The notes beneath the pieces are model-generated. The model searched no databases, was not told the origin of the DNA, and worked only from the letters and a program-made list of their open reading frames with translations. A stretch of DNA of 64,000 nucleotides from a virus. This document shows, in pieces, positions 1 to 64,000 of the stretch; position 1 is the stretch's first letter; the number at the start of each line of letters is the position of its first letter. The stretch spans positions 1 to 64,000 of IMG/VR virus record IMGVR_UViG_3300031519_008107; one strand, written 5' to 3'. The translations under genes and the position numbers were made by a program.

Positions 1-2
1 CT

Positions 3-410
3 GTAAATGATCTGGCCAAATTAGCCCGATTGAATCTGGCTAAGTGGAATATCAGTCCACCAGATAATCATATTGAAGGTCTAGCCAAACGAAGTAAAGG
101 TACTCCTAGAATTTTAAATGCTAGACTTGAGTGGTATAAAAATTATATTAGTATGTACCCTGAATGTAATTCTGTTGATGAAATGTTTCAGATACAAGGT
201 ATTGATGATAAAGGTTTGGATGAGAGTGATCGTAAATATATGGACACATTAAAACACAACCTTGGTAATCCTTTAGGTATAAAAAGCCTGTCAAGCATGA
301 CTGGTATCTCTATGGATACAATTCAGAATAGTATAGAACCTTTTCTCTGCCGGATGGGGTATATAGTTAGGACTCAAAAAGGTAGAGCATTAGGAAAATA
401 CAATGACTGA
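3..410 (+). CDS. ruvB: Holliday junction branch migration helicase RuvB, C-terminal part (5' end outside window)
   Basis: Motifs RSKGTPR, GLDESD, PLGIKSL, IEPFL..G.I.RT.KGR; frame open back to position 3. Confidence 0.92.
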   Translation, partial: VNDLAKLARLNLAKWNISPPDNHIEGLAKRSKGTPRILNARLEWYKNYISMYPECNSVDEMFQIQGIDDKGLDESDRKYMDTLKHNLGNPLGIKSLSSMTGISMDTIQNSIEPFLCRMGYIVRTQKGRALGKYND

Positions 411-507
411 TTTATCGACTATTCTTATTTGTTGGTCTATAGTTGTGATTATAGATCTAAGCGTTATGTTAGTTTGTATTAAAATAGTGAATCGAACAGG
501 AAAATGA
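403..507 (+). CDS. small membrane peptide, 34 aa (MTDLSTILICWSIVVIIDLSVMLVCIKIVNRTGK)
   Basis: Read from sequence; fills the gap with start/stop overlaps on both sides; one hydrophobic segment. Confidence 0.55.
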   Translation: MTDLSTILICWSIVVIIDLSVMLVCIKIVNRTGK

Positions 508-794
508 GCGACGAATTATATAAACCTCTTTCTAAAAATTCTGTGGGGAAAATGCGTTACACTTGCTTTCAGCCAGAGATTAGAGAGTCCATCTTAAAAA
601 TGGATATGCCTTTAGAAGTTAGAGGTCATATAGAGGATTTGTATGAATTAATTAGTCATCAATTAATAACTCAAATGAAACAAGAAGCACAAATGATTGC
701 CGTAAAACATACGGAGACATGGAAAAGATACGATAGACCTATAGAGGGTTATGATATTGAAAGCAGGAGTTATAAGACAAATGATAAAGACTGA
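504..794 (+). CDS. hypothetical protein
   Basis: 96-aa ORF coupled to neighbours. Confidence 0.7.
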   Translation: MSDELYKPLSKNSVGKMRYTCFQPEIRESILKMDMPLEVRGHIEDLYELISHQLITQMKQEAQMIAVKHTETWKRYDRPIEGYDIESRSYKTNDKD

Positions 795-1578
795 AGACAT
801 TGTATATAAAATAGATTATATAGCAGATCAATATTTTAATCAAAATAAAAGTATGATTGTAATAGCAAAAGAATTGGGTACATACCCTAATAAAATTAGA
901 AGAGCGTTCAAACAGGCAGGGTATTCTTTGAGAAATAAAAGCGAAGCACAAAAACTTGCTTTATTTACAGGTAGGATTGCTCATCCAACAGAAGGCACTA
1001 AAAGATCAGAAGAAACAAAAGACGCTATAGCAGATTCATTAGTTAAAAGTTGGGATAACTTACCTAAGAAAGAATTAGATAGACGAAGAAAAATAGCAAA
1101 AAAAATGTGGCATGATAAACCGGAATCAGAAAAACAAGCTATGCACGAAAAGGCCAAATTAGCAATATTAGATGCAGCAAAAAATGGTTCCAAACCAGAA
1201 AAATTCTTAATAAAAAAACTAGCAGAAAATAATTATGAATATGTTTTTCATGCTAGAGAATTATTGCCTAAGCCACATAACCATGAATTTGATTTCTATT
1301 TACCTGAATTAAATCTTGTTATAGAAATAGACGGTCATTTTCACAGAAACTCTGTTTGGGGTAGAGATCATTTAAAAAGTATGCAAGAATTAGATCAGAG
1401 AAAAAACAAATTACTTTTAGAAAATGGTTACTGTATTATAAGATATGAATATAGAAATAACGATTCCAGTCGGTCAAGTTTGAATAGGATGTGGAATAAG
1501 TTAGAGCCTGTCATACAAAACATTAGTAAAACATTTCCATCAAAAGATAATCGTTTGATTTTTTTAGAAAGTGAATAA
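781..1578 (+). CDS. free-standing endonuclease (HTH + NUMOD3-like + DUF559/Vsr-like PD-(D/E)XK domain)
   Basis: IAKELGTYPNKIRR HTH, HPTEGTKRSEETK, SKPEK, DFYLPE..IEIDG..H; paralog at 59757; ATG 781 follows AGGAG. Confidence 0.75.
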   Translation: MIKTEDIVYKIDYIADQYFNQNKSMIVIAKELGTYPNKIRRAFKQAGYSLRNKSEAQKLALFTGRIAHPTEGTKRSEETKDAIADSLVKSWDNLPKKELDRRRKIAKKMWHDKPESEKQAMHEKAKLAILDAAKNGSKPEKFLIKKLAENNYEYVFHARELLPKPHNHEFDFYLPELNLVIEIDGHFHRNSVWGRDHLKSMQELDQRKNKLLLENGYCIIRYEYRNNDSSRSSLNRMWNKLEPVIQNISKTFPSKDNRLIFLESE

Positions 1579-1739
1579 TGAAAGTTACAGAAAAAATTAA
1601 ATCAATGAGTATTACCACCACTACAATATTAGTTAAAGCTATTGAAGCGTTAGTAGGATTTATTGTAATAAAATTAATAGAACCAATATTCAATATGGTA
1701 TATAAATATTTTTGGGGAGATCAAGATGGAGAAGGTTAA
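1578..1739 (+). CDS. small membrane protein, 53 aa
   Basis: Read from sequence (MKVTEKIKSMSITTTTILVKAIEALVGFIVIKLIEP...); TAATG overlap with upstream gene. Confidence 0.6.
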   Translation: MKVTEKIKSMSITTTTILVKAIEALVGFIVIKLIEPIFNMVYKYFWGDQDGEG

Positions 1740-2358
1740 GTTTATCACTGCGACTCCTGATGCGGAGAAACTAATAGCATATTGTGCTAGAGTCAGCAAT
1801 CCAGAAAATCAAGACAATGAAAACTACTCTAGGCTTTTAGCCTACTGTATTAATCATGGTCACTGGTCTATATTTGAAATGGCTAATATGGTTCTTGAGA
1901 TTAATACTTCGAGAGGTATTGCTGCACAAGTATTACGTCATCGTAGTTTTAGCTTCCAAGAATTTAGTCAAAGGTATGCTGATGCTAATCTTTTAGAAGA
2001 TATACTTGCTCCTGATCTAAGACTACAGGATACAAAGAATAGACAGAATAGTATTGACGGTATGGAGAATGCTGATAGAGAGGCTTGGAGCGATACTATA
2101 GAAGATTATTTCCAAAAAGGACAGGACATTTATAATAAATTATTAAAAACAGGAGTAGCAAAAGAGTGTGCTAGATTTGTACTTCCTTTAGCAACTCCCA
2201 CTAAAATGTATATGAATGGAACGATTAGAAGCTGGATTCATTACATTAATCTGAGGTCAGCTAATGGTACTCAAAAAGAACATATGGATATTGCTAATCA
2301 ATGCAAGGCAATTTTTATTGAAAAATATCCCTTAATTAGTGAATCGCTCGATTGGTAA
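1726..2358 (+). CDS. thyX: flavin-dependent thymidylate synthase
   Basis: ThyX signature RHRSFSFQEFSQRY, HWSIFE, KECARFVLP, QKEH. Confidence 0.97.
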   Translation: MEKVKFITATPDAEKLIAYCARVSNPENQDNENYSRLLAYCINHGHWSIFEMANMVLEINTSRGIAAQVLRHRSFSFQEFSQRYADANLLEDILAPDLRLQDTKNRQNSIDGMENADREAWSDTIEDYFQKGQDIYNKLLKTGVAKECARFVLPLATPTKMYMNGTIRSWIHYINLRSANGTQKEHMDIANQCKAIFIEKYPLISESLDW

Positions 2359-2378
2359 CGTGAAATATAACACGAAAA

Positions 2379-2388
2379 GTGTATTATA
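2379..2388 (+). promoter_or_regulatory. putative phage-specific promoter GTGTATTATA
   Basis: Recurrent intergenic GTGTAT(W)n motif, 33 nt before ATG 2412. Confidence 0.6.
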
Positions 2389-2411
2389 CTTCTATATAGG
2401 AGTAATTAAAC

Positions 2412-3014
2412 ATGCAATCCAATAAATACTTAGAACATTTACTTAATCTCTTTTCTACAACATCCAGTGAGAAACCGGGCCTGTGGGAAAATATCCGTAA
2501 AAAAAAGGAAAGAGAAGGCAAGAATTATAAGCCCGCTAAGACCGTTAAAGAAGGTAGACCCACTAAAGACCAATTAAAAAAAGCCCAGTCTGAGAAAGAC
2601 GCAGAGGCGTTACAGAAGGGCAAACCGGGGCCAAACGATCCTAGAAAAACTCCTGCACCCAAAAAAGATCAGAAAAAAGGATCAAAGAAGAACAAACCTG
2701 ATAGTGCTAAAGATGACAAAGGTAAAATCAATTTCAGTAAAAAGACTGAAGATAGATTAAAGAAAAAAGCAGAAGAACATAATAAGAAGGGTAAAGGAAG
2801 CAAAGCAACATTAGGTGCATTAAAAGCAGTATACAGGAGAGGTGCTGGTGCATTCAGTGTAAGTCATGCTCCTAAAATGAGTAGAGACGGATGGGCAATG
2901 GCTAGAGTTAATGCTTTTATATATTTGCTTAAAAATGGTAAACCTTCTAATCCTAATTATAAACAAGATAATGATCTTTTACCAAAAGGTCATCCAAGAA
3001 GTGCTAAAAAATAA
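2412..3014 (+). CDS. Lys-rich viral protein (DUF5824-like C-terminus)
   Basis: GLWENIRKK N-terminal motif; LKAVYRRGAGAF..SH....WAMARVNAF motif recalled from aquatic viruses. Confidence 0.6.
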   Translation: MQSNKYLEHLLNLFSTTSSEKPGLWENIRKKKEREGKNYKPAKTVKEGRPTKDQLKKAQSEKDAEALQKGKPGPNDPRKTPAPKKDQKKGSKKNKPDSAKDDKGKINFSKKTEDRLKKKAEEHNKKGKGSKATLGALKAVYRRGAGAFSVSHAPKMSRDGWAMARVNAFIYLLKNGKPSNPNYKQDNDLLPKGHPRSAKK

Positions 3015-3325
3015 TGTTCTCTTTTTTAAATTTTAGATATTTTAGATATGCTAGCAGGTCAGGCAGATGGTCTACCGTTCGGAAAGAGCATCTAAAAATA
3101 CAGCCAGCTTGTGCTGTTTGTGGTAAAACATCTAAACTAGAAGTTCATCATATCAAACCTGTCCATAAATTTCCAGAACTAGAATTAGATCCAGATAATC
3201 TTATAACTCTCTGTGCTGATCCATGTCATATTATGTTCGGGCATTTAAAATATTGGAAAAGTTGGAATGAAGAAGTAGTAGAAGATTGTCATAAATACTA
3301 TACTAAATTAAAAAATAGACCTTAG
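3014..3325 (+). CDS. HNH endonuclease
   Basis: CAVC, VHHIKP, NLITLC..CH. Confidence 0.9.
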   Translation: MFSFLNFRYFRYASRSGRWSTVRKEHLKIQPACAVCGKTSKLEVHHIKPVHKFPELELDPDNLITLCADPCHIMFGHLKYWKSWNEEVVEDCHKYYTKLKNRP

Positions 3326-3341
3326 CTAAAGGTGGTTTACC

Positions 3342-4118
3342 ATGAAGAAAATACTACTAACAATAGGGCTTATGTTGTCTACAACTTTTGGTGTTGCTGG
3401 TACTATACGTCCCTCTGTTCCTGATAGTAAATACTTAGCTTTTGGCTCAAAATTTACTTGTGTTCAGCCATTAGAAATAGATTACGGTTTGATAGAAGAG
3501 AAGAAGAAATTATTAGGCTATGCTTCATGTGTTATATTATCTGACGAGTGGCTAATTACTAGTGCTCATATAATAGAAAAAAGAACTAAGTCGGTACATT
3601 TAATATATAAAAATCACAGATACTTTATTGAAAAGATGTTGATCCACAAGGATGCCGATACTGCAACAAAATTTACTGACAGAAATTTATCCGATATAGC
3701 ATTGTGTAAACTTAGTGAAAAATTAAAAGATTTCGATAAAGCCATAATGGTTGATGAAGATGTCAAGGTTCTGGGTAAAGTTGTATCATTGTGTGGTTAT
3801 GGAAATACTGGTAATTTTAATACGGGTGTTAATATTAATAAATGGGATCTGAAAAAAAGAGCTGGGACAAATATAATCAGTAGTATAAACCATGATATTT
3901 TATTAGCAGAAACAACAAAAAGTGAAAAAACGACATCGCTAGAAATGTTGGTCGCTGGTGGAGATAGTGGTGGTGGGGTTTTCATGGACGGTAAATTATT
4001 AGGTATAATATGTTTTATTAGATCTCAAGATAAAAAATGTTCAGACTATGGTGATGTTAATGGTTTTATAGACCTTAGAAAATATAAAGGATGGGTTAAT
4101 GATATTATCAAAGAATAG
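3342..4118 (+). CDS. secreted trypsin-like (S1) serine protease
   Basis: Signal peptide; triad motifs TSAH, SDIAL, GDSGG. Confidence 0.88.
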   Translation: MKKILLTIGLMLSTTFGVAGTIRPSVPDSKYLAFGSKFTCVQPLEIDYGLIEEKKKLLGYASCVILSDEWLITSAHIIEKRTKSVHLIYKNHRYFIEKMLIHKDADTATKFTDRNLSDIALCKLSEKLKDFDKAIMVDEDVKVLGKVVSLCGYGNTGNFNTGVNINKWDLKKRAGTNIISSINHDILLAETTKSEKTTSLEMLVAGGDSGGGVFMDGKLLGIICFIRSQDKKCSDYGDVNGFIDLRKYKGWVNDIIKE

Positions 4119-5028
4119 AAAAGTTTCGCTTCTACCTTACATTCAAGAAAATGTTTATGGATTAAACAGTCGAACGGATCAAATTACTGGGTGGGAAATT
4201 AATAAACTTAATATTAAAGACTATTGGCAATACGGTATGGGAGAGGGTGTCAAGATTGCTGTCATAGATAGTGGCTGTGATTTAGATCATCCAGATTTAA
4301 AACCTAACTTATTAAATAATGGATATAATTTTATTGATAATAATGATGATCCCTCTGACGATAATGGTCATGGTAGTCATGTCGCTGGTACTATCGCAGC
4401 GTGTAATAACGGTGTAGGAATTGTTGGTGTTGCCCCCAAGGCTAAAATTTTACCCGTTAAATCTTTAGACGCAGATGGCAGTGGATCACTACAGTCAGTA
4501 GCTATGGGTATATTATGGGCTGTTGAACAAGGGGTTGACATGATAACTATGAGTTTAGGTTGTGAGCTTCATAGTAAAGACTTCCACGATGTAATCAAGT
4601 TTGCTCATTCTAAAGGAATATTAATATTTTGTGCTGCCGGTAATTCTGGGTTCAGGAATAATGTTATGTATCCAGCAAGATACCCAGAGACCATAAGTAT
4701 AGCTGCTATTGATTCTGACTTTAAAAGAACTGATTTTAGTTGTGCAGGAAAGAGTCTGGACTTCTTGGCTCCGGGGCATGACATTCTTAGCTGTATCCCA
4801 GATGATGCTTATGCTAAAATGAGTGGTACTAGCATGAGCAATCCATTTGCTGTAGGGTGTGTGGCGTTAGGCATGTCTGCATTAAAAAGAAAACTTACCA
4901 AGAAATCTATGATAGAACTTTATAGTAAAAATGCCATAAGTCTTAATGATCCTATGCATAGAGGAAAGAAGATGTATGAAGGTAATGGCATCATAGTACC
5001 TATTAACCCTTCCCACCTGCATAATTAA
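4099..5028 (+). CDS. subtilisin-like (S8) serine protease
   Basis: VIDSG, HGSHVAG, AAGN, SGTSMS. Confidence 0.95.
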   Translation: MILSKNRKVSLLPYIQENVYGLNSRTDQITGWEINKLNIKDYWQYGMGEGVKIAVIDSGCDLDHPDLKPNLLNNGYNFIDNNDDPSDDNGHGSHVAGTIAACNNGVGIVGVAPKAKILPVKSLDADGSGSLQSVAMGILWAVEQGVDMITMSLGCELHSKDFHDVIKFAHSKGILIFCAAGNSGFRNNVMYPARYPETISIAAIDSDFKRTDFSCAGKSLDFLAPGHDILSCIPDDAYAKMSGTSMSNPFAVGCVALGMSALKRKLTKKSMIELYSKNAISLNDPMHRGKKMYEGNGIIVPINPSHLHN

Positions 5029-5075
5029 TAATCTATAATCTGAACTAAGCAACTATTTATTTTTAAAAAAATCAC

Positions 5076-5104
5076 TTGACACACGAGGGTAGGTATGGTA
5101 TTAT
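5076..5104 (+). promoter_or_regulatory. sigma70-type promoter TTGACA-17-TATTAT with extended -10 TG
   Basis: TTGACA 5076-5081, TG 5096-5097, TATTAT 5099-5104; A/T tract upstream. Confidence 0.8.
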
Positions 5105-5128
5105 ATAGAGTAGTCAGAATGTTAATCA

Positions 5129-5320
5129 GTGAGTAACATGAACAGCTTTGAAGACCGAAAAACAATAAGAAGAGATCATCTTAAACATAAGAAAGTTAGA
5201 CCGGGTTTAGTTACTTCGGATAAAGAAGAATCTAAACAGAAAGTCAAAACCTTCAAGCAGATGAAACAGAGTTATTCAAATGATGAAGAATGGGAAGAGT
5301 GGCAGGAATATTATAAGTAA
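5129..5320 (+). CDS. hypothetical small charged protein
   Basis: First ORF after the sigma70-type promoter. Confidence 0.6.
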   Translation: MSNMNSFEDRKTIRRDHLKHKKVRPGLVTSDKEESKQKVKTFKQMKQSYSNDEEWEEWQEYYK

Positions 5321-5540
5321 ACTTAAAACATTTTTTAAGTCCTTATGTTTCCATATTTATAGAGGTATGCCTAAATCTAGTCAGTTTGATATTGATACAA
5401 GATACATATCCTGTCAACAGTGTGACTCGTTTCATGAAAATCAATGTTTAGAGTGTGGATGCACTGTGAATAGGAATAAAGATTTTTTAAATAAGTTGGC
5501 ATGGAAAGATCAAAAATGCCCACTAGATCGGTGGTTATAA
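5280..5540 (+). CDS. small Cys-rich metal-binding protein (DUF6171-like)
   Basis: CxxC...CxxCGC...K..W....CP..W pattern. Confidence 0.65.
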   Translation: MMKNGKSGRNIISKLKTFFKSLCFHIYRGMPKSSQFDIDTRYISCQQCDSFHENQCLECGCTVNRNKDFLNKLAWKDQKCPLDRWL

Positions 5541-5541
5541 T

Positions 5542-6048
5542 ATGAAAACAGCAAACCGATTCGTATTGACTAAAAAGCAGAATATCTTTGAGTCTATTGA
5601 ACAAATACTAACACAAGATCGTTCTACAAATATCGTAGTTCCGTTTGTCTGCTCTAATAACCAGACCTTTAAATCAAAGTTCTTAGGTGAAAGTTTTAAG
5701 AAGTTCAATAACTTAGAAACTAATTTCTTTGTAAATAAAACTACTTTAGGCAAAGCAGATTTCTATAGAGTAAAAACAACCTCATATAAAAATTCTATCA
5801 TCTTTGCTAGTATGCCGTGTCATCACGCAAAAGGGTTTGGAAGAAAAATTCACTATGGAGAGTTAGCATCCTGTATGCATCAAATCTCTAATGCTATTCA
5901 GAGATCAATGAAAACATCAGAAGAATTTAATGTATCTATTCACGCCCCAAAATTTGGAACAGGCAAGTCTGGTGGCGACTGGCGAATAATATCAGAATTA
6001 ATGAATGACATTTGGGAAACTTTGGAGGTTACAATTTATGCTCCTTAA
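5542..6048 (+). CDS. macrodomain protein (TARG1/DarG/Poa1-like, divergent)
   Basis: IHAPKFGTGKSGGDW matches the PxIGxGxxGGxW diphosphate loop. Confidence 0.7.
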   Translation: MKTANRFVLTKKQNIFESIEQILTQDRSTNIVVPFVCSNNQTFKSKFLGESFKKFNNLETNFFVNKTTLGKADFYRVKTTSYKNSIIFASMPCHHAKGFGRKIHYGELASCMHQISNAIQRSMKTSEEFNVSIHAPKFGTGKSGGDWRIISELMNDIWETLEVTIYAP

Positions 6049-6196
6049 TATTTTATTTTATATTGTGTTTGGTATGGCTGCGTACAACGGTATTATGAGT
6101 GGCCGGAAAAAAATGAATGACACGAGATTAGGACTACTTCCATCTCATAAGTCAGACGACTCTAACGATTATTTCTTTCTGGTGTATCATGATTAA
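6038..6196 (+). CDS. small membrane protein
   Basis: GGAGG then ATG 6038; N-terminal hydrophobic helix. Confidence 0.55.
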   Translation: MLLNILFYIVFGMAAYNGIMSGRKKMNDTRLGLLPSHKSDDSNDYFFLVYHD

Positions 6197-6737
6197 ATCA
6201 AAACTGTTCGGACACAGAGTTTACCTTGCTGGTGCTATGGATAGAGTTGTAGACGGAGGTAAAGAATGGAGAGATAGTATTACCCCTATGTTAAGAGGGT
6301 TAGGATTATCTGTTATCAATCCATTGAACAAACCTACCGAAGCTGGCATTGAGAATCAAGAAACAGTTAAGTATAAATATAGACTAAAGTCTAATAAAAA
6401 TTATGATAAACTGAGCGAAATAATGAAAGAAATTCGTTCTATTGATTTACGTATGGTTGATATTAGTGATTTCCTAATTGTCAATTTAGATATAGCCACA
6501 CATCCATGCGGTACATATGAAGAAATTTTCTGGGCTAACAGACAGAAAAAACCGATACTCATTAGGATGGTTCAAGGTAAAAACAAAACTCCTGATTGGT
6601 TGTTTGGAACGATTCCTCATAAATTTATATTTGACTCTTGGGACGAGATGTTTTACTATATTAACAGAATTAATACGGGGATAGACTGTGACACTCTTAA
6701 CAGATGGTGCTTCTTAGATTATGGATCAAAAAACTAG
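6189..6737 (+). CDS. nucleoside 2-deoxyribosyltransferase / NMP N-glycosidase-like protein
   Basis: VYLAG, DLRMVDISD, GTYEE, A...KP motifs. Confidence 0.8.
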   Translation: MIKSKLFGHRVYLAGAMDRVVDGGKEWRDSITPMLRGLGLSVINPLNKPTEAGIENQETVKYKYRLKSNKNYDKLSEIMKEIRSIDLRMVDISDFLIVNLDIATHPCGTYEEIFWANRQKKPILIRMVQGKNKTPDWLFGTIPHKFIFDSWDEMFYYINRINTGIDCDTLNRWCFLDYGSKN

Positions 6738-7581
6738 CAAATTACTTTTAACTAATTGCATATCAGAGTTTCACGATAAAAACTTAGTTCACTTTGAAGC
6801 AGTTGGTAAAGAACATCTTAAAGATAAAAAGGTTATTCTAGTAGGCATAGTTAGAGATGTCTCTGAACAACTAGACAAATTTCAGGATGTTGTCCGAGTG
6901 CTTAGGGTTCAAGTTCCCGATATCGAAGTCTTTCTGTATGAGAATGATTCTACTGACAATACTGTAGAGCTTTTACAACGATGGTCTGAGGAAAATGACT
7001 GGTTTCATTTTAAGAGCGAAAAACGAGACGCTCCTGATTTAAGACTTAGCACTAGCGATGATAGAACAATAAACTTATCATATGCTCGTAACGAATGTCT
7101 TGACTGGGTTCGTGAGTATCACCCTAATTCTGATTATGTCATTGTTATAGACCCTGATATGAGGGATTATTATATTCCCGGTTTAGTGAACGGCGTAGGT
7201 CATATGGTTGAAAAAAACATAGACGCTATGGCCGGATGCGCATATCTATATAAAAATATAGGCGATTGGAATGGCAAGGCTCTTACGGATGAACCACAGT
7301 TTACAGGATATGATTGCTGGGCATACAGGCATACAGATTGGTTTGATGGACATAGGAACGGTCTGATGTTCTGGTTTTATTATTACATATTGCCAGTAGG
7401 TTCTAATCCTCACAAAGTTTTAAGTGCTTTTGGTGGGAGTTGCATTTATAAAACTAAATCGTATCTTCTAGGAATATATACCGGTGGTGACTGTGAGCAT
7501 GTAAATTTTCATAAAAGCATTTCAGAAGAAGATAAAGAATTTAACTTATATGTCAATCCTTCTCAAGTGTTTATAGTATAG
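6721..7581 (+). CDS. GT-A glycosyltransferase (CAP59/GT2-like)
   Basis: YENDSTDNT, ARN, DPD (DxD), VLSAFGG, CEHV. Confidence 0.8.
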   Translation: MDQKTSKLLLTNCISEFHDKNLVHFEAVGKEHLKDKKVILVGIVRDVSEQLDKFQDVVRVLRVQVPDIEVFLYENDSTDNTVELLQRWSEENDWFHFKSEKRDAPDLRLSTSDDRTINLSYARNECLDWVREYHPNSDYVIVIDPDMRDYYIPGLVNGVGHMVEKNIDAMAGCAYLYKNIGDWNGKALTDEPQFTGYDCWAYRHTDWFDGHRNGLMFWFYYYILPVGSNPHKVLSAFGGSCIYKTKSYLLGIYTGGDCEHVNFHKSISEEDKEFNLYVNPSQVFIV

Positions 7582-8615
7582 TGAAAATTTTACAAGATAC
7601 CAAATTAGATTTTAACGACGTTTTAATTAAACCTAAAAGATCCAACATCTCTAGTAGATCAGAAGTTGTACTGAACAGGGTTTTTAAATTCCCTCACTCT
7701 AATAGAGAACTAAACTGTATTCCTATTATGGCAGCTAATATGGATACGACAGGCTCCATATCCATGAACGAAGTCCTATCAGGATTCGATTGCATAACGT
7801 GCCTACATAAACATTATAAAGCCGAGGAATTATTAAAACACTTTAGATTCCCTAGACAATATGCTTTTTATTCTACAGGAATATCTGAACATGATATACA
7901 AAAATTAGGAATGGTATATGATAAATTACAGAAGAAACCTAACTTATGTATTGATGTAGCTAATGGTTACAATGAAAAATTTGTAGATACGATCCAAAGA
8001 ATTAGAGATTGGTATCCAGATATTATCATTATGGCAGGCAATGTTGTTACCCCAGAAATGACAGAAGAATTAATATTTCATGGAGGAGTAGATATAGTTA
8101 AAATAGGTATAGGTTCAGGAAGTGTGTGTACGACTAGACTTAAAACAGGTGTAGGATATCCACAACTTTCGGCTATTATAGAATGTGCTGATGCTGCACA
8201 TGGCGTGGGAGGCCATGTTTGTAGCGATGGGGGATGTACAACTCCAGCAGATGTCTGTAAGGCTTTTGGCTCTAATGCTGATTTTGTTATGCTTGGAGGA
8301 ATGTTAGCAGGAACAGATTGCTGTGATGGGAATTGGAAATATAATATAGATAACCAAAAAGAATCTTTACAATTTTATGGTATGAGCAGTAGAAAAGCTA
8401 TGCAAAAACATAGTGGAGGTATTGCTGATTACAGAACCAGCGAAGGCAAGTGCGTGTCTATACCATACAAAGGTAAAACCTCAGACACCATACAAGATAT
8501 TTTAGGTGGTCTTAGAAGTTGTTGCACATATATTGGAGCAAAGACTTTAAAGGACATGGGCAAAAATACGACATTTATTAAAGTAAACAATACTCACAAT
8601 AGGATATATGCATGA
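7581..8615 (+). CDS. guaC: GMP reductase
   Basis: AANMDTTG, IDVANGY, GIGSGSVCTTR, FYGMSS, SEGK. Confidence 0.96.
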   Translation: MKILQDTKLDFNDVLIKPKRSNISSRSEVVLNRVFKFPHSNRELNCIPIMAANMDTTGSISMNEVLSGFDCITCLHKHYKAEELLKHFRFPRQYAFYSTGISEHDIQKLGMVYDKLQKKPNLCIDVANGYNEKFVDTIQRIRDWYPDIIIMAGNVVTPEMTEELIFHGGVDIVKIGIGSGSVCTTRLKTGVGYPQLSAIIECADAAHGVGGHVCSDGGCTTPADVCKAFGSNADFVMLGGMLAGTDCCDGNWKYNIDNQKESLQFYGMSSRKAMQKHSGGIADYRTSEGKCVSIPYKGKTSDTIQDILGGLRSCCTYIGAKTLKDMGKNTTFIKVNNTHNRIYA

Positions 8616-9706
8616 TTAATTTAAATGCTCCAATTAATACTACTACTGGATACGGTATCACTTCCACAAACGTATGGCAATTATTAAGAGATAAAACGCC
8701 AATTGCATTATTCCCTATGGGTGGCAATATTAATTTAGAATCAAAACAGTTAGAATCAATAACTCATAATGATGTAGAAAACTCTTTTAAACCAGAATGT
8801 AAAAGCAGTTCATCTCTAAAGATATGGCACCAAAATGATTTATTCAACAGAATCGGTGGAGGTAAATATTGCGCTTTAACTTTTTTTGAGTTAGACACTT
8901 TAATGAAAAATGAAGTAGCGTCACTGAATCATCCAGATAAAATCTTAGTTGCTTCCTCTTGGGCTAAAAGCATTTTAGAAAAACATAATATACCCTCAAA
9001 CAATATCGGCATAGTTCCTTTAGGGGTAGACTTATCTGTATTTAATGCCGAAAACCTCAAGAACGCCACAGTGAATCCAGAGTTAGAGCGTAAGGAAGAT
9101 AGGTATGTATTTATCAATGTTGGCAAATGGGAAGTTAGAAAAGGTCATGATCTGCTTGTTAATATATTTAATGAAACCTTTACAGAAAAAGATAATGTAG
9201 AATTATGGATGGTCAATGACAATCCATTCCTGAATCAAGAACAGATTAATCAGTGGCATAAGGTTTATAAGTCTAGTAAACTTGGTGATAAGATTAAGAT
9301 CTTCCCTAGACTTAATTCACACGTAGAATTAGCAGCCGTTATGAACCAAGCTGATTGCGGTATTTATCTGTCTCGGGGTGAGGGTTGGAACAATGAGGTT
9401 ATGGAGACTATGGCTTTAAACAAACCTGTTATTCTAACTAATTATTCGGCTCATACAGAATACAGCACTAAGGATAACTCTTATCTTATCGACATAGATT
9501 CCACTGAACCTGCTAATGATGGCATTTGGTTTAAGGGACAGGGGAATTGGGCTAAAATAGGAGTGCCTCAAATAGAACAAGCGGTTGAATACATGAAACA
9601 GGTTTATAAGAATAATGTTAAAACAAATGAAAATGGTTTAAAAACAGCACAAAAATATACTTGGCAGAATACTGCTGATACGATCTGGAAATATATCAAT
9701 GAATAG
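8612..9706 (+). CDS. GT4 (GT-B) glycosyltransferase
   Basis: TGYG, RKG.D, SRGEGWNNEVME (E-x7-E). Confidence 0.9.
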   Translation: MINLNAPINTTTGYGITSTNVWQLLRDKTPIALFPMGGNINLESKQLESITHNDVENSFKPECKSSSSLKIWHQNDLFNRIGGGKYCALTFFELDTLMKNEVASLNHPDKILVASSWAKSILEKHNIPSNNIGIVPLGVDLSVFNAENLKNATVNPELERKEDRYVFINVGKWEVRKGHDLLVNIFNETFTEKDNVELWMVNDNPFLNQEQINQWHKVYKSSKLGDKIKIFPRLNSHVELAAVMNQADCGIYLSRGEGWNNEVMETMALNKPVILTNYSAHTEYSTKDNSYLIDIDSTEPANDGIWFKGQGNWAKIGVPQIEQAVEYMKQVYKNNVKTNENGLKTAQKYTWQNTADTIWKYINE

Positions 9707-9715
9707 TGTATAACA
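9706..9715 (+). promoter_or_regulatory. putative phage-specific promoter GTGTATAACA
   Basis: GTGTAT motif 42 nt before ATG 9748. Confidence 0.55.
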
Positions 9716-9747
9716 GACTGTTAATTACTTTAGATTAAAGGAAAATA

Positions 9748-10935
9748 ATGCCATTACCGAAGCCAAATAAAGGCGAAAAACGTCAAGATTTTCTTGGTCG
9801 ATGCATGTCTGATGACAAAGCCAAAGAAGAAATGCAGCCTGAACAAAGAGTCTCCTACTGTCTCTCTCAAATACAAGCAACGACAATGGCTGAGAAGGTT
9901 CATGACGAACTACTAAAATCTAAAGCGGAATATGACGAGGCTTGGAATGAATGGGTATACGACATGCAGATCGAAGATGTCTATAATGAATACGATAAAA
10001 TGATTGCAAAAGAGAAGAAGAAGGTGAAACTTAATAAACCTTTTAGAACTCCTGATGGGCCAAAAAAGTTTAGCGTATATGTTAACAATGAGAAAGGTAA
10101 TGTAGTCAAAGTAAATTTTGGTGATCCTAATATGGAAATTAGGAGAGATGATGACGCACGAAGAAAAAGTTTTAGAGCAAGACATAAGTGTGATACTAAC
10201 CCCGGACCAAAATATAAGGCTCGATATTGGAGTTGTAAGTTTTGGGAAAAGAATAGTCCTGTAACTAAACTAACTTCTGCTGACGAAGAATCCAAAAAAA
10301 AAACAGACATAAATGATGTAGTTTATGACAAATCTTTAGATAAAGACTACACTAAGGAAACAGTATCTCATTTAGTTACAGTCGATTGGAAGAAAATTAT
10401 CTCAGACCCTCCAAAAAATGATAGTGTGCAGACAAGAGAAGAGTCAAAACTAATATCTAAAAGGTCTCAGAGTAGAACTGCCACAGAAGTTAAAGAGATT
10501 CTATTGAATGATGAAGATCCTTTTAATATATTCATACCTTTTCTGACAGAAAATAAATTAAAGTTTGACAAAAAAGAATTTAAAACGTATGAGAGAATAA
10601 TAGATCATGTGTTCGCTTTGCTAAAAAGAGTACACAATAGGCCGAGACCATCACAATTAACGGAATATTTAGATGTAGAGATAGATGTTCTAGAAACAAA
10701 AACCCATCACACACCCTCTTATCCTAGTGGACATGCTGCGTATGGATATCTTATAGCAGAACTTTTATCAGACAAATATCCTCAACACAAAAAAGAGTTA
10801 ATGAAACTTGCAGATAAGACAGGGTTTTTGAGAGTGCTGCAAGGTGTTCATTATCCCTCAGACTCTATGGCTTCCAATCAATTAGTAAGAACGCTGTATA
10901 ACAACATCAAATCTAACATGAGGGAAAAAACTTAA
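9748..10935 (+). CDS. multidomain protein: two small viral domains fused to a PAP2/vanadium-haloperoxidase-fold phosphatase
   Basis: K-x6-RP (KRVHNRPRP), YPSGH, R-x5-H-x3-D (RVLQGVHYPSD); N-terminal MPLPKP..DF..RCM and RRKSFRARHKC..ARYWSC domains. Confidence 0.8.
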   Translation: MPLPKPNKGEKRQDFLGRCMSDDKAKEEMQPEQRVSYCLSQIQATTMAEKVHDELLKSKAEYDEAWNEWVYDMQIEDVYNEYDKMIAKEKKKVKLNKPFRTPDGPKKFSVYVNNEKGNVVKVNFGDPNMEIRRDDDARRKSFRARHKCDTNPGPKYKARYWSCKFWEKNSPVTKLTSADEESKKKTDINDVVYDKSLDKDYTKETVSHLVTVDWKKIISDPPKNDSVQTREESKLISKRSQSRTATEVKEILLNDEDPFNIFIPFLTENKLKFDKKEFKTYERIIDHVFALLKRVHNRPRPSQLTEYLDVEIDVLETKTHHTPSYPSGHAAYGYLIAELLSDKYPQHKKELMKLADKTGFLRVLQGVHYPSDSMASNQLVRTLYNNIKSNMREKT

Positions 10936-10942
10936 AGACCCA

Positions 10943-10971
10943 TTGACAACAATGACGATATAAGGTATAAT
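10943..10971 (+). promoter_or_regulatory. consensus sigma70 promoter TTGACA-17-TATAAT
   Basis: Perfect consensus hexamers at 10943-10948 and 10966-10971. Confidence 0.88.
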
Positions 10972-11010
10972 ACAGCAGTTAGACCTTTGGAACTTGTACT
11001 AGGAGAAAAA

Positions 11011-11595
11011 ATGGAAAACAAACTAGAAGACTTGGCGTTCTATACTAAACTTGCAAAGAAAACTATTTCATCCTTTGCTAATAATATTTACTCTGGTCTT
11101 AGCCAGCAAATGCTAGCTAATGATGAAACTGTAGGTGATGTTGCCAATGCTATAATGATTGGTGATTGGCGATGGGATAAGAATCGTAAAGGCAAAACAG
11201 GTAAGTCAAAAACGAGATATTCATATCGTAATCAATGTGCTATATGGGCCATCCAAACTTATGCTACTAAGAAGTATAAGAAAAAGAAGGTGCAAAGTTT
11301 AGATTTTTCTAAGACTCCCGATGATAATGACATTAAAGACCACATTGCTGGTAGAGAGAGCGACCCTTGCTCTATTTTGATTGAATCTGAGACTAATAAT
11401 AATATTAAGAGTTATTTAGGTCAAATCTTAAATTCTGATATTATAACATCCAGACAAAGACAGTTCATCAAAATGTATTACTATGACAGTAGAACACTTG
11501 AAAGTATTGGTAAAGAGTTTAGTATAACAAAAGAGGCTGTTAGGCAAAATATTAAAAAGGCTATTAATAATATTAAAAATGTTATCATTACTTAA
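11011..11595 (+). CDS. phage-encoded sigma70-family RNA polymerase sigma factor
   Basis: Region 4 HTH TLESIGKEFSITKEAVRQ; region-2-like WD..R.....YSYRNQCAIWAI; AGGAG before ATG 11011. Confidence 0.85.
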   Translation: MENKLEDLAFYTKLAKKTISSFANNIYSGLSQQMLANDETVGDVANAIMIGDWRWDKNRKGKTGKSKTRYSYRNQCAIWAIQTYATKKYKKKKVQSLDFSKTPDDNDIKDHIAGRESDPCSILIESETNNNIKSYLGQILNSDIITSRQRQFIKMYYYDSRTLESIGKEFSITKEAVRQNIKKAINNIKNVIIT

Positions 11596-11935
11596 TTACT
11601 TTTATCCTAAAAATCCAGACAAAGAATCAAGATGTAAACTGTCGTTTACTTTACAAAGAGACGATAAGGTTTACATAGAATCTGAGTGGGATGATACGGA
11701 ACCCGAAACTGCACACAAATTAGCTAAATTATGTTTTTTGGTACATAGTGGTCATTTTAGTGTTCAGCTAATTAAAATGTTGGAAGAACAGGGAGTAAAT
11801 AATGTTAAAGACGCTCCCTTTATTACAGAGTTGCTGTTAACTTGGCAGTCATATCAAGATCTTGTGGACAACCCACAAGTTTCAGATTTAGTAGTAAAAC
11901 CAACAGATTTTATAAAACATGTTAATAAACCGTAA
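11579..11935 (+). CDS. hypothetical protein
   Basis: 118-aa coupled ORF. Confidence 0.7.
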   Translation: MLSLLNYFYPKNPDKESRCKLSFTLQRDDKVYIESEWDDTEPETAHKLAKLCFLVHSGHFSVQLIKMLEEQGVNNVKDAPFITELLLTWQSYQDLVDNPQVSDLVVKPTDFIKHVNKP

Positions 11936-12326
11936 AATTATATGGGAAAAATGGGAAGACCCTTTTATTTTCCCTGAGTTAAAAGAACAAGAGACAACCG
12001 ATAGTGATTATTCAGAATATGAATCGGAATACGAAGATCAAGAGGAAGAAATAGAGGCTATAGAAAATGATGCTATAATTTTATATTCATCTATGGGTGT
12101 GATTCCTTATAACGAAAAAACTCCTTCCAGTAAAATTTTTAACTTCTGGATAGGACACACCAATTTTGATATCACTAATAGCGTACAAGAATTAATATCT
12201 GCCGTGACAGGTGTTGAGATATTAGATGTTTTTACAAGATATCGTTTCAGGATTGCTGTTGCCAAAGCATTCAAAGACAGAAATGTTATGAATGATATAT
12301 CCACAGCTATTTCAGATATAGGGTGA
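11919..12326 (+). CDS. hypothetical protein with acidic tract
   Basis: 135-aa ORF; FWIGHTNFDIT...GVE.L...TRYRFRI. Confidence 0.7.
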   Translation: MLINRKIIWEKWEDPFIFPELKEQETTDSDYSEYESEYEDQEEEIEAIENDAIILYSSMGVIPYNEKTPSSKIFNFWIGHTNFDITNSVQELISAVTGVEILDVFTRYRFRIAVAKAFKDRNVMNDISTAISDIG

Positions 12327-12329
12327 TCA

Positions 12330-12941
12330 ATGGAACTACAAGATTTTCACGGGTTCAATATCAACCCTAAATATAGAGAAGTATTTCTCCATAATTTTTT
12401 TGGTAACGACGACCAAAATCAAGGTGTGGAATTTAAGATGGCTAATGTATTTTTAAAAAATATCAAGTTTTTAGAAGCAATATCCTGTGATCCCATTACC
12501 GTTTATATGAATAGTATAGGGGGAGAATGGTCTGACGGTATGACTATATACGATACTGTTAAATTATCTAAATCATATATTACTATGGTGGTTTACGGTC
12601 AAGCAGAAAGTATGAGTAGTATTATATTGCAGGCGGCTGATTTTCGTCTCTTATCTCCCAATGCTTACTTCATGCCTCACTATGGTTCAAGTGATGCTAC
12701 TGGTGACTACTTAAATGTTCAAAATTGGGTAAAGTTTGAAAAGCGTATATGTGATATTATGTTTAATATTTATTCTCAACGCTGTTATAAAGGTAGATAT
12801 TTTAAAGATAAGTTTGGTGGAACAAAAGAAACAGTAACTAAAGTTAATACTTGGCTCAGGAAAAAGATGAAAGATGGAGATTGGTATATGGATGCTTCGG
12901 AAGCTATTCATTATGGATTCGCTGATAAGATATTAGATTAA
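12330..12941 (+). CDS. clpP: ClpP-like (S14) protease
   Basis: YMNSIGG, AESM (Ser), FMPH (His), DWYM...EA..YG..D. Confidence 0.85.
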   Translation: MELQDFHGFNINPKYREVFLHNFFGNDDQNQGVEFKMANVFLKNIKFLEAISCDPITVYMNSIGGEWSDGMTIYDTVKLSKSYITMVVYGQAESMSSIILQAADFRLLSPNAYFMPHYGSSDATGDYLNVQNWVKFEKRICDIMFNIYSQRCYKGRYFKDKFGGTKETVTKVNTWLRKKMKDGDWYMDASEAIHYGFADKILD

Positions 12942-12957
12942 TAAAATCTCCCTAGTA

Positions 12958-12967
12958 GTGTATATAA
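12958..12967 (+). promoter_or_regulatory. putative phage-specific promoter GTGTATATAA
   Basis: GTGTAT motif 30 nt before ATG 12988. Confidence 0.6.
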
Positions 12968-12987
12968 ATATACATAAGGGTTAAAAT

Positions 12988-13638
12988 ATGAAAATAGAAT
13001 ACGCATTACACGATATAGAATCTAACGACAAAGTCTTTAAAAAGACATTGTTAGATGTTTTAGAATATCCAATACAGCAAGTCAGTGTATTGCCGCAGCA
13101 TCTAAAAATAACTAAGAAACTACTGCCTAAACATATTCATTTATCATCACCTATTGATTTCCCTTTTGGTATAAATAGTGATAAAATTAGACAAGAAATG
13201 ATACAGTCAGCTATAGATGAAGGCGTTGATTCTGTTGAAATAGTAGCACCTAACAGAATGCTATGTAATAGAAACTATACTCAGATTCAGAATGAAATAG
13301 CTGCCCAGTTCAATAAGTGTGTAGAAAATATGATTGATATATCTTACACTTTAGAGTATCGTAGGTTTTCCTTTACTGCACTAGCAAGAATAGCTAAGTC
13401 ACTGCATAATAATTCTATATTTAAATTCTATGTCTCTTCCGGTAACAAACTGGACAATATTCACGACCACCTTATAGCTATGGATGTGTTGCAAAAAGAA
13501 GCTACTGAAGCTACCATACCATATAATGGGAATTTGTGGTTAAAAGAGCATCTAGATTTACTATACGAATCCAAGGTAAAATCTATCAGATCTAGAACTT
13601 TAAATGCTTTAGATATTATTTTCAATAAAATCACTTAG
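12988..13638 (+). CDS. degenerate deoxyribose-phosphate aldolase (DeoC)-like TIM barrel
   Basis: IDFPFG, AIDEGVDSVEIV; catalytic lysines not evident. Confidence 0.65.
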   Translation: MKIEYALHDIESNDKVFKKTLLDVLEYPIQQVSVLPQHLKITKKLLPKHIHLSSPIDFPFGINSDKIRQEMIQSAIDEGVDSVEIVAPNRMLCNRNYTQIQNEIAAQFNKCVENMIDISYTLEYRRFSFTALARIAKSLHNNSIFKFYVSSGNKLDNIHDHLIAMDVLQKEATEATIPYNGNLWLKEHLDLLYESKVKSIRSRTLNALDIIFNKIT

Positions 13639-13652
13639 TTTTCTTTTTTTTG

Positions 13653-13662
13653 GGGTATTTAA
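13653..13662 (+). promoter_or_regulatory. variant phage promoter GGGTATTTAA
   Basis: One mismatch to the GTGTAT motif, in the gap before ATG 13702. Confidence 0.4.
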
Positions 13663-13701
13663 AGATAAGTTTCTACTAAACGCGCAAAATGGAGAAAAAA
13701 C

Positions 13702-14223
13702 ATGGCCGTAATCCAAGTAGCCGGTGGAGGGGCTGTTACCTCAACCAGTACAGATAATAATGGATCAGCAATCGCAGGTCTAAGAGCAGATCAAAACAAT
13801 GCTAAAAACGTTACTCTTGCAAGGACTCAGCCTACTATTGCTGGCTCTAGAGTAACATCTAATTTAAGTGCAGTTACATCTGGCGTAAGTGCTGGAGTTG
13901 CTCTTGATAATGATCGTGGTGTAATCCTTCAGGTGAATGATACTGTTGCAGGTCTTGCAACATCACCAGCAGGTTTCTTACGATTTGCTGGTCAAGCTGC
14001 CCAAGACAGTACACTTCATAAAGTCGAATCAATTACTATTACTGATAGAACTAGCAGTATTCGCAGAGGTGAATGGAATGCTTACAGTGGTGCATTTAGC
14101 CCAGCAACTGCCAATGTTACTATGAGCCTTGGTGCTGATAGTGGTGTTCTTACTAGTGGTCCTACCTACTTGTTTGGTGGAGCCCTTCCGTTAAATGATG
14201 ACTATGAAGCTAAAACTACATAA
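13702..14223 (+). CDS. Ala/Gly/Ser/Thr-rich putative virion protein
   Basis: Composition, GGAG RBS, downstream terminator hairpin. Confidence 0.6.
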   Translation: MAVIQVAGGGAVTSTSTDNNGSAIAGLRADQNNAKNVTLARTQPTIAGSRVTSNLSAVTSGVSAGVALDNDRGVILQVNDTVAGLATSPAGFLRFAGQAAQDSTLHKVESITITDRTSSIRRGEWNAYSGAFSPATANVTMSLGADSGVLTSGPTYLFGGALPLNDDYEAKTT

Positions 14224-14264
14224 TATTGTAACATGTTTTTTTGATTGTGCGATTTATTAAATCT

Positions 14265-14295
14265 ATAAGCCAATGTCTATCATTGGCTTATTTTA
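14265..14295 (+). terminator. intrinsic terminator hairpin
   Basis: Perfect 11-bp stem ATAAGCCAATG-TCTAT-CATTGGCTTAT followed by a short T run. Confidence 0.7.
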
Positions 14296-14314
14296 TATTA
14301 TGAAAGGTTAAATA

Positions 14315-14623
14315 ATGGACGACCTATTGAAACATCTATTACCAGAGTGGATAAGTTTAGCGATTGTCCTATTTGGCATATGGGTTAGCATTGGGCGAAA
14401 TTTAGTTACAAAATCAGAAGTGGAAAAAATGATCCAATGTCTTTCTCCATACAATTTAGACAAACAATTTATATATGAGAGATTAGATATGAATAAAGAA
14501 ATGCAAGAACAGTTTGCAGACGCACTACAACGAAATACAGAAGTAATGACTGATTTAAAAATACAGATTGCGACTTTAAGCAAAACCTTAGAGACAATAG
14601 AGCGTAATAACATTAAGCACTAA
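14315..14623 (+). CDS. single-TM coiled-coil membrane protein
   Basis: N-terminal TM helix plus heptad C-terminus. Confidence 0.65.
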   Translation: MDDLLKHLLPEWISLAIVLFGIWVSIGRNLVTKSEVEKMIQCLSPYNLDKQFIYERLDMNKEMQEQFADALQRNTEVMTDLKIQIATLSKTLETIERNNIKH

Positions 14624-14634
14624 AAGGAAAAAAG

Positions 14635-14841
14635 ATGGGATATTTTGAAAATATTTATAAAAACATTATGAAAGACGGTATTAATGCTGAGTATAATCCC
14701 AACTTAGAGGGGGGTGATTACTTTAAAATCGCAGGATATGACCCATCTGGCCATTTTGCGGAAGTTCGAGTAACAGGCAGCATTGGTCATGTTTACCATA
14801 ATGGGGGTAATTTTTATTTAAGAGTTAGACCTTCAGGCTAA
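14635..14841 (+). CDS. hypothetical protein
   Basis: AAGGA RBS, 68 aa. Confidence 0.6.
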   Translation: MGYFENIYKNIMKDGINAEYNPNLEGGDYFKIAGYDPSGHFAEVRVTGSIGHVYHNGGNFYLRVRPSG

Positions 14842-14844
14842 AAG

Positions 14845-14854
14845 GTGTATAATA
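14845..14854 (+). promoter_or_regulatory. putative phage-specific promoter GTGTATAATA
   Basis: GTGTAT motif 43 nt before ATG 14888. Confidence 0.6.
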
Positions 14855-14887
14855 TACTAGAATTACATAATCATTAGGGAGTAAATA

Positions 14888-15118
14888 ATGGCAATTAACA
14901 CGACAGATGTTTTAACTTCAGCAGTATCAACAACAGACACACCTAAAAACGGAACAATCGTAGTAAGTGTTTCTCCTGTTTTGGGCAGTATTAAGACTAA
15001 TGATGACCATGTGATTAGCACACCTATTCATAGTGGTGTTCAAACAGCGTACACAACCAGATTTGATGAGGTTGCTTATTATAGCACGCCCAGCGGTATT
15101 AGTGGCGGCGGTGCATAA
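14888..15118 (+). CDS. small Ser/Thr-rich putative virion protein
   Basis: N-terminus resembles the 13702 protein; GGAG RBS. Confidence 0.6.
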   Translation: MAINTTDVLTSAVSTTDTPKNGTIVVSVSPVLGSIKTNDDHVISTPIHSGVQTAYTTRFDEVAYYSTPSGISGGGA

Positions 15119-15450
15119 TGAAACCGGGTTACAGAACAACCGAGTTTTGGTTTACCCTAGCGACATTTATAGTCAGCGGATTGTTTTTATTAGGGCTTTT
15201 TAGAAACGAGTCTCAAAGAGACGAGCTTGTTGTTATTATCAGTCATGTTATTGAGAGTGTGTTTTTAATTGCTGGGCAAGCAGCAATATTTTTAAAGTAT
15301 ATGCAAGGACGCAGAGAAGAGAAATTAATTAGAGTATACAATGAGGTAGAACATAATGATTCCAACGCATCTTTTAAACGAAGACCCACAAGTTCGGACG
15401 ACAAAAGAGTTGATCCGGCAAGAAGTCCTAAAACTAATTACAGAGGTTAA
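15118..15450 (+). CDS. holin-like two-TM protein
   Basis: MKPGYRTTEFW start, two TM helices, charged tail. Confidence 0.55.
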   Translation: MKPGYRTTEFWFTLATFIVSGLFLLGLFRNESQRDELVVIISHVIESVFLIAGQAAIFLKYMQGRREEKLIRVYNEVEHNDSNASFKRRPTSSDDKRVDPARSPKTNYRG

Positions 15451-15844
15451 ACTATCTCTTAAAGACGTAAAACGCTTTGCTATTTCAGAAGCGTGGAAAA
15501 TTTTACAATTAGTGGTTGCTGTTGTCGTTCAAATTATTGAAGAACTTGGAGAGAATCTAAGCGGGCCTGAAAAGAAAAAAGTTGCCCTAGAAGTGATAGA
15601 AAACTTTTATGATACCGTATTAGGTTCTATTGATATTCCCGGTATACCAAGTTTTATGGAACCAATGTTTCATAACAGTGTAAAAAGTTTTATGATGATA
15701 TTTGTTGGAGCTAGTATAGATGCTATGGTTGCAACTTTTAGAAATGTTGGAGTTTTTAAATCAAAATACATAGACGGTCAATCAACAGAAAATAACCCAG
15801 TAGATAAATTATTAGATGATATATCTAGAATAGTAAGGAAATAA
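15356..15844 (+). CDS. hypothetical protein
   Basis: 162 aa; SGPEKK motif and amphipathic helices. Confidence 0.65.
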   Translation: MIPTHLLNEDPQVRTTKELIRQEVLKLITEVKLSLKDVKRFAISEAWKILQLVVAVVVQIIEELGENLSGPEKKKVALEVIENFYDTVLGSIDIPGIPSFMEPMFHNSVKSFMMIFVGASIDAMVATFRNVGVFKSKYIDGQSTENNPVDKLLDDISRIVRK

Positions 15845-15845
15845 C

Positions 15846-16196
15846 ATGAATTACTTTGAAGAATTTGCAAAAAATAGTACTAACTTAGATATTGCATTAT
15901 ATCTAGGTCTCTTAATTGTTGGTTATGTTTTATTTAAGGATAAAATTCCAGCAGTTACAGAATATATTTCTAAAATTGTAAAACAAATAACAACCAAGAA
16001 AGCTGTTGTCGTAGATAATGAAATTATTACGATAGAAGAAGTCAGAGACGAAGACGCTAAATTGTTTTTTGATCTTGTTAAAAGTTGGAAAACAACTAAA
16101 GATTTAGCTGAAGATTACGGAGCGACCAGAGCTGTAGAAATTGCTGACGAAATGTTCCCTCACTTAGTACCAACGGAAGATGTTAATGATGAGTAA
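15846..16196 (+). CDS. membrane-anchored hypothetical protein
   Basis: N-terminal TM helix. Confidence 0.65.
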   Translation: MNYFEEFAKNSTNLDIALYLGLLIVGYVLFKDKIPAVTEYISKIVKQITTKKAVVVDNEIITIEEVRDEDAKLFFDLVKSWKTTKDLAEDYGATRAVEIADEMFPHLVPTEDVNDE

Positions 16197-16692
16197 AGAA
16201 AAAATTCTTTTAATTGTAGGCTTTGTTCTTATAGGATGTTCTGTTTTTAAACCTGTACTGAATAATTGGTCACCGATCAACCCCTCCCCGATTTCTGTTG
16301 TAACAGTCGATATTGATGCTCCTACAGATCCTGAATTACGAAAGCTAGCTGAAGTCGTAAAAGACTGTTTGTTGAATAGTAATTCAAACACAAGGAAAAC
16401 AGATGCTCTTTTATTATCAGGTCTATACAGAGATGTTTGTAAAGTTATAAGTATAGAGAATAACGACAAAGTAATTATTAACACTGAAACTATTCGTCAA
16501 ATTAATATTTTGTCAGGATATATGTTGAACTTAGATATTAAAGATAAATATAAAGGTTTAGGCAAAGCAGCAGAAGACCTATTAGTATCTACTATAGGTA
16601 ACGAAAATAAAAGTATGACTGAAGAACTAAGGCAAAAAAGCATAGATTGCTTTCAAGCTTTATCATGGGCCTGTTTAGAGGGAAGCAAATAA
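16180..16692 (+). CDS. exported/lipoprotein-like protein
   Basis: Hydrophobic signal ending VLIGC, Pro-rich linker. Confidence 0.6.
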   Translation: MLMMSKEKILLIVGFVLIGCSVFKPVLNNWSPINPSPISVVTVDIDAPTDPELRKLAEVVKDCLLNSNSNTRKTDALLLSGLYRDVCKVISIENNDKVIINTETIRQINILSGYMLNLDIKDKYKGLGKAAEDLLVSTIGNENKSMTEELRQKSIDCFQALSWACLEGSK

Positions 16693-17618
16693 TGCCACGA
16701 TATACTCCTAGTACATTAAACAGAATGTATGACCAAGGTTTTTCTGGGGCTATTTGGGAGCAGGAACACTTTGATGAATTTGTTTCTACTTTAAAATATC
16801 CTTTGTTTGGTGATGCTGATTCTATGATTAGGAATAGCGGTAAAGGTCAATTAAGCACACCATTTAAAAGTGTATTAAAATTTGACCCAAAAGCTTATGA
16901 AGAAAGACAAACCACAGGAGATTGCGTGAGTCATTCTACTCGTAACGGATCTGATTTGAGTAGAGCTGTTGAAATTCATGTTAAGGGTGAAAGTGAAGGA
17001 TGGGTTACTCGCGGTGCTACTGAAGCTATTTATGGTTGCAGAGGTCATGGTGGTCAGGGTATGAGTTGTAGTAGAGCAACACAATTTGTGAGCAAAATGG
17101 GTGGGATTGTTTTAAGAAAAAATTATCCCGGTATTGCTGATCTAAGTAAATATAAAAGTTCTATTGGTACTAAATGGGGAACAAGAGGCGTACCCGAATC
17201 GTTAAAGAAAATTGCTGATGATAATCAAGTTAAAACTACTTCACTAATTAAAACTGTAGATCAAGCAAGAGATGCCTTAGCTAATGGGTATGGTATAAGT
17301 GTATGTAGTGGTTATGGATTTTCTAATAATAGAGACTCTAAGGGATTTGCGAGAAAAAGTGGGTCATGGAATCACGCTATGTGCTGGACGGCTTGTGACG
17401 ATACAGGTAGCGAACCAGCATTTCTAGTACAAAATAGCTGGGGTAAATGGAACTCTGGAGGACATCCAGCATGGGGTCCTATTCCAGATGGTAGTTTTTT
17501 AATACACGCAGATATAGCCGCCAGTATGCTCAGAGGCAGTGGTGCTTATGCGTATAGTAATGTAGATGGTTTTCCTCCTCAGAAACTTCCTAATTACGGA
17601 TTTGAGAGTTACCTATGA
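16692..17618 (+). CDS. papain-like C1 cysteine peptidase
   Basis: Q..GDCV (Cys), WNHAM (His), QNSWG (Asn), GSF. Confidence 0.88.
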   Translation: MPRYTPSTLNRMYDQGFSGAIWEQEHFDEFVSTLKYPLFGDADSMIRNSGKGQLSTPFKSVLKFDPKAYEERQTTGDCVSHSTRNGSDLSRAVEIHVKGESEGWVTRGATEAIYGCRGHGGQGMSCSRATQFVSKMGGIVLRKNYPGIADLSKYKSSIGTKWGTRGVPESLKKIADDNQVKTTSLIKTVDQARDALANGYGISVCSGYGFSNNRDSKGFARKSGSWNHAMCWTACDDTGSEPAFLVQNSWGKWNSGGHPAWGPIPDGSFLIHADIAASMLRGSGAYAYSNVDGFPPQKLPNYGFESYL

Positions 17619-17800
17619 CAGATAATAAAGATGGTAAATATAAAGGTTTCTTAGACATGCTAGCTATTAACGCCTTAGTGAAAACTATCACTAACTTTAT
17701 AATGGCTATAATTAAAGTATTTAATCCTAACATAAACATAGTAGAACCTAGAAAAAAGAAGACACCATTAAAAGATTTACTTGATAGGTGGTTCAAATGA
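17615..17800 (+). CDS. hypothetical small protein
   Basis: ATGA overlaps on both sides. Confidence 0.55.
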   Translation: MTDNKDGKYKGFLDMLAINALVKTITNFIMAIIKVFNPNINIVEPRKKKTPLKDLLDRWFK

Positions 17801-18051
17801 TTAATACTAAAATATTATTAGCTATTCTTGGCATGAGTCTTATTATGTCTACAAGCGTTTACCGGCCTGTTACAGCTATTGTTACTATAGCAGCAGCTTC
17901 AGTAAAAGCAAGTATAGTGCCTCTCGTGCAAAAACACAAAAGAAAAGACTGTCCTATTTGTAAAGGCAAGGGATGGTATATTAGTGGTGATGGTATCGCC
18001 AAAGTAGATTGTGGTTACTGTGAAGAAACAACAGAAGTTGAATATCGATGA
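17797..18051 (+). CDS. exported protein with DnaJ-type zinc-finger motif
   Basis: Signal peptide; CPICKGKG....GDG....CGYC. Confidence 0.65.
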   Translation: MINTKILLAILGMSLIMSTSVYRPVTAIVTIAAASVKASIVPLVQKHKRKDCPICKGKGWYISGDGIAKVDCGYCEETTEVEYR

Positions 18052-18416
18052 ATAATGATTTAAAAAATATAGCAAGAAAAGTTCTTGGCGAAACAAGGAT
18101 ACCAGAAAATGAAAAGTTTGGTAGTATAATAGCTTTATTGATGGTTATTAGCATTTGCATAACTGCCATTAGAGTTGTTCAAGAATGCAATAAAAGAAAT
18201 CAACGTTCAGATTCTGAAGATATATATACAGATATAAAAGACTTTTGCCATCAAAGGACTTTAGCCAAATGGAGATTACGCAAAGAAATGCGAAAAGCCA
18301 TGAGTAGAGAACAATACAAAAAATATAGGTGTGAATTGGAGTCCGCCATTCTTAACGTAGGGAATCAAATATCACTTTCAGAAACCAATGCTTTACTGGA
18401 GGCAACAAATGATTAG
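18048..18416 (+). CDS. single-TM hypothetical protein
   Basis: TM segment IIALLMVISICITAI. Confidence 0.65.
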   Translation: MNNDLKNIARKVLGETRIPENEKFGSIIALLMVISICITAIRVVQECNKRNQRSDSEDIYTDIKDFCHQRTLAKWRLRKEMRKAMSREQYKKYRCELESAILNVGNQISLSETNALLEATND

Positions 18417-18654
18417 TATATTAGTATGGTGCGTTTATGGTGTAGTCGTAGGCTCAATCGCTAAGACAGTAGTTCCCGGCGAAGAAAAAATGGGGTTCGT
18501 TCAAACCGTAGCACTTGGCGTTGTTGGTTCATATATGGGTGGTGCTGCAAATTACTTACTAGGATTTGATGGTGCCTTCGGACCAACTGGTATTTTCATG
18601 GGAGCCGCTGGCGCAGTACTAGCGTTAGTAGCATATAATAAATTACAAAAATAA
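18409..18654 (+). CDS. GlsB/YeaQ/YmgE (transglycosylase-associated) membrane protein
   Basis: W..YG.VVG.IAK..VPG....G...T..LG.VGS..GG pattern. Confidence 0.85.
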   Translation: MISILVWCVYGVVVGSIAKTVVPGEEKMGFVQTVALGVVGSYMGGAANYLLGFDGAFGPTGIFMGAAGAVLALVAYNKLQK

Positions 18655-18657
18655 AAT

Positions 18658-19404
18658 ATGCAGGACATTACGGCTTTAAAAGCTGGACTTAATAAATTAA
18701 GTAGATGTAAAGACAAAATAAAATCTTTACATAATATACATAAAGGTGAGACATGCTATGTTCTAGGATGTGGGCCATCTTTGAAAGATTATAACTTAGA
18801 GCAACTAGAAGAAGTTCTAAGGGATAATTGTGTTATATCTATTAAGCAAGCATTCTTTACTGACCCAGCTCTTATAGATTATCATATAATTAATGATAAT
18901 AATCTTATGACATATCCTGATTTGGATTCTGTTATTAGATTTGTAAGTTGCAGGCTGGAAGGAACAGCAGAACAAGTATCAAAGTTAGCTAAATGGGATG
19001 TATTCACTCCTATAGAGCAAGATCAAGATTTTTCTAAGGCTTTATGTAATAGTTTAGATTTTGATAATTATACTTTAGATAATAAGTATGAAAGACCTTG
19101 GGGACCGGGATTAATTGCAGAACTTGTTTTTTACCTAGCACACCACTTAGGTTTTTCTAATATCATTACTCTAGGTTGGGATCATGAGAAACCCGGAACT
19201 ACAACATCTCACCACTTCTATGACCACGCACTAAGCACTGAACAATTGGTCAACCCAGCTAGTAAAATGTTAGATGACGAGATATCTAGAAATATTAATA
19301 TGAGTAAGGAGTGGTACTTATGGCTCAAAGGTCGTGGTGTTAATCTTTCTACTATTTCTAAAAATTCTTACATTCATGAAATTATTCCAAGGGTAAGTTT
19401 ATGA
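18658..19404 (+). CDS. Maf/DUF115-type nonulosonate transferase-like protein
   Basis: HKGETCYVLGCGPSL, LAHHLGF.NI..LGWD...HFY. Confidence 0.75.
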   Translation: MQDITALKAGLNKLSRCKDKIKSLHNIHKGETCYVLGCGPSLKDYNLEQLEEVLRDNCVISIKQAFFTDPALIDYHIINDNNLMTYPDLDSVIRFVSCRLEGTAEQVSKLAKWDVFTPIEQDQDFSKALCNSLDFDNYTLDNKYERPWGPGLIAELVFYLAHHLGFSNIITLGWDHEKPGTTTSHHFYDHALSTEQLVNPASKMLDDEISRNINMSKEWYLWLKGRGVNLSTISKNSYIHEIIPRVSL

Positions 19405-20234
19405 ACCCAACTTATATTATAGCTGAAATTGGTATTAACCATAATGGTAGTATGGATATAGCTAAAAAGCTAATTGATGTTGCTGCATTTGCTGGTTGCA
19501 ATGCTGTGAAATTCCAAAAACGTAATCCGATTTTATGCGTACCAGAACATCAAAAAAACCAACCCAAAGATACTCCTTGGGGTCAGATGACCTATCTAGA
19601 ATACAAAGACCGTATGGAGTTTAGTCAGATACAGTATGACTGCATTGATAAACATTGCAAAGATAAAGGCATATCTTGGTCAGCAAGTCCTTGGGATTTA
19701 GATAGTCTAAAGTTTTTAAATCAATATGATGTACCATTTATTAAAATCCCCTCTGCCATGTTGACTAATTATAAGTTACTCCAAGCTAGTTGTGACACTG
19801 GTAAACAAATCATCCTATCCACAGGTATGAGTACAGTTCAAGAGATAGATCAAGCTGTTGAGATTTTGCAGAGGAATACAAAAGACTTTGTTATACTACA
19901 TTGCAATTCATCATACCCAGCCGCATTAGAAGACTTAAATTTACAATGTATCAAAACACTCAAAACTAGGTATGGTTGCAAAACAGGCTATAGTGGTCAT
20001 GAGTTCAGGTTGGGAACATCTGTAGCTGCCATATATTTAGGGGCTACTATGATAGAAAGACATATTACTTTAGATAGATCTATGTGGGGCTCAGACCATC
20101 TAGCCTCTGTAGAACCTCAAGGATTGATAAAATTAGTAAAAGGCATTAGAGAACTTGAGATTGCTTTAGGAAACGGTAAGATAGAAATAACTGACAGTGA
20201 ATTAAAACCGAGGAAAAAGCTTAGAGGATATTAG
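19401..20234 (+). CDS. neuB: nonulosonic acid synthase, short form without SAF domain
   Basis: IIAEIGINHNG, AVKFQKR, KIPS, STGM, LHC.S.YP, GYSGH, IERHITL, GSDH.AS. Confidence 0.93.
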   Translation: MNPTYIIAEIGINHNGSMDIAKKLIDVAAFAGCNAVKFQKRNPILCVPEHQKNQPKDTPWGQMTYLEYKDRMEFSQIQYDCIDKHCKDKGISWSASPWDLDSLKFLNQYDVPFIKIPSAMLTNYKLLQASCDTGKQIILSTGMSTVQEIDQAVEILQRNTKDFVILHCNSSYPAALEDLNLQCIKTLKTRYGCKTGYSGHEFRLGTSVAAIYLGATMIERHITLDRSMWGSDHLASVEPQGLIKLVKGIRELEIALGNGKIEITDSELKPRKKLRGY

Positions 20235-20236
20235 AG

Positions 20237-21217
20237 ATGAATTTTAAAGGACAGAAAATTCTTATCACAGGTGGAACCGGCACACTTGGTAAGGCTTTGG
20301 TTAAGAGAATTGTAGAAGGTCAAGGTCATCCTATTGTCTATAGTAGAGATGAAGGTAAACAAGCACTGTTTTTTGGTAATACTAATATTACTAAAATCAT
20401 TGGTGATATTAGAGATTTTGATAAACTTAACACTTCTCTAATTAGACACAAACCAGACATCATCATTCACACGGCTGCACTTAAAAGAATTGATGATATG
20501 GAAATGTATCCAGATGAATGTATAAAAACAAACATTCAAGGCTCAGAAAATGTAGCTAAGGCAGCACTAAGGAATGATATTACTAAATGTATTTTAATTT
20601 CTACAGATAAGGCGTGTCAACCTGTCAATGTTTATGGTTCTTCTAAATTTATAGCTGAACGTGTGTTTACTAATTATGACTACAGTTCAAGTAAAACCGT
20701 ATTTGCATCAGTCAGGTATGGTAATGTTATCTGTAGTAGAGGATCTTTTATCCCTTTATGGTTAGAATTAATTGAAAATAATAAAAATATTAGAGTAACC
20801 TCTATGGATATGACAAGATTTTTGTTTACAATCCAAGATGCGGTTGATACTGTTCTCGATGCTGTCGAATGCTGTGAAGGGGGAGAAGTTTTTATTCCTC
20901 AGATTAATTCATTCGGTATGGAGACTATTATAAAAGCATTAGAACATATGACTCAAAATAAAATTAACTATGAAGTTATGGGGTTAAGACCGGGAGAAAA
21001 GCTACATGAAGATATGTTAGCAGAAACTGAGTTAGATTTTACATACAAAGTACCAGACAAGAATCTTTTATCTGTTAGACCACAGTATTCTAATAGAAGT
21101 TATCAGTCATGGCAAAAATATACAGGACCACATTTTAATTCAGCACTGCATATCAGTAATGATTATAATAGTTTATCTAATTTAATTAGTAAAGGATCTG
21201 AGGAAAGCGAAGACTAA
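20237..21217 (+). CDS. pseB: UDP-GlcNAc 4,6-dehydratase (PseB/FlaA1 family)
   Basis: TGGTGTLG, SRDE.KQ, HTAALK, STDKA..P.N.YG.SK, RYGNV..SRGS, MTRF, RPGEKLHE. Confidence 0.85.
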   Translation: MNFKGQKILITGGTGTLGKALVKRIVEGQGHPIVYSRDEGKQALFFGNTNITKIIGDIRDFDKLNTSLIRHKPDIIIHTAALKRIDDMEMYPDECIKTNIQGSENVAKAALRNDITKCILISTDKACQPVNVYGSSKFIAERVFTNYDYSSSKTVFASVRYGNVICSRGSFIPLWLELIENNKNIRVTSMDMTRFLFTIQDAVDTVLDAVECCEGGEVFIPQINSFGMETIIKALEHMTQNKINYEVMGLRPGEKLHEDMLAETELDFTYKVPDKNLLSVRPQYSNRSYQSWQKYTGPHFNSALHISNDYNSLSNLISKGSEESED

Positions 21218-22551
21218 TGAAAGTAACACATATCGCTTCAGCTACAGTTTTGATAGAACATAAAGATACCAAGATTTTAACAGACCCTTGGTTCGTAGGA
21301 AATGAATATTATGGATCATGGACACACTATCCTCCGATAGATGTAGACTGGAAAATGTTTGATGATGTAGACTATATCTATATATCACATATTCATCCAG
21401 ACCACATGAGCAAAGAAACTCTAGAGAATATTAATGAAGATATTCCTATACTCATTCATACTTATGAAGAAAAATTTGTTAAAAAGAACCTAGAAAGCTG
21501 GGGAAGAAAAGTTATCGAACTTCCTCATGGAGAAAAGTTTGAATGTGGAGATGGATTAAATATTCATATCTATGCAGCAGATAACTGCAACCCCGAAGAA
21601 TGTTATAAATTCTTTGGTTGTGGAAAGATGGAAAGTAAGATGGGTTCTACAGGTATAGACACTATGGCTGTTATAGAAAATGGCGATCAGACTATATTAA
21701 ATGTTAACGACTGCCCGTTTCTTCTGTCTACGAAGACGTTAGATGTTGTACTTGGAAACCATCCAGCTATTGATCTACTGTTAGTCGGTTATGCTGGGGC
21801 AGGATGTTATCCTCAATGTTGGGAGAATTACACTGTTTCAGAAAAGCTGGAAGTGTATGGACCTCAAAAGAAGTTACACTTTTTAAATATGGGTAAGCAA
21901 TATATAGATAAAATTAAACCTAAATATTATATTCCATTTGCGGGAACTTATACGTTGAGAGGTAAGTTTGCTTATCTAGAAAAATATAGGGTAGTACCTG
22001 AACTACAAGACGCTTTAGAATTCTATCAAAAACGATGTCCTTTTGCATCAGGACTACTATTAAATTCTTTAGAGTCTTTTAATTTGGAAACAGGTAAAGC
22101 TTCTAAGAAGTATGAGTCAATAGATATTAATGAAAAACTAAAATATGTAGAAGAAGTCTTGTCACAGTATAAATATGATTATGAATCTGATGATGATGTA
22201 ACATTAGATCAATTCCTTGAACTAATAGATAGTGCGTATAGTAGATATAATGCTAAAAGAGAGCAACTAAACTTCAGCACATCAACAAATATATATATCT
22301 ATCTACCAGATAATAAAATGGCTCTTGTCTCTTGTTCTGGTAAGGGTTACTCTATAATAGATGAAAAAGATTTTGATGATGATAACTATGTAACATACAG
22401 ACTAGATCCTAAACTTTTGCGTAGAATATTGAGAGGTCCAAGATATTCTCACTGGAATAATGCAGAAGTAGGTTCTCATATATTATTTTCTCGCAAACCA
22501 GAGAAATATGAAAGACCACTATACTTTTGCATGAACTACTTCCACATATAA
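21217..22551 (+). CDS. MBL-fold protein resembling CMP-Neu5Ac hydroxylase catalytic domain (no Rieske domain)
   Basis: DPW..G..Y.GSW, YIYISHIHPDH, DT..V......ILN.NDC, YAGAG.YP, YIPFAG. Confidence 0.75.
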   Translation: MKVTHIASATVLIEHKDTKILTDPWFVGNEYYGSWTHYPPIDVDWKMFDDVDYIYISHIHPDHMSKETLENINEDIPILIHTYEEKFVKKNLESWGRKVIELPHGEKFECGDGLNIHIYAADNCNPEECYKFFGCGKMESKMGSTGIDTMAVIENGDQTILNVNDCPFLLSTKTLDVVLGNHPAIDLLLVGYAGAGCYPQCWENYTVSEKLEVYGPQKKLHFLNMGKQYIDKIKPKYYIPFAGTYTLRGKFAYLEKYRVVPELQDALEFYQKRCPFASGLLLNSLESFNLETGKASKKYESIDINEKLKYVEEVLSQYKYDYESDDDVTLDQFLELIDSAYSRYNAKREQLNFSTSTNIYIYLPDNKMALVSCSGKGYSIIDEKDFDDDNYVTYRLDPKLLRRILRGPRYSHWNNAEVGSHILFSRKPEKYERPLYFCMNYFHI

Positions 22552-22558
22552 TATAAAT

Positions 22559-23554
22559 ATGAAATTATTTGCAAGCAACATCAGTGAAGAAGATACAGAT
22601 ATAATAAGTGAAGTTATTAGGTCTGGAGATTTAGGTTTCGGCTCTAATGTTCCGCTGTTTGAAGAGGCTTTCTCGTTTTTTTCCAACAAACAACACAATA
22701 TATCTACAAGTTCAGCATCAGCGTCTGCTTTTATTCTGTTTGCATATATGCAAGAAAAGTATGGATCATGTAATCTATATACAACATCTTTAGGTTTTAC
22801 CTCTCCATTATGGGCAGCAAGACATTTTGGACATACTATTCATTTTGTAGACGTTGACGACAACCTACAATTTTCATCCAAACATTATCATACTCTTAGA
22901 GAACAGACATCATCTAGGAAAACAATAGTCATGCCTGTATTGTATGGAGGCGTATCTAATATTGATAACTTTAACTTGTTTGGAGACGAAATAGTTATAG
23001 TAGATAGCGCCCACTGCGTTACACCTACTATAAATGCTGATTATACATTCTTTTCTTTTCATCCATACAAACCAATATGTGCGTCAGACGGAGGAATGAT
23101 TGCTACTGATGATAAGCAAGCTGCTGATTATTGTAGATCATACAAAAATTTCGGTAGAGAACCTGAAGGCAATGCATATACTATCAAAAAAGATGGTTTT
23201 AAATTTTATATGAATAATTTAAATGCTACGATAGCACTGTCTCAATTAAAAAAATATACAAATAACCTAAAGCATAGACAAGAAAATTTCAAAAAACTTC
23301 AAAATAAATTTGATTTACTTAACCATGATGATAAATCTTCTTACTATTTTGCTACATCTATTACGGATGAAGCTGACAAGATTGTGGATAAGCACAAAAT
23401 AGCTAGACACTACCCTATGTTACACATGATGGATTTTTATAAGAATGGTCAACAATCATTTCGTAAATTACATAATCTAGAAAAACTACACAGTAAAATA
23501 CTAAACTTACCATTATATACAGATATAGATTATGAAAACATTTGTAATAGCTGA
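22559..23554 (+). CDS. pseC: DegT/DnrJ sugar aminotransferase (PseC-like)
   Basis: DSAH, FSFHPYKPI..DGG PLP-lysine motif. Confidence 0.8.
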   Translation: MKLFASNISEEDTDIISEVIRSGDLGFGSNVPLFEEAFSFFSNKQHNISTSSASASAFILFAYMQEKYGSCNLYTTSLGFTSPLWAARHFGHTIHFVDVDDNLQFSSKHYHTLREQTSSRKTIVMPVLYGGVSNIDNFNLFGDEIVIVDSAHCVTPTINADYTFFSFHPYKPICASDGGMIATDDKQAADYCRSYKNFGREPEGNAYTIKKDGFKFYMNNLNATIALSQLKKYTNNLKHRQENFKKLQNKFDLLNHDDKSSYYFATSITDEADKIVDKHKIARHYPMLHMMDFYKNGQQSFRKLHNLEKLHSKILNLPLYTDIDYENICNS

Positions 23555-24581
23555 AGCTGGAGCAAACCACGACAGAAAGTTTGAACAAGCAATAAATTTA
23601 ATAGATGTTGCTAAAGGTGCTGGTGCAAGTGCTGTTAAGTTTCAAACCTATTCATCGGAAACATTATATAGTAAAAATACTCCGGACTTTGCTGGCTATA
23701 AAAATATTAATAAATTAATTAAAAATATAGAACTGCCTAGAGCATGGCAAAAAGAACTTAAAGGATATTGCGACTATGCTGGTATAGAATTTATGTCTAC
23801 CCCATTTGACGAGTCAGCAGTAGAAGAGTTAGTTGATCTAGGAGTTAAAAGGCTTAAAATTTCTGGCTTTGAATCTACTGATCCTAGATTTGTAAGAATG
23901 GTAGCCTCCACAAAACTACCTATTATATTTTCTGCTGGCATAGGATCTACACTTAAATCAATACAAGAAACTATTAGTATTATTAGACAAGAGTATGAAG
24001 AAGCAGATATAACAGTACTGCACTGTAATAATGCTTATCCAACACCGATTGAAGACATTAATCTTAATCAATTAGACAAAATCAAAGAACAGTTCCTACC
24101 TGCCAAAATGGGAGGTATTTGGTTTAGGAATTATGGTACAGACCAAGCTATTAAAATGGGACTGTCAGATCATACTTTAGAAGCATTTACACCGTCACTG
24201 GCTGTAGCAAAGGGAGCTACCTGTATTGAAAAACATTTTACCTTATGTAATCATCTAGAGGGTCCGGACCATAAGTTCGCTATGCCTCCTGAAAAACTTA
24301 GAATAATGATAGATATGATTAAAGAAGCTGAATTGATGTGTAAGTCTACTAATCATGATGTTACAAATAGCGAAAAAGAATTTACCAAAGCTATGAGATC
24401 TGTGGTAGCCTCTCAGGATATAAAAAAAGGAGAAAGATTAACTTTGCAGAATTTAACTACCAAAAGACCGTTTTTAGAAAATTGTATTGCCGCTAAGGAT
24501 TACTATAATATTATAGGTAATATGGCTGAGTGTGATATTGAGACAGATAAAATTTTAGAGGAATCGGATGTTAGAAGGTAA
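23532..24581 (+). CDS. pseI: nonulosonic acid synthase with C-terminal SAF domain (PseI/LegI-like)
   Basis: IAEAGANH, VKFQT, STPFD, LHC..YP, GLSDH, EKHFT, GPDH, RS.VA..DIK.GE. Confidence 0.82.
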   Translation: MKTFVIAEAGANHDRKFEQAINLIDVAKGAGASAVKFQTYSSETLYSKNTPDFAGYKNINKLIKNIELPRAWQKELKGYCDYAGIEFMSTPFDESAVEELVDLGVKRLKISGFESTDPRFVRMVASTKLPIIFSAGIGSTLKSIQETISIIRQEYEEADITVLHCNNAYPTPIEDINLNQLDKIKEQFLPAKMGGIWFRNYGTDQAIKMGLSDHTLEAFTPSLAVAKGATCIEKHFTLCNHLEGPDHKFAMPPEKLRIMIDMIKEAELMCKSTNHDVTNSEKEFTKAMRSVVASQDIKKGERLTLQNLTTKRPFLENCIAAKDYYNIIGNMAECDIETDKILEESDVRR

Positions 24582-25092
24582 AAAATCGTGTCTTACAGCA
24601 GTAAACGAAGATTCGTTAGATCAACTTCGTGAATGGCGTAACGATCCTGATATGAGGCAGTACTTTAGAGAGTACCGTGAAATCAGTGATACCATGCAAA
24701 AAAACTGGTATAATAACATTGCGTCTGATCCTAATCAGGTAAACTTTGAAATTCATGATAAAGATACAAATACACTAATCGGTCATTGCGGTCTATATTA
24801 TATCAATTGGATTGCTAGACACGCAGAGTTTGGTATATACATAGGTCATCCTCATTACAAAGGTGGTGGTTATGGCTCAGATGCTTTGCGTATTTTAATT
24901 CAGTATGGGTTTACAGAACTAAATCTTAATAAGATTTGGTGTGAAGTATATAGCAACAATCAGGCTTTAGATATTTATAGACATATTGGATTTCAGGACG
25001 AAGGTATTTTACGAAAACATCATTTTACTCGTGGTAAATATTGGGATTCTTTAATGTTATCAATATTAAAAAATGAGTTTACATATGAATGA
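24568..25092 (+). CDS. pseH: GNAT N-acetyltransferase (PseH-like)
   Basis: WRNDP, AEFGIYIG, GGGYG, N..A..Y...GF..EG.LR. Confidence 0.75.
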   Translation: MLEGKKSCLTAVNEDSLDQLREWRNDPDMRQYFREYREISDTMQKNWYNNIASDPNQVNFEIHDKDTNTLIGHCGLYYINWIARHAEFGIYIGHPHYKGGGYGSDALRILIQYGFTELNLNKIWCEVYSNNQALDIYRHIGFQDEGILRKHHFTRGKYWDSLMLSILKNEFTYE

Positions 25093-26206
25093 AGAACAAT
25101 TTAAAAAGATACAGCCATATTTATGCAAAGCTAAACCCAAACCCAAAAAAAAAGAGAAGGAGGCTTCTTTATATATAAATAATAAGGGTATTGGAGTTAT
25201 AACGAACCAGTCAGAATCTGTTGAAAAGTTGTATGATGCTGTGCTTAATAGACAAGACCAAGACAAAGAAGAGTTTCTTAGTAAATATAACATAAAAGAT
25301 CTAGATGTAGTAAAAAAACTTTTGATAGTAGGCCCTTCTCATGATACTAAAACATATAATGCAGACTTTTTTAAACGACAGAAGGATGAAGGATATTACA
25401 TTTTAGCATTTAGTGGAGCAATGGAACATTTTGCAACAATAGAGTATGCTCCTGATTTTTTTTCATTTTCTGACCCAACTAGTTGGAATAAAATTTACTC
25501 TCGACTTAGGGAAAAATGCGGAGTCAATTTTCATAATAGTACGATTCCTAACAATACTTCTCTGATATTTTTAGACATGTATGAAGATTTTATAGAATTA
25601 GGCTTCTCGACCTCTGCTTCTAAGTTGAACGAAGGGATACCAAATTCAATATCAATCTATCCTACTTGGTCTAAATGTTTTGATAAATGTTACTCAAAAC
25701 CGGTCAATCAAAGCATGATATGCTCACATGCAATGCCCTTGGGTGTCTTCTGGAGAGACGAATTAATGGTTTATCAGGGGGACAGAAAATATGAACATAG
25801 AAAAGCTAAGTATAATATAGATAAATTTTCTGCTTTTCTCCTTCCTACAATTATAAACTATTGCATTAATTTAAAGGATATTAGAGTTTTAGGTTTTGGA
25901 GAATTTAATACTGGACGAGCTGCTCATGGAGAACAGGGAAATAAATTGGGATTTTTTGAGTACTTACGATCATTCATATTAATGTCAGACAAGATTAAAT
26001 TAAATTTACAGAAATATGGAATTAAACTTAATTTTCTGTCAAACCAATCTATTTACCATTGGATATCAACACTTAATAATGTACCTAGTAAACATTTAGT
26101 AAGTGCGTGTGATAGTCCTCCTAAATTTTTTACTAAAGAATATCTTGAGAGCATTAAACATGTAGAATCAGAAAACGTATTACATATAGGGGACTTTTAT
26201 TCGTGA
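25073..26206 (+). CDS. Maf/sialyltransferase-like protein (divergent)
   Basis: LLIVGPS, PDFF..D, I.VLGF; cluster context. Confidence 0.5.
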   Translation: MSLHMNEEQFKKIQPYLCKAKPKPKKKEKEASLYINNKGIGVITNQSESVEKLYDAVLNRQDQDKEEFLSKYNIKDLDVVKKLLIVGPSHDTKTYNADFFKRQKDEGYYILAFSGAMEHFATIEYAPDFFSFSDPTSWNKIYSRLREKCGVNFHNSTIPNNTSLIFLDMYEDFIELGFSTSASKLNEGIPNSISIYPTWSKCFDKCYSKPVNQSMICSHAMPLGVFWRDELMVYQGDRKYEHRKAKYNIDKFSAFLLPTIINYCINLKDIRVLGFGEFNTGRAAHGEQGNKLGFFEYLRSFILMSDKIKLNLQKYGIKLNFLSNQSIYHWISTLNNVPSKHLVSACDSPPKFFTKEYLESIKHVESENVLHIGDFYS

Positions 26207-27066
26207 TATGGTCAACTCAAAAAAACGAACTACAAAATGAACTACAAGAATGTTCATTTGTATCTAATGTTCATGACTTTATTAATGATAAGTATAAAGG
26301 TGAATCATATATCAAAGAGAGAATTGATTACTCTCAAAACAAACAATATGATTTGTTTATCGACAATGAAGCTATATATCAACAACATCCTTTTTTTTCT
26401 ACTATAAAAGATAAAAAGATTTTAGTATTAGGGGGAGGACCATCGGGTAAACAAAATTTTAATACTGATGATTATGATCATGTAGTAACATGTAATCATT
26501 TTTTCCTGAATAATCAGTTTGCAGATATGGATTTCTCTATAGTATTCTTGGGAGACGAAATAGACTTATCATCTCCCGTATTAAATCAATATCTATATAC
26601 TCATAGAGACACACACATTTGTTTTGAAAATCGATCTATAACATCTTTCTGGCAACCCTTTTGTAGTAAATATCCAGATAGAATTTCTTTTGCTCATTCT
26701 AGATATCATTCCAGAGTAGGGGCTATATGTAGAATCATTGCTTTGTTGTGTATTTTAAAAGCTAGGCAAATTGATGTTGCTGGTATGGATGGTTATATAA
26801 CAAAAGATAATAAAAAAGTATATACAAATAGTTTTCAACCCGAGAAACCTCAGAGCGACAAAGGTTCTGAAAGTCAAATTGTGACAAAATACGAAGAACA
26901 ATATTTGACTTTTTGGGATTATGTATTACATGATATTGGTAAAGAAACAAGATTTACAAATTTAGGCTATGGTTACGGATGTAATTTTAGTCACAAAGTA
27001 CTACAGTCGAAACTAGGAGAAGATTATCCGGACTACCTGCTTAATCCTGAGAAAAGAAATAAATGA
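26203..27066 (+). CDS. Maf/GT29/GT42-like nonulosonate transferase
   Basis: KKILVLGGGPS, CNHF, I..AGMDG. Confidence 0.6.
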   Translation: MIWSTQKNELQNELQECSFVSNVHDFINDKYKGESYIKERIDYSQNKQYDLFIDNEAIYQQHPFFSTIKDKKILVLGGGPSGKQNFNTDDYDHVVTCNHFFLNNQFADMDFSIVFLGDEIDLSSPVLNQYLYTHRDTHICFENRSITSFWQPFCSKYPDRISFAHSRYHSRVGAICRIIALLCILKARQIDVAGMDGYITKDNKKVYTNSFQPEKPQSDKGSESQIVTKYEEQYLTFWDYVLHDIGKETRFTNLGYGYGCNFSHKVLQSKLGEDYPDYLLNPEKRNK

Positions 27067-27746
27067 AAAATATTGAAGACGTAGCTGTAATAGTACAAGC
27101 CAGATTGTCATCTCAACGATGTCCTAGAAAAATGATTCGTGATTTTAATGGTACAACATTAATGGATATTTGTTTATCAAAATTGTCTGATAGTACCATA
27201 CCTAATAAAAATATTTGGTTGTCAGTATATGAGCCAGAACTTATAGAACTGTGTTCTAAGTATCCTTTAAATATATTTACTAGAAGTGAACGATCTGCTA
27301 TGTCAGAAGGTTCCCCTATGACTGAAATATATGAATGGTGGAATAAAATACCCCATAAATACGTTGTGCTTGTTAACGCCTGCTCTCCATTTATGACATT
27401 AAATACTATAGAAAAATTTTACTTTGATTATTGCAATTCTGATAAAGATGGCATGTTTGGTGTGATAGAAAAAAAGAATTATTTTTGGGATGAAAACAAT
27501 AATTTTTTAACACCGCTTTCTGAAAGCGTTATGAATACTAAAACTGCTAATACAATTAAAGAAGCAGCACATTGTCTATATGCTGGTAAACTTGACAGTA
27601 TTGGAGAAGGTATATGGATGGGTAATTTTAATACGTTTGGAGATATAGAATTATATTCTATGCCTGAGATCGAGGCTTTTGATATAGATTATGAGTGGGA
27701 GTTTAATACATATGAACAGTTATGGAAAGAGATAGGGGTAAAATAA
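27063..27746 (+). CDS. neuA: CMP-nonulosonate synthetase (NeuA/PseF cytidylyltransferase)
   Basis: QARLSSQRCPRK, SPF, DIDYEWEF. Confidence 0.85.
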   Translation: MKNIEDVAVIVQARLSSQRCPRKMIRDFNGTTLMDICLSKLSDSTIPNKNIWLSVYEPELIELCSKYPLNIFTRSERSAMSEGSPMTEIYEWWNKIPHKYVVLVNACSPFMTLNTIEKFYFDYCNSDKDGMFGVIEKKNYFWDENNNFLTPLSESVMNTKTANTIKEAAHCLYAGKLDSIGEGIWMGNFNTFGDIELYSMPEIEAFDIDYEWEFNTYEQLWKEIGVK

Positions 27747-28537
27747 TGAAAACAGCATTTTGTTATTCTGGACAATTGAATGGTTTCAATAAAGCTTTTT
27801 CTACAATGGAGTACCATGTTTTAACACCTGACATGGATATGTATGCTTTATCTTCTGATTTAGTATCGCAAAGGGTTAATTTAAATGCTAGTCTACCACA
27901 ATCAGGAAAAGTTCATCAATACTGTCCTGCTGGAGTTGGTTGGAGAAAAAATCAACCTGAATATGGGATTATATATCCAGTACCAGAAAAATTTGTTCAA
28001 AGTTTGATCAATAATATTTTAGGAAAATATAATCTTACAAGTAAAATTCTACATGAAGATTTAAAAGAATCATTAGAAGATCAAAATCTTACTAAGTGGC
28101 AATGGCTACGAAAAAGACAGTTATACAAACTATATGAATGTAATAATCTTCTTCCAGAAAATACCTACGATATTGTTGTACGGTCTAGATTTGAACTAGC
28201 CCCTATGATAAATGTGGATATCGAAAAGATAGTAGAGGCTCACGATAATATAGATAACAAGATATTTCTATTTGGCGGATGGGACTGTGTTGCTCCTATG
28301 ATTTTTATGGATAAATACATGTGTGATGGATTTGCTTTTGGCAGTCAAAATTCTATGAATATTTTTACATCTTTATATCTACAAGAAGAAGCGTATCCAT
28401 ACGATCCTAAGTACGAAGATTGCTGGCTACAATATGGAGACAATGTAGAATATCAATTTCAAGAACATTTAAAAGCCCATAATATAGAAATAGTTTATAT
28501 TAATAATAAAAGAACATCATATCACAACTGGAGATAA
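27746..28537 (+). CDS. putative glycosyltransferase-like protein
   Basis: AFCYSGQ, YDIVVRSRFE, DGFAFG pattern recalled from viral glycan clusters. Confidence 0.55.
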   Translation: MKTAFCYSGQLNGFNKAFSTMEYHVLTPDMDMYALSSDLVSQRVNLNASLPQSGKVHQYCPAGVGWRKNQPEYGIIYPVPEKFVQSLINNILGKYNLTSKILHEDLKESLEDQNLTKWQWLRKRQLYKLYECNNLLPENTYDIVVRSRFELAPMINVDIEKIVEAHDNIDNKIFLFGGWDCVAPMIFMDKYMCDGFAFGSQNSMNIFTSLYLQEEAYPYDPKYEDCWLQYGDNVEYQFQEHLKAHNIEIVYINNKRTSYHNWR

Positions 28538-28538
28538 T

Positions 28539-29468
28539 ATGATCACATATTTAGATAAATTCACTATAGAACAAAAAAATATTTTTAAAGATATTACAGG
28601 TAATACTATAGAAGAGCTAGAGTCTGAAATTAATGCGTCAGGAAGTCAAGCTTGGTCTATAATTTTATCTAACCAAAAGTTTATAGAGGCACCTGCGTTA
28701 AATTCTAAAGGATTACATATATATAGAATATTGTTGTCATATAATATTTACAGCAATAGAATACCAACAGTGGAAAATGATGAAGATAAACCCAACGGTT
28801 ACATAGACTATCCTAAAATGTTTGCCAATAATGGGTTTATATATATTAGAAACTTTGTCACTGATGAGAATCTAGAGTATTTAAAAAGTGTCGTAGACGA
28901 CATGCGTACAAATAGTCAGCCATCAAGAAATCTTAATTTTACTGACGCAATTAGAGATCCCCAAGCCAATGCTTTTTTTCAATCGCTGCTTGGTGTTCCT
29001 CATTTTGGTTCTGATGGCGATAACGGATATCCGAGGACTCAAATGTGGCACTATAAACATACTACGGATGACCCTCAATATAAATGGCATACAGATACTT
29101 TTCAGCCTACATTAAAGTGTTGGCTATATATAGATAAAATCACGGAAGAAAATGGAGCTTTAAGTTTAGTACCTCAATCCAGCTTACCTGTATCCAATAG
29201 AATTGCATGGGATTATGAAAGATCACTAGACCCTAATGCTAAGGATAAGTCTTTTAGACTATCAGAGTTTGGTACAGAAGAAGATGAAGAACAAGCTATT
29301 AAAGATAATGGTTTTGATGATCCTATAACTATGCAAGGGCCAGCCAATACTTTTATTGCTTTAAACACATACGGCTTTCACAAAAGAGGGAAGAGTCAAC
29401 CGGGAGTAGAGCGTAATAGTTTATCTCTACAATACAGACCTATGGCATTTAGCGATTATAAATCATGA
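28539..29468 (+). CDS. PhyH-family 2OG-Fe(II) dioxygenase
   Basis: WHTD (HxD), ENG.L..VP.S, FHKRG, R. Confidence 0.82.
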   Translation: MITYLDKFTIEQKNIFKDITGNTIEELESEINASGSQAWSIILSNQKFIEAPALNSKGLHIYRILLSYNIYSNRIPTVENDEDKPNGYIDYPKMFANNGFIYIRNFVTDENLEYLKSVVDDMRTNSQPSRNLNFTDAIRDPQANAFFQSLLGVPHFGSDGDNGYPRTQMWHYKHTTDDPQYKWHTDTFQPTLKCWLYIDKITEENGALSLVPQSSLPVSNRIAWDYERSLDPNAKDKSFRLSEFGTEEDEEQAIKDNGFDDPITMQGPANTFIALNTYGFHKRGKSQPGVERNSLSLQYRPMAFSDYKS

Positions 29469-29764
29469 TAATATATGTAGATATAGATAATACAATATGC
29501 TCCACACCAGAGTCTGGTGAATATTGGAAAGCTACACCTTTATATGAAAGGATAGCTAAGATGAATGATTTATACAACCAAGGTAATCAGATTATATATT
29601 GGACAGCAAGAGGAACAAGAACAGGCCACGATTGGAGAAAGTTAACAGAACAACAATTAGCTAAATGGTTAGTAAAATACCATCAACTACACTTAGGTAA
29701 ACCTGTATATGATTTATTTATAGATGATAAAAATATAAACAGTGAGACATTTTTTAATGAGTAA
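29465..29764 (+). CDS. minimal HAD phosphatase
   Basis: DIDNT, WTARG, GKP..D.FIDDK. Confidence 0.85.
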   Translation: MIIYVDIDNTICSTPESGEYWKATPLYERIAKMNDLYNQGNQIIYWTARGTRTGHDWRKLTEQQLAKWLVKYHQLHLGKPVYDLFIDDKNINSETFFNE

Positions 29765-30725
29765 AACAGCTTTAGTTCTAGGTGCTGGTGGTTTTATAGG
29801 TTCGCACTTAGTTAAAAAACTTAAATCCGAAGGATACTGGGTTCGTGGAGTAGATCTTAAACATCCTGAGTTTTCTGAAACAGAAGCAGATGAATTTATT
29901 ATCGGTGATTTAAGAGATCTTTCTGTGGTGGATAATGCTATCACTCATCCCCAAATATTTAATGAAGTTTATCAATTAGCTGCTGATATGGGTGGTGCTG
30001 GATATATTTTTACGGGAGATAATGATTATAGTATCATGCACAACTCAGCGCAAATTAATTTAAATGTTAGTAATATGTTGATTGGTCGAGGAATACGAAA
30101 TATATTTTATAGTAGTAGTGCTTGCATGTATCCATCCTATAATCAGTTAGATCCAGATAATCCTAGATGTCATGAAGATTCTGCTTATCCTGCTAGTCCT
30201 GATAGTGAATACGGCTGGGAAAAATTATTTAGTGAAAGATTATATCTATCAGCCAAAAGGAATTATTCTGTCAATACGCATATTGCTAGATTTCATAATA
30301 TTTTTGGACCAGAAGGTGCGTGGCATGGAGGTAGAGAAAAAGCACCAGCAGCATTGTGCCGTAAAGTCGCCAAAGCTAAAGACAATACATCTATAGAAGT
30401 TTGGGGAAGCGGGAAACAGACAAGATCTTTTCTGTATATTGATGAGTGTATAGAAGGTGTGCTAAAATTAACCCGGTCAAATTTCTGTGGACCTGTTAAT
30501 ATTGGTTCAACAGAGATGTTGAGCATCAATGACTTTGCAAAATTAATTATAGACATTTCTGGGAAAACACTTAATATAAGAAATATTCGTGGTCCGGTAG
30601 GTGTCAATGGCCGCAATTCTGATAATAGACTAATTAGAGAACAGCTTAACTGGGAGCCTTCACTACCTTTAAGAACAGGTTTAGAAAAAACATATCAATG
30701 GATAAGAAGTCAAATAAAGAATTAG
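29757..30725 (+). CDS. GDP-mannose 3,5-epimerase (GME-type SDR)
   Basis: LAADMGGAG, YSSSAC.YP, YGWEK, GGREKAPAA.CRK, GV.GRNSDN. Confidence 0.9.
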   Translation: MSKTALVLGAGGFIGSHLVKKLKSEGYWVRGVDLKHPEFSETEADEFIIGDLRDLSVVDNAITHPQIFNEVYQLAADMGGAGYIFTGDNDYSIMHNSAQINLNVSNMLIGRGIRNIFYSSSACMYPSYNQLDPDNPRCHEDSAYPASPDSEYGWEKLFSERLYLSAKRNYSVNTHIARFHNIFGPEGAWHGGREKAPAALCRKVAKAKDNTSIEVWGSGKQTRSFLYIDECIEGVLKLTRSNFCGPVNIGSTEMLSINDFAKLIIDISGKTLNIRNIRGPVGVNGRNSDNRLIREQLNWEPSLPLRTGLEKTYQWIRSQIKN

Positions 30726-31960
30726 AACATTTTATAAAACACGTTTCTATTCCACCAGAACAAGCTCTGAAAAGTTATGTAGAACACGACTGGAATATTA
30801 CAGAGCTTCAAAATTATCTTTCTACATTTAATTATAGAGAATATAAACTGCATGAACTATTAGTAAAAACTAGTCTCGCTATATGCAAATCTAAAGGTCT
30901 ATTCCCATTACATAATTTTATTCGTGAAATTTATAAGGATACATATAATCTATCAGAATTTGAGTATCTAACTATTTTTGAGTATGAAATTCCTAAAGGC
31001 TTGAAAAATGTAGTTAACTCATACAGCACTAAATTTAGTGGTGGAATTGGAGATTTTTTAAGAGGCTCTATATATCTTTATGACAAACTTAAAGATAAAG
31101 ATGTGAACTTTTATATTGACTTTAGGCATCATCCTATGGGTAAATATATAAAAACATCATGCGATTTGGACTATACGCCAGATAATATTATAGACTTAGA
31201 AATCGAATCGGATATTAATAAGAATGGACTGCCTTGGTCTTTACAACTTAATTCTACATTAAGAAATTTAATTAATTTTTGTCCAGATGAAACTGTTACT
31301 CTAAGCTCATTTTTCTCCGATGTTTTACTAGTCCCTAATTATCAATCTAATGCCACGGTATATCTTGAAAAGTTCTGTCCATCAGAGGCTTGTAGTAGCT
31401 TTTTCCGTGATAATATTAAATTCGACACCTCTATAGAGACACTATTTAATCTGGGCGTTAAAGCTAAGATTCCAGACGATTATGAGGTGATTCACTTTAG
31501 GCTGGGTGATATGCAAATATTAACTAATTTAAAAGAGCAAATGAAAAGCTATTCAGCATCTATACAGCAAAATAGCAATTATCGTGATTTTAATCATAGC
31601 TATGAAACATACTATCAGATCATTGTTAACCACTTAAAAACCATTGATTGTAAAAATTTGGTAGTGATGTCAGACTGCAATGAATTTAAACAATATATAT
31701 TAGAACACAATAAAGACGAGAATATTCATGTATTACATACACAGAGCTGTCATACTTCATACGCTCCATCAACATTAACTTTTACAGACTTTCAGAACGC
31801 AGACATTCAAGACGAAAAGTTATTATATACTGCTCTTGATATTAAGATACTTTCACAAAGCAAAAAGAATACCTCTCACAGCGTTTATGATTGGGGTTCT
31901 GGCTTTGTCTACTGGATTAGCAAAATTTTTAATATCCCTTGCAGCATACAAAAATTATGA
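30698..31960 (+). CDS. NodZ/GT23-like GDP-sugar (fucosyl-type) transferase
   Basis: GGIGDFLRG, IHFRLGD, VMSD, D...L, SGF. Confidence 0.65.
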   Translation: MDKKSNKELEHFIKHVSIPPEQALKSYVEHDWNITELQNYLSTFNYREYKLHELLVKTSLAICKSKGLFPLHNFIREIYKDTYNLSEFEYLTIFEYEIPKGLKNVVNSYSTKFSGGIGDFLRGSIYLYDKLKDKDVNFYIDFRHHPMGKYIKTSCDLDYTPDNIIDLEIESDINKNGLPWSLQLNSTLRNLINFCPDETVTLSSFFSDVLLVPNYQSNATVYLEKFCPSEACSSFFRDNIKFDTSIETLFNLGVKAKIPDDYEVIHFRLGDMQILTNLKEQMKSYSASIQQNSNYRDFNHSYETYYQIIVNHLKTIDCKNLVVMSDCNEFKQYILEHNKDENIHVLHTQSCHTSYAPSTLTFTDFQNADIQDEKLLYTALDIKILSQSKKNTSHSVYDWGSGFVYWISKIFNIPCSIQKL

Positions 31961-32793
31961 CAAATCTGATTTCTATCTTTGGCTCTAGTGGTTTTATAGG
32001 AGATCAATTCGTTTACTCTTATGGAGGTTATCCTGTTGCAAGAAATGGTGATTCTCCTTTGCATGATAGCGATGTTTTATATTTAATTAGTACAAATCAT
32101 AATTACAATATTTTTGATAATCCATTTATAGACATAAAAACCAACTTAATTAAATTAGTACAAGTATTAGAACGTTTTAAGGAATTATGTCCCAACAATG
32201 TTTTTAATTTTATAAGCTCTTGGTTTGTATACGGAGATACAGAGTATCCTGCAAAAGAAGATAGTTACTGCAACCCTAAAGGCTTTTACTCAATAACTAA
32301 AAGAACAGCGGAACAACTGATAATCTCTTACTGCAATACATTTAATTTAAATTATAGAATACTAAGACTATGTAATGTATATGGAGAGCATGCTACTAAT
32401 GTTTCTAGTAAAAGAAACGCATTGCAATTTATGATAAAACAGATAATTGATAATAAAGACATTAAATTATATAATGGAGGATCTGACGTTCGTGATTTTA
32501 TGCATGTAGAAGATGTTTGCAGGGCTATAAAATTGTGTGTTGACAAAGCATCAAAAAATACAATAATAAATATCGGGAGTGGGATACCTCAAGATTTTAA
32601 ATCTATAATGGAATATACGAAGATGAAAACAAACTCTAGATCTAACTTTATTGATATTGAACCTCCTGAGTTTCATAAGATTGCACAAGTCAAAGATATG
32701 TTTTTAGATGTGAACAAATTAAAAAGTCTAGGTTTTGAACAGCAAATCTCTATACATGATGGCATAGATAGAATTTGCAAATATCATGAATAA
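31957..32793 (+). CDS. NAD-dependent epimerase/dehydratase
   Basis: GSSGFIG, ISS..VYG, YSITK, RL.NVYG, RDF.HV.D. Confidence 0.88.
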   Translation: MTNLISIFGSSGFIGDQFVYSYGGYPVARNGDSPLHDSDVLYLISTNHNYNIFDNPFIDIKTNLIKLVQVLERFKELCPNNVFNFISSWFVYGDTEYPAKEDSYCNPKGFYSITKRTAEQLIISYCNTFNLNYRILRLCNVYGEHATNVSSKRNALQFMIKQIIDNKDIKLYNGGSDVRDFMHVEDVCRAIKLCVDKASKNTIINIGSGIPQDFKSIMEYTKMKTNSRSNFIDIEPPEFHKIAQVKDMFLDVNKLKSLGFEQQISIHDGIDRICKYHE

Positions 32794-33889
32794 TAATTAT
32801 ACAACCTTTTCGGGTGACAATCCGTTTGCAACGCAAGCAAAAATGCTACTGCATTTAGATAAGCTACATCAGTATACTACTCACGGTGATACTGATTGTC
32901 CTATTTTTATGGAAGTAGGTCTGACAGATAAGTGCAATATGGCCTGTTATTGGTGCATTACAGAATTAGGGAGAGATAATAAAGCTGGATTGCACATCAG
33001 TATAGATGCTCTTAAAAAGTATTTTATAGACTTTGCTAACATGGGAGGTAAAGCTGTAACATTTGCTGGTCAGGGTGAACCTACATTTTATCCTCACTTT
33101 GAAGAGGCTGTTATATCAGCCAAAAAAGCTGGTCTAGAATTAGGAATGATGACCAATGCTGTATTCAAAACTAAATACTGTCAATTGATAGCCGAAAACT
33201 TTAACTGGATTCGTATTTCTCTTGACACCTTAGATGAACAAAAATACAAAGAATGGAAAGAGGTTGATGGTGTTAAGGTTATTAAAAGAAATATTGAAAC
33301 AATGCGTGGAATGGGTGATTGTCGTATTGGTATTAATTGTAATGTTGGTCCTAATATCTCTATGCGACATGCTGAGGATTTAGTTAATTGGGTAAATGAA
33401 AGTGATAATATATCATATTTACAATTTAGACCTATCCTTCCAAGATTTTACAAAGAAGCGGAAACAGCATATAAAGAAACTGGCACAGCAGAAATTAATA
33501 TAGAAGTGTGGGATTATCTAGACCATCTGCCTAAAGAACAAATGAAAAAGATCAACCTCAGTGATGATAAACGAAGAGACTTACAAAACGGTACAGCATT
33601 TTCTTTTAGAAGTTGTGAGGGTCATTTTTTTGAACCAATATTAACAGCGGCAGGAGATGTAAAAGTTTGCACATATCATCCTGACGACCCCAAATTATCA
33701 TTCGGTAATATTAATACAGATTCCTTTAAAGATATTTGGCAGTCAGAACAACGTAAAGAAGCAATAAAATATGTTAGATCTCTGAATTATAAAGAAAAAT
33801 GTCAGGTGTGTTGTAAATTATGTGAACCAAATAAGTTATTGGATTTTATTAATCATCCAGAAGAAACTCAGGATAAAAATTTCTTATGA
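32786..33889 (+). CDS. radical SAM / SPASM-domain enzyme
   Basis: CNMACYWC, GQGEP, C-terminal C..G.V..C..FGNI....F..IW..CxxC. Confidence 0.92.
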   Translation: MNNNYTTFSGDNPFATQAKMLLHLDKLHQYTTHGDTDCPIFMEVGLTDKCNMACYWCITELGRDNKAGLHISIDALKKYFIDFANMGGKAVTFAGQGEPTFYPHFEEAVISAKKAGLELGMMTNAVFKTKYCQLIAENFNWIRISLDTLDEQKYKEWKEVDGVKVIKRNIETMRGMGDCRIGINCNVGPNISMRHAEDLVNWVNESDNISYLQFRPILPRFYKEAETAYKETGTAEINIEVWDYLDHLPKEQMKKINLSDDKRRDLQNGTAFSFRSCEGHFFEPILTAAGDVKVCTYHPDDPKLSFGNINTDSFKDIWQSEQRKEAIKYVRSLNYKEKCQVCCKLCEPNKLLDFINHPEETQDKNFL

Positions 33890-34677
33890 GTAAAACCAAT
33901 AAAGTAGCTTGTTTTTACACATCGCTAAAAAATAATGAGGGGACTATGGCATTTACAGAACAATGCTATCCTATGATTGATTATTGGAAGAAAAGCTGGG
34001 AAACAAATGGATGGGAAGCTTTTGTTTTAAGCGAAGAAGATATTGAAAAAGACGAGGATTATTTTACTCTAAAATTTGATAAGTTCGAAGAATCTAATTT
34101 ATGTAAATACACTATAGACTGGGACTGTGAATATTCTAGATCATGTTATCTTAGATGGTTAGCTTATCATCAGTTTGCTAAAAAACACGGAGACATTTTT
34201 TGGTGTGATTATGATATTATTAATTATGGGTTAAGTCCATATAATAGAATTTTACCAAATCATGCGCTTATAGGCTGTAATTCAGCAGGCAGAATGGTCG
34301 ATCCTTTTGGTCAAAAGATTATAAACACATTCATTGAAGTAGAAAATGAAGAATATGATTTTAAGACTTTAGCGAAAATTATTAACTTCCATGATGATCG
34401 TGTGAAAATTAGTGATATGTTTATTACACAAAATCTTGCTAAGATAAGATTGTCTAAACCACATTTAGGTCGAGTCGCTAATGAAACCATTGTAGGTTCG
34501 CAGGAGTTACCCTTCTTAATTCATTACCATAATGGCATTTACAATAAACCAAGACCAAAAGAAAAACAACTAACAGACTTTTCACCTCTGCTATTTAAAC
34601 CAAATGATGATAAGTATTCTAGATTAGAATGTATAAAAATTCTAGAAAAACAACACGGACTTGAACACTATGGATGA
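33886..34677 (+). CDS. putative GT-A glycosyltransferase
   Basis: W..SW...GW, CYLRW.A, DYD (DxD), SDM. Confidence 0.55.
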   Translation: MSKTNKVACFYTSLKNNEGTMAFTEQCYPMIDYWKKSWETNGWEAFVLSEEDIEKDEDYFTLKFDKFEESNLCKYTIDWDCEYSRSCYLRWLAYHQFAKKHGDIFWCDYDIINYGLSPYNRILPNHALIGCNSAGRMVDPFGQKIINTFIEVENEEYDFKTLAKIINFHDDRVKISDMFITQNLAKIRLSKPHLGRVANETIVGSQELPFLIHYHNGIYNKPRPKEKQLTDFSPLLFKPNDDKYSRLECIKILEKQHGLEHYG

Positions 34678-36346
34678 TATAGAAACATTTTTAAAAAAGA
34701 ACGAAGTCCCAGACAGTTTCGATGAAGCTTTCTATATGGAGCGTTATGAAAAAGTATCAAGCTATTATGAACCATATTGTTCGGAAAATGGGATTACGGA
34801 TAAACAAAGACTTTATCATCATTATATATATTACGGCCAACAGATGGGTTTTCAACCACACCCTCGTAAACAAATAAAACAATATGAAGAATTTGACGCA
34901 GAAATATTAAATGAGCCAATATCTCTGGTTGTTGGATGCAAAGACAGAGAAAATATGTTGAGTGTTAGTTTAAGGTCTTGGATTTTACATGACATTATTA
35001 AAGAAATTATTATCGTAGATTGGGGTTCTAAAAAAAGTTTAAAACATTTAGAAAAGGTAGATCCTCGAATCAGAGTTATCCGTGTTGCTAAAAGAAAATA
35101 CTATAATGCAAGCAAGCCTATTAATATGGCTATCAAGACAGCTAAACATGACAAGATTTTAAAAATGGATGTAGATTACATTCTTAATCCTTATCTACCA
35201 CTAGCTAGTTTGATAGATATAAAAAAGGGAGAGTTCGTAGCAGGTGACTGGAGACAGCGACATTTTGATAATCGTCTAGGTTTTATTCAAAATCTAAACG
35301 GTATAATTTGCTCTCATAGAGATTTATTTATAAAAGCTGGGCTGTATAACGAAAAAATTAATAATTATGGCAGAGAAGATTGTGAGATGTTTGAACGTCT
35401 TGAAGCGGCTGGTGGTATTAGAAAACATATAGCATTTTCCAAAGATCATGTTCCTGTATATCATAATCCACACAATGTAAAAGTCAGAGGCAGAAACAGA
35501 CCAAACCCAGACGTTATATCTACAATGATGTACTTTGAAAAGAAGTTTGGAACTAAAAACTTTGAATTAATAATAAATGTTTATAGAGACAAAGATCCCA
35601 AGAGACGAAAAGAAATACTTGATTGCTTAAAACAGAACTTAAAAAATAAATACATAGAACATGTTCATATATTTCTTGAGGATTATGGATCTGGAATCTG
35701 GACACAGAAAAAATTTCCAGAATTTTATAGAATTTTAAACAAATATAAAAACAAGATTACTGTCATAAATGTGGACAAGCGTGTATCTTTTAGAAGAATT
35801 TTTGATTACTGTAACGAGAACATATCTAATAAACAATGTATAGTAGCTAATAATGATATATTGTTCACGAATGATTTGGGTAAGATAAGAGGGGTTAAAC
35901 CTCATGACTTTATAGCTCTAACCAGACATGAAGGTGATAAGCTAATCAAAAACACTAATAGAGAAGCATTTTGTTCACAAGACGCTTGGATTTTCACTAG
36001 TCCAATGGTTGACGATTTAGAAGATATTAAAGACGACACGCTGATTGGCACATTCTTTTCAGATCATATTATAAACTATATGCTGTATCGTGGTCATCAA
36101 TATAATGCTTGGAATATATGTAAAGATATAAAAATTATACATATGCACGAACATGGTACGCCTGACCATAAGAAGTATACAAAGCGTGAAGGAGAAGCAA
36201 TAAAAAATGAATACTGCAATAAATATGGAGATGATGAGTTCTTGCAAATGTTAGTGGCGACAGAAATAGAAGACTACTATCAATCTGAAAAATCTAATTA
36301 CTTTATTACATGGCCTGATTTTGAATTAAATGATTATAAGTACTGA
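34670..36346 (+). CDS. multidomain glycosyltransferase (N-terminal FD..FY domain + GT2/GT7-like + second GT-like domain)
   Basis: IVDWGS, DVD, YNE....YG.ED; C-terminal IVANNDI, ALTR, SQDAWIF. Confidence 0.75.
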   Translation: MDDIETFLKKNEVPDSFDEAFYMERYEKVSSYYEPYCSENGITDKQRLYHHYIYYGQQMGFQPHPRKQIKQYEEFDAEILNEPISLVVGCKDRENMLSVSLRSWILHDIIKEIIIVDWGSKKSLKHLEKVDPRIRVIRVAKRKYYNASKPINMAIKTAKHDKILKMDVDYILNPYLPLASLIDIKKGEFVAGDWRQRHFDNRLGFIQNLNGIICSHRDLFIKAGLYNEKINNYGREDCEMFERLEAAGGIRKHIAFSKDHVPVYHNPHNVKVRGRNRPNPDVISTMMYFEKKFGTKNFELIINVYRDKDPKRRKEILDCLKQNLKNKYIEHVHIFLEDYGSGIWTQKKFPEFYRILNKYKNKITVINVDKRVSFRRIFDYCNENISNKQCIVANNDILFTNDLGKIRGVKPHDFIALTRHEGDKLIKNTNREAFCSQDAWIFTSPMVDDLEDIKDDTLIGTFFSDHIINYMLYRGHQYNAWNICKDIKIIHMHEHGTPDHKKYTKREGEAIKNEYCNKYGDDEFLQMLVATEIEDYYQSEKSNYFITWPDFELNDYKY

Positions 36347-37016
36347 CCATAAAATTATATATCTTTCTAACTGTAAGTGCGCCAGTAGTTGCATTAGACA
36401 AAGATTTATGCCTATTAATAATAAAAAACTTGTGGAGAAAGTTCAAAATTGCGGACTAGGCAATCCACATATGCCATATTCCAAAGTTTTAAAAGCTTTA
36501 GAACAGGAAAATATAGATACTGATGGATTCTTTCTTTTCTCAACTATCAGAAATCCTTGGGAAAGGATAGTAAGTTTATATAAATACGCCAAACCTGATA
36601 AAAACGGTGTGCCTTTTTGGAGTACAAAATTTGGAGTCGAACGTATTGAGGGTACAGAATGTAATTTTGAAGATTTTGTGCTACATGGTTTATACTTCAA
36701 TTACAATAGAACTGCTGGCTCATTTGTTTTTGCTTGTAGAAATGTACAAGATATGTTTGGTGAAGACTATAGTAAATTTAAATTATATAAAAGTGAAGAA
36801 CTAGATATAAACAAAATCATGGATGATATAAATGATCCTAGTCTTGAGAATAAAGTAGACAGAGCAGAGTTAAAAATTGTAGACTCTAATCAATGGCATG
36901 TTACTAAACCAAAACGAGACAGCGAAAATTATAGAGAATATTATAATGATGATCTGCGAGACATAATAGCAAATCACTACAAGCTAGACATAGAGATAGG
37001 AGAATATAAGTTTTGA
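36330..37016 (+). CDS. sulfotransferase family 2 protein
   Basis: KCASS (5'-PSB), RNPWER.VS (3'-PB), Y..YY..D..Y.F. Confidence 0.82.
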   Translation: MIISTDHKIIYLSNCKCASSCIRQRFMPINNKKLVEKVQNCGLGNPHMPYSKVLKALEQENIDTDGFFLFSTIRNPWERIVSLYKYAKPDKNGVPFWSTKFGVERIEGTECNFEDFVLHGLYFNYNRTAGSFVFACRNVQDMFGEDYSKFKLYKSEELDINKIMDDINDPSLENKVDRAELKIVDSNQWHVTKPKRDSENYREYYNDDLRDIIANHYKLDIEIGEYKF

Positions 37017-37684
37017 TAGTATCACACTCTAATAAATTTATATATATAAAAGGAGTAAAAGTTGCTAGCACTTCTACGGAAATATTCTTTGAACAATTTT
37101 GTAACGAAAAAGACATAATAGGATACAGAGGTAAACACCCTATTCCAGATGGTTGTGAGTGGTACAATCACATGAACCCTCAACAAATAAAGGAAAAACT
37201 AAACAATGACCATGTATGGAAAGAATATTTTAAATTCGGCTGCATTAGAAATCCTTGGGATAGGGTTGTGTCTGAGTACTTTTGGTTAAAAGAAAAACTT
37301 AAGTATGATCCGTACTGGTATAAAAGAACAGACAAATGGAAACTGGAAGTTGAGATGCTTGTAAAATTACCATTTGAAGATTATTGTACACAACGGACAA
37401 TAAGACAGAGTTTTTTCTGTTTAAGTCTATATAAGTTCTATCGATTAGATAAATATCATATAGATTTTTTTATAAGATTTGAACACCTATATGACGACAT
37501 ACAGATTGCTTGCGATAAGCTTTCGTTAAATTGTGATATATCAACACTACTACACCAACAAAAATCAAACCATAAACACTATACAGAATATTATACAGAT
37601 GAGACAAGAAACCAAATAGCCAAAACGTATAAAGACGATATAGACTTTTTTAATTATAAATTCGGTGACTACACCTATGATTAG
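37013..37684 (+). CDS. sulfotransferase family 2 protein
   Basis: KVASTS, RNPWDR.VS, RFE.L..D, Y.EYY..DI..F.Y.F. Confidence 0.88.
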   Translation: MIVSHSNKFIYIKGVKVASTSTEIFFEQFCNEKDIIGYRGKHPIPDGCEWYNHMNPQQIKEKLNNDHVWKEYFKFGCIRNPWDRVVSEYFWLKEKLKYDPYWYKRTDKWKLEVEMLVKLPFEDYCTQRTIRQSFFCLSLYKFYRLDKYHIDFFIRFEHLYDDIQIACDKLSLNCDISTLLHQQKSNHKHYTEYYTDETRNQIAKTYKDDIDFFNYKFGDYTYD

Positions 37685-38462
37685 TGCATGGTATTGGAAT
37701 AACGATTTAGATTATCTAAACTTTGGAGAACATATAAATTGGTTGTTGTTAGATTATTTTAATATTGATTGGCAACCATTAATACTTAGAGATACAAAAA
37801 CACACACTAAAGATTGTATCCTTATAGTCGGTTCTGAATTACACAAGTCTGCAATATCTCAGTTAAGCAAATGTGTTGACAACATACACGTTTGGGGTCA
37901 AGGAAAAGGTCATGGTGAGTGCTTTGATTATAAAAATTACAACATTATACCCCATTTAGTTAGAGGTGAATTAACTAGAGATGAATTAAATTTACCTCAA
38001 GATACTCCTATAGGAGATCCGGGATTCGCCTTGCCTGCAATACAACAAATTGCTGATCATCCTAACGATAAAATATTGTACGTCCCGCACCATACACATA
38101 GACAAAATCTAAAACCTAAACGCAGACATCTAAAGTATGATGAATATGTAGATATTATATTTCACAAAAATCAATTTATACCAACTTTATATAAAATTGT
38201 AAATAGTAGATTTGTTATCACTACATCATTGCATGTATCTATAGTTTGCATGGCTTATGGTACTCCGTTTATGATTTATTTAAGACATGATGAAGGAATG
38301 AATTTTCCAAATAAATGGAAAGATGTATACGATTCTCTTGACATAAATCTCAAAGCGTGCTACAATATACAAGACGGCATGAAGTGGTGGCAAACAAATG
38401 TTCAAAATGCTACTATCCCAAATCCTAGTAACATATTAAAAACATTTCCTCATGAACTCTAA
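37677..38462 (+). CDS. polysaccharide pyruvyltransferase (ExoV-like)
   Basis: NFGE, VGS, WG.G, VRG.LT, GDPG, VPH, TSLH. Confidence 0.82.
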   Translation: MISAWYWNNDLDYLNFGEHINWLLLDYFNIDWQPLILRDTKTHTKDCILIVGSELHKSAISQLSKCVDNIHVWGQGKGHGECFDYKNYNIIPHLVRGELTRDELNLPQDTPIGDPGFALPAIQQIADHPNDKILYVPHHTHRQNLKPKRRHLKYDEYVDIIFHKNQFIPTLYKIVNSRFVITTSLHVSIVCMAYGTPFMIYLRHDEGMNFPNKWKDVYDSLDINLKACYNIQDGMKWWQTNVQNATIPNPSNILKTFPHEL

Positions 38463-38919
38463 AACAAGACCAAGTTGGACAGACTATTTTTTAGGAATTG
38501 CAAAAGTTGCATCTCAACGCAGCCATGATATTCATACTAAACATGGTTGTGTAATTACAGATCGTAATCATAGAATTTTAGGCGTTGGTTATAATGGCTT
38601 CCCTAGAGGTATGGATGACACAAAATTACCGACATCTCGTCCAGAAAAATATTGTTGGATAATCCATGCCGAAAGAAATGCTTTGTCTAATTGCGTGGTG
38701 CGTCCAGACGATGGTGTGGCGTATGTCACTGGACAATGTTGCAATGATTGTATCAAAGCTCTTTGGCAAGAGGGTATCACCGAAGTGCATATGATTGACG
38801 GACATGGTACACAATTATTTGATAATGCTGAGAAAAAACATTTTGACTTGTTTGTAAAGTCTACTAATATAGGTATATTCTATGAAACACCCGATCTGTC
38901 ATGGATAAGTAACATTTGA
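38452..38919 (+). CDS. dCMP deaminase
   Basis: RPSW..YF, GYNG.P.G, HAE.NA, CxxC (CNDC). Confidence 0.92.
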   Translation: MNSKTRPSWTDYFLGIAKVASQRSHDIHTKHGCVITDRNHRILGVGYNGFPRGMDDTKLPTSRPEKYCWIIHAERNALSNCVVRPDDGVAYVTGQCCNDCIKALWQEGITEVHMIDGHGTQLFDNAEKKHFDLFVKSTNIGIFYETPDLSWISNI

Positions 38920-38933
38920 TAATTAGGTAATGG

Positions 38934-38943
38934 GTGTATATAA
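38934..38943 (+). promoter_or_regulatory. putative phage-specific promoter GTGTATATAA
   Basis: Same 10-mer as at 12958; intergenic, upstream of the nrdJ leader. Confidence 0.6.
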
Positions 38944-39012
38944 CAACATGCAAACACAACAGAAGACAGTTATTGCTATGGCAACACCTGCGAAAAACAC
39001 ACTCTCAATACT

Positions 39013-39046
39013 AATTGATCAACTCTCTGATCAATTTTTTCTTTTT
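39013..39046 (+). terminator. terminator/attenuator-like hairpin in nrdJ leader
   Basis: AATTGATCA-ACTCTC-TGATCAATT followed by TTTTCTTTTT. Confidence 0.5.
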
Positions 39047-39066
39047 AAATAAGTCAAAGGAAGATT

Positions 39067-41265
39067 ATGTCTGCTCTTAATGAATTAAAAAACTATACGT
39101 TTGTTAGTAAATATGCTCGATGGATTGAAAGTGAAAACCGCAGAGAGACTTGGAAAGAAGCGGTTGATCGTGTGAAAAGTATGATGCATTCTTATTACAA
39201 AGATAAAGATATTTCAGAGCAAATTGATTGGGCTTATGAGTTAATGTTGCAAAAAAAGGTGCTTGGCAGTCAAAGGGCGTTACAATTCGGTGGTGAACCT
39301 ATTTTAAAAAGACATGCTAAAATTTATAATTGCACAAGTTCTCATTGTGATCGTTTAAGGTTTTTCCAAGAGTGCTTCTGGCTTCTGTTATGTGGAAGCG
39401 GGACGGGTTTTAGTGTTCAAAAGCACCATATAGCAAAACTACCTAATTTAATCTCAAAACCTAAAGACACAGATAATGGTGTTAAGTATGTTATCGAAGA
39501 CAGTATTGAAGGTTGGGCAGACGCTTTGGGTGTATTACTAAGTTCTTACTTTAATAAGCCTTCAGAATCAAAATTCGCTACCTATAAAAGTCAATATATC
39601 GTTTTTGATTACAGCAATATTCGTGAGAAAGGCTCTACTCTTTCGTCTGGTGTAGGAAAGGCTCCGGGTTTTGAACCTCTGCAAAATGGGTTAGAAAAAA
39701 TACGATCAATTTTACAAAAGTGTGTAGAAAATGAACAGAAAAAACTTAGACCTATCGATGCTTACGATATTATTATGCACTCAAGTGATGCTGTATTATC
39801 TGGTGGTGTTCGCAGAAGTGCGTCGTTAGCATTATTTAGTGCTGATGATGAAGCAATGGCCAAAGCCAAAACAGGCAACTGGTACATCGATAATCCTCAA
39901 AGAGCAAGAAGTAATAATTCAGCATTGCTAATTAAAAACGAAATATCATACGAACAATTTGAGTCCCTTATGGAGTCTGTTAAAGAGTTTGGTGAGCCCG
40001 GTTTTATCTGGAGCGACTCAACAGAAATGACTTTTAATCCATGCGTTGAGGTAGGCATGTGGCCTGTAGACGAAGAAACTGGTAAGTCTGGATGGCAGGG
40101 TTGTAATCTTTCGACTGTCAATTGTTCATCAGTAACAGATGAAGAAGACTTTTTAGAAAGATGTAAGGCAGCAGCAATGATCGGTACTTTGCAAGCAGGT
40201 TTTACCGATCTAGAATATCTGGGAGATATTAGTAAAAAGATTTTTGATAGAGAAGCATTATTGGGAGTGTCTTTAACAGGTATTATGGAGAAGCACGACT
40301 TGGTGTTAACCGAAAAGGTTTTAAAACAAGGAGCAAAGGTTGCTGTAGATACGAATAAAAAGCTATCTAAAACGATAGGAATTCGTCAAGCAGCTAGAGT
40401 GACATGCTTAAAGCCAGAGGGAACTTCCAGCTCGATGCTAGGAACATCTTCAGGTATCCACCCACACCATGCTAAAAGATACATCAGACATGTGCAAGCT
40501 AATATTTTAGAGCCTCCGTATCAGTATTTTAAAAGCTACAATCCACTAGCATGTGAAAAGTCAGCTTGGTCTGCTAATGATACAGATGAGGTCGTGAAAT
40601 TCCCTATAGAAGTGCCTGACGGTTCTAAATTAAGAAATCAGTTGCCAGCAGTTGATATGCTAACTATTGTAAAAGACACACAAAAGAACTGGGTTCAGTC
40701 TGGGAAGAATAGATCATTATGCACTCAAGAATATCTCAGCCATAATGTTAGTAATACGGTTACAGTTCGTCCAGATGAATGGGCTGATGTTAGTAAGTAT
40801 ATTTATGATAACCGTAAGTTTTTTGCTGGTATAAGTTTAATTCCACAAAGTGGTGATAAAGATTATCGTCAAGCCCCATTTACTACTGTATATACAAGTA
40901 GAGAAATCTCTAAAGAATATGGTGAAGCATCTATTTGGTGTTCTGGTTTAATTGAATTAGGATTGAATGCATTCGATAATAACCTATGGGCTGCTTGTGA
41001 CTATATAACATTAAAACAAGACACAGATGCAGATACTGAAGATAAGAAATTATTTTCAATTAAAATGCAACGATTTGCTAAAAAGTATTTTGATAGCGAT
41101 ATTAAAAGACTTACATATTGTATGAAAGATGTTTATAATTGGAAAATCTATACAGATTTATTTGATAGTTATAGTAAGGTTGATTACACTCAACTGTTAG
41201 AAACAGAGGACAATACGACAGGAATAGAGGAAATTAGCTGTTCAGGAGGCGCCTGTTTGATTTAA
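39067..41265 (+). CDS. nrdJ: class II (adenosylcobalamin-dependent) ribonucleotide reductase
   Basis: YNC, GGVRRSA, R.RSNNS, NPCVE, CNL, KPEGT, HNVS.T, C-terminal CSGGAC. Confidence 0.93.
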   Translation: MSALNELKNYTFVSKYARWIESENRRETWKEAVDRVKSMMHSYYKDKDISEQIDWAYELMLQKKVLGSQRALQFGGEPILKRHAKIYNCTSSHCDRLRFFQECFWLLLCGSGTGFSVQKHHIAKLPNLISKPKDTDNGVKYVIEDSIEGWADALGVLLSSYFNKPSESKFATYKSQYIVFDYSNIREKGSTLSSGVGKAPGFEPLQNGLEKIRSILQKCVENEQKKLRPIDAYDIIMHSSDAVLSGGVRRSASLALFSADDEAMAKAKTGNWYIDNPQRARSNNSALLIKNEISYEQFESLMESVKEFGEPGFIWSDSTEMTFNPCVEVGMWPVDEETGKSGWQGCNLSTVNCSSVTDEEDFLERCKAAAMIGTLQAGFTDLEYLGDISKKIFDREALLGVSLTGIMEKHDLVLTEKVLKQGAKVAVDTNKKLSKTIGIRQAARVTCLKPEGTSSSMLGTSSGIHPHHAKRYIRHVQANILEPPYQYFKSYNPLACEKSAWSANDTDEVVKFPIEVPDGSKLRNQLPAVDMLTIVKDTQKNWVQSGKNRSLCTQEYLSHNVSNTVTVRPDEWADVSKYIYDNRKFFAGISLIPQSGDKDYRQAPFTTVYTSREISKEYGEASIWCSGLIELGLNAFDNNLWAACDYITLKQDTDADTEDKKLFSIKMQRFAKKYFDSDIKRLTYCMKDVYNWKIYTDLFDSYSKVDYTQLLETEDNTTGIEEISCSGGACLI

Positions 41266-41284
41266 CTTTGTTCTGAGGTTTTGA

Positions 41285-42001
41285 ATGAAAAAAAATAGAC
41301 AAAAAACGAAAACAGTTTCTAATATCCAAAAACCCCCGGTGAGAAAGATCTTATGTAAAAATAAACTTAAACCTAAGACTATTCATCAGGCTAGCTACAT
41401 TAGGTCTATGGCTGAAAATGTTATGACATTTTGCCACGGTCCTGCTGGTAGTGGTAAAACACATATTGCAATTGGATTAGCCTTGGAGTACCTTCTTCAA
41501 GACAAAATTGAAAAAATTGTGATTACCAGACCAATTGTGGAAGCTGGTGAAAAGTTAGGTTTTCTTCCGGGAACAGCGGAAGAAAAACTTAATCCATATT
41601 TACTACCTATTTTTGATGAGATAAATCATTTTATTAGCTACTCTGATCTATCATACTTAAAGAACGAAAAGAAAATATCTGTCGTACCTTTAGCTTTGAT
41701 GAGAGGTCGTAGTTTTCATAATAGCTTTATCGTTGCTGACGAATGCCAGAATGCGTCATACGATCAGCTTAAAATGCTTTTGACTAGAATTGGCCATGAC
41801 AGTAAAATGGTATTAACTGGTGATACAACACAATCTGACTTGCAATCGTTTAAACAAGGTGGTTTTATCCATCTTATGGGAATGCTTGAAGGTCTAGATA
41901 AAATATCTATGATGAATCTAGAATGTGCCGATATTATTAGAAATCCTATTATATCATCTATTGTTCATAGAATTAAATATCATGAAGACCAACAATTATA
42001 A
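41285..42001 (+). CDS. phoH: PhoH-like ATPase
   Basis: GPAGSGKT, RP.VEAGE.LGFLPG, MRGRSF, DECQN, GD..QSD. Confidence 0.96.
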   Translation: MKKNRQKTKTVSNIQKPPVRKILCKNKLKPKTIHQASYIRSMAENVMTFCHGPAGSGKTHIAIGLALEYLLQDKIEKIVITRPIVEAGEKLGFLPGTAEEKLNPYLLPIFDEINHFISYSDLSYLKNEKKISVVPLALMRGRSFHNSFIVADECQNASYDQLKMLLTRIGHDSKMVLTGDTTQSDLQSFKQGGFIHLMGMLEGLDKISMMNLECADIIRNPIISSIVHRIKYHEDQQL

Positions 42002-42605
42002 ATGTTTAGTTCTAAATAGTGACTACAGCCCACTAACCATAGTCAGTTGGGAAAAGGCTATGGTGTGGGTTTTTAGAGAACGTGGTAGTAATTCTGTAGA
42101 TATCTTAGACTATCATAGAGATGATTATATCGTAGGAGCAAGTAGGCTTTACCCAATTCCTGCTGTTGCTAAAACAAACTTCTTTTATAAAAAGTTTAAT
42201 CAAAGTGTTAAATTTACTAGAAAGAACCTATTCTTACGAGATAGTTATACTTGTCAATATTGCGGTATCAAAAAAGAATTAAAATATCTAACATACGACC
42301 ACATTATACCAAAAGCACAATGGGGTAAATACCCAAAAGATCAAACAGGAACCAACTGGACAAACGTAGTAACTGCCTGCAAACAATGTAATAGTAAAAA
42401 AGGAGGAAGAACGCCAAAACAAGCTAGTATGCCGCTGCAAAACTTAGCTACAGAACCATCAAATAACGAAAAATACTTGCCTGTAGTGGATCGTATTATT
42501 ACTATATCAGACATTCCAGAAGAATGGATGCTGTACTTACCTAAAAGATATTTAGAACTATGCCAATCTATACATATGTCTGTGAGAAATGTGAACGTAA
42601 AATAG
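41982..42605 (+). CDS. HNH endonuclease (McrA-like)
   Basis: LVLNSDY.PL, RD.Y.CQYCG, T.DHIIP, W.N.V.AC..CN..KG. Confidence 0.9.
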   Translation: MKTNNYKCLVLNSDYSPLTIVSWEKAMVWVFRERGSNSVDILDYHRDDYIVGASRLYPIPAVAKTNFFYKKFNQSVKFTRKNLFLRDSYTCQYCGIKKELKYLTYDHIIPKAQWGKYPKDQTGTNWTNVVTACKQCNSKKGGRTPKQASMPLQNLATEPSNNEKYLPVVDRIITISDIPEEWMLYLPKRYLELCQSIHMSVRNVNVK

Positions 42606-42898
42606 AATTGATTGCTCATCACTCGAAATATCAAAAGACTATTGAATGCGATAAGTGTGGTACAGAATGTCAGAGATCGCTACAGGATGATTTACCTTCA
42701 GGATTTGTTACATTATCAGATGGCGAATTAAAGCTAGGACATCTAGCCAAGAGAAATTCTGAAAAATTTAGTGATGACTATAAAGCACAGTTAAAACGAA
42801 AGCATTATGATTATCAAGAACCAATTTCTCCTAAAGAGTTGCCTAAAGGCATGACGAGAATACCCAAACAACCAAAGATTAAATGGACAAAGGATTAA
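42560..42898 (+). CDS. FmdB-family zinc-ribbon protein
   Basis: MPIY.Y.CxxC...CxxCG. Confidence 0.8.
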   Translation: MPIYTYVCEKCERKIELIAHHSKYQKTIECDKCGTECQRSLQDDLPSGFVTLSDGELKLGHLAKRNSEKFSDDYKAQLKRKHYDYQEPISPKELPKGMTRIPKQPKIKWTKD

Positions 42899-42899
42899 A

Positions 42900-43274
42900 A
42901 TGGAAAGCTTTAGAGTTAAAAAAGAAATGCCTAATTACACAAGTGCATACTATACTGTTATTGGTAATCACGATTATTTAGATGATAATAGCAATCCAAT
43001 GCTTAATGATTTAGATGATGGCAAAGTAATGGCGGAGAAAATTATTTACAATGATGGCAGGGAAGCTTTTTACGTTAAAGTTGGAACATATGGTAAATTA
43101 TATAATCCTATAGGTATGTTTTCAGAAGGTCGTATCAAAAAGTATATGGCTAAGTTTGGTAAAAAAGAGTGGACACTTAAAAAAGTAAACCCAAAAGTAT
43201 TCGAATATTATGTGTCATTTTTAAGAACAAAGAATTTAGCATGGTTTAACAACGCAGAAAGGGAAATGGAATGA
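42900..43274 (+). CDS. hypothetical protein
   Basis: 124 aa, AAGGA RBS. Confidence 0.7.
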   Translation: MESFRVKKEMPNYTSAYYTVIGNHDYLDDNSNPMLNDLDDGKVMAEKIIYNDGREAFYVKVGTYGKLYNPIGMFSEGRIKKYMAKFGKKEWTLKKVNPKVFEYYVSFLRTKNLAWFNNAEREME

Positions 43275-43594
43275 AAAAATTATCTCGTGTAAAGGAATAT
43301 GCAGCTAGGTATCTGCATAAGGACTGCTCGATGTCTTTCAAAGAAATAGCTAAAGAGCTAGCAGTTACAGAAGAAACTGTTAAAAATACTTTAGAAATTG
43401 AAACGAAGGAATCACCTTTAAAAACAGTTACATCTAAGACCTCAGATTTTATTAATGAAACGTCTATGAAGGGAACTCAAAGTGTCATGATTATGACAGA
43501 AGGAGCATCTCAGCAATTAGACGGAATTTCAGAAACACATAGATCAGCACCAAACACAAAATACGAAAATGTCATCAGAAAAGCCCGCGAATAA
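43271..43594 (+). CDS. hypothetical protein with N-terminal HTH
   Basis: SFKEIAKELAVTEETV. Confidence 0.6.
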   Translation: MKKLSRVKEYAARYLHKDCSMSFKEIAKELAVTEETVKNTLEIETKESPLKTVTSKTSDFINETSMKGTQSVMIMTEGASQQLDGISETHRSAPNTKYENVIRKARE

Positions 43595-44003
43595 ATATTT
43601 GTCAAAATATTCTAATGGTAAAGAGGTTTCCGATGCACAATATATTACAGAAATAATATGTGAGCATAAGGCCCTTTTAGAGAAAAAAGATTTACACTAT
43701 AAGTTCTGGCAAAATAAAGAATGGTCAAAATTTTATAGGGATCAAATATCATCATCACATAAACTGCTTAAAAAGTATAGTGCAAAATCCATTATAGCAG
43801 CTTTAAAAGATGAAAAATCTAAAAGAATTTTCTCTCTAAGGGCTCCTTCTTTACCTCCCTTAATTAAAAAACATGAACAGCTAATTAGTTCGCAGAATAC
43901 AGAATTAAAACTAAAAATAGAAAGAAAAGAAAATTCGACTTATCGAAAGAACGACAACAAAGGTATACTATCGAAATTAGAGGATTTAGATAATGAGCGT
44001 TAA
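43569..44003 (+). CDS. hypothetical protein
   Basis: 144-aa coupled ORF. Confidence 0.7.
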   Translation: MSSEKPANKYLSKYSNGKEVSDAQYITEIICEHKALLEKKDLHYKFWQNKEWSKFYRDQISSSHKLLKKYSAKSIIAALKDEKSKRIFSLRAPSLPPLIKKHEQLISSQNTELKLKIERKENSTYRKNDNKGILSKLEDLDNER

Positions 44004-45006
44004 AGAAGAGGTGAACAAGAGTTTTGGTGATGGTATTGTATTATCAGCAAACGCAGTTCTAGATACTAAACTTTTAAATGTTCCTGTGGGGCCATCTCTA
44101 GATATTGTTTTAAATGGTGGTGTTCCAGAAGGTAGCTTTGTTATATTCACGGGACAGCCTAAATGTGGAAAGACCACAACCTCTTTATACTTAGCAGCTA
44201 ATGCTCAAAAACCAGAGTATGCTTATGGGTCATTTAAAGACGGCAGGGAAGTCTATTATCTTAATATTGAGGGCAGATTAAAGAAAAGAGATTTAGAAGG
44301 TATTCCCCATATTAATAAAGATAAATTTCATATTATTGGTTCGCAACAAGGTAAAATTCTACATGCTGAAGAATATTTACAAATTGCTGAAAAAATTATT
44401 AATCAAGTTCCCGGATCTGTTGTAATCATTGATTCATATTCAGCCCTATGTACAGAAGCCGAAATTACATCCGATATGAGTAAAATGCAAAGAGCAGATG
44501 GCGCAAAGCTGTTAGCTAAATTTTGCAGAAAAGTGGCTAACGTTATCCCCGTTAATAAGAATATTGTAATTGGTATTACTCACCTAATGGGTAATCCTAC
44601 AGGATACGGTGCTGAATTTAAAGAAAAGTCTGGTCAAGCAGTAGCTTATCAAACAGATATCAAATTACGGGCTAAAAGATTTACTCCGTGGTTAGTAGGA
44701 AAAGATAACACTCAAATAGGTCAAGAAGTAGAATGGCAAGTCATAACTTCTGCTCTAGGCTCTCCCGGAGGTAATATCAAAAGCTATATAAGATATGGAA
44801 CAGGTATTGATAAACACATGGAGTTATTTAATCTTGCTGTGGATATCGGTATAGTAGCTAAAGGTGGTGCTTGGTATACGTTTACATGCTTACCTGATAG
44901 CCCTAAATTCCAAGGTGCTGAAAAAGCTAGAGACTTTTTAGTCTCTCAACCAGAATTATATGATAGTTTGTGGAAAGAAGTTAAAGACACTATGGGACTC
45001 AAATGA
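43993..45006 (+). CDS. recA: RecA/UvsX-like recombinase
   Basis: GG.PEG, GQPKCGKTT, IIDS..AL, G.WY, KFQG. Confidence 0.9.
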   Translation: MSVKEEVNKSFGDGIVLSANAVLDTKLLNVPVGPSLDIVLNGGVPEGSFVIFTGQPKCGKTTTSLYLAANAQKPEYAYGSFKDGREVYYLNIEGRLKKRDLEGIPHINKDKFHIIGSQQGKILHAEEYLQIAEKIINQVPGSVVIIDSYSALCTEAEITSDMSKMQRADGAKLLAKFCRKVANVIPVNKNIVIGITHLMGNPTGYGAEFKEKSGQAVAYQTDIKLRAKRFTPWLVGKDNTQIGQEVEWQVITSALGSPGGNIKSYIRYGTGIDKHMELFNLAVDIGIVAKGGAWYTFTCLPDSPKFQGAEKARDFLVSQPELYDSLWKEVKDTMGLK

Positions 45007-45410
45007 ATGTTACTGACTTAAATGGTAATATAAACAAATGGCATTTGTCTGGTTATATAGCTAAGGGGTCTATGACAAAAAAATCTAGCTTGCATTTGAA
45101 AGCTAGACAGCTTATTAAAGATTGTCATCCTACACTACAGATTTTAGAAGAAGTGCCGATAAAACCCAGACGCTCAGAGACATTATACTTAGACTTTTAT
45201 CTACCTTTAATTAAAACATGTGTAGAAGTTCATGGAGAACAACACTATAAGTTTGTTGCTTTTTATCATACTAATAAATTAAGTTTTTTTAAACATAAAA
45301 AGAGAGATCAAGAAAAAAAAGATTGGTGCGAACTCAATGACATATCTATTATAGAATTGTCATATGAAGAAGAATTAGAAGAATGGAAGAGAAAAATCAA
45401 TGATACATAG
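45003..45410 (+). CDS. PD-(D/E)XK (DUF559-like) endonuclease
   Basis: EEV, LDFYLP, VEVHGEQHY, RD..K..WC..N.I. Confidence 0.8.
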   Translation: MNVTDLNGNINKWHLSGYIAKGSMTKKSSLHLKARQLIKDCHPTLQILEEVPIKPRRSETLYLDFYLPLIKTCVEVHGEQHYKFVAFYHTNKLSFFKHKKRDQEKKDWCELNDISIIELSYEEELEEWKRKINDT

Positions 45411-45900
45411 TCCTAGCACTGCTAAAGAAGAACTTCATAATTGGGATAATCTTTTAGATGAATATGAACATAGCGTAGGCTTACCATTATATCATGCAAA
45501 AGGATTAAATGAAACAGATCTACAACAGTATTTAATTATGAATAGAAATCAATTAGAAAAATTAGGCCCTCAAGAATGTGCAGAGATAGCATATATATTA
45601 GGTCAGTTTTCTTTTCATACTCAAAGAACAGCAAACAGAGAAACAGCTAGATTTAATTGGGCTGATGAAACTATTAAAGAAGTTATTGCTGATGAAATTA
45701 ATAATTACAAAGGCTATGGCTACGTAGAAAAATCTATGCAAGCAATTAAGCATAATGAGAAAGCTAACAAGCTTAATAAAATTAAAAAATACGCAAAACA
45801 AAGAGTAGACAGATTGTGTTATCTATCTAATAGTATTAAAAACCTTTCAGATATTTTATTATCAATTCAAAGAGCAAAGATGGTGAAACAAAATGGATGA
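45400..45900 (+). CDS. helical protein, possible UvsY-like recombination mediator
   Basis: Coiled-coil character, position after recA. Confidence 0.45.
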   Translation: MIHSPSTAKEELHNWDNLLDEYEHSVGLPLYHAKGLNETDLQQYLIMNRNQLEKLGPQECAEIAYILGQFSFHTQRTANRETARFNWADETIKEVIADEINNYKGYGYVEKSMQAIKHNEKANKLNKIKKYAKQRVDRLCYLSNSIKNLSDILLSIQRAKMVKQNG

Positions 45901-46222
45901 TCTTAATCAGTTAAGCGATGAGCAATTAGACGTTATGATTCAAATGTTACAAAAAACTTTGAGTTCTAGAAGCACTGAAAAAAAACCAGCGGACGAACGT
46001 CCAAACAAGTTTTTAGAAATGGCTGAGTTCTCAATGCATAAGGCTGACTCTATTATAGATAAGAAGTTGGCTGTTCAACCTCTGACTCCTAGAACTAGAA
46101 AGTTCACTACTATAAAAGTTAGATGCAGAGTTTGTGGTAAGGAAGAAGAGATAAATCCAGCGTTATTGGCTTCAGAAAAGCAAAGATATAAGTGTAACAC
46201 ATGTTCATCGATTGCGGGTTAG
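45893..46222 (+). CDS. zinc-ribbon protein
   Basis: CRVCG...YKCNTC. Confidence 0.65.
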   Translation: MDDLNQLSDEQLDVMIQMLQKTLSSRSTEKKPADERPNKFLEMAEFSMHKADSIIDKKLAVQPLTPRTRKFTTIKVRCRVCGKEEEINPALLASEKQRYKCNTCSSIAG

Positions 46223-46223
46223 A

Positions 46224-47681
46224 ATGAAACTTTCAGATAGTGCAGCGGAACGAGCCGTTTTGTCGGGTATCTTCAATTATGGGGAAGATGTCTATTTTGA
46301 TATTTGCGACTTGGTGCAAGAACAATCTTTCACGATAGACAGCAATGTTTATCTGTATAAATGTTTTAGGCACATTTTTACTAATAATCAAAATCCTAAG
46401 CTAGATGTAGCTTTAGTATTATCAGCGGCAGAAGAACTGTCTTTGTCTAAGATATTAACTACAAAAGAAGAAATACAACATCTTCAGGCTATCATTAATT
46501 TCCCTGTAGATAAAGGCAATCTTAGAAAATTTGCGTCTAAGATTAAGAAGTTAGAGATCGCTAGATTATTACAACAACAACTCGAAGAAGCGAAAGATAA
46601 AGTTCTTAAAATCAGCGGTAATGAATCTATTGGAAATATCGTAGGTATTGCTGAAGACATTATCTTTAATTTTACATCAATGTTAAACGACACTGAGGAC
46701 GCTCCTACAGAACTTGGTAAAAATATTGAAGATTACATTAAAGATATTATAGAAAACCCTATAGATCAGATAGGTATTCCTACAGGCTTTCCCGTATATG
46801 ATAAATCTATTGGTGGCGGCTTAAGAAAAAGCACTGTCAACGTAATTGCAGCAAGACCTAAAACCGGTAAAACTTTATTGGCAGATAATATGAGTTACAA
46901 TATTGCTGCTCACTGTGATGTTCCAGTACTTAATCTAGATACAGAAATGACTAGAGAAGACCATATAAATAGAACATTAGCTATGATGACTGATGTAGAA
47001 ATTAACGAAATAGAAACAGGTAAATTTTCTCAATCTCCCACTAAAACAGATAAGATCACAAAATCTGTAGGTAAATTAAAAAACCTTAAAATTTTCCACA
47101 AGTCTATAGCAGGCAAACCTTTTGAAGATCAGTTGTCTTTAGTTCGTCGATGGTTAATTAAAGATGTGGGATTGAATGAGGACGGCACGGCTAAAGACTG
47201 CGTTATATTTTATGATTATTTAAAACTGATGGATAGTCAAGGTATGAGTCAAGATATGAAAGAATATCAAGTTCTTGGTTTTATGATGACTCAATTACAT
47301 AATTTTGCTACGAAATATAAAGTACCTGTTGTAGCTTTTGTTCAGTTGAATAGGGATGGTATTACTAAAGAAACCACAGATACCGCTAGTGGTTCTGATA
47401 GAATTATATGGCTCTGTAGTAACTTTACTATTTTTAAAAGAAAAACAGATGAAGAGATAGCAGAGGATGGTCCTGCTGCTGGGAATAGAAAATTACTGCC
47501 TGTAATCAGTAGACATGGTGGTGGCTTAGACGATAATGATTACATTAACTGTCACATGGAAGGACAGTTTGCTAAAATTAAAGAAGGTAAAACCAGATTG
47601 GAGTTAATGAAATCTGATGACAGCAGCAACGACATACAGGAGTACATTGGTGACAACCAAGAAGAGATTCCCTTCGGTTGA
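46224..47681 (+). CDS. dnaB: replicative helicase DnaB
   Basis: AERAVL, GIPTGF, AARPKTGKT, EM, DYLKLM, QLNR. Confidence 0.95.
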   Translation: MKLSDSAAERAVLSGIFNYGEDVYFDICDLVQEQSFTIDSNVYLYKCFRHIFTNNQNPKLDVALVLSAAEELSLSKILTTKEEIQHLQAIINFPVDKGNLRKFASKIKKLEIARLLQQQLEEAKDKVLKISGNESIGNIVGIAEDIIFNFTSMLNDTEDAPTELGKNIEDYIKDIIENPIDQIGIPTGFPVYDKSIGGGLRKSTVNVIAARPKTGKTLLADNMSYNIAAHCDVPVLNLDTEMTREDHINRTLAMMTDVEINEIETGKFSQSPTKTDKITKSVGKLKNLKIFHKSIAGKPFEDQLSLVRRWLIKDVGLNEDGTAKDCVIFYDYLKLMDSQGMSQDMKEYQVLGFMMTQLHNFATKYKVPVVAFVQLNRDGITKETTDTASGSDRIIWLCSNFTIFKRKTDEEIAEDGPAAGNRKLLPVISRHGGGLDDNDYINCHMEGQFAKIKEGKTRLELMKSDDSSNDIQEYIGDNQEEIPFG

Positions 47682-48804
47682 TCAAAACAAACTGAAAGTT
47701 TTGTGTGATGTCTTATGTGACAAAATTACAGACTTATTAGACTATTTTGATATAGACTATAAAGAAAATGGCAAGATGATCACAATGGCTTGCCCTATTC
47801 ATGATGGCGATAATACATCTGCTATTAATATTTATCATGAAGGAGACATGTATAGAGGTAATTGGAAGTGTAGAACGCATAATTGTGAAGAATGTTTTAA
47901 AGGTTCTATCATTGGATTTATCAGAGGTGTGCTATCAAACAGACAAAAGAACTGGATGAAGCCCGGTGATGAAATGGTGTCTTTCAAAGAGGTTCTAGAT
48001 TTCTGCACCAAGTTTACAAACCAGACACTAGAAGATATTAAGATAAATGAAGTTCATACCAATAAGAAAAACTTTACAAATGTTATTAACAATATCTCTA
48101 ACAAACAAGAAAAACATTTAACATACATTAGCCGTAAACAAATTAGATCATCACTAAAAATACCTTCTAAATATTATATTGACCGTGGTTATTCGTCAGG
48201 AATCTTAGATAAATATGATGTCGGGAACTGTACTAGACCTAAAAGAGAAATGTCTGGCAGGATAGTTGTTCCAATTTATAATCCAGAATACAACAATATG
48301 ATTGGGTGTTCTGGTAGAAGTGCTTATAATAAGTGCGACAAATGTGGAGGATTCCATGACCCATTGAAGGATTGCCCATCTGCTGAAAATTTATGGAAAT
48401 ATTCAAAATGGAAACATAACTCTGGATTTAAAGCTCAAGATCATTTATATAATTTTTGGTTTGCGAAAGAAAATATTATTAAGTCATCTTTTGCTATTAT
48501 ACTAGAAAGTCCCGGCAATGTTTGGAAATTAGAAGAAAATGGTATACATAATAGTGTAGCTATTTTTGGAACTAATTTAAGTGCTAGACAAAAACTATTA
48601 CTAGATAGCTCTGGTGCTATGAGTTTAATTATAATTATGGATAATGATGAAGCTGGTCAAAGAGCAGCACAAAAGATTATAGAGAAATGCGACAGAACAT
48701 ATAACACGTATTCTTTAAAAATTAATCAAAACGACATTGGGGATATGTCTCCTGACGAAATACAGAATCAAATAGTTCATAAAATAAAGGGATTGCCTAT
48801 ATGA
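47650..48804 (+). CDS. dnaG: DNA primase (zinc-binding domain + TOPRIM)
   Basis: CPIH..D...WKC.THNC, RIVVPI, ESP, MDNDEAG; GTG 47650 follows AGGAG (alternative ATG 47617). Confidence 0.9.
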   Translation: MTTKKRFPSVDQNKLKVLCDVLCDKITDLLDYFDIDYKENGKMITMACPIHDGDNTSAINIYHEGDMYRGNWKCRTHNCEECFKGSIIGFIRGVLSNRQKNWMKPGDEMVSFKEVLDFCTKFTNQTLEDIKINEVHTNKKNFTNVINNISNKQEKHLTYISRKQIRSSLKIPSKYYIDRGYSSGILDKYDVGNCTRPKREMSGRIVVPIYNPEYNNMIGCSGRSAYNKCDKCGGFHDPLKDCPSAENLWKYSKWKHNSGFKAQDHLYNFWFAKENIIKSSFAIILESPGNVWKLEENGIHNSVAIFGTNLSARQKLLLDSSGAMSLIIIMDNDEAGQRAAQKIIEKCDRTYNTYSLKINQNDIGDMSPDEIQNQIVHKIKGLPI

Positions 48805-49373
48805 TTATTGCTTTTGCTGGAAGAAAACAATCTGGTAAGACCACCTCCTGTGAATTTGTTCAAAGCCTATTCGCAAACAAAGAAATAAAAACATACAACT
48901 TTGCAGATCCTCTGAAACAATTATGTTTAGATGTTTTAGGACTAAAGTATGAACAGTGTTATGGAACAGACGATAACAAAAACGAATTTGTAGACTGTTA
49001 TTACAATAAACAACAAATGACTGCTAGAGAAGTTCTACAATACGTTGGCACAGATATATTTAGAACTATGCAGCACAATGTTTGGTCATCAGCGACTATT
49101 CGATTGATACAAAAAGACAAGCCGGATATTGCTTTAGTAGCTGATTGTCGATTCCCGAACGAGGTTGAGGCTGTTAAAAATGCTGGTGGTATAGTAGTAA
49201 AACTTAATAGAAACCTTTATGAGTCTACACATGCAAGCGAAACGGCTCTAGATGACAACAACTATGACCAATCTAATTTCGATCTAGTGATTGCTAACCT
49301 TGAGGGAAGCATTGAAGAAAAGAATAATATCATTAAAAACTTTCTAGCACACAAAGGAATATTACAATTATAA
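48801..49373 (+). CDS. deoxynucleoside monophosphate kinase
   Basis: GRKQSGKT, FADPLK, RE.LQ..GT, DCRFPNE, HASE. Confidence 0.9.
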   Translation: MIIAFAGRKQSGKTTSCEFVQSLFANKEIKTYNFADPLKQLCLDVLGLKYEQCYGTDDNKNEFVDCYYNKQQMTAREVLQYVGTDIFRTMQHNVWSSATIRLIQKDKPDIALVADCRFPNEVEAVKNAGGIVVKLNRNLYESTHASETALDDNNYDQSNFDLVIANLEGSIEEKNNIIKNFLAHKGILQL

Positions 49374-50398
49374 TCACATATTTCCGCAGTTCGTCTTACA
49401 ACACACATAATATGTGCGAACAGCAATACTTTTTCGACTATGTATTAGGTTATAGACAGCCATCAAACAAAAAAGCTGACAAAGGGACTATAGTACATAA
49501 AGCTTTAGAAATATTAGCCTTTATCAAGTTCACTGAGCAAAAGGGTGAATCAAGTTTCATTGATGATATTATAGGTGAAGTGAATGTTGGTAACTATAAT
49601 GTAGATAAAATTATTAAACAGGTATACACTTATTATACAGACAACTTTGATCATCACGAGTGGACTGAGAAAGATTTTAAGGATTGCTATAAATGGACTT
49701 ATAAAGCAATTAATTACGCTGACGGTATGTTTGATCCAAGAAATCGTAATATCTTATATCCTGAACAGCGTTTCGACATAACTATAGATAAACCTTGGGC
49801 AAAATATGATTATGGTGATTTAAAAGGCCAATTAGCAATGAAGGGTACTATAGATTTAATAACCAGACCTAGTGAAGATACTTTAGAAATTATTGACTGG
49901 AAAACAGGACGCAGACTAGATTGGGCTACTGGACAAGAAAAAACACAAGAGAAGTTAGAAACAGATCCTCAACTTATGATTTATTTCTATGCTGCTAAAA
50001 AACTATATCCCGAAATTAAAAACTGTATAGTAACTATATTTTTTATTAATGATGGTGGACCTTTTAGTGTGAGTTTTAATGATAGCGACGTACATGCAAC
50101 AGAAGATCTAATTAGAGAAAAATTCTCACATATTAAAAAGTGCAAGCTGCCTAAACTCAGTAAAAGCTGGAAATGCACAAAACTGTGTATGTATGGCAAA
50201 ACAACGTTTGAAAACACTCGAATACCGGCAATATCTGAATATAGAGATCGTCAGTGCTGTAATGTTGGAGAGACTATGACTATGTGTGAACAGGTTAAAC
50301 ATGACATTCAGCTGAAAGGCATAAAAGAAGTGGTTGACGAATACACTGTTCCCGGTTATAATGTAGGACATTACCAAGCACCCGGAAGTACGGAATGA
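49367..50398 (+). CDS. RecB/Cas4-like PD-(D/E)XK exonuclease, probable ATT start
   Basis: SSSYN....C, GT.VH..LE, E, G.IDL, IDWKTG, QL..Y, C-terminal Cys; frame extends upstream of ATG 49412. Confidence 0.85.
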   Translation: MIITYFRSSSYNTHNMCEQQYFFDYVLGYRQPSNKKADKGTIVHKALEILAFIKFTEQKGESSFIDDIIGEVNVGNYNVDKIIKQVYTYYTDNFDHHEWTEKDFKDCYKWTYKAINYADGMFDPRNRNILYPEQRFDITIDKPWAKYDYGDLKGQLAMKGTIDLITRPSEDTLEIIDWKTGRRLDWATGQEKTQEKLETDPQLMIYFYAAKKLYPEIKNCIVTIFFINDGGPFSVSFNDSDVHATEDLIREKFSHIKKCKLPKLSKSWKCTKLCMYGKTTFENTRIPAISEYRDRQCCNVGETMTMCEQVKHDIQLKGIKEVVDEYTVPGYNVGHYQAPGSTE

Positions 50399-52251
50399 AG
50401 AAATATACCCCCTTGCATGTGCATACGCACTACTCATTATTGGACGGTCTTAGTAAACCAGAAGATATTGCACAACGATGTAATAAATTAGAAGTCTCTA
50501 GTTGTGCCATCACAGATCATGGCACTATCTCTGGATGTATTCAATTTTATTCTACGATGAAAAGTCATGGCATTAAACCAATCTTAGGTACGGAGTTATA
50601 TCTTTGTGAGAATTCTCCTGAAGTCAAAGATACTAACAATAAAAAACTATCTCATATTGTTCTTTTAGCCAAGAACTTACAGGGTTGGAAAAATTTAATT
50701 AATATTGTTTCTCATTCTAATAAACCAGAACATTATTATTATAAACCAAGACTTGATCTCAATAGCTTGTATGAATTAGTAGATGGTAATATCATTTGTC
50801 TTTGTGGACATCCCGGTTCGTATTTAGCTAATCAAATTTATCAAGAAGGAAAATTCGTTAATGATCGTACTATAGAATCAAAAGTTAAAGAACTACAAGA
50901 AATTTTTGGTAAGCAAAATACATTTGTAGAAATTCAACTTAATGATCAGACTAATGAGTATCAACAAAATGTTGGATTAAAACTCAGAGATTTTTGTAAG
51001 TCTAGAGATATTCAAACAATGGCTAGTCTAGATGCCCATTACTGTGAATCTCAAGACAGTGCGGATCAACGAATACTATTATGTAGTAATCTCAAACTTA
51101 CTTTGCCTCAAGTCGCATCTAAAATGAGTAATGATGAAAACTTTAGCATGAGCAGTTTCTTTAAATCAGATCAATATCACATATTATCTCATGAAGAAAT
51201 GCATCAGGTTAATACTGAACAAGAGATAGAGAATACTAATTTGATAGACGGTATGTGTGAAGAGTATGAAATATTAAACAAGCCAGTACTGCCTAACTTT
51301 AGTTGTCCTAATAATTTAACACCTGATGAATATTTAAGACAACTGTCTCGTGATGGCTGGAAAGATAAAATTCAAGGCAATGTTGATAATCAAAACCAAC
51401 AAGAATATGTAGATCGTATTAAATATGAATTAGAAGTTTTGCAATCTGCCAATTTATCAAGCTACTTTCTAATAGTTCAAGATATTGTTAACTATCTTAG
51501 GCAGGAAGAATGGCTACCGGGGCCCGGAAGAGGAAGTGCTGCTGGCTGTTTGGTATCTTACTTAATTGGTATCACATCTATTGACCCAATTAAATATGAT
51601 CTTATTTTTGAAAGATTTTACAATGCTGGTAGAAATACTGGCGGTAGAGTATCCATGCCTGATATTGATGTTGACGTACCTATTAATCATAGGGAAGAAA
51701 TTATAGATTATATCAAAAATACATATGGTAGCAATAAAGTTTCTCAAATGATTACATATAATACGCTTAAAGGTAGGGGAGCCTTAAAAGAAGTACTAAG
51801 AGTATATGGTAATATATCTTTTGATGAAATGAATCAAATCACTAAATTCCTACCTGACGAAGCTAAAATTGCAGACGAATTACAAGAAATGAAAGACGAA
51901 AGCGGAGAATCATCTATTATACAATGGGCTTTAGAAAACAACTCTAAAAAACTAAAAGATTGGTGCCACATAAAAGATGGTAAACTACAAGGCCCTCTTG
52001 CTAAAAGATTTGAACAGGCTATTCGATTGGAGGGAACCAAATATAATCAGTCGAAACATGCTGCTGGGATCGCCATATCTAGGCACGATCTATCAACAGT
52101 ATGTCCCATGATCTATGATACCAAAACAAAACAAAGTATTGCTGGATTAGAAATGAATGATTTGGAATCTATAGGTGTGGTTAAGTTCGATATTCTTGGT
52201 ATAGCATTATTAGATAAAATTATGCAAATTAAACAATATCTAAAGGAGTAA
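50395..52251 (+). CDS. dnaE: DNA polymerase III alpha subunit, N-terminal half (PHP + palm/thumb)
   Basis: HVHTHYSLLDG, ITDHG, GRGSAAG, FERF, MPDIDVD, HAAG, KFDILG then stop. Confidence 0.95.
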   Translation: MKKYTPLHVHTHYSLLDGLSKPEDIAQRCNKLEVSSCAITDHGTISGCIQFYSTMKSHGIKPILGTELYLCENSPEVKDTNNKKLSHIVLLAKNLQGWKNLINIVSHSNKPEHYYYKPRLDLNSLYELVDGNIICLCGHPGSYLANQIYQEGKFVNDRTIESKVKELQEIFGKQNTFVEIQLNDQTNEYQQNVGLKLRDFCKSRDIQTMASLDAHYCESQDSADQRILLCSNLKLTLPQVASKMSNDENFSMSSFFKSDQYHILSHEEMHQVNTEQEIENTNLIDGMCEEYEILNKPVLPNFSCPNNLTPDEYLRQLSRDGWKDKIQGNVDNQNQQEYVDRIKYELEVLQSANLSSYFLIVQDIVNYLRQEEWLPGPGRGSAAGCLVSYLIGITSIDPIKYDLIFERFYNAGRNTGGRVSMPDIDVDVPINHREEIIDYIKNTYGSNKVSQMITYNTLKGRGALKEVLRVYGNISFDEMNQITKFLPDEAKIADELQEMKDESGESSIIQWALENNSKKLKDWCHIKDGKLQGPLAKRFEQAIRLEGTKYNQSKHAAGIAISRHDLSTVCPMIYDTKTKQSIAGLEMNDLESIGVVKFDILGIALLDKIMQIKQYLKE

Positions 52252-52256
52252 ACTAA

Positions 52257-52436
52257 ATGCAATTTTATAAATTGACTGATGATTGCCCATTTTTTATTAA
52301 TGGTGAAGAGTATCAAAAAGTAAAAGAGGAAAGAATAAGCTGTTGCAAGATTAAACTAAATGCCTACAAGTTAATGGAGGACGGAGAAAAGAAACCCGTT
52401 GTCATACAGCCTAAACAAGAGGTTTCACTACCATAA
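52257..52436 (+). CDS. small hypothetical protein, 59 aa (MQFYKLTDDCPF...ISCCK...)
   Basis: Read from sequence; AAGGAG RBS, TAATG overlap with dnaQ. Confidence 0.65.
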   Translation: MQFYKLTDDCPFFINGEEYQKVKEERISCCKIKLNAYKLMEDGEKKPVVIQPKQEVSLP

Positions 52437-53146
52437 TGAATAATAATAAAATATGTGTATTTGATTTTGAAACTGATGGTATCGACCCTACAGTATGTAG
52501 TCCCGTGCAATTATCTGCGGTTATAGTAGATCCCCATAAATTAGAGATCGTAAAAAACTCTGAATTTAATATTTATCTAAAGCCAGAAAAATTAGAAAAA
52601 GCTAAATCTGTAACCATAGATAATCATCCGTATACTGACTCTGATATTTTGGAGTGGCATGGTAAGGTTAAGGGCGTTGATAAATCAGAGATATTAAACA
52701 GTTGGATGGAATATCCTGACGCTAAACTATCATGGAAACAATTCATGGATTATTTAGACTCTTACCACCTGTTTAGAACTGGAGGCAAGAAAACTAAATT
52801 CTCAGCCCCCATAGCATCAGGATATAATATCATGAGTTTTGACATGAAGATTATAGACCGACTTGCTAAAAAACATGGTGGGTACGACAATAAAGGAAAA
52901 GCTAACTCCATATTCCATCCTAGAGATAAGATTGATATTATGAACCTTGTCTATATTTGGTTTAGATTTATACCAGAAATTAAGTCTATATCATTAGATA
53001 ATGTCAGAGGGTATTTGGGAGTTGATGCCACCAATGCACATGATGCGGTAAAGGATGTTAAAGATTGTGCGGACATTCTTATCAGATTTTTAAAACTTCA
53101 TAAGAATTTTGCCTCTAAAGTACAATTTAAAGATTCATTTAGATGA
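52436..53146 (+). CDS. dnaQ: DEDDh 3'-5' exonuclease (DnaQ/epsilon-like)
   Basis: ExoI DFETDG, ExoII YNIMSFD, ExoIII HDAVKD. Confidence 0.88.
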   Translation: MNNNKICVFDFETDGIDPTVCSPVQLSAVIVDPHKLEIVKNSEFNIYLKPEKLEKAKSVTIDNHPYTDSDILEWHGKVKGVDKSEILNSWMEYPDAKLSWKQFMDYLDSYHLFRTGGKKTKFSAPIASGYNIMSFDMKIIDRLAKKHGGYDNKGKANSIFHPRDKIDIMNLVYIWFRFIPEIKSISLDNVRGYLGVDATNAHDAVKDVKDCADILIRFLKLHKNFASKVQFKDSFR

Positions 53147-54741
53147 TAAAGAAAAAAATACAATTTAAATCTTGTGGTTGCGTTTTTCCAACAATGGACG
53201 GACGTATTGATTACGATATTAATACAGCCAATATGAATCTTGAATGTCAGGAAACTTGGAATCTAATAGGTTCTGGCAATACCAAGGGATGTTTTCAGCT
53301 TGAGTCTCGACTTGGGCAAATGATGTCTAAAAAGTTAAAGCCTGAAAATATAGAACAATTAGCTGCTCTAATCAGTATTATGAGGCCGGGTTGCCTAGAG
53401 GCTTATAGAGAAGGTAAAAGTGTTAGTGATCATTATATTGATAAGAAGAATGGCTCTGAATCAGTAGATTATTTCCATCCGTCTTTAGAGCCTGTGTTAA
53501 AATCGACTTATGGTGAAATGATCTATCAAGAACAATCTATGGAGATAGCTAGAGTAATTGCTGGTTTTAATCTAGAAGATGCAGATGTTTTGCGTAAGGC
53601 AATCGGGAAAAAGAAAGTTGACCTTATGACACAAGTTAAACGATCTTTTCTCTTAGGGGCAGAAAAATCTAACATAGTTTCAAATGAAATTGCTGAAGAA
53701 ATCTTTGGCTGGATTGAAAAGAGCCAGAGGTATAGCTTTAACAAATCACATGCTATTAGTTATGCTTTAAACGCATATCTGTCAGCATATTCTAAATGTC
53801 ATTTCCCATCATACTTTTTTGCGTCTTATCTCAAGTTTGCTCCAGATAAGATAGATCCAATGAAAGAAATTTATGAACTAATTAATAATTGTAGAGAAAT
53901 GCACATAGATGTACACAAGCCTGACTTTAAAAAGATATCTAGTACATTTAGTATAGATAACGGCAAAGATATATTCTTTGGTTTAACAAATATTAAAGGC
54001 GTAGGGAATTCTGTATACAATAAACTTGAAGTGTTAGTTGAAAATATAGACATAGATAATATGTCTTACCTAGAAATTATATTGAATATTTTAATCAACA
54101 TCAATCAAACTGCTAGTAAAGCTATGATTAGTGTTGGTTGTTTTGATTATTTAGGGGTAGGTAGAAAAGAAATGCTATTCCACTTCGGACTGCTAAATGA
54201 TTTAACAAAAAAAGAAAAGGGTATTCTCTTAGCTAATATAAATGATCTTAAAAAAGTTGGGGATTGTTTAGACTTTTTAGGAGATAAAGTTAATATCAGG
54301 CGTAAACAAAAGATATTAGCATTACACAGTACTCTTAAACACCCTCCATATAAGTTAGAAGACTCATGTTCATGGATAGCAGATCAAGAAAATCAATTGC
54401 TAGGTATAAGTGTTACATGCTCTAAAATAGATGAGTATAGTTTAGAAAATGTTAATACAACCTGTAGAGAAATAAATCAAGAAAAATGTTTATATAGAAG
54501 CATGATATTAGGTGTCGAAATTAAAGATGTCAATATCATCAAGACTAAAAGAGGGGCTAATCCCGGACAAGAAATGTGTTTTGCTAAAGTCTCTGATAAC
54601 ACTGGCTCTACAGATATTGTGGTATTCCCGGATAAGTATCTCCAATATAAGAATATTATAACGTCAGATAATACAGCTATTGTTAGTTTAGAGAAGTCTA
54701 AAAATGGAAGCATGGTTTTAAGTAAAATTTGGCAATTATGA
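53143..54741 (+). CDS. dnaE: DNA polymerase III alpha subunit, C-terminal half (fingers + HhH + OB)
   Basis: G.T.GCFQLES, RPG, IYQEQ, LRKAIGKK, YSFNKSHA..YA, GLTNIKGVG, OB fold M.F..VSD.TG..D.VVF. Confidence 0.95.
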   Translation: MIKKKIQFKSCGCVFPTMDGRIDYDINTANMNLECQETWNLIGSGNTKGCFQLESRLGQMMSKKLKPENIEQLAALISIMRPGCLEAYREGKSVSDHYIDKKNGSESVDYFHPSLEPVLKSTYGEMIYQEQSMEIARVIAGFNLEDADVLRKAIGKKKVDLMTQVKRSFLLGAEKSNIVSNEIAEEIFGWIEKSQRYSFNKSHAISYALNAYLSAYSKCHFPSYFFASYLKFAPDKIDPMKEIYELINNCREMHIDVHKPDFKKISSTFSIDNGKDIFFGLTNIKGVGNSVYNKLEVLVENIDIDNMSYLEIILNILININQTASKAMISVGCFDYLGVGRKEMLFHFGLLNDLTKKEKGILLANINDLKKVGDCLDFLGDKVNIRRKQKILALHSTLKHPPYKLEDSCSWIADQENQLLGISVTCSKIDEYSLENVNTTCREINQEKCLYRSMILGVEIKDVNIIKTKRGANPGQEMCFAKVSDNTGSTDIVVFPDKYLQYKNIITSDNTAIVSLEKSKNGSMVLSKIWQL

Positions 54742-54742
54742 A

Positions 54743-54770
54743 TTGACTATTGAAGAAGCATTTGTATTAT
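54743..54770 (+). promoter_or_regulatory. sigma70-type promoter TTGACT-16-TATTAT
   Basis: Upstream of ssb; a GTGTAT copy follows at 54772. Confidence 0.6.
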
Positions 54771-54815
54771 AGTGTATGTTGAGTTTTCGTTACTTTAATT
54801 GAAAAAGGAGCTGAT

Positions 54816-55193
54816 ATGAACCTTTGTGTTTTAAAGGGTAATCTTGCCCGTGACCCTGAACTGCGGAGTGTAACTACTGGCAGTCGTGAAACTTCGGTAG
54901 TAAATTTTACCGTTGCTGTTTCTAGGGAATATCGTAAGTCAGATGGTTCTACTGACAAAAATACCACGTTTGTTAATTGTGAGGCTTGGGATAGTGGAGC
55001 AGAAGCTATTGCCTCTTCCTTTAATAAGGGTGACCTAGTTATGTTGGAAGGATCTTTAAGGAATGACAACTGGGAAAAGGATGGAGTAAAGCACTCATCT
55101 ATGAAGGTGAGAGTAAGTAACTTTGGTAAGATCACTAAAACCAAGGTTAATAAACAACAGGAAACCAAGGAAGAAGCCGTAACGGCATTCTGA
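54816..55193 (+). CDS. ssb: single-stranded DNA-binding protein
   Basis: MN...L.GNL.RDPELR, F.VAV, AW...AE, KG..V..EG.L....WE; C-terminal AF. Confidence 0.95.
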   Translation: MNLCVLKGNLARDPELRSVTTGSRETSVVNFTVAVSREYRKSDGSTDKNTTFVNCEAWDSGAEAIASSFNKGDLVMLEGSLRNDNWEKDGVKHSSMKVRVSNFGKITKTKVNKQQETKEEAVTAF

Positions 55194-55200
55194 GAATATT

Positions 55201-56820
55201 ATGAAAAGAAGGATAATGATGCTGACCGAATCTGGACATATACATTCCGGATTTGGAAACTATACTCGTAACATATTGTCTAGACTTCATAGTACTGGAA
55301 AATATGAATTAGCCGAATTGTCCTGCTATCGTGATAAACATGTTCCTAACAAAGAACCTTGGAAAATTTATCCAAATGTTCCCACAGAGCCAGAAGCGTC
55401 TAAAAGATTCAATACTGTTTCTTCTTCCGCTTTTGGTGCTTGGGGTTTTGAGCCAGCATGTTTAGACTTTAGACCTGATATTGTATTTGACGTTAGAGAT
55501 TACTGGATGCTTAATTTCCCAGAATACTCTCCATTACGACCATTTTTTAATTGGGTTTTAGCACCAACCATAGACTCCGCACCACAAAGAAAAGAGTGGA
55601 TGCAGACATATAGTAATGCAGATCTAGTATCTGGTCATACTCAATGGGGTGTGGATGTTTTAAATAAAGCTAAATATATCAACACTACAGAACCAGTAAA
55701 CGACTCTGTTGATGTTAATGTTTTTTATCCTGAGTCTATAGACAAAAAGGCTAATAAGGCCAATCATTTTATAGATCCTAATGATTTTCTGGTCGGTTCT
55801 GTTATGCGTAATCAAAAACGCAAGCTTATCCCTAACTTAATTAAAGTTATAAAACAATTAAGTAATAAATACCCTAATATAAAATTACACCTTCATACTA
55901 GCTATCCAGATCACGCTGGATGGGCATTACCTGATATATTATTAGAGCATAACGCCTCTGACTTAGTTTATTTGACATATAAGTGTAGAAGTTGTGGAGC
56001 TATGTCAGTGATGAAATTCAAGAATGGGATGGCAATGTGCCCTCATTGTAACAAACCTACAGCTACAATATGCAACGTTTCTCATGGCCTAGACGATAGT
56101 CAATTAAAGACAGTGTTTAACTTATTTGACTGTTATGTTCAATATGCTATTTGTGAAGGCTTTGGTATTCCTGTAGTAGAAGCCGCAGCTTGTGGAGTGC
56201 CTGTTATAACAGCTAATCATGGAGCTATGGCTGAAATTGGTGAGAATTTAAATGCAAGAATTACTAAGGTTGGTACAACGTTTAGAGAACTAGAAACAAA
56301 CGCTGACAGAATTTTACCTGACGACGAAGATCTTTATAAGCATATTGAAGCAGAATACTTGCAGCAAAAAGATAGAAGTTGGATCAGTAACCTAAAAGCT
56401 ATTCAAGAGAATAGAGACAATCTTGTTAGTCATTATACTTGGGACAAAACAGCAGAAACTTTTGAACGAATTTTTGACAACATAGAATTAACTGGATTGC
56501 AGGGCAAGTGGGACTCTCCTCCTTTACCTCTTAGCGATAATACCAATATAGATGTTGGTACAAATAATAGGGAAACTATAGGTCGTATTATATGCGATGT
56601 GATTAAGTCTCCATACTTACTTAGAACAGCTCTAGTTCAAGGAATGATTCAAAACTTAGACAATGGTTTCGTAATGGATGGTGGCAGTATTAAAAATTAT
56701 GATTTCGGAACTGCTGGTAAATTATTAGACCAACTTTACAATTCTAAAAAAACGTGGGAAAGTATTAGATTGGGTAAAACTGCTTTACCTAATGACTTTA
56801 AAGAAGTTATAACATATTAA
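55201..56820 (+). CDS. GT4 glycosyltransferase with zinc-ribbon insertion
   Basis: SGFG, RNQKRK, EGFGIPVVEAAACG; CRSC...CPHC insert. Confidence 0.88.
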   Translation: MKRRIMMLTESGHIHSGFGNYTRNILSRLHSTGKYELAELSCYRDKHVPNKEPWKIYPNVPTEPEASKRFNTVSSSAFGAWGFEPACLDFRPDIVFDVRDYWMLNFPEYSPLRPFFNWVLAPTIDSAPQRKEWMQTYSNADLVSGHTQWGVDVLNKAKYINTTEPVNDSVDVNVFYPESIDKKANKANHFIDPNDFLVGSVMRNQKRKLIPNLIKVIKQLSNKYPNIKLHLHTSYPDHAGWALPDILLEHNASDLVYLTYKCRSCGAMSVMKFKNGMAMCPHCNKPTATICNVSHGLDDSQLKTVFNLFDCYVQYAICEGFGIPVVEAAACGVPVITANHGAMAEIGENLNARITKVGTTFRELETNADRILPDDEDLYKHIEAEYLQQKDRSWISNLKAIQENRDNLVSHYTWDKTAETFERIFDNIELTGLQGKWDSPPLPLSDNTNIDVGTNNRETIGRIICDVIKSPYLLRTALVQGMIQNLDNGFVMDGGSIKNYDFGTAGKLLDQLYNSKKTWESIRLGKTALPNDFKEVITY

Positions 56821-57876
56821 ATGAATATTTTATATTTGGGTCATTATAGAGAAAATACAGGCTTAGGTATTTCTTCTCTCAGATTTGTTCATGGATTAAA
56901 ACAAAAGTATGAAAACTTAGCAATAAGACCTTTATATGAATTTCGTGATAAAAGACTTCATGCAATAGAAGACATAGAAGAATTAGAGAAAAAATCTTTT
57001 AACAAATATGATTGCGTAATTCAGCACACTCTGCCCACATTACTGTCCTATGACAAAAACATGGGTAAAAACATAGGAGTCGTAAATATACCAACCATTA
57101 ACATAGCTCAAAGCGTTGTTCCTGACTATTTAAATTTAATGGACGAAATTTATGTACGTTCCACATACAGTTATAACAATATTGAGAAGTTAATAAATAA
57201 TAAATGCAAAGTTGTTTATGAACCATTTGATGAAGTGGTGGATGATACAGATGCTAAACGTACAGGAACATTTAAATTCTTTGCTACTGGAACTTTAGAA
57301 GATAGGTATAACCTTAAAAAAATAGTAATGGCTTTTTTGTCAGAGTTTTCTACTGAAAATCTAGTTGAATTAATTTTACATATAGATGGTGATGTTCGAA
57401 AATCTGCTAATATGGTTCACCAAGTTTATGATAGATTAAGAATTCCTATTACAAATGAGAACAAAGTTACTATTCTCAATGAACAAAAGACAGAAAAAAA
57501 TCAAAAAACTATATTAAAAAACATAGACTGTTCTATAGTGTTAGATAAAGCTGATGATAGTGGGATTGTATCTATTCAAAGCTTGCTATATAATAACATT
57601 GTTATCACGCAAGATCGGTCTGCATCTTGTGATTTTGTAAATGAAGACAACGGCTTTATTGTAGATAGTTATGAAATTGGTGTTGAAGATCTTTCTAACA
57701 ACCATGACAACAGTATTTACTCCATCTATGAGTCTTATTACGACGCAGACATAGGTTCTTTAAAAACATGTATGAGGAATGCCTGCACTTTAACATCATC
57801 AGAGAAAAGACTTAAACAGCTTAACATCGACAAAAGTAAATTTTCTTACAAAACTTTCATAAACGGTTTGCCATGA
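56821..57876 (+). CDS. divergent GT4-like protein
   Basis: TG.G, IQH.LP, RYNL...AF..EF; E-x7-E motif eroded. Confidence 0.65.
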   Translation: MNILYLGHYRENTGLGISSLRFVHGLKQKYENLAIRPLYEFRDKRLHAIEDIEELEKKSFNKYDCVIQHTLPTLLSYDKNMGKNIGVVNIPTINIAQSVVPDYLNLMDEIYVRSTYSYNNIEKLINNKCKVVYEPFDEVVDDTDAKRTGTFKFFATGTLEDRYNLKKIVMAFLSEFSTENLVELILHIDGDVRKSANMVHQVYDRLRIPITNENKVTILNEQKTEKNQKTILKNIDCSIVLDKADDSGIVSIQSLLYNNIVITQDRSASCDFVNEDNGFIVDSYEIGVEDLSNNHDNSIYSIYESYYDADIGSLKTCMRNACTLTSSEKRLKQLNIDKSKFSYKTFINGLP

Positions 57877-58313
57877 TAGGTAATTTATTAAATAAAGAAA
57901 AGGGACAAATATCTATATTATGGATACCTTCTCAAGATACTATGTTTGAAAAAAACTTTAAAACGCTCAATTATTCGTGTTGCAATCTAGACAATTTATT
58001 TTTAGGTAAATATCACCCTAATTTAATTATAACAAATAATAAACTCATAAAATTAGATCATATCATTAATCTTTGTTTAATACATTATTGTAATTTAATT
58101 GTCATAGATCATGAAGAACAACCAGACATTGTATCGGTAGATAAAATTACAGCTAAACTTAAGTTGGTTCCCAATGTTTTAGAAATTTCTATGAGTGACA
58201 GAATTTATAATTCTTGGGGGAAAAGACATGATGTAGTTTGCAAATCAGATTTCCAAATATTAGATTTAAAAGAAATTATAGATAAATTTGCGGAGAAATT
58301 ATTTATACTATGA
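57873..58313 (+). CDS. hypothetical protein (GT-B N-terminal-like)
   Basis: 146 aa, coupled. Confidence 0.55.
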   Translation: MIGNLLNKEKGQISILWIPSQDTMFEKNFKTLNYSCCNLDNLFLGKYHPNLIITNNKLIKLDHIINLCLIHYCNLIVIDHEEQPDIVSVDKITAKLKLVPNVLEISMSDRIYNSWGKRHDVVCKSDFQILDLKEIIDKFAEKLFIL

Positions 58314-58729
58314 CTAAAATACATATACATAAAGATGAACAGGCAAATTTTGAGATACCTAAATATACACCTATGTCATATGATAGATTTGTAAATTTAG
58401 AAAATAATAGCATAGAGTCAATATACATTGTAGACATATTAGATTATTTCACTAAAGAAGATAGCGATGTTGTTTTAAGATGTATACATGATAAATTAAT
58501 AGATAGTGGAGATATTGTTATTCAAGGGCCTGATTTTTATCAGCTTCTTATAGCCATCAATTTTAATAAAATACAACCAGATTTAGGCAAGCAAGTTATA
58601 TATAGCGGTAGAGTCATTATGCATTCTATGGAAGATATATTAAGCAAAGTGAATCTTGCGGGCTTCGAATGTTACATTAAAAAGTATATAAATATATTTG
58701 AATACTATGTAGAATTTAAAAAAATATGA
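58310..58729 (+). CDS. truncated class I methyltransferase-like protein
   Basis: NSIESIY..DILDY, L...G...I..PD, AGF. Confidence 0.5.
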   Translation: MTKIHIHKDEQANFEIPKYTPMSYDRFVNLENNSIESIYIVDILDYFTKEDSDVVLRCIHDKLIDSGDIVIQGPDFYQLLIAINFNKIQPDLGKQVIYSGRVIMHSMEDILSKVNLAGFECYIKKYINIFEYYVEFKKI

Positions 58730-59409
58730 AAGATTTATCAACTATAATTTTGTGTACAAATACAGTCAAAGGGACAAAGTCTTTAGGCAGTATACCATTG
58801 CTTAAAGTTAATGACAAAAAAACTATCCTTACATATATGCACAATAATATAAAAGGATGTTGGCCTAACGGCGATATTATATGTATTACCAAACAGCAGG
58901 ATCAAAGACTTAATAAACATATTGAGAATAAATATCCTGATGTAAAATGCGAATCTTATGTTGTAGACGAATGGTTTAATGAATCACAAGCCTTAGTTCA
59001 GACTTTTAATAAATATGGGGCCTTTAACTGTTTAGTCTTAGATATTAACTGTGTTCTGGATAAGAATATATTCAAAAAAATAAAAACATATGATACTAAT
59101 AGGTCTTTCTTAATGCATAATGCTCACTCTGATTTTAAGTCAAAGCTTGGATGTATTCTGGATAGTAAGACACAACAAACGCAAAACATTTTTTTTGGTT
59201 TACCAAATCTGTTACTGAGATACTATTATATATCTAAAGCACATGCTCAAACGATAAAAGACAGTAATCCGATAAAGTCTAAGTTTCTGTTTGAAGTATT
59301 AAATGATATTTCTCAAGATATAGATGTTCACAGTGTAAAAACTAAAAAATGTATACATATTAATTGCATTAGGGATTATAAAAAATTAAAGGAGATCAAC
59401 TTTGTATAA
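58726..59409 (+). CDS. divergent nucleotidyltransferase (NTP_transf-like)
   Basis: IIL....KG.KSLG...LLKV, N...L, IN...D. Confidence 0.55.
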   Translation: MKDLSTIILCTNTVKGTKSLGSIPLLKVNDKKTILTYMHNNIKGCWPNGDIICITKQQDQRLNKHIENKYPDVKCESYVVDEWFNESQALVQTFNKYGAFNCLVLDINCVLDKNIFKKIKTYDTNRSFLMHNAHSDFKSKLGCILDSKTQQTQNIFFGLPNLLLRYYYISKAHAQTIKDSNPIKSKFLFEVLNDISQDIDVHSVKTKKCIHINCIRDYKKLKEINFV

Positions 59410-59779
59410 TATTAGTTTATTCACACAATATCTTGAAGAATCAAAACATATACTAAATATGGTTACTAATCAAACAATATTTCGACCACAAGAAATGTTC
59501 TGTGATAAAAATAGTATAATAAATCATAACACACCAATATTTCATAGTTATTTCATGATAGGCGAAAATAAGTTAATATTAACAGATGCTTCTGTTTATT
59601 CTGTAGCTGAGATATTTAACAGTAACCAATTTATCTGTATTGATAGCCTAGCAGAAAAACCGAAAGATTTAGCTAATGTGGATTTCTATGATATAGAACA
59701 GATAGATCCTGAGAAAATAAATGAAGGATTGTTGAAAATTTTACAACAAGAGAAGTATGATGAATATAGAATACAATAA
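59402..59779 (+). CDS. hypothetical protein
   Basis: TTG start after AAGGAG. Confidence 0.6.
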   Translation: MYNISLFTQYLEESKHILNMVTNQTIFRPQEMFCDKNSIINHNTPIFHSYFMIGENKLILTDASVYSVAEIFNSNQFICIDSLAEKPKDLANVDFYDIEQIDPEKINEGLLKILQQEKYDEYRIQ

Positions 59780-60557
59780 CCTAACAGACGAACAAAAGCG
59801 TAAATTAATTACAAAGCATTATACAAATGCAAAACAAAGCTTTCCAGAGATTGCTGAACAATATGGCACTTACCCTAATAAACTAAGGCGTGACGCTATT
59901 AAATTCGGAATTCGTACTAGAAATTTAAGCGAAGCTCAAAAAACAGCTATGTCATCAGGCAGGAATAAACACCCAACCAAAGATAAAAAACATACAGCAG
60001 AAACAAAAGCAAAAATGGGTTTATCTCATTATAAAAGTAGAAAATCTGAGAGTAAAGAAAAAAGAAAACAAAGGTCAGAGAATGGCAAAAAACAATGGAG
60101 ATCGATGTCTGATATTGAAAAGTCTAATTTACAACAATCAGCAAACCAAGCAATAAGAAATACCAGTAAAACAGGATCAAAATTAGAGAAATATTTACTA
60201 AGGAAATTAATAGAATCTGGATATAAACCAGAATTTCACAAAGAACAAATCTTATCAAATACAAAATTACAAATTGACATTTTTGTTACAGACGCTAATA
60301 CAGCAATAGAGGTCGATGGACCTTCTCACTTCAAAGCTGTATGGGGTAATGAATCATTACAACGAAATCAAAAGTATGATCAAAATAAAAACGGTCTGAT
60401 TATTGGTAAAGGCATGAGATTGATTCGCATAAAACAGCTAAACGATTACTCCGACACTAGAGCAAAACTAATTTTCGATAAACTTAATAATTTGTTGCAA
60501 GGTATTAAAAATAATACTGTAGCTGGTTCCCAGAAGATTTTATACATAGAGGATTAA
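59757..60557 (+). CDS. free-standing endonuclease (HTH + NUMOD3-like + DUF559/Vsr-like), paralog of 781..1578
   Basis: YPNKLRR, SEAQK, HPTKDKKHTAETK, SKLEK, IEVDG..H..VWG. Confidence 0.75.
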   Translation: MMNIEYNNLTDEQKRKLITKHYTNAKQSFPEIAEQYGTYPNKLRRDAIKFGIRTRNLSEAQKTAMSSGRNKHPTKDKKHTAETKAKMGLSHYKSRKSESKEKRKQRSENGKKQWRSMSDIEKSNLQQSANQAIRNTSKTGSKLEKYLLRKLIESGYKPEFHKEQILSNTKLQIDIFVTDANTAIEVDGPSHFKAVWGNESLQRNQKYDQNKNGLIIGKGMRLIRIKQLNDYSDTRAKLIFDKLNNLLQGIKNNTVAGSQKILYIED

Positions 60558-61232
60558 ATGAGTAAAGCTAAATTAAACATTAACGATATTGGTTGGACTG
60601 ATCATGTTTTAGGTCTTTTATCTGATGATGAAAAGATTAAAGGAAACCCTACCACTGATGGTCTAAGAAGAATTTTTGAAATTGCTCTAGACTGTACTGT
60701 AATTAATTCTAGTTCTGAAGTGGTTCAATCACCAAGTCCGGACAATGAAAAAAGAGCTACTGTAGTACACTGTCTAACCTATGTTTTAAATAGTAAGTCT
60801 ATAGCTGTAGAAATTAAAACTAGGTCTGTAAACGGAGCAGCGGACGTCTATTGGGGTAATTGTGATAAAATATATAGAAATCATCCTGTTGCTGTGGCTG
60901 AAACTAGAGCTGAGGGCAGAGCCTTACGAAGAGGGTTGAAATTAAGAAAAGTTGTGGCTGCAGAAGAGATTGCAGATCAAATTGAAGACAATCCAGATAT
61001 GGACTCCGTAACTAAGATTACTAATAATCAAGTCGGCTTTATGGATGTCTTATGTAAGAGACTTAATGTTAACCCTATTTCTTTAATAAGTCATTTAAAA
61101 TTTGAAGTTCAAGACTTTAGAAACTTGACCCATACAGATGCTGTGACTATTATAAGACAACTATCTTCTTTCCAACAAAATCTAGATAGTATTCCAGAAG
61201 AAGTCATGGGTTATACGGAGGACTGGCGATGA
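60558..61232 (+). CDS. Rad52/Erf-like single-strand annealing protein candidate
   Basis: DGLRR, AVAETRAEGRALR..L, AAEE. Confidence 0.5.
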   Translation: MSKAKLNINDIGWTDHVLGLLSDDEKIKGNPTTDGLRRIFEIALDCTVINSSSEVVQSPSPDNEKRATVVHCLTYVLNSKSIAVEIKTRSVNGAADVYWGNCDKIYRNHPVAVAETRAEGRALRRGLKLRKVVAAEEIADQIEDNPDMDSVTKITNNQVGFMDVLCKRLNVNPISLISHLKFEVQDFRNLTHTDAVTIIRQLSSFQQNLDSIPEEVMGYTEDWR

Positions 61233-61552
61233 TTGAAGGCGAAATTAAAGTTAATGATAAGTTGACTCTGAAAATTAGTGCGGAAGGACAGAAGGAATTA
61301 TTTAAAGACCTTTCTACTGTGCAAGAAATTTTTGGAGAAAACAATTGCGGTATGTGTGGCAGTACTGACATTAAGTACGTTGTTCGTACTGTTGATGGTA
61401 ACGATTATTTTGAACTAAGATGTAATAAATGTGGAGCTATCCTTTCCTTTGGTCAGCATAAAAAGGGTGGTACAATTTTCCCTAAGCGTAAAGACGCTGA
61501 CGGCAAATGGTTAGACGATAAAGGTTGGCACAAATATATTCCGAAAAAGTAA
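61229..61552 (+). CDS. zinc-ribbon protein
   Basis: CGMC...CNKCGA. Confidence 0.65.
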   Translation: MIEGEIKVNDKLTLKISAEGQKELFKDLSTVQEIFGENNCGMCGSTDIKYVVRTVDGNDYFELRCNKCGAILSFGQHKKGGTIFPKRKDADGKWLDDKGWHKYIPKK

Positions 61553-61555
61553 TTA

Positions 61556-62041
61556 TTATTTTTTCTTAATTTTATTTTCTATTGTTTTTGCTTGTTGTTT
61601 CCTAGAATTAGCAACAGCTTTTTTCACTAAAATTTTACCGGCTGTCTTTAAAAACGGCAGCCTTCTTTTTCTAGCTTCTTGTTGTAGCCATCCTACTACA
61701 GTATCTATGTTCTCTTCTACCCATTCATTTCCGTTTTCATCCATAGTATCAGCTCTTTTATTACAGCTACAATTAGCTTGAGAATGTATACCAAATTTTT
61801 TTAAAAGCTTTTTTAATTCAGTCCCGGGACCATCAGCTGGACTAGCAAGGGCAAATTGTCTGGGATCATCTTTTAATAGAATTATTATATCTTGTCTAAG
61901 TTCTTGCATTCTGTTAATTTCATCATGATTTATTTTTGAAGACATTACCCCTAGAACATTGCCTACTGGATTAAAATTAATCTCTATACCTTTTCCTTGC
62001 ATTTCTTTTAAAAAATAATATGCTTCATTATATTCTTTCAT
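61556..62041 (-). CDS. hypothetical phage protein
   Basis: GPGTELK.LL..GI....CSC..RA..MD..G..W....VGWL..EA..R.LPF domain; AAGGAG RBS. Confidence 0.75.
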   Translation of the reverse strand: MKEYNEAYYFLKEMQGKGIEINFNPVGNVLGVMSSKINHDEINRMQELRQDIIILLKDDPRQFALASPADGPGTELKKLLKKFGIHSQANCSCNKRADTMDENGNEWVEENIDTVVGWLQQEARKRRLPFLKTAGKILVKKAVANSRKQQAKTIENKIKKK

Positions 62042-62059
62042 AATTTATACTCCTTTGTA

Positions 62060-64000
62060 TTAATCTACATAATTACTCGGATCATCTATATAACCTTGTG
62101 GTGTTGGATTCCAACAGGTACCTCTACATGCTTTTCTGATAGGAAAACCTCCACCAACACCATCAGCAAGTGAATTGCTACCACCCACATTAGGAGGGAA
62201 TTTTCCGTCAAAAGTATCACGAGAACATACTCTACCAGAACCTACATCTCTATCACAGTCTTGGAAGGCTTGCGATCCGACAGGACATAAAACAGTATTC
62301 CAATCACAACCCGCCTGAGTGCTTATACCATTCTCATCACAGTAACCTCTAGCAAGACAGTTTTTGAAGTTTCTAACCATGCTGTCTGGCTGAAAAAACA
62401 ATCCCTCCCAATCCCAAGTTACAACTACGGATCCTCCGTCACCACTAAAAGCTAATGTAATAGGAGTTGTTTCACCGTTTTTTGGGCAGGGCAGCTCTAT
62501 GGGAGGGCTAGTAAAACTAGAAGTACAGCCACAACTGTTTAACCACTGTCTTTCCAGTGCATAATAGTCCGGCCACCACTCTTCTGCCGGGGTTCCAAAA
62601 GGATTGTCACCATCACCATAGGGTGAAGGTGGATTAAGAACAAATACGTCAGCTTGGTTGATGTTGGCATCATTACTGGGGTATACTTCATCAATAAGAG
62701 TTTCAGGGAAAGGGAATTCATCTAGATCTCTACCTGCAGTCATTCCAACATGAGCGTTATGACATTGAACCGAACAGGTTGCAGTAAGCTCAAAGTCACC
62801 CCCATATCCAGTAGATTTCTTACAGCCTCCTTCAATCACTACTAGGATTCCATTCCCACCCTCGTCGGTACTTCCCTCGCAACATCCACCTGCCGCACCT
62901 ATTTCGATAGTAAACGTAGGGCAAAGATCGCTTTTAGGAGCAGCACAACATGAATGCTTTCCTATCAGGGGCCCAATCTTGAATAGTGGTTCGTACAGGA
63001 AAAATCCTGCTATAGAATTTGGATCTATACTACCCGGACCTCCATCTAACGGAAACATTGCATTATTGGATTCATACCACTTGGGTCCAGTTATAGTATT
63101 AAGATTACAACCCATATCGGGCTTGGTTGCTGATACGTTTACAATGGCTGTTAGAGCAGTGTCATATGGATCAGCAAAACCTTGATTCATAAGATCTATT
63201 CCGAAGTTGTCATACACTATGCCTAGTTTTGTAAAACTAGTTTGCCCAACAGAATTTGAAAACATAGTACATCTACAATTTTCACAACAATAGTATGGAT
63301 CATCATCACTACATATATCGGTTTGTCTCAAGGTCCATCCAACAGGTAGGTCTTGATATGGCATCCCCATGCCTTGAGGTGTGCAAAACGGGCCGGGACT
63401 ATATTTATCATAATCACTAGGGATATCCCTAGCAGTTGGAAGATACTCACCAGTCTCAAGATCTACTCTCCACCCTAAAGTGTTTACGCTATCTGTTCTT
63501 ACAAAATTTCTTTCTCCTTGTAGAATACCACCATAACAAGGATTAACACCACCCTGAAAAACACCGTCAGGTACAATATCTTTCATCTTTGTGCTAATTA
63601 ATAAACCGTTTTTACCTAAAACTCTTGGTAAACCATCATCTAATCTCGTATTCGATAGCTGTCCCCCATTTTCCTGCGTGCTCTCATAACGATAACAAGT
63701 ATCTGAAGGCCCATGCTCCAGAGTAATCGTACCTTGCGGAACCTTAGAATCTTTAGGACTAAGTCCTGTAGGTCTGATTTTATTAATATGTACATTATTT
63801 AAGAAAAGATTAGCCGAAGGTGCTATAGTTGCAGCCTCCCCTCGACGAAGTTGCACAGCAGGTCTACATCTCCGTTGTAATCTCTCTTGTTCTGTTAAAT
63901 CTGGTGGGTCAACAATCACCTCCATATCCCCCTCAACAGTAACTAATAATTGAGCATAACCTGCAGGGGCTTTATAGTAACCTGTACAAGCATCATAATA
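62060..64000 (-). CDS. Cys/Gly/Pro-rich protein, 5' end outside window
   Basis: Frame stays open for 25 codons past ATG 63925 to the window edge; 29 Cys in the 621 listed residues; visibly higher GC. Confidence 0.8.
   Translation of the reverse strand, partial: YYDACTGYYKAPAGYAQLLVTVEGDMEVIVDPPDLTEQERLQRRCRPAVQLRRGEAATIAPSANLFLNNVHINKIRPTGLSPKDSKVPQGTITLEHGPSDTCYRYESTQENGGQLSNTRLDDGLPRVLGKNGLLISTKMKDIVPDGVFQGGVNPCYGGILQGERNFVRTDSVNTLGWRVDLETGEYLPTARDIPSDYDKYSPGPFCTPQGMGMPYQDLPVGWTLRQTDICSDDDPYYCCENCRCTMFSNSVGQTSFTKLGIVYDNFGIDLMNQGFADPYDTALTAIVNVSATKPDMGCNLNTITGPKWYESNNAMFPLDGGPGSIDPNSIAGFFLYEPLFKIGPLIGKHSCCAAPKSDLCPTFTIEIGAAGGCCEGSTDEGGNGILVVIEGGCKKSTGYGGDFELTATCSVQCHNAHVGMTAGRDLDEFPFPETLIDEVYPSNDANINQADVFVLNPPSPYGDGDNPFGTPAEEWWPDYYALERQWLNSCGCTSSFTSPPIELPCPKNGETTPITLAFSGDGGSVVVTWDWEGLFFQPDSMVRNFKNCLARGYCDENGISTQAGCDWNTVLCPVGSQAFQDCDRDVGSGRVCSRDTFDGKFPPNVGGSNSLADGVGGGFPIRKACRGTCWNPTPQGYIDDPSNYVD

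What the first reader, a model, noticed from the sequence alone, without database searches (positions are those of the whole stretch)
18658..38462. Phage-encoded ~20 kb nonulosonic (sialic-like) acid biosynthesis, transfer and tailoring island
Seen: 22 co-oriented, mostly overlapping genes, including PseB-, PseC-, PseH-, PseI- and NeuA/PseF-like enzymes, a second NeuB, three Maf/GT29-like proteins (18658, 25073, 26203) and several other glycosyltransferases, inside an otherwise phage-like genome. No Wzx/Wzy/ABC export genes, no initiating phosphoglycosyltransferase and essentially no TM segments. Established: PseB-C-H-G-I-F makes CMP-pseudaminic acid, and Maf proteins O-link nonulosonates to Ser/Thr of flagellin in the cytoplasm. 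Inference: a self-contained cytoplasmic system that coats virion proteins (or another cytoplasmic acceptor) with a sialic-acid-like, sulfated/pyruvylated glycan. This parallels giant-virus fibril glycosylation and is poorly described for bacteriophages. Best candidate for an undescribed system in this window.
Basis: partly seen in the sequence, partly recalled or inferred. Interest (0 to 1): 0.88.

Follow-up and report, generated by a model that had tools for sequence, protein, structure and literature searches.

The report
Phage sialic-acid-like sugar glycosylation island
An uncultured marine tailed phage devotes about 20 kb to soluble enzymes that should make a sialic-acid-like nine-carbon sugar and a sulfated glycan and attach them to a target that is not a membrane lipid, probably one of its own particle proteins. 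The same genome slot in its closest relative holds a quite different sugar set.

Summary
Window 18658-38462 contains 22 co-oriented, mostly overlapping genes with no transmembrane segment. The record is an IMG/VR virus fragment (93 kb, about 66% complete), colinear with a complete relative that has a terminase.

Family searches confirm:
- PseB-, PseC- and PseH-like enzymes
- two NeuB-type synthases
- a cytidylyltransferase
- GT2
- two sulfotransferases
- a pyruvyltransferase
- a radical SAM enzyme

Of the three claimed Maf-like proteins, 18658 passes Pfam MptE-like. ORF 25073 models well, and its best structural match is the Maf glycosyltransferase 5mu5 (Z 11.2). ORF 26203 is only probable.

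New here: the island is composite.
- The nonulosonate half (18658-29764) is a cassette. It recurs at 50-72% identity in unrelated phage contigs and is absent from all 18 searched relatives.
- The distal half (deoxyhexose-type SDR, an unknown GT-like family, GT2, sulfotransferases) is shared with the sister phage. That phage's slot holds other sugar genes.

No PseG, NeuC, lipid-carrier, export, integrase or DNA-hydroxymethylase genes were found.

The virion as acceptor is plausible but untested; no Ser/Thr-rich acceptor was seen. I found no paper describing this. Earlier notes of this scan report similar cassettes on other phage DNA. I rate it a new variant of a known kind.

The parts
18658..19404 (+). 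MptE-like (DUF115/Maf-type) glycosyltransferase core, 248 aa
   Evidence: PF01973 scores 36.7 bits against a 34.6 cut-off. It has a GCGPS motif. Homologues at 30-35% identity occur in other phage contigs, where the domain forms the C-terminus of 664/688-aa proteins with a GT4-like N-terminal part.
19401..20234 (+). NeuB-family nonulosonate synthase without SAF domain, 277 aa
   Evidence: PF03102 E 2.5e-80, with no SAF hit. Copies at 70-72% identity sit next to the 18658-type gene in other phage contigs.
20237..21217 (+). PseB-like UDP-GlcNAc 4,6-dehydratase
   Evidence: Polysacc_synt_2 E 6e-80. The best NCBIfam model is PseB, at 263 bits, below the equivalog cut-off of 407.75. It is 60-71% identical to copies on phage-type contigs and 33-38% identical to cellular PseB.
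21217..22551 (+). Metallo-beta-lactamase-fold protein, 444 aa, between pseB and pseC
   Evidence: Lactamase_B_3 E 1.5e-8. It has an HIHPDH motif. PDB hits are weak: metal-dependent hydrolases and the diiron oxygenase CmlA. A distant 444-aa MBL protein also lies in G001's island.
22559..23554 (+). PseC-like DegT aminotransferase
   Evidence: PF01041 E 1.5e-41. PseC is the best NCBIfam model, at 114.6 bits, below its cut-off.
23532..24581 (+). NeuB-family synthase with SAF domain, 349 aa
   Evidence: PF03102 E 1.3e-65 and SAF E 4.9e-9. The NeuB model scores 297 bits and PseI 248 bits, both below their cut-offs.
24568..25092 (+). PseH-type GNAT N-acetyltransferase
   Evidence: TIGR03585 scores 98.1 bits, above the 93.1 cut-off.
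25073..26206 (+). Maf/sialyltransferase-fold glycosyltransferase, 377 aa
   Evidence: 15 of 60 family members hit PF01973. The AF2 model has pLDDT 80.9. VIA matches: Maf 5mu5 Z 11.2, MptE HPPK 9.8, CstII 9.7, GT29 about 8. The Foldseek top hits are the same set.
26203..27066 (+). Probable third MptE-like transferase, 287 aa
   Evidence: It has GGGPS and IDVAGMDG motifs. The ESM Atlas gives a 0.95 match to viral clusters, some with PF01973. Homologues at 32-34% identity lie in the same cassette in L039 and L040, and the L040 homologue has a PF01973 match at E 7e-4 over profile positions 16-165. AF2 failed, and hhalign and PDB searches found nothing.
27063..27746 (+). CMP-nonulosonate synthetase (cytidylyltransferase)
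   Evidence: CTP_transf_3 scores 40.7 bits against a 22.6 cut-off. PseF is the best NCBIfam model but weak, at 28.7 bits. Copies at 41-66% identity occur in other phage cassettes.
27722..28537 (+). Unknown protein, 271 aa
   Evidence: No Pfam or NCBIfam hit. No homologue in G001 or in L039-L041.
28539..29468 (+). PhyH-like 2-oxoglutarate dioxygenase
   Evidence: PF05721 E 4.3e-7. A PhyH protein also occurs in G001's island.
29465..29764 (+). 99-aa HAD-type phosphatase
   Evidence: DxDxT, T, K and DD motifs are conserved at 59-63% identity in L039 and L040. Its profile hits PDB 9iqw, 'capsule biosynthesis protein', at E 4e-15, and 1xpj.
29742..30725 (+). SDR epimerase/reductase (GDP-L-fucose-synthase-like)
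   Evidence: PF01370 E 1.6e-37. Fcl is the best NCBIfam model, at 91 bits, below its cut-off. 70% identical in G001.
30698..31960 (+). Uncharacterised conserved family, 420 aa (possible glycosyltransferase)
   Evidence: No Pfam hit. 53% identical in G001. 47 homologue clusters exist, none with a Pfam domain apart from one Capsule_synth fusion. HxRxGD and SGFxxW are invariant. No PDB link.
31939..32793 (+). Short SDR (4,6-dehydratase-like)
   Evidence: PF01370 E 1.9e-29. dTDP-glucose 4,6-dehydratase is the best NCBIfam model. The N-terminal GSSGFIG Rossmann motif is present.
32786..33889 (+). Radical SAM/SPASM enzyme
   Evidence: PF04055 E 3e-19 and SPASM E 2e-9. It has CNMACYWC at residue 50. 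Absent from G001.
33886..34677 (+). Unknown protein, 263 aa
   Evidence: No family hit. Absent from G001.
34661..36346 (+). GT2 glycosyltransferase with long extra regions, 561 aa
   Evidence: PF00535 scores 27.5 bits against a 23.3 cut-off. 55% identical in G001.
36330..37016 (+). Sulfotransferase (Sulfotransfer_2)
   Evidence: PF03567 E 2e-8. 69% identical in G001. Paralogue of 37013.
37013..37684 (+). Sulfotransferase (Sulfotransfer_2)
   Evidence: PF03567 E 5.8e-9. 51% identical in G001.
37665..38462 (+). Polysaccharide pyruvyl transferase
   Evidence: PF04230 E 1.2e-9. Absent from G001.
8612..9706 (+). GT4 glycosyltransferase outside the island (possibly the same system)
   Evidence: PF00534 and PF13692 at E 1e-13. 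64% identical in G001. A homologue lies beside the cassette on contig L044.
55201..57876 (+). Two further GT4-type glycosyltransferases just before the tail-fibre block
   Evidence: 55201: PF00534 E 9e-16, with a zinc-ribbon insert. 56821: weak PF00534. Both are conserved in G001 at 71% and 47%. A homologue of 55201 lies on L044.

Best explanation
The interval is a phage-encoded glycan factory that works entirely in the cytoplasm. It sits in a hypervariable genome slot and is built from two modules.

Module 1 (18658-29764) is a nonulosonate cassette that moves between phage lineages.
- A PseB-like dehydratase, PseC-like aminotransferase and PseH acetyltransferase convert UDP-GlcNAc to a 2,4-diamino-2,4,6-trideoxyhexose.
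- A NeuB-type synthase condenses this with PEP to give a pseudaminic-type nine-carbon acid.
- The cytidylyltransferase activates it as the CMP-sugar.
- Two or three short transferases with the Maf/sialyltransferase fold add it to an acceptor.
- A second, SAF-less synthase together with the small HAD phosphatase may supply a second ulosonic acid.
- The missing PseG step is either done by an unrecognised enzyme (the MBL-fold protein or an unknown ORF) or borrowed from the host.

Module 2 (29742-38462) is conserved in the sister phage.
- It makes a deoxyhexose-type sugar using the SDRs.
- It builds a glycan using GT2 and the unknown 420-aa family, possibly with the GT4 enzymes encoded elsewhere in the genome.
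- It decorates that glycan with sulfate, using host PAPS. In this phage it also adds pyruvate ketal and an unknown radical-SAM modification.

Because every enzyme is soluble and nothing links the pathway to undecaprenyl phosphate or to export, the acceptor must be soluble and intracellular. I think it is most likely one or more phage structural proteins, glycosylated before or during assembly. The variable slot would then give related phages different surface 'serotypes'.

Shown here: gene content, folds, solubility, the composite structure and recurrence in other phages.
Inferred: the sugar's identity, the order of steps and the acceptor.
For: Enzyme families.

Maf/sialyltransferase fold of 25073. 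PF01973 in 18658.

No transmembrane segments or transporters.

Phage identity and colinearity with a complete relative that carries TerL.

The slot is hypervariable.
- G001 has a 23-kb island at the same site with GT2, GT4, GT15-like, DegT, MocA, hexapeptide acetyltransferase, SDRs and five sulfotransferases in the slot, but no NeuB or MptE.
- None of the 18 searched records of the DnaE lineage has NeuB.

The cassette is a functional unit.
- All 3 unrelated IMG/VR records with a distant 25073 relative also carry NeuB within a few kb.
- They hold homologues of 18658, 19401, 20237, 22559, 23532, 24568, 25073, 26203, 27063 and 29465.
- The same set occurs on three MAG contigs.

The phage-type PseB is 60-71% identical among these contigs, against 33-38% to cellular PseB picked up by the same patterns. 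This argues for long residence in viruses.

No tyrosine integrase in G000 or in the complete G001.

Precedent for virion glycosylation by phage-encoded transferases in mycobacteriophages, as summarised in PMC12619734.
Against: - No acceptor is identified. No Ser/Thr-rich or mucin-like structural protein occurs in the fragment or in G001; the highest Ser+Thr content in any 40-residue window is 0.40 or less in real ORFs.
- The island lies among early and nucleotide-metabolism genes, not in the structural module.
- All core enzymes except PseH score below the NCBIfam equivalog cut-offs, so the sugar's identity is uncertain.
- No PseG or NeuC was found.
- The fold cannot separate protein O-glycosylation from glycan capping.
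- The record is only about 66% complete, and its head module is missing.
- The host is unknown.
Confidence: 0.5

Rival explanations
1. Host-directed remodelling. The phage makes CMP-nonulosonate and sulfated sugars during infection to modify host components such as flagellin, pilin, S-layer or other surface proteins. It does this either in the cytoplasm before their export or by feeding host glycosylation machinery. The effect would be to mask receptors, so that progeny are not lost on infected cells or debris, or to exclude competing phages.
For: - Bacterial Maf enzymes act on a host surface protein in the cytoplasm before export (established knowledge), and 25073's best structural match is Maf.
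- The island sits with early, nucleotide-metabolism and host-takeover-type genes, next to a run of small membrane proteins.
- The glycan slot and the distal tail proteins both diverge strongly between G000 and G001: tail proteins are 30-39% identical against 77-92% for replication genes. That is expected if both track the host surface type.
- Missing PseG and PAPS supply imply reliance on host metabolism.
Against: - No integrase was found, so the phage is probably strictly lytic, and 20 kb is a large investment for a short infection.
- The Maf-like proteins lack the extra domains of flagellin Maf enzymes.
- Nothing in the island links to the envelope.
- If the weak Flavobacteriaceae binning hint is right, the host has no flagella.
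Confidence: 0.25
2. A soluble product. The enzymes build a free oligo- or polysaccharide, or glycosylate a small molecule. This accumulates in the cytoplasm and is released at lysis, for example as a decoy, an adhesive matrix or a protective coat that associates non-covalently with particles.
For: - No protein acceptor was identified.
- The 561-aa GT2 with long extra regions could be processive.
- In related cassettes the nonulosonate transferase domain is fused to a GT4-like enzyme, which suggests glycan-on-glycan building.
- Sulfation and pyruvylation are typical of marine exopolysaccharides (established knowledge).
Against: - No primer or carrier is evident.
- Polymerising GT2 synthases are normally membrane-embedded, and this one has no transmembrane segment.
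- The hypervariability of the slot is easier to explain by selection on a structure that is recognised on a surface.
Confidence: 0.12
3. DNA hypermodification. The transferases attach sugars to modified bases of the phage genome, as in T-even phages and the 5hmC glycosylation clusters described by Pyle et al.
For: - The island abuts dCMP deaminase, RNR and the replication module.
- Phage GT clusters that put diverse glycans on 5hmC are documented.
- Another reader noted CCWGG avoidance in this genome (unchecked).
Against: - No C5-methyltransferase or Tet/JBP hit in G000.
- No thymidylate-synthase-type hydroxymethylase in G000 or in the complete G001.
- Nonulosonate, sulfate and pyruvate would add negative charge to DNA.
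- None of the sugars reported's abstract is a nonulosonate.
- The Tet/JBP control search rang nowhere, so that particular negative is weak.
Confidence: 0.04
4. Artefact. The island is cellular DNA joined to phage DNA by mis-assembly, or a decaying, non-functional acquisition.
For: The record is a metagenomic fragment without terminal repeats. Relatives of the cassette occur on contigs binned into bacterial and archaeal MAGs.
Against: - Both flanks are colinear with G001, and the junctions are ordinary tight gene boundaries.
- GC content is uniform across the island and its flanks, 0.31-0.36.
- All 22 ORFs are intact and translationally coupled.
- The same protein occurs on independent contigs of 88-99 kb.
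- The MAG contigs themselves carry homologues of phage genes.
Confidence: 0.02

Closest known systems
Bacterial Maf-dependent flagellin O-glycosylation islands with a pseudaminic or legionaminic acid pathway (Campylobacter, Helicobacter, Aeromonas, Magnetospirillum; Maf structure 5mu5)
   Same: - PseB/PseC/PseH/NeuB-type/CMP-transferase gene set.
- Soluble transferases with the MptE-like (DUF115) fold: PF01973 in 18658, and Z 11.2 to 5mu5 for 25073.
- A cytoplasmic reaction with no lipid carrier.
   Different: - Encoded by a phage, with no flagellin or flagellar genes nearby.
- The transferases are 248-377 aa catalytic cores, against 632 aa for 5mu5, and only its residues 252-508 align.
- No PseG. 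An MBL-fold protein sits between pseB and pseC.
- Two synthases plus a HAD phosphatase.
- Coupled to sulfotransferases, a pyruvyltransferase, a radical SAM enzyme and GT2.
- All enzymes except PseH score below the equivalog cut-offs.
Mycobacteriophage virion glycosylation (Freeman et al. 2023, as summarised in PMC12619734)
   Same: Phage-encoded soluble glycosyltransferases are thought to decorate the phage's own capsid and tail proteins in the cytoplasm. The function proposed there is shielding of the particle surface.
   Different: As far as I recall, those systems are small sets of transferases that use host nucleotide sugars (the paper was not held). Here about 20 kb encodes de novo synthesis of a nine-carbon acid plus sulfation. 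Acceptor C-terminal tails are known there; none is identified here.
Giant-virus (Mimivirus/Megavirinae) fibril glycosylation clusters
   Same: A virus-encoded, host-independent pathway for rare bacterial-type amino sugars plus transferases, with clade-specific sugar sets (from my own knowledge).
   Different: Those are viruses of eukaryotes with large fibril proteins as acceptors. No homology or acceptor link was tested here.
CstII (GT42) and GT29 sialyltransferases
   Same: Same fold class as 25073 (Z 9.7 and about 8). N-terminal G-x-G-P-S-type nucleotide-binding motif. CMP-nonulosonate donors.
   Different: Those enzymes cap glycans on lipooligosaccharide or on eukaryotic glycoconjugates. 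Sequence identity is only 8-13%. The catalytic residues were not checked.
Phage DNA sugar-hypermodification gene clusters (Pyle et al., bioRxiv 10.1101/2023.12.21.572611)
   Same: Phage clusters of repurposed polysaccharide-type glycosyltransferases in variable neighbourhoods.
   Different: Those depend on a cytosine methyltransferase plus a 5mYOX/TET enzyme, or on a hydroxymethylase. None was found here. They install hexose, HexNAc or heptose, not nonulosonates.

Membership tests
Pseudaminic acid pathway (PseB-C-H-G-I-F) | PseB: inverting UDP-GlcNAc 4,6-dehydratase | tested here: inconclusive
   Among the NCBIfam models, 20237 scores best against PseB TIGR03589, at 263 bits. This is below the 407.75 cut-off. 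FnlA scores 205 bits and LegB 47.6 bits.
Pseudaminic acid pathway (PseB-C-H-G-I-F) | PseC aminotransferase | tested here: inconclusive
   PseC TIGR03588 is the best model for 22559, at 114.6 bits, far below the 423.5 cut-off. LegC scores 68.9 bits.
Pseudaminic acid pathway (PseB-C-H-G-I-F) | PseH N-acetyltransferase | tested here: met
   TIGR03585 scores 98.1 bits against a 93.1 cut-off for 24568.
Pseudaminic acid pathway (PseB-C-H-G-I-F) | PseG UDP-sugar hydrolase | tested here: not met
   A six-frame search of the whole record with TIGR03590 at E<=1 gave no match, while the control genomes did. There is also no NeuC/Epimerase_2 match. The record is a fragment, so a copy elsewhere in the genome cannot be excluded.
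Pseudaminic acid pathway (PseB-C-H-G-I-F) | PseI synthase | tested here: inconclusive
   Both synthases are NeuB family (PF03102). Each scores higher on the NeuB model (270 and 297 bits) than on PseI (206 and 248 bits). All scores are below their cut-offs.
Pseudaminic acid pathway (PseB-C-H-G-I-F) | PseF CMP-pseudaminate synthetase | tested here: inconclusive
   27063 passes Pfam CTP_transf_3 (40.7 against 22.6). PseF TIGR03584 scores only 28.7 bits against 205.7.
Maf (motility accessory factor) flagellin glycosyltransferases | Central MptE-like/DUF115 catalytic domain | tested here: met
   18658 passes PF01973 above the cut-off. For 25073 the best structural match is Maf 5mu5 (Z 11.2, rmsd 3.7, 192 residues aligned), and 15 of 60 relatives hit PF01973. 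26203 is inconclusive.
Maf (motility accessory factor) flagellin glycosyltransferases | Additional N- and C-terminal Maf domains (Maf_flag10_N, acceptor-binding regions) | tested here: not met
   The proteins are 248, 377 and 287 aa and have no further Pfam domain. The alignment to the 632-aa 5mu5 covers only its residues 252-508.
Maf (motility accessory factor) flagellin glycosyltransferases | Flagellin as acceptor; flagellar gene context | not testable with these tools
   I saw no flagellar genes among the proteins scanned in the record. The host is unknown.
Tailed phage (Caudoviricetes) genome | Tail and tape-measure module, phage-type replication genes | tested here: met
   PHROG tail, minor tail and fibre hits, a 2132-aa tape measure protein, DnaB, primase, UvsX and split DnaE. 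The record is an IMG/VR virus record.
Tailed phage (Caudoviricetes) genome | Large terminase and major capsid protein | tested here: inconclusive
   Neither was found on this 66%-complete fragment. The colinear complete relative G001 has a Terminase_6N match above the cut-off.
Wzx/Wzy- or ABC-dependent surface polysaccharide loci (O-antigen, capsule) | Initiating phosphoglycosyltransferase, flippase, polymerase or ABC exporter (membrane proteins) | tested here: not met
   No such Pfam family occurs among the 22 proteins. No hydrophobic segment reaches 1.7 in any island protein, and there is no multi-pass protein in the record.
Phage DNA sugar-hypermodification clusters | Base-activating enzyme (C5-MT plus TET/5mYOX, or dCMP/dUMP hydroxymethylase) | tested here: not met
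   No PF00145 or PF12851 match in G000. No PF00303 match in G000 or G001. The Tet_JBP control rang nowhere, so that negative is weak.

The most novel reading that the evidence does not exclude
Marine tailed phages keep an O-antigen-like hypervariable locus for their own particles. Interchangeable sugar cassettes, including a virus-adapted, PseG-independent pseudaminic-type pathway, are swapped between phage lineages. A virus-specific class of short Maf-like transferases then writes the sugars onto virion proteins. The result would be phage 'serotypes' coated with sialic-acid-like, sulfated glycans.
Probability: 0.35. Interest if true: 0.85.

Novelty: new variant of a known kind. Interest (0 to 1): 0.7.

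Why it matters
Sialic-acid-like sugars are known as surface decorations of bacteria and animals. I found no description of them as products of bacteriophage genomes in six full-text literature searches.

If phages coat themselves, or their dying hosts, with such sugars, several things would change:
- how marine phage adsorption, decay, grazing and aggregation are understood;
- how much weight is given to the large, mostly unannotated class of short viral MptE-like proteins, for which the ESM Atlas lists clusters of 180-240 members, 95-100% viral;
- the enzymology of the pathway, since new enzymes would be on offer: a pseudaminic-type route without PseG, and CMP-nonulosonate transferases with non-flagellin acceptors.

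The slot comparison also gives a concrete test system. Two phages with replication proteins about 77-92% identical carry different sugar sets at the same site.

Tried and rejected
**Searches for relatives**
- Megablast of 21 kb of the phage against GenBank phages found no match.
- tblastn of NeuB against 50,697 phage records found only 3 weak hits, one of them a bacterial contig.
- IMG/VR scans with NeuB alone and with the close 25073 family found nothing. One JGI metagenome scan also found nothing.
I therefore could not inspect the 88-99 kb ENA/Logan contigs that carry the closest 25073 relatives.
- 'Relatives' cannot be drawn for a virus record.

**Fold and homology of the Maf-like and unknown proteins**
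- Single-sequence PDB searches of 25073, 26203 and 18658 found nothing.
- Profile PDB searches for the 26203, 18658 and 30698 families found nothing meaningful.
- hhalign among the three Maf-like candidates aligned only the GxGPS or GxD motifs, with probability 11% or less.
- Smith-Waterman z-scores between them were 0-1. Their common origin therefore rests on Pfam and structure, not on mutual similarity.
- AF2 of 26203 with a 2-sequence alignment failed, with pLDDT 35.

**Acceptor**
There are none in G000 or in the parts of G001 that G000 lacks.

**Missing steps and rival mechanisms**
- No PseG or NeuC.
- No Tet/JBP, C5-methyltransferase or ThyA-type enzyme.
- No integrase.
- No APS kinase.
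- No tRNAs in the window.

**Head genes**
- PHROGs and Pfam found no capsid or terminase on this fragment.

**Ideas left as leads**
- I considered 31939 a truncated SDR, then rejected that because the Rossmann motif is present.
- I recalled that the HxRxGD motif of 30698 resembles fucosyltransferase motif I. No tool result supports this.

Full report
**What the record is**

The window is bases 1-64000 of a single 93,104-bp contig. The search tools identify this contig as an IMG/VR virus record, linear, with a CheckV completeness of 66%. GC content is uniform at 0.31-0.36 across the island and its flanks.

Almost all genes up to 61.5 kb are on the + strand. The rest are on the - strand.

The flanks encode typical phage functions:
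- DnaB-like helicase, primase, exonuclease, a DnaE-type polymerase split into two ORFs, and UvsX
- PhoH, class II RNR, dCMP deaminase and HNH endonucleases
- a sigma-factor-like protein and proteases
- GMP reductase
- on the - strand, a 2132-aa tape-measure-sized protein and proteins with PHROG tail, minor-tail and fibre hits

No terminase or capsid family matched on this fragment. However, 27 IMG/VR loci encode close relatives of the DnaE N-half. The closest is G001 (IMGVR_UViG_3300030451_004287, 159,659 bp, completeness 100%), with 87% identity.

G001 is colinear with the whole of G000. Bases 1-93,104 of G000 correspond to about 47.1-146.2 kb of G001. G001 has a Terminase_6N match above the Pfam cut-off.

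**The observation**

Twenty-two + strand ORFs fill 18658-38462. Spacing runs from -28 to +7 nt, and 18 of the 21 junctions between them are overlaps. Pfam and NCBIfam give the following:

| ORF start | Assignment | Key score |
|---|---|---|
| 18658 | MptE-like | PF01973, 36.7 bits vs 34.6 cut-off |
| 19401 | NeuB family, 277 aa, no SAF domain | |
| 20237 | PseB-like | Polysacc_synt_2 E 6e-80; PseB model 263 bits |
| 21217 | MBL-fold protein, 444 aa | HIHPDH motif |
| 22559 | DegT/PseC-like | |
| 23532 | NeuB plus SAF | |
| 24568 | PseH | 98.1 bits, above the 93.1 cut-off |
| 27063 | CTP_transf_3 cytidylyltransferase | |
| 28539 | PhyH-like dioxygenase | |
| 29742, 31939 | SDRs | |
| 32786 | radical SAM/SPASM | CNMACYWC |
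| 34661 | GT2, 561 aa | |
| 36330, 37013 | Sulfotransfer_2 paralogues | |
| 37665 | polysaccharide pyruvyl transferase | |

No island protein has a hydrophobic 19-residue window above 1.67. There is no multi-pass membrane protein anywhere in the record.

Only PseH reaches an NCBIfam equivalog cut-off. The family assignments are therefore firm, but the exact sugar is not.

**The three 'Maf-like' proteins**

- **18658** is directly supported by Pfam.
- **25073** has no Pfam hit. A profile of its six close relatives found 83 proteins in the 1.8-billion-protein library, and 15 of 60 aligned members hit PF01973. With that alignment AlphaFold2 gave pLDDT 80.9 and pTM 0.79. Foldseek ranks archaeal MptE HPPK first, then CstII and GT29 sialyltransferases. 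VIA-align puts the Maf glycosyltransferase 5mu5 first (Z 11.2, rmsd 3.7 Å, 192 residues), followed by MptE HPPK (9.8), CstII (9.7), a Pasteurella sialyltransferase (8.9) and mammalian GT29 enzymes (about 8). Unrelated folds drop below Z 5.
- **26203** stays unproven. The AF2 model failed. PDB and hhalign searches found nothing. In its favour, it has the GGGPS and IDVAGMDG motifs in the expected order, and an ESM Atlas match of 0.95 to viral clusters, some carrying PF01973 (a lead only). Its 32%-identical homologue in another phage has a sub-threshold PF01973 match across profile positions 16-165 (E 7e-4).

All three are short catalytic cores. The alignment to the 632-aa Maf covers only its residues 252-508.

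**The island is composite and sits in a hypervariable slot**

In G001 the genes flanking the island are conserved: the 18388 ORF at 84% identity and dCMP deaminase at 90%. The 23 kb between them differs.

The slots share only these genes:

| G000 gene | Identity in G001 |
|---|---|
| SDR 29742 | 70% |
| unknown 30698 | 53% |
| GT2 34661 | 55% |
| sulfotransferase 36330 | 69% |
| sulfotransferase 37013 | 51% |

G001's slot otherwise holds GT2, GT4, a GT15-like enzyme, Glyco_trans_1_2, two DegT ORFs, a GFO/IDH/MocA oxidoreductase, a hexapeptide acetyltransferase, an MBL-fold 444-aa protein, three further SDRs, three further sulfotransferases and PhyH.

G001 has no NeuB and no MptE-like gene. None of the 18 searched records of this DnaE lineage has NeuB.

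**The nonulosonate half recurs in unrelated phages**

A scan with distant members of the 25073 family found three IMG/VR records: G019 (70.9 kb), G020 (60.9 kb) and G021 (155.7 kb, 96% complete). None has a relative of this phage's DnaE. All three have NeuB genes within a few kb.

tblastn shows homologues of the G000 cassette genes in these records:

| G000 gene | Identity in other phage records |
|---|---|
| 18658 | 34-35% |
| 19401 | 71-72% |
| 20237 | 62-69% |
| 22559 | 50-53% |
| 23532 | up to 54% |
| 24568 | 36% |
| 25073 | 23-27% |
| 26203 | 32-34% |
| 27063 | 41-60% |
| 29465 | 60-63% |

A scan of GTDB genomes with the PseB-like alignment found the same cassette on three small MAG contigs. 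One is binned as Thaumarchaeota and two as Flavobacteriaceae, with 60-71% identity. One of these contigs also carries homologues of phage genes 8612, 54816 and 55201.

Genuine cellular PseB sequences caught by the same patterns (Campylobacterota, Brevibacterium, Pelagibacter) are only 33-38% identical. That scan is pattern-based and not exhaustive. Still, it suggests a virus-resident clade rather than a recent capture from a host. It also gives a weak host hint towards Flavobacteriaceae.

**Further annotation**

- **29465** (99 aa) is a minimal HAD-type phosphatase with DxDxT, T, K and DD motifs. Its profile hits PDB 9iqw, 'capsule biosynthesis protein', at E 4e-15. Together with the SAF-less synthase, this may indicate a second route through a phosphorylated intermediate. 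This is inference.
- **30698** belongs to an uncharacterised family of 47 clusters with no Pfam domain. HxRxGD and SGFxxW are invariant, and there is no PDB link.
- In L039 and L040 the 18658-type domain is the C-terminus of 664/688-aa proteins. The N-terminal 416 aa of the L039 protein resemble GT4 enzymes; the best PDB hit is chlorovirus glycosyltransferase B736L (E 2e-4). That suggests this transferase caps a sugar rather than a protein side chain.
- Four more glycosyltransferases lie elsewhere in the window, at 6721, 8612, 55201 and 56821.

**What is missing**

- No PseG or NeuC
- No APS kinase
- No tyrosine integrase in G000 or G001
- No C5-methyltransferase or Tet/JBP in G000
- No ThyA-type hydroxymethylase in G000 or G001
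- No tRNA in the window
- No Ser/Thr-rich or mucin-like structural protein in G000 or in the parts of G001 that G000 lacks

**Interpretation**

The following are well supported, at about 0.85:
- a nonulosonate is synthesised and CMP-activated;
- it is transferred by enzymes with the Maf/sialyltransferase fold;
- the whole system is soluble and independent of lipid carriers;
- a second module builds a sulfated glycan.

The acceptor is inferred. I favour phage structural proteins, at about 0.5 for the full statement, for four reasons:
- The acceptor must be cytoplasmic.
- The phage appears lytic.
- The investment is large.
- The slot varies between close relatives in the way surface-antigen loci do.

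Host-directed modification (0.25) and a free glycan (0.12) remain serious rivals. DNA modification (0.04) and artefact (0.02) are unlikely.

**Literature and earlier notes**

Six full-text searches found no paper describing nonulosonate biosynthesis or Maf-like transferases encoded by phages.

The nearest published themes are:
- phage enzymes that tailor host capsule nonulosonates in Acinetobacter (PMC12053666, PMC6586298);
- mycobacteriophage virion glycosylation (cited in PMC12619734);
- phage DNA glycosylation clusters.

The library lacks most subscription journals, so this absence is not proof.

Earlier AI notes of this scan describe similar phage cassettes on other genomes: e1-5934123, e1-5731649, e1-5736084, e1-5836451 and e1-3287580. 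I used them as leads only. My own independently show the recurrence.

Noticed in passing
window 50395-54741: The DnaE-type polymerase is encoded as two ORFs (618 aa and 532 aa) with an exonuclease-subunit-like gene (52436-53146) between them. The arrangement is conserved in G001. Other notes of this scan already cover it.
   Followed up: no
window 14315-18654: A run of about nine small ORFs, each with one or two hydrophobic segments, lies directly upstream of the island together with a 323-aa protein that has a weak papain-like hit (16647-17618). All are conserved in G001. This may be a lysis or host-membrane module.
   Followed up: partly
window 9748-10935: A 395-aa protein with a C-terminal PAP2 phosphatase domain but no strongly hydrophobic segment, 82% identical in G001. 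It sits next to a GT4 gene (8612) and GMP reductase (7581).
   Followed up: no
window 751-1578 and 41925-42605: The two HNH endonuclease genes have no syntenic counterpart in G001. For 751-1578 the only G001 match lies elsewhere in that genome, and 41925-42605 has none. They look like mobile homing-type insertions.
   Followed up: partly
G001 (L031-L038), about 6.8-16.2 kb and 148.4-157.9 kb: The 'complete' relative contig carries two diverged copies of the head/terminase block, and its first 30 bases recur at 146,035. The contig probably wraps around a genome of about 146 kb with strain variation, so 159.7 kb overstates the genome size.
   Followed up: partly
L034:12853-13740 (G001 island): The sister phage's island encodes a protein matching Glyco_transf_15 (E 6e-18), a family known for eukaryotic alpha-1,2-mannosyltransferases. 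This is unusual in a phage.
   Followed up: no
L042, L043, L044 (GTDB MAG contigs): Small contigs binned into one Thaumarchaeota MAG and two Flavobacteriaceae MAGs carry the phage-type nonulosonate cassette, and L044 also carries homologues of phage genes. These are probably phage contigs mis-binned into MAGs. This gives only a weak host hint.
   Followed up: partly
window 21217-22551: An MBL-fold 444-aa protein with HIHPDH sits between the PseB-like and PseC-like genes, and a very distant 444-aa MBL protein sits between DegT and an acetyltransferase in G001's island. It may be part of amino-sugar pathways in these phages and a candidate for the missing nucleotide-releasing step.
   Followed up: partly
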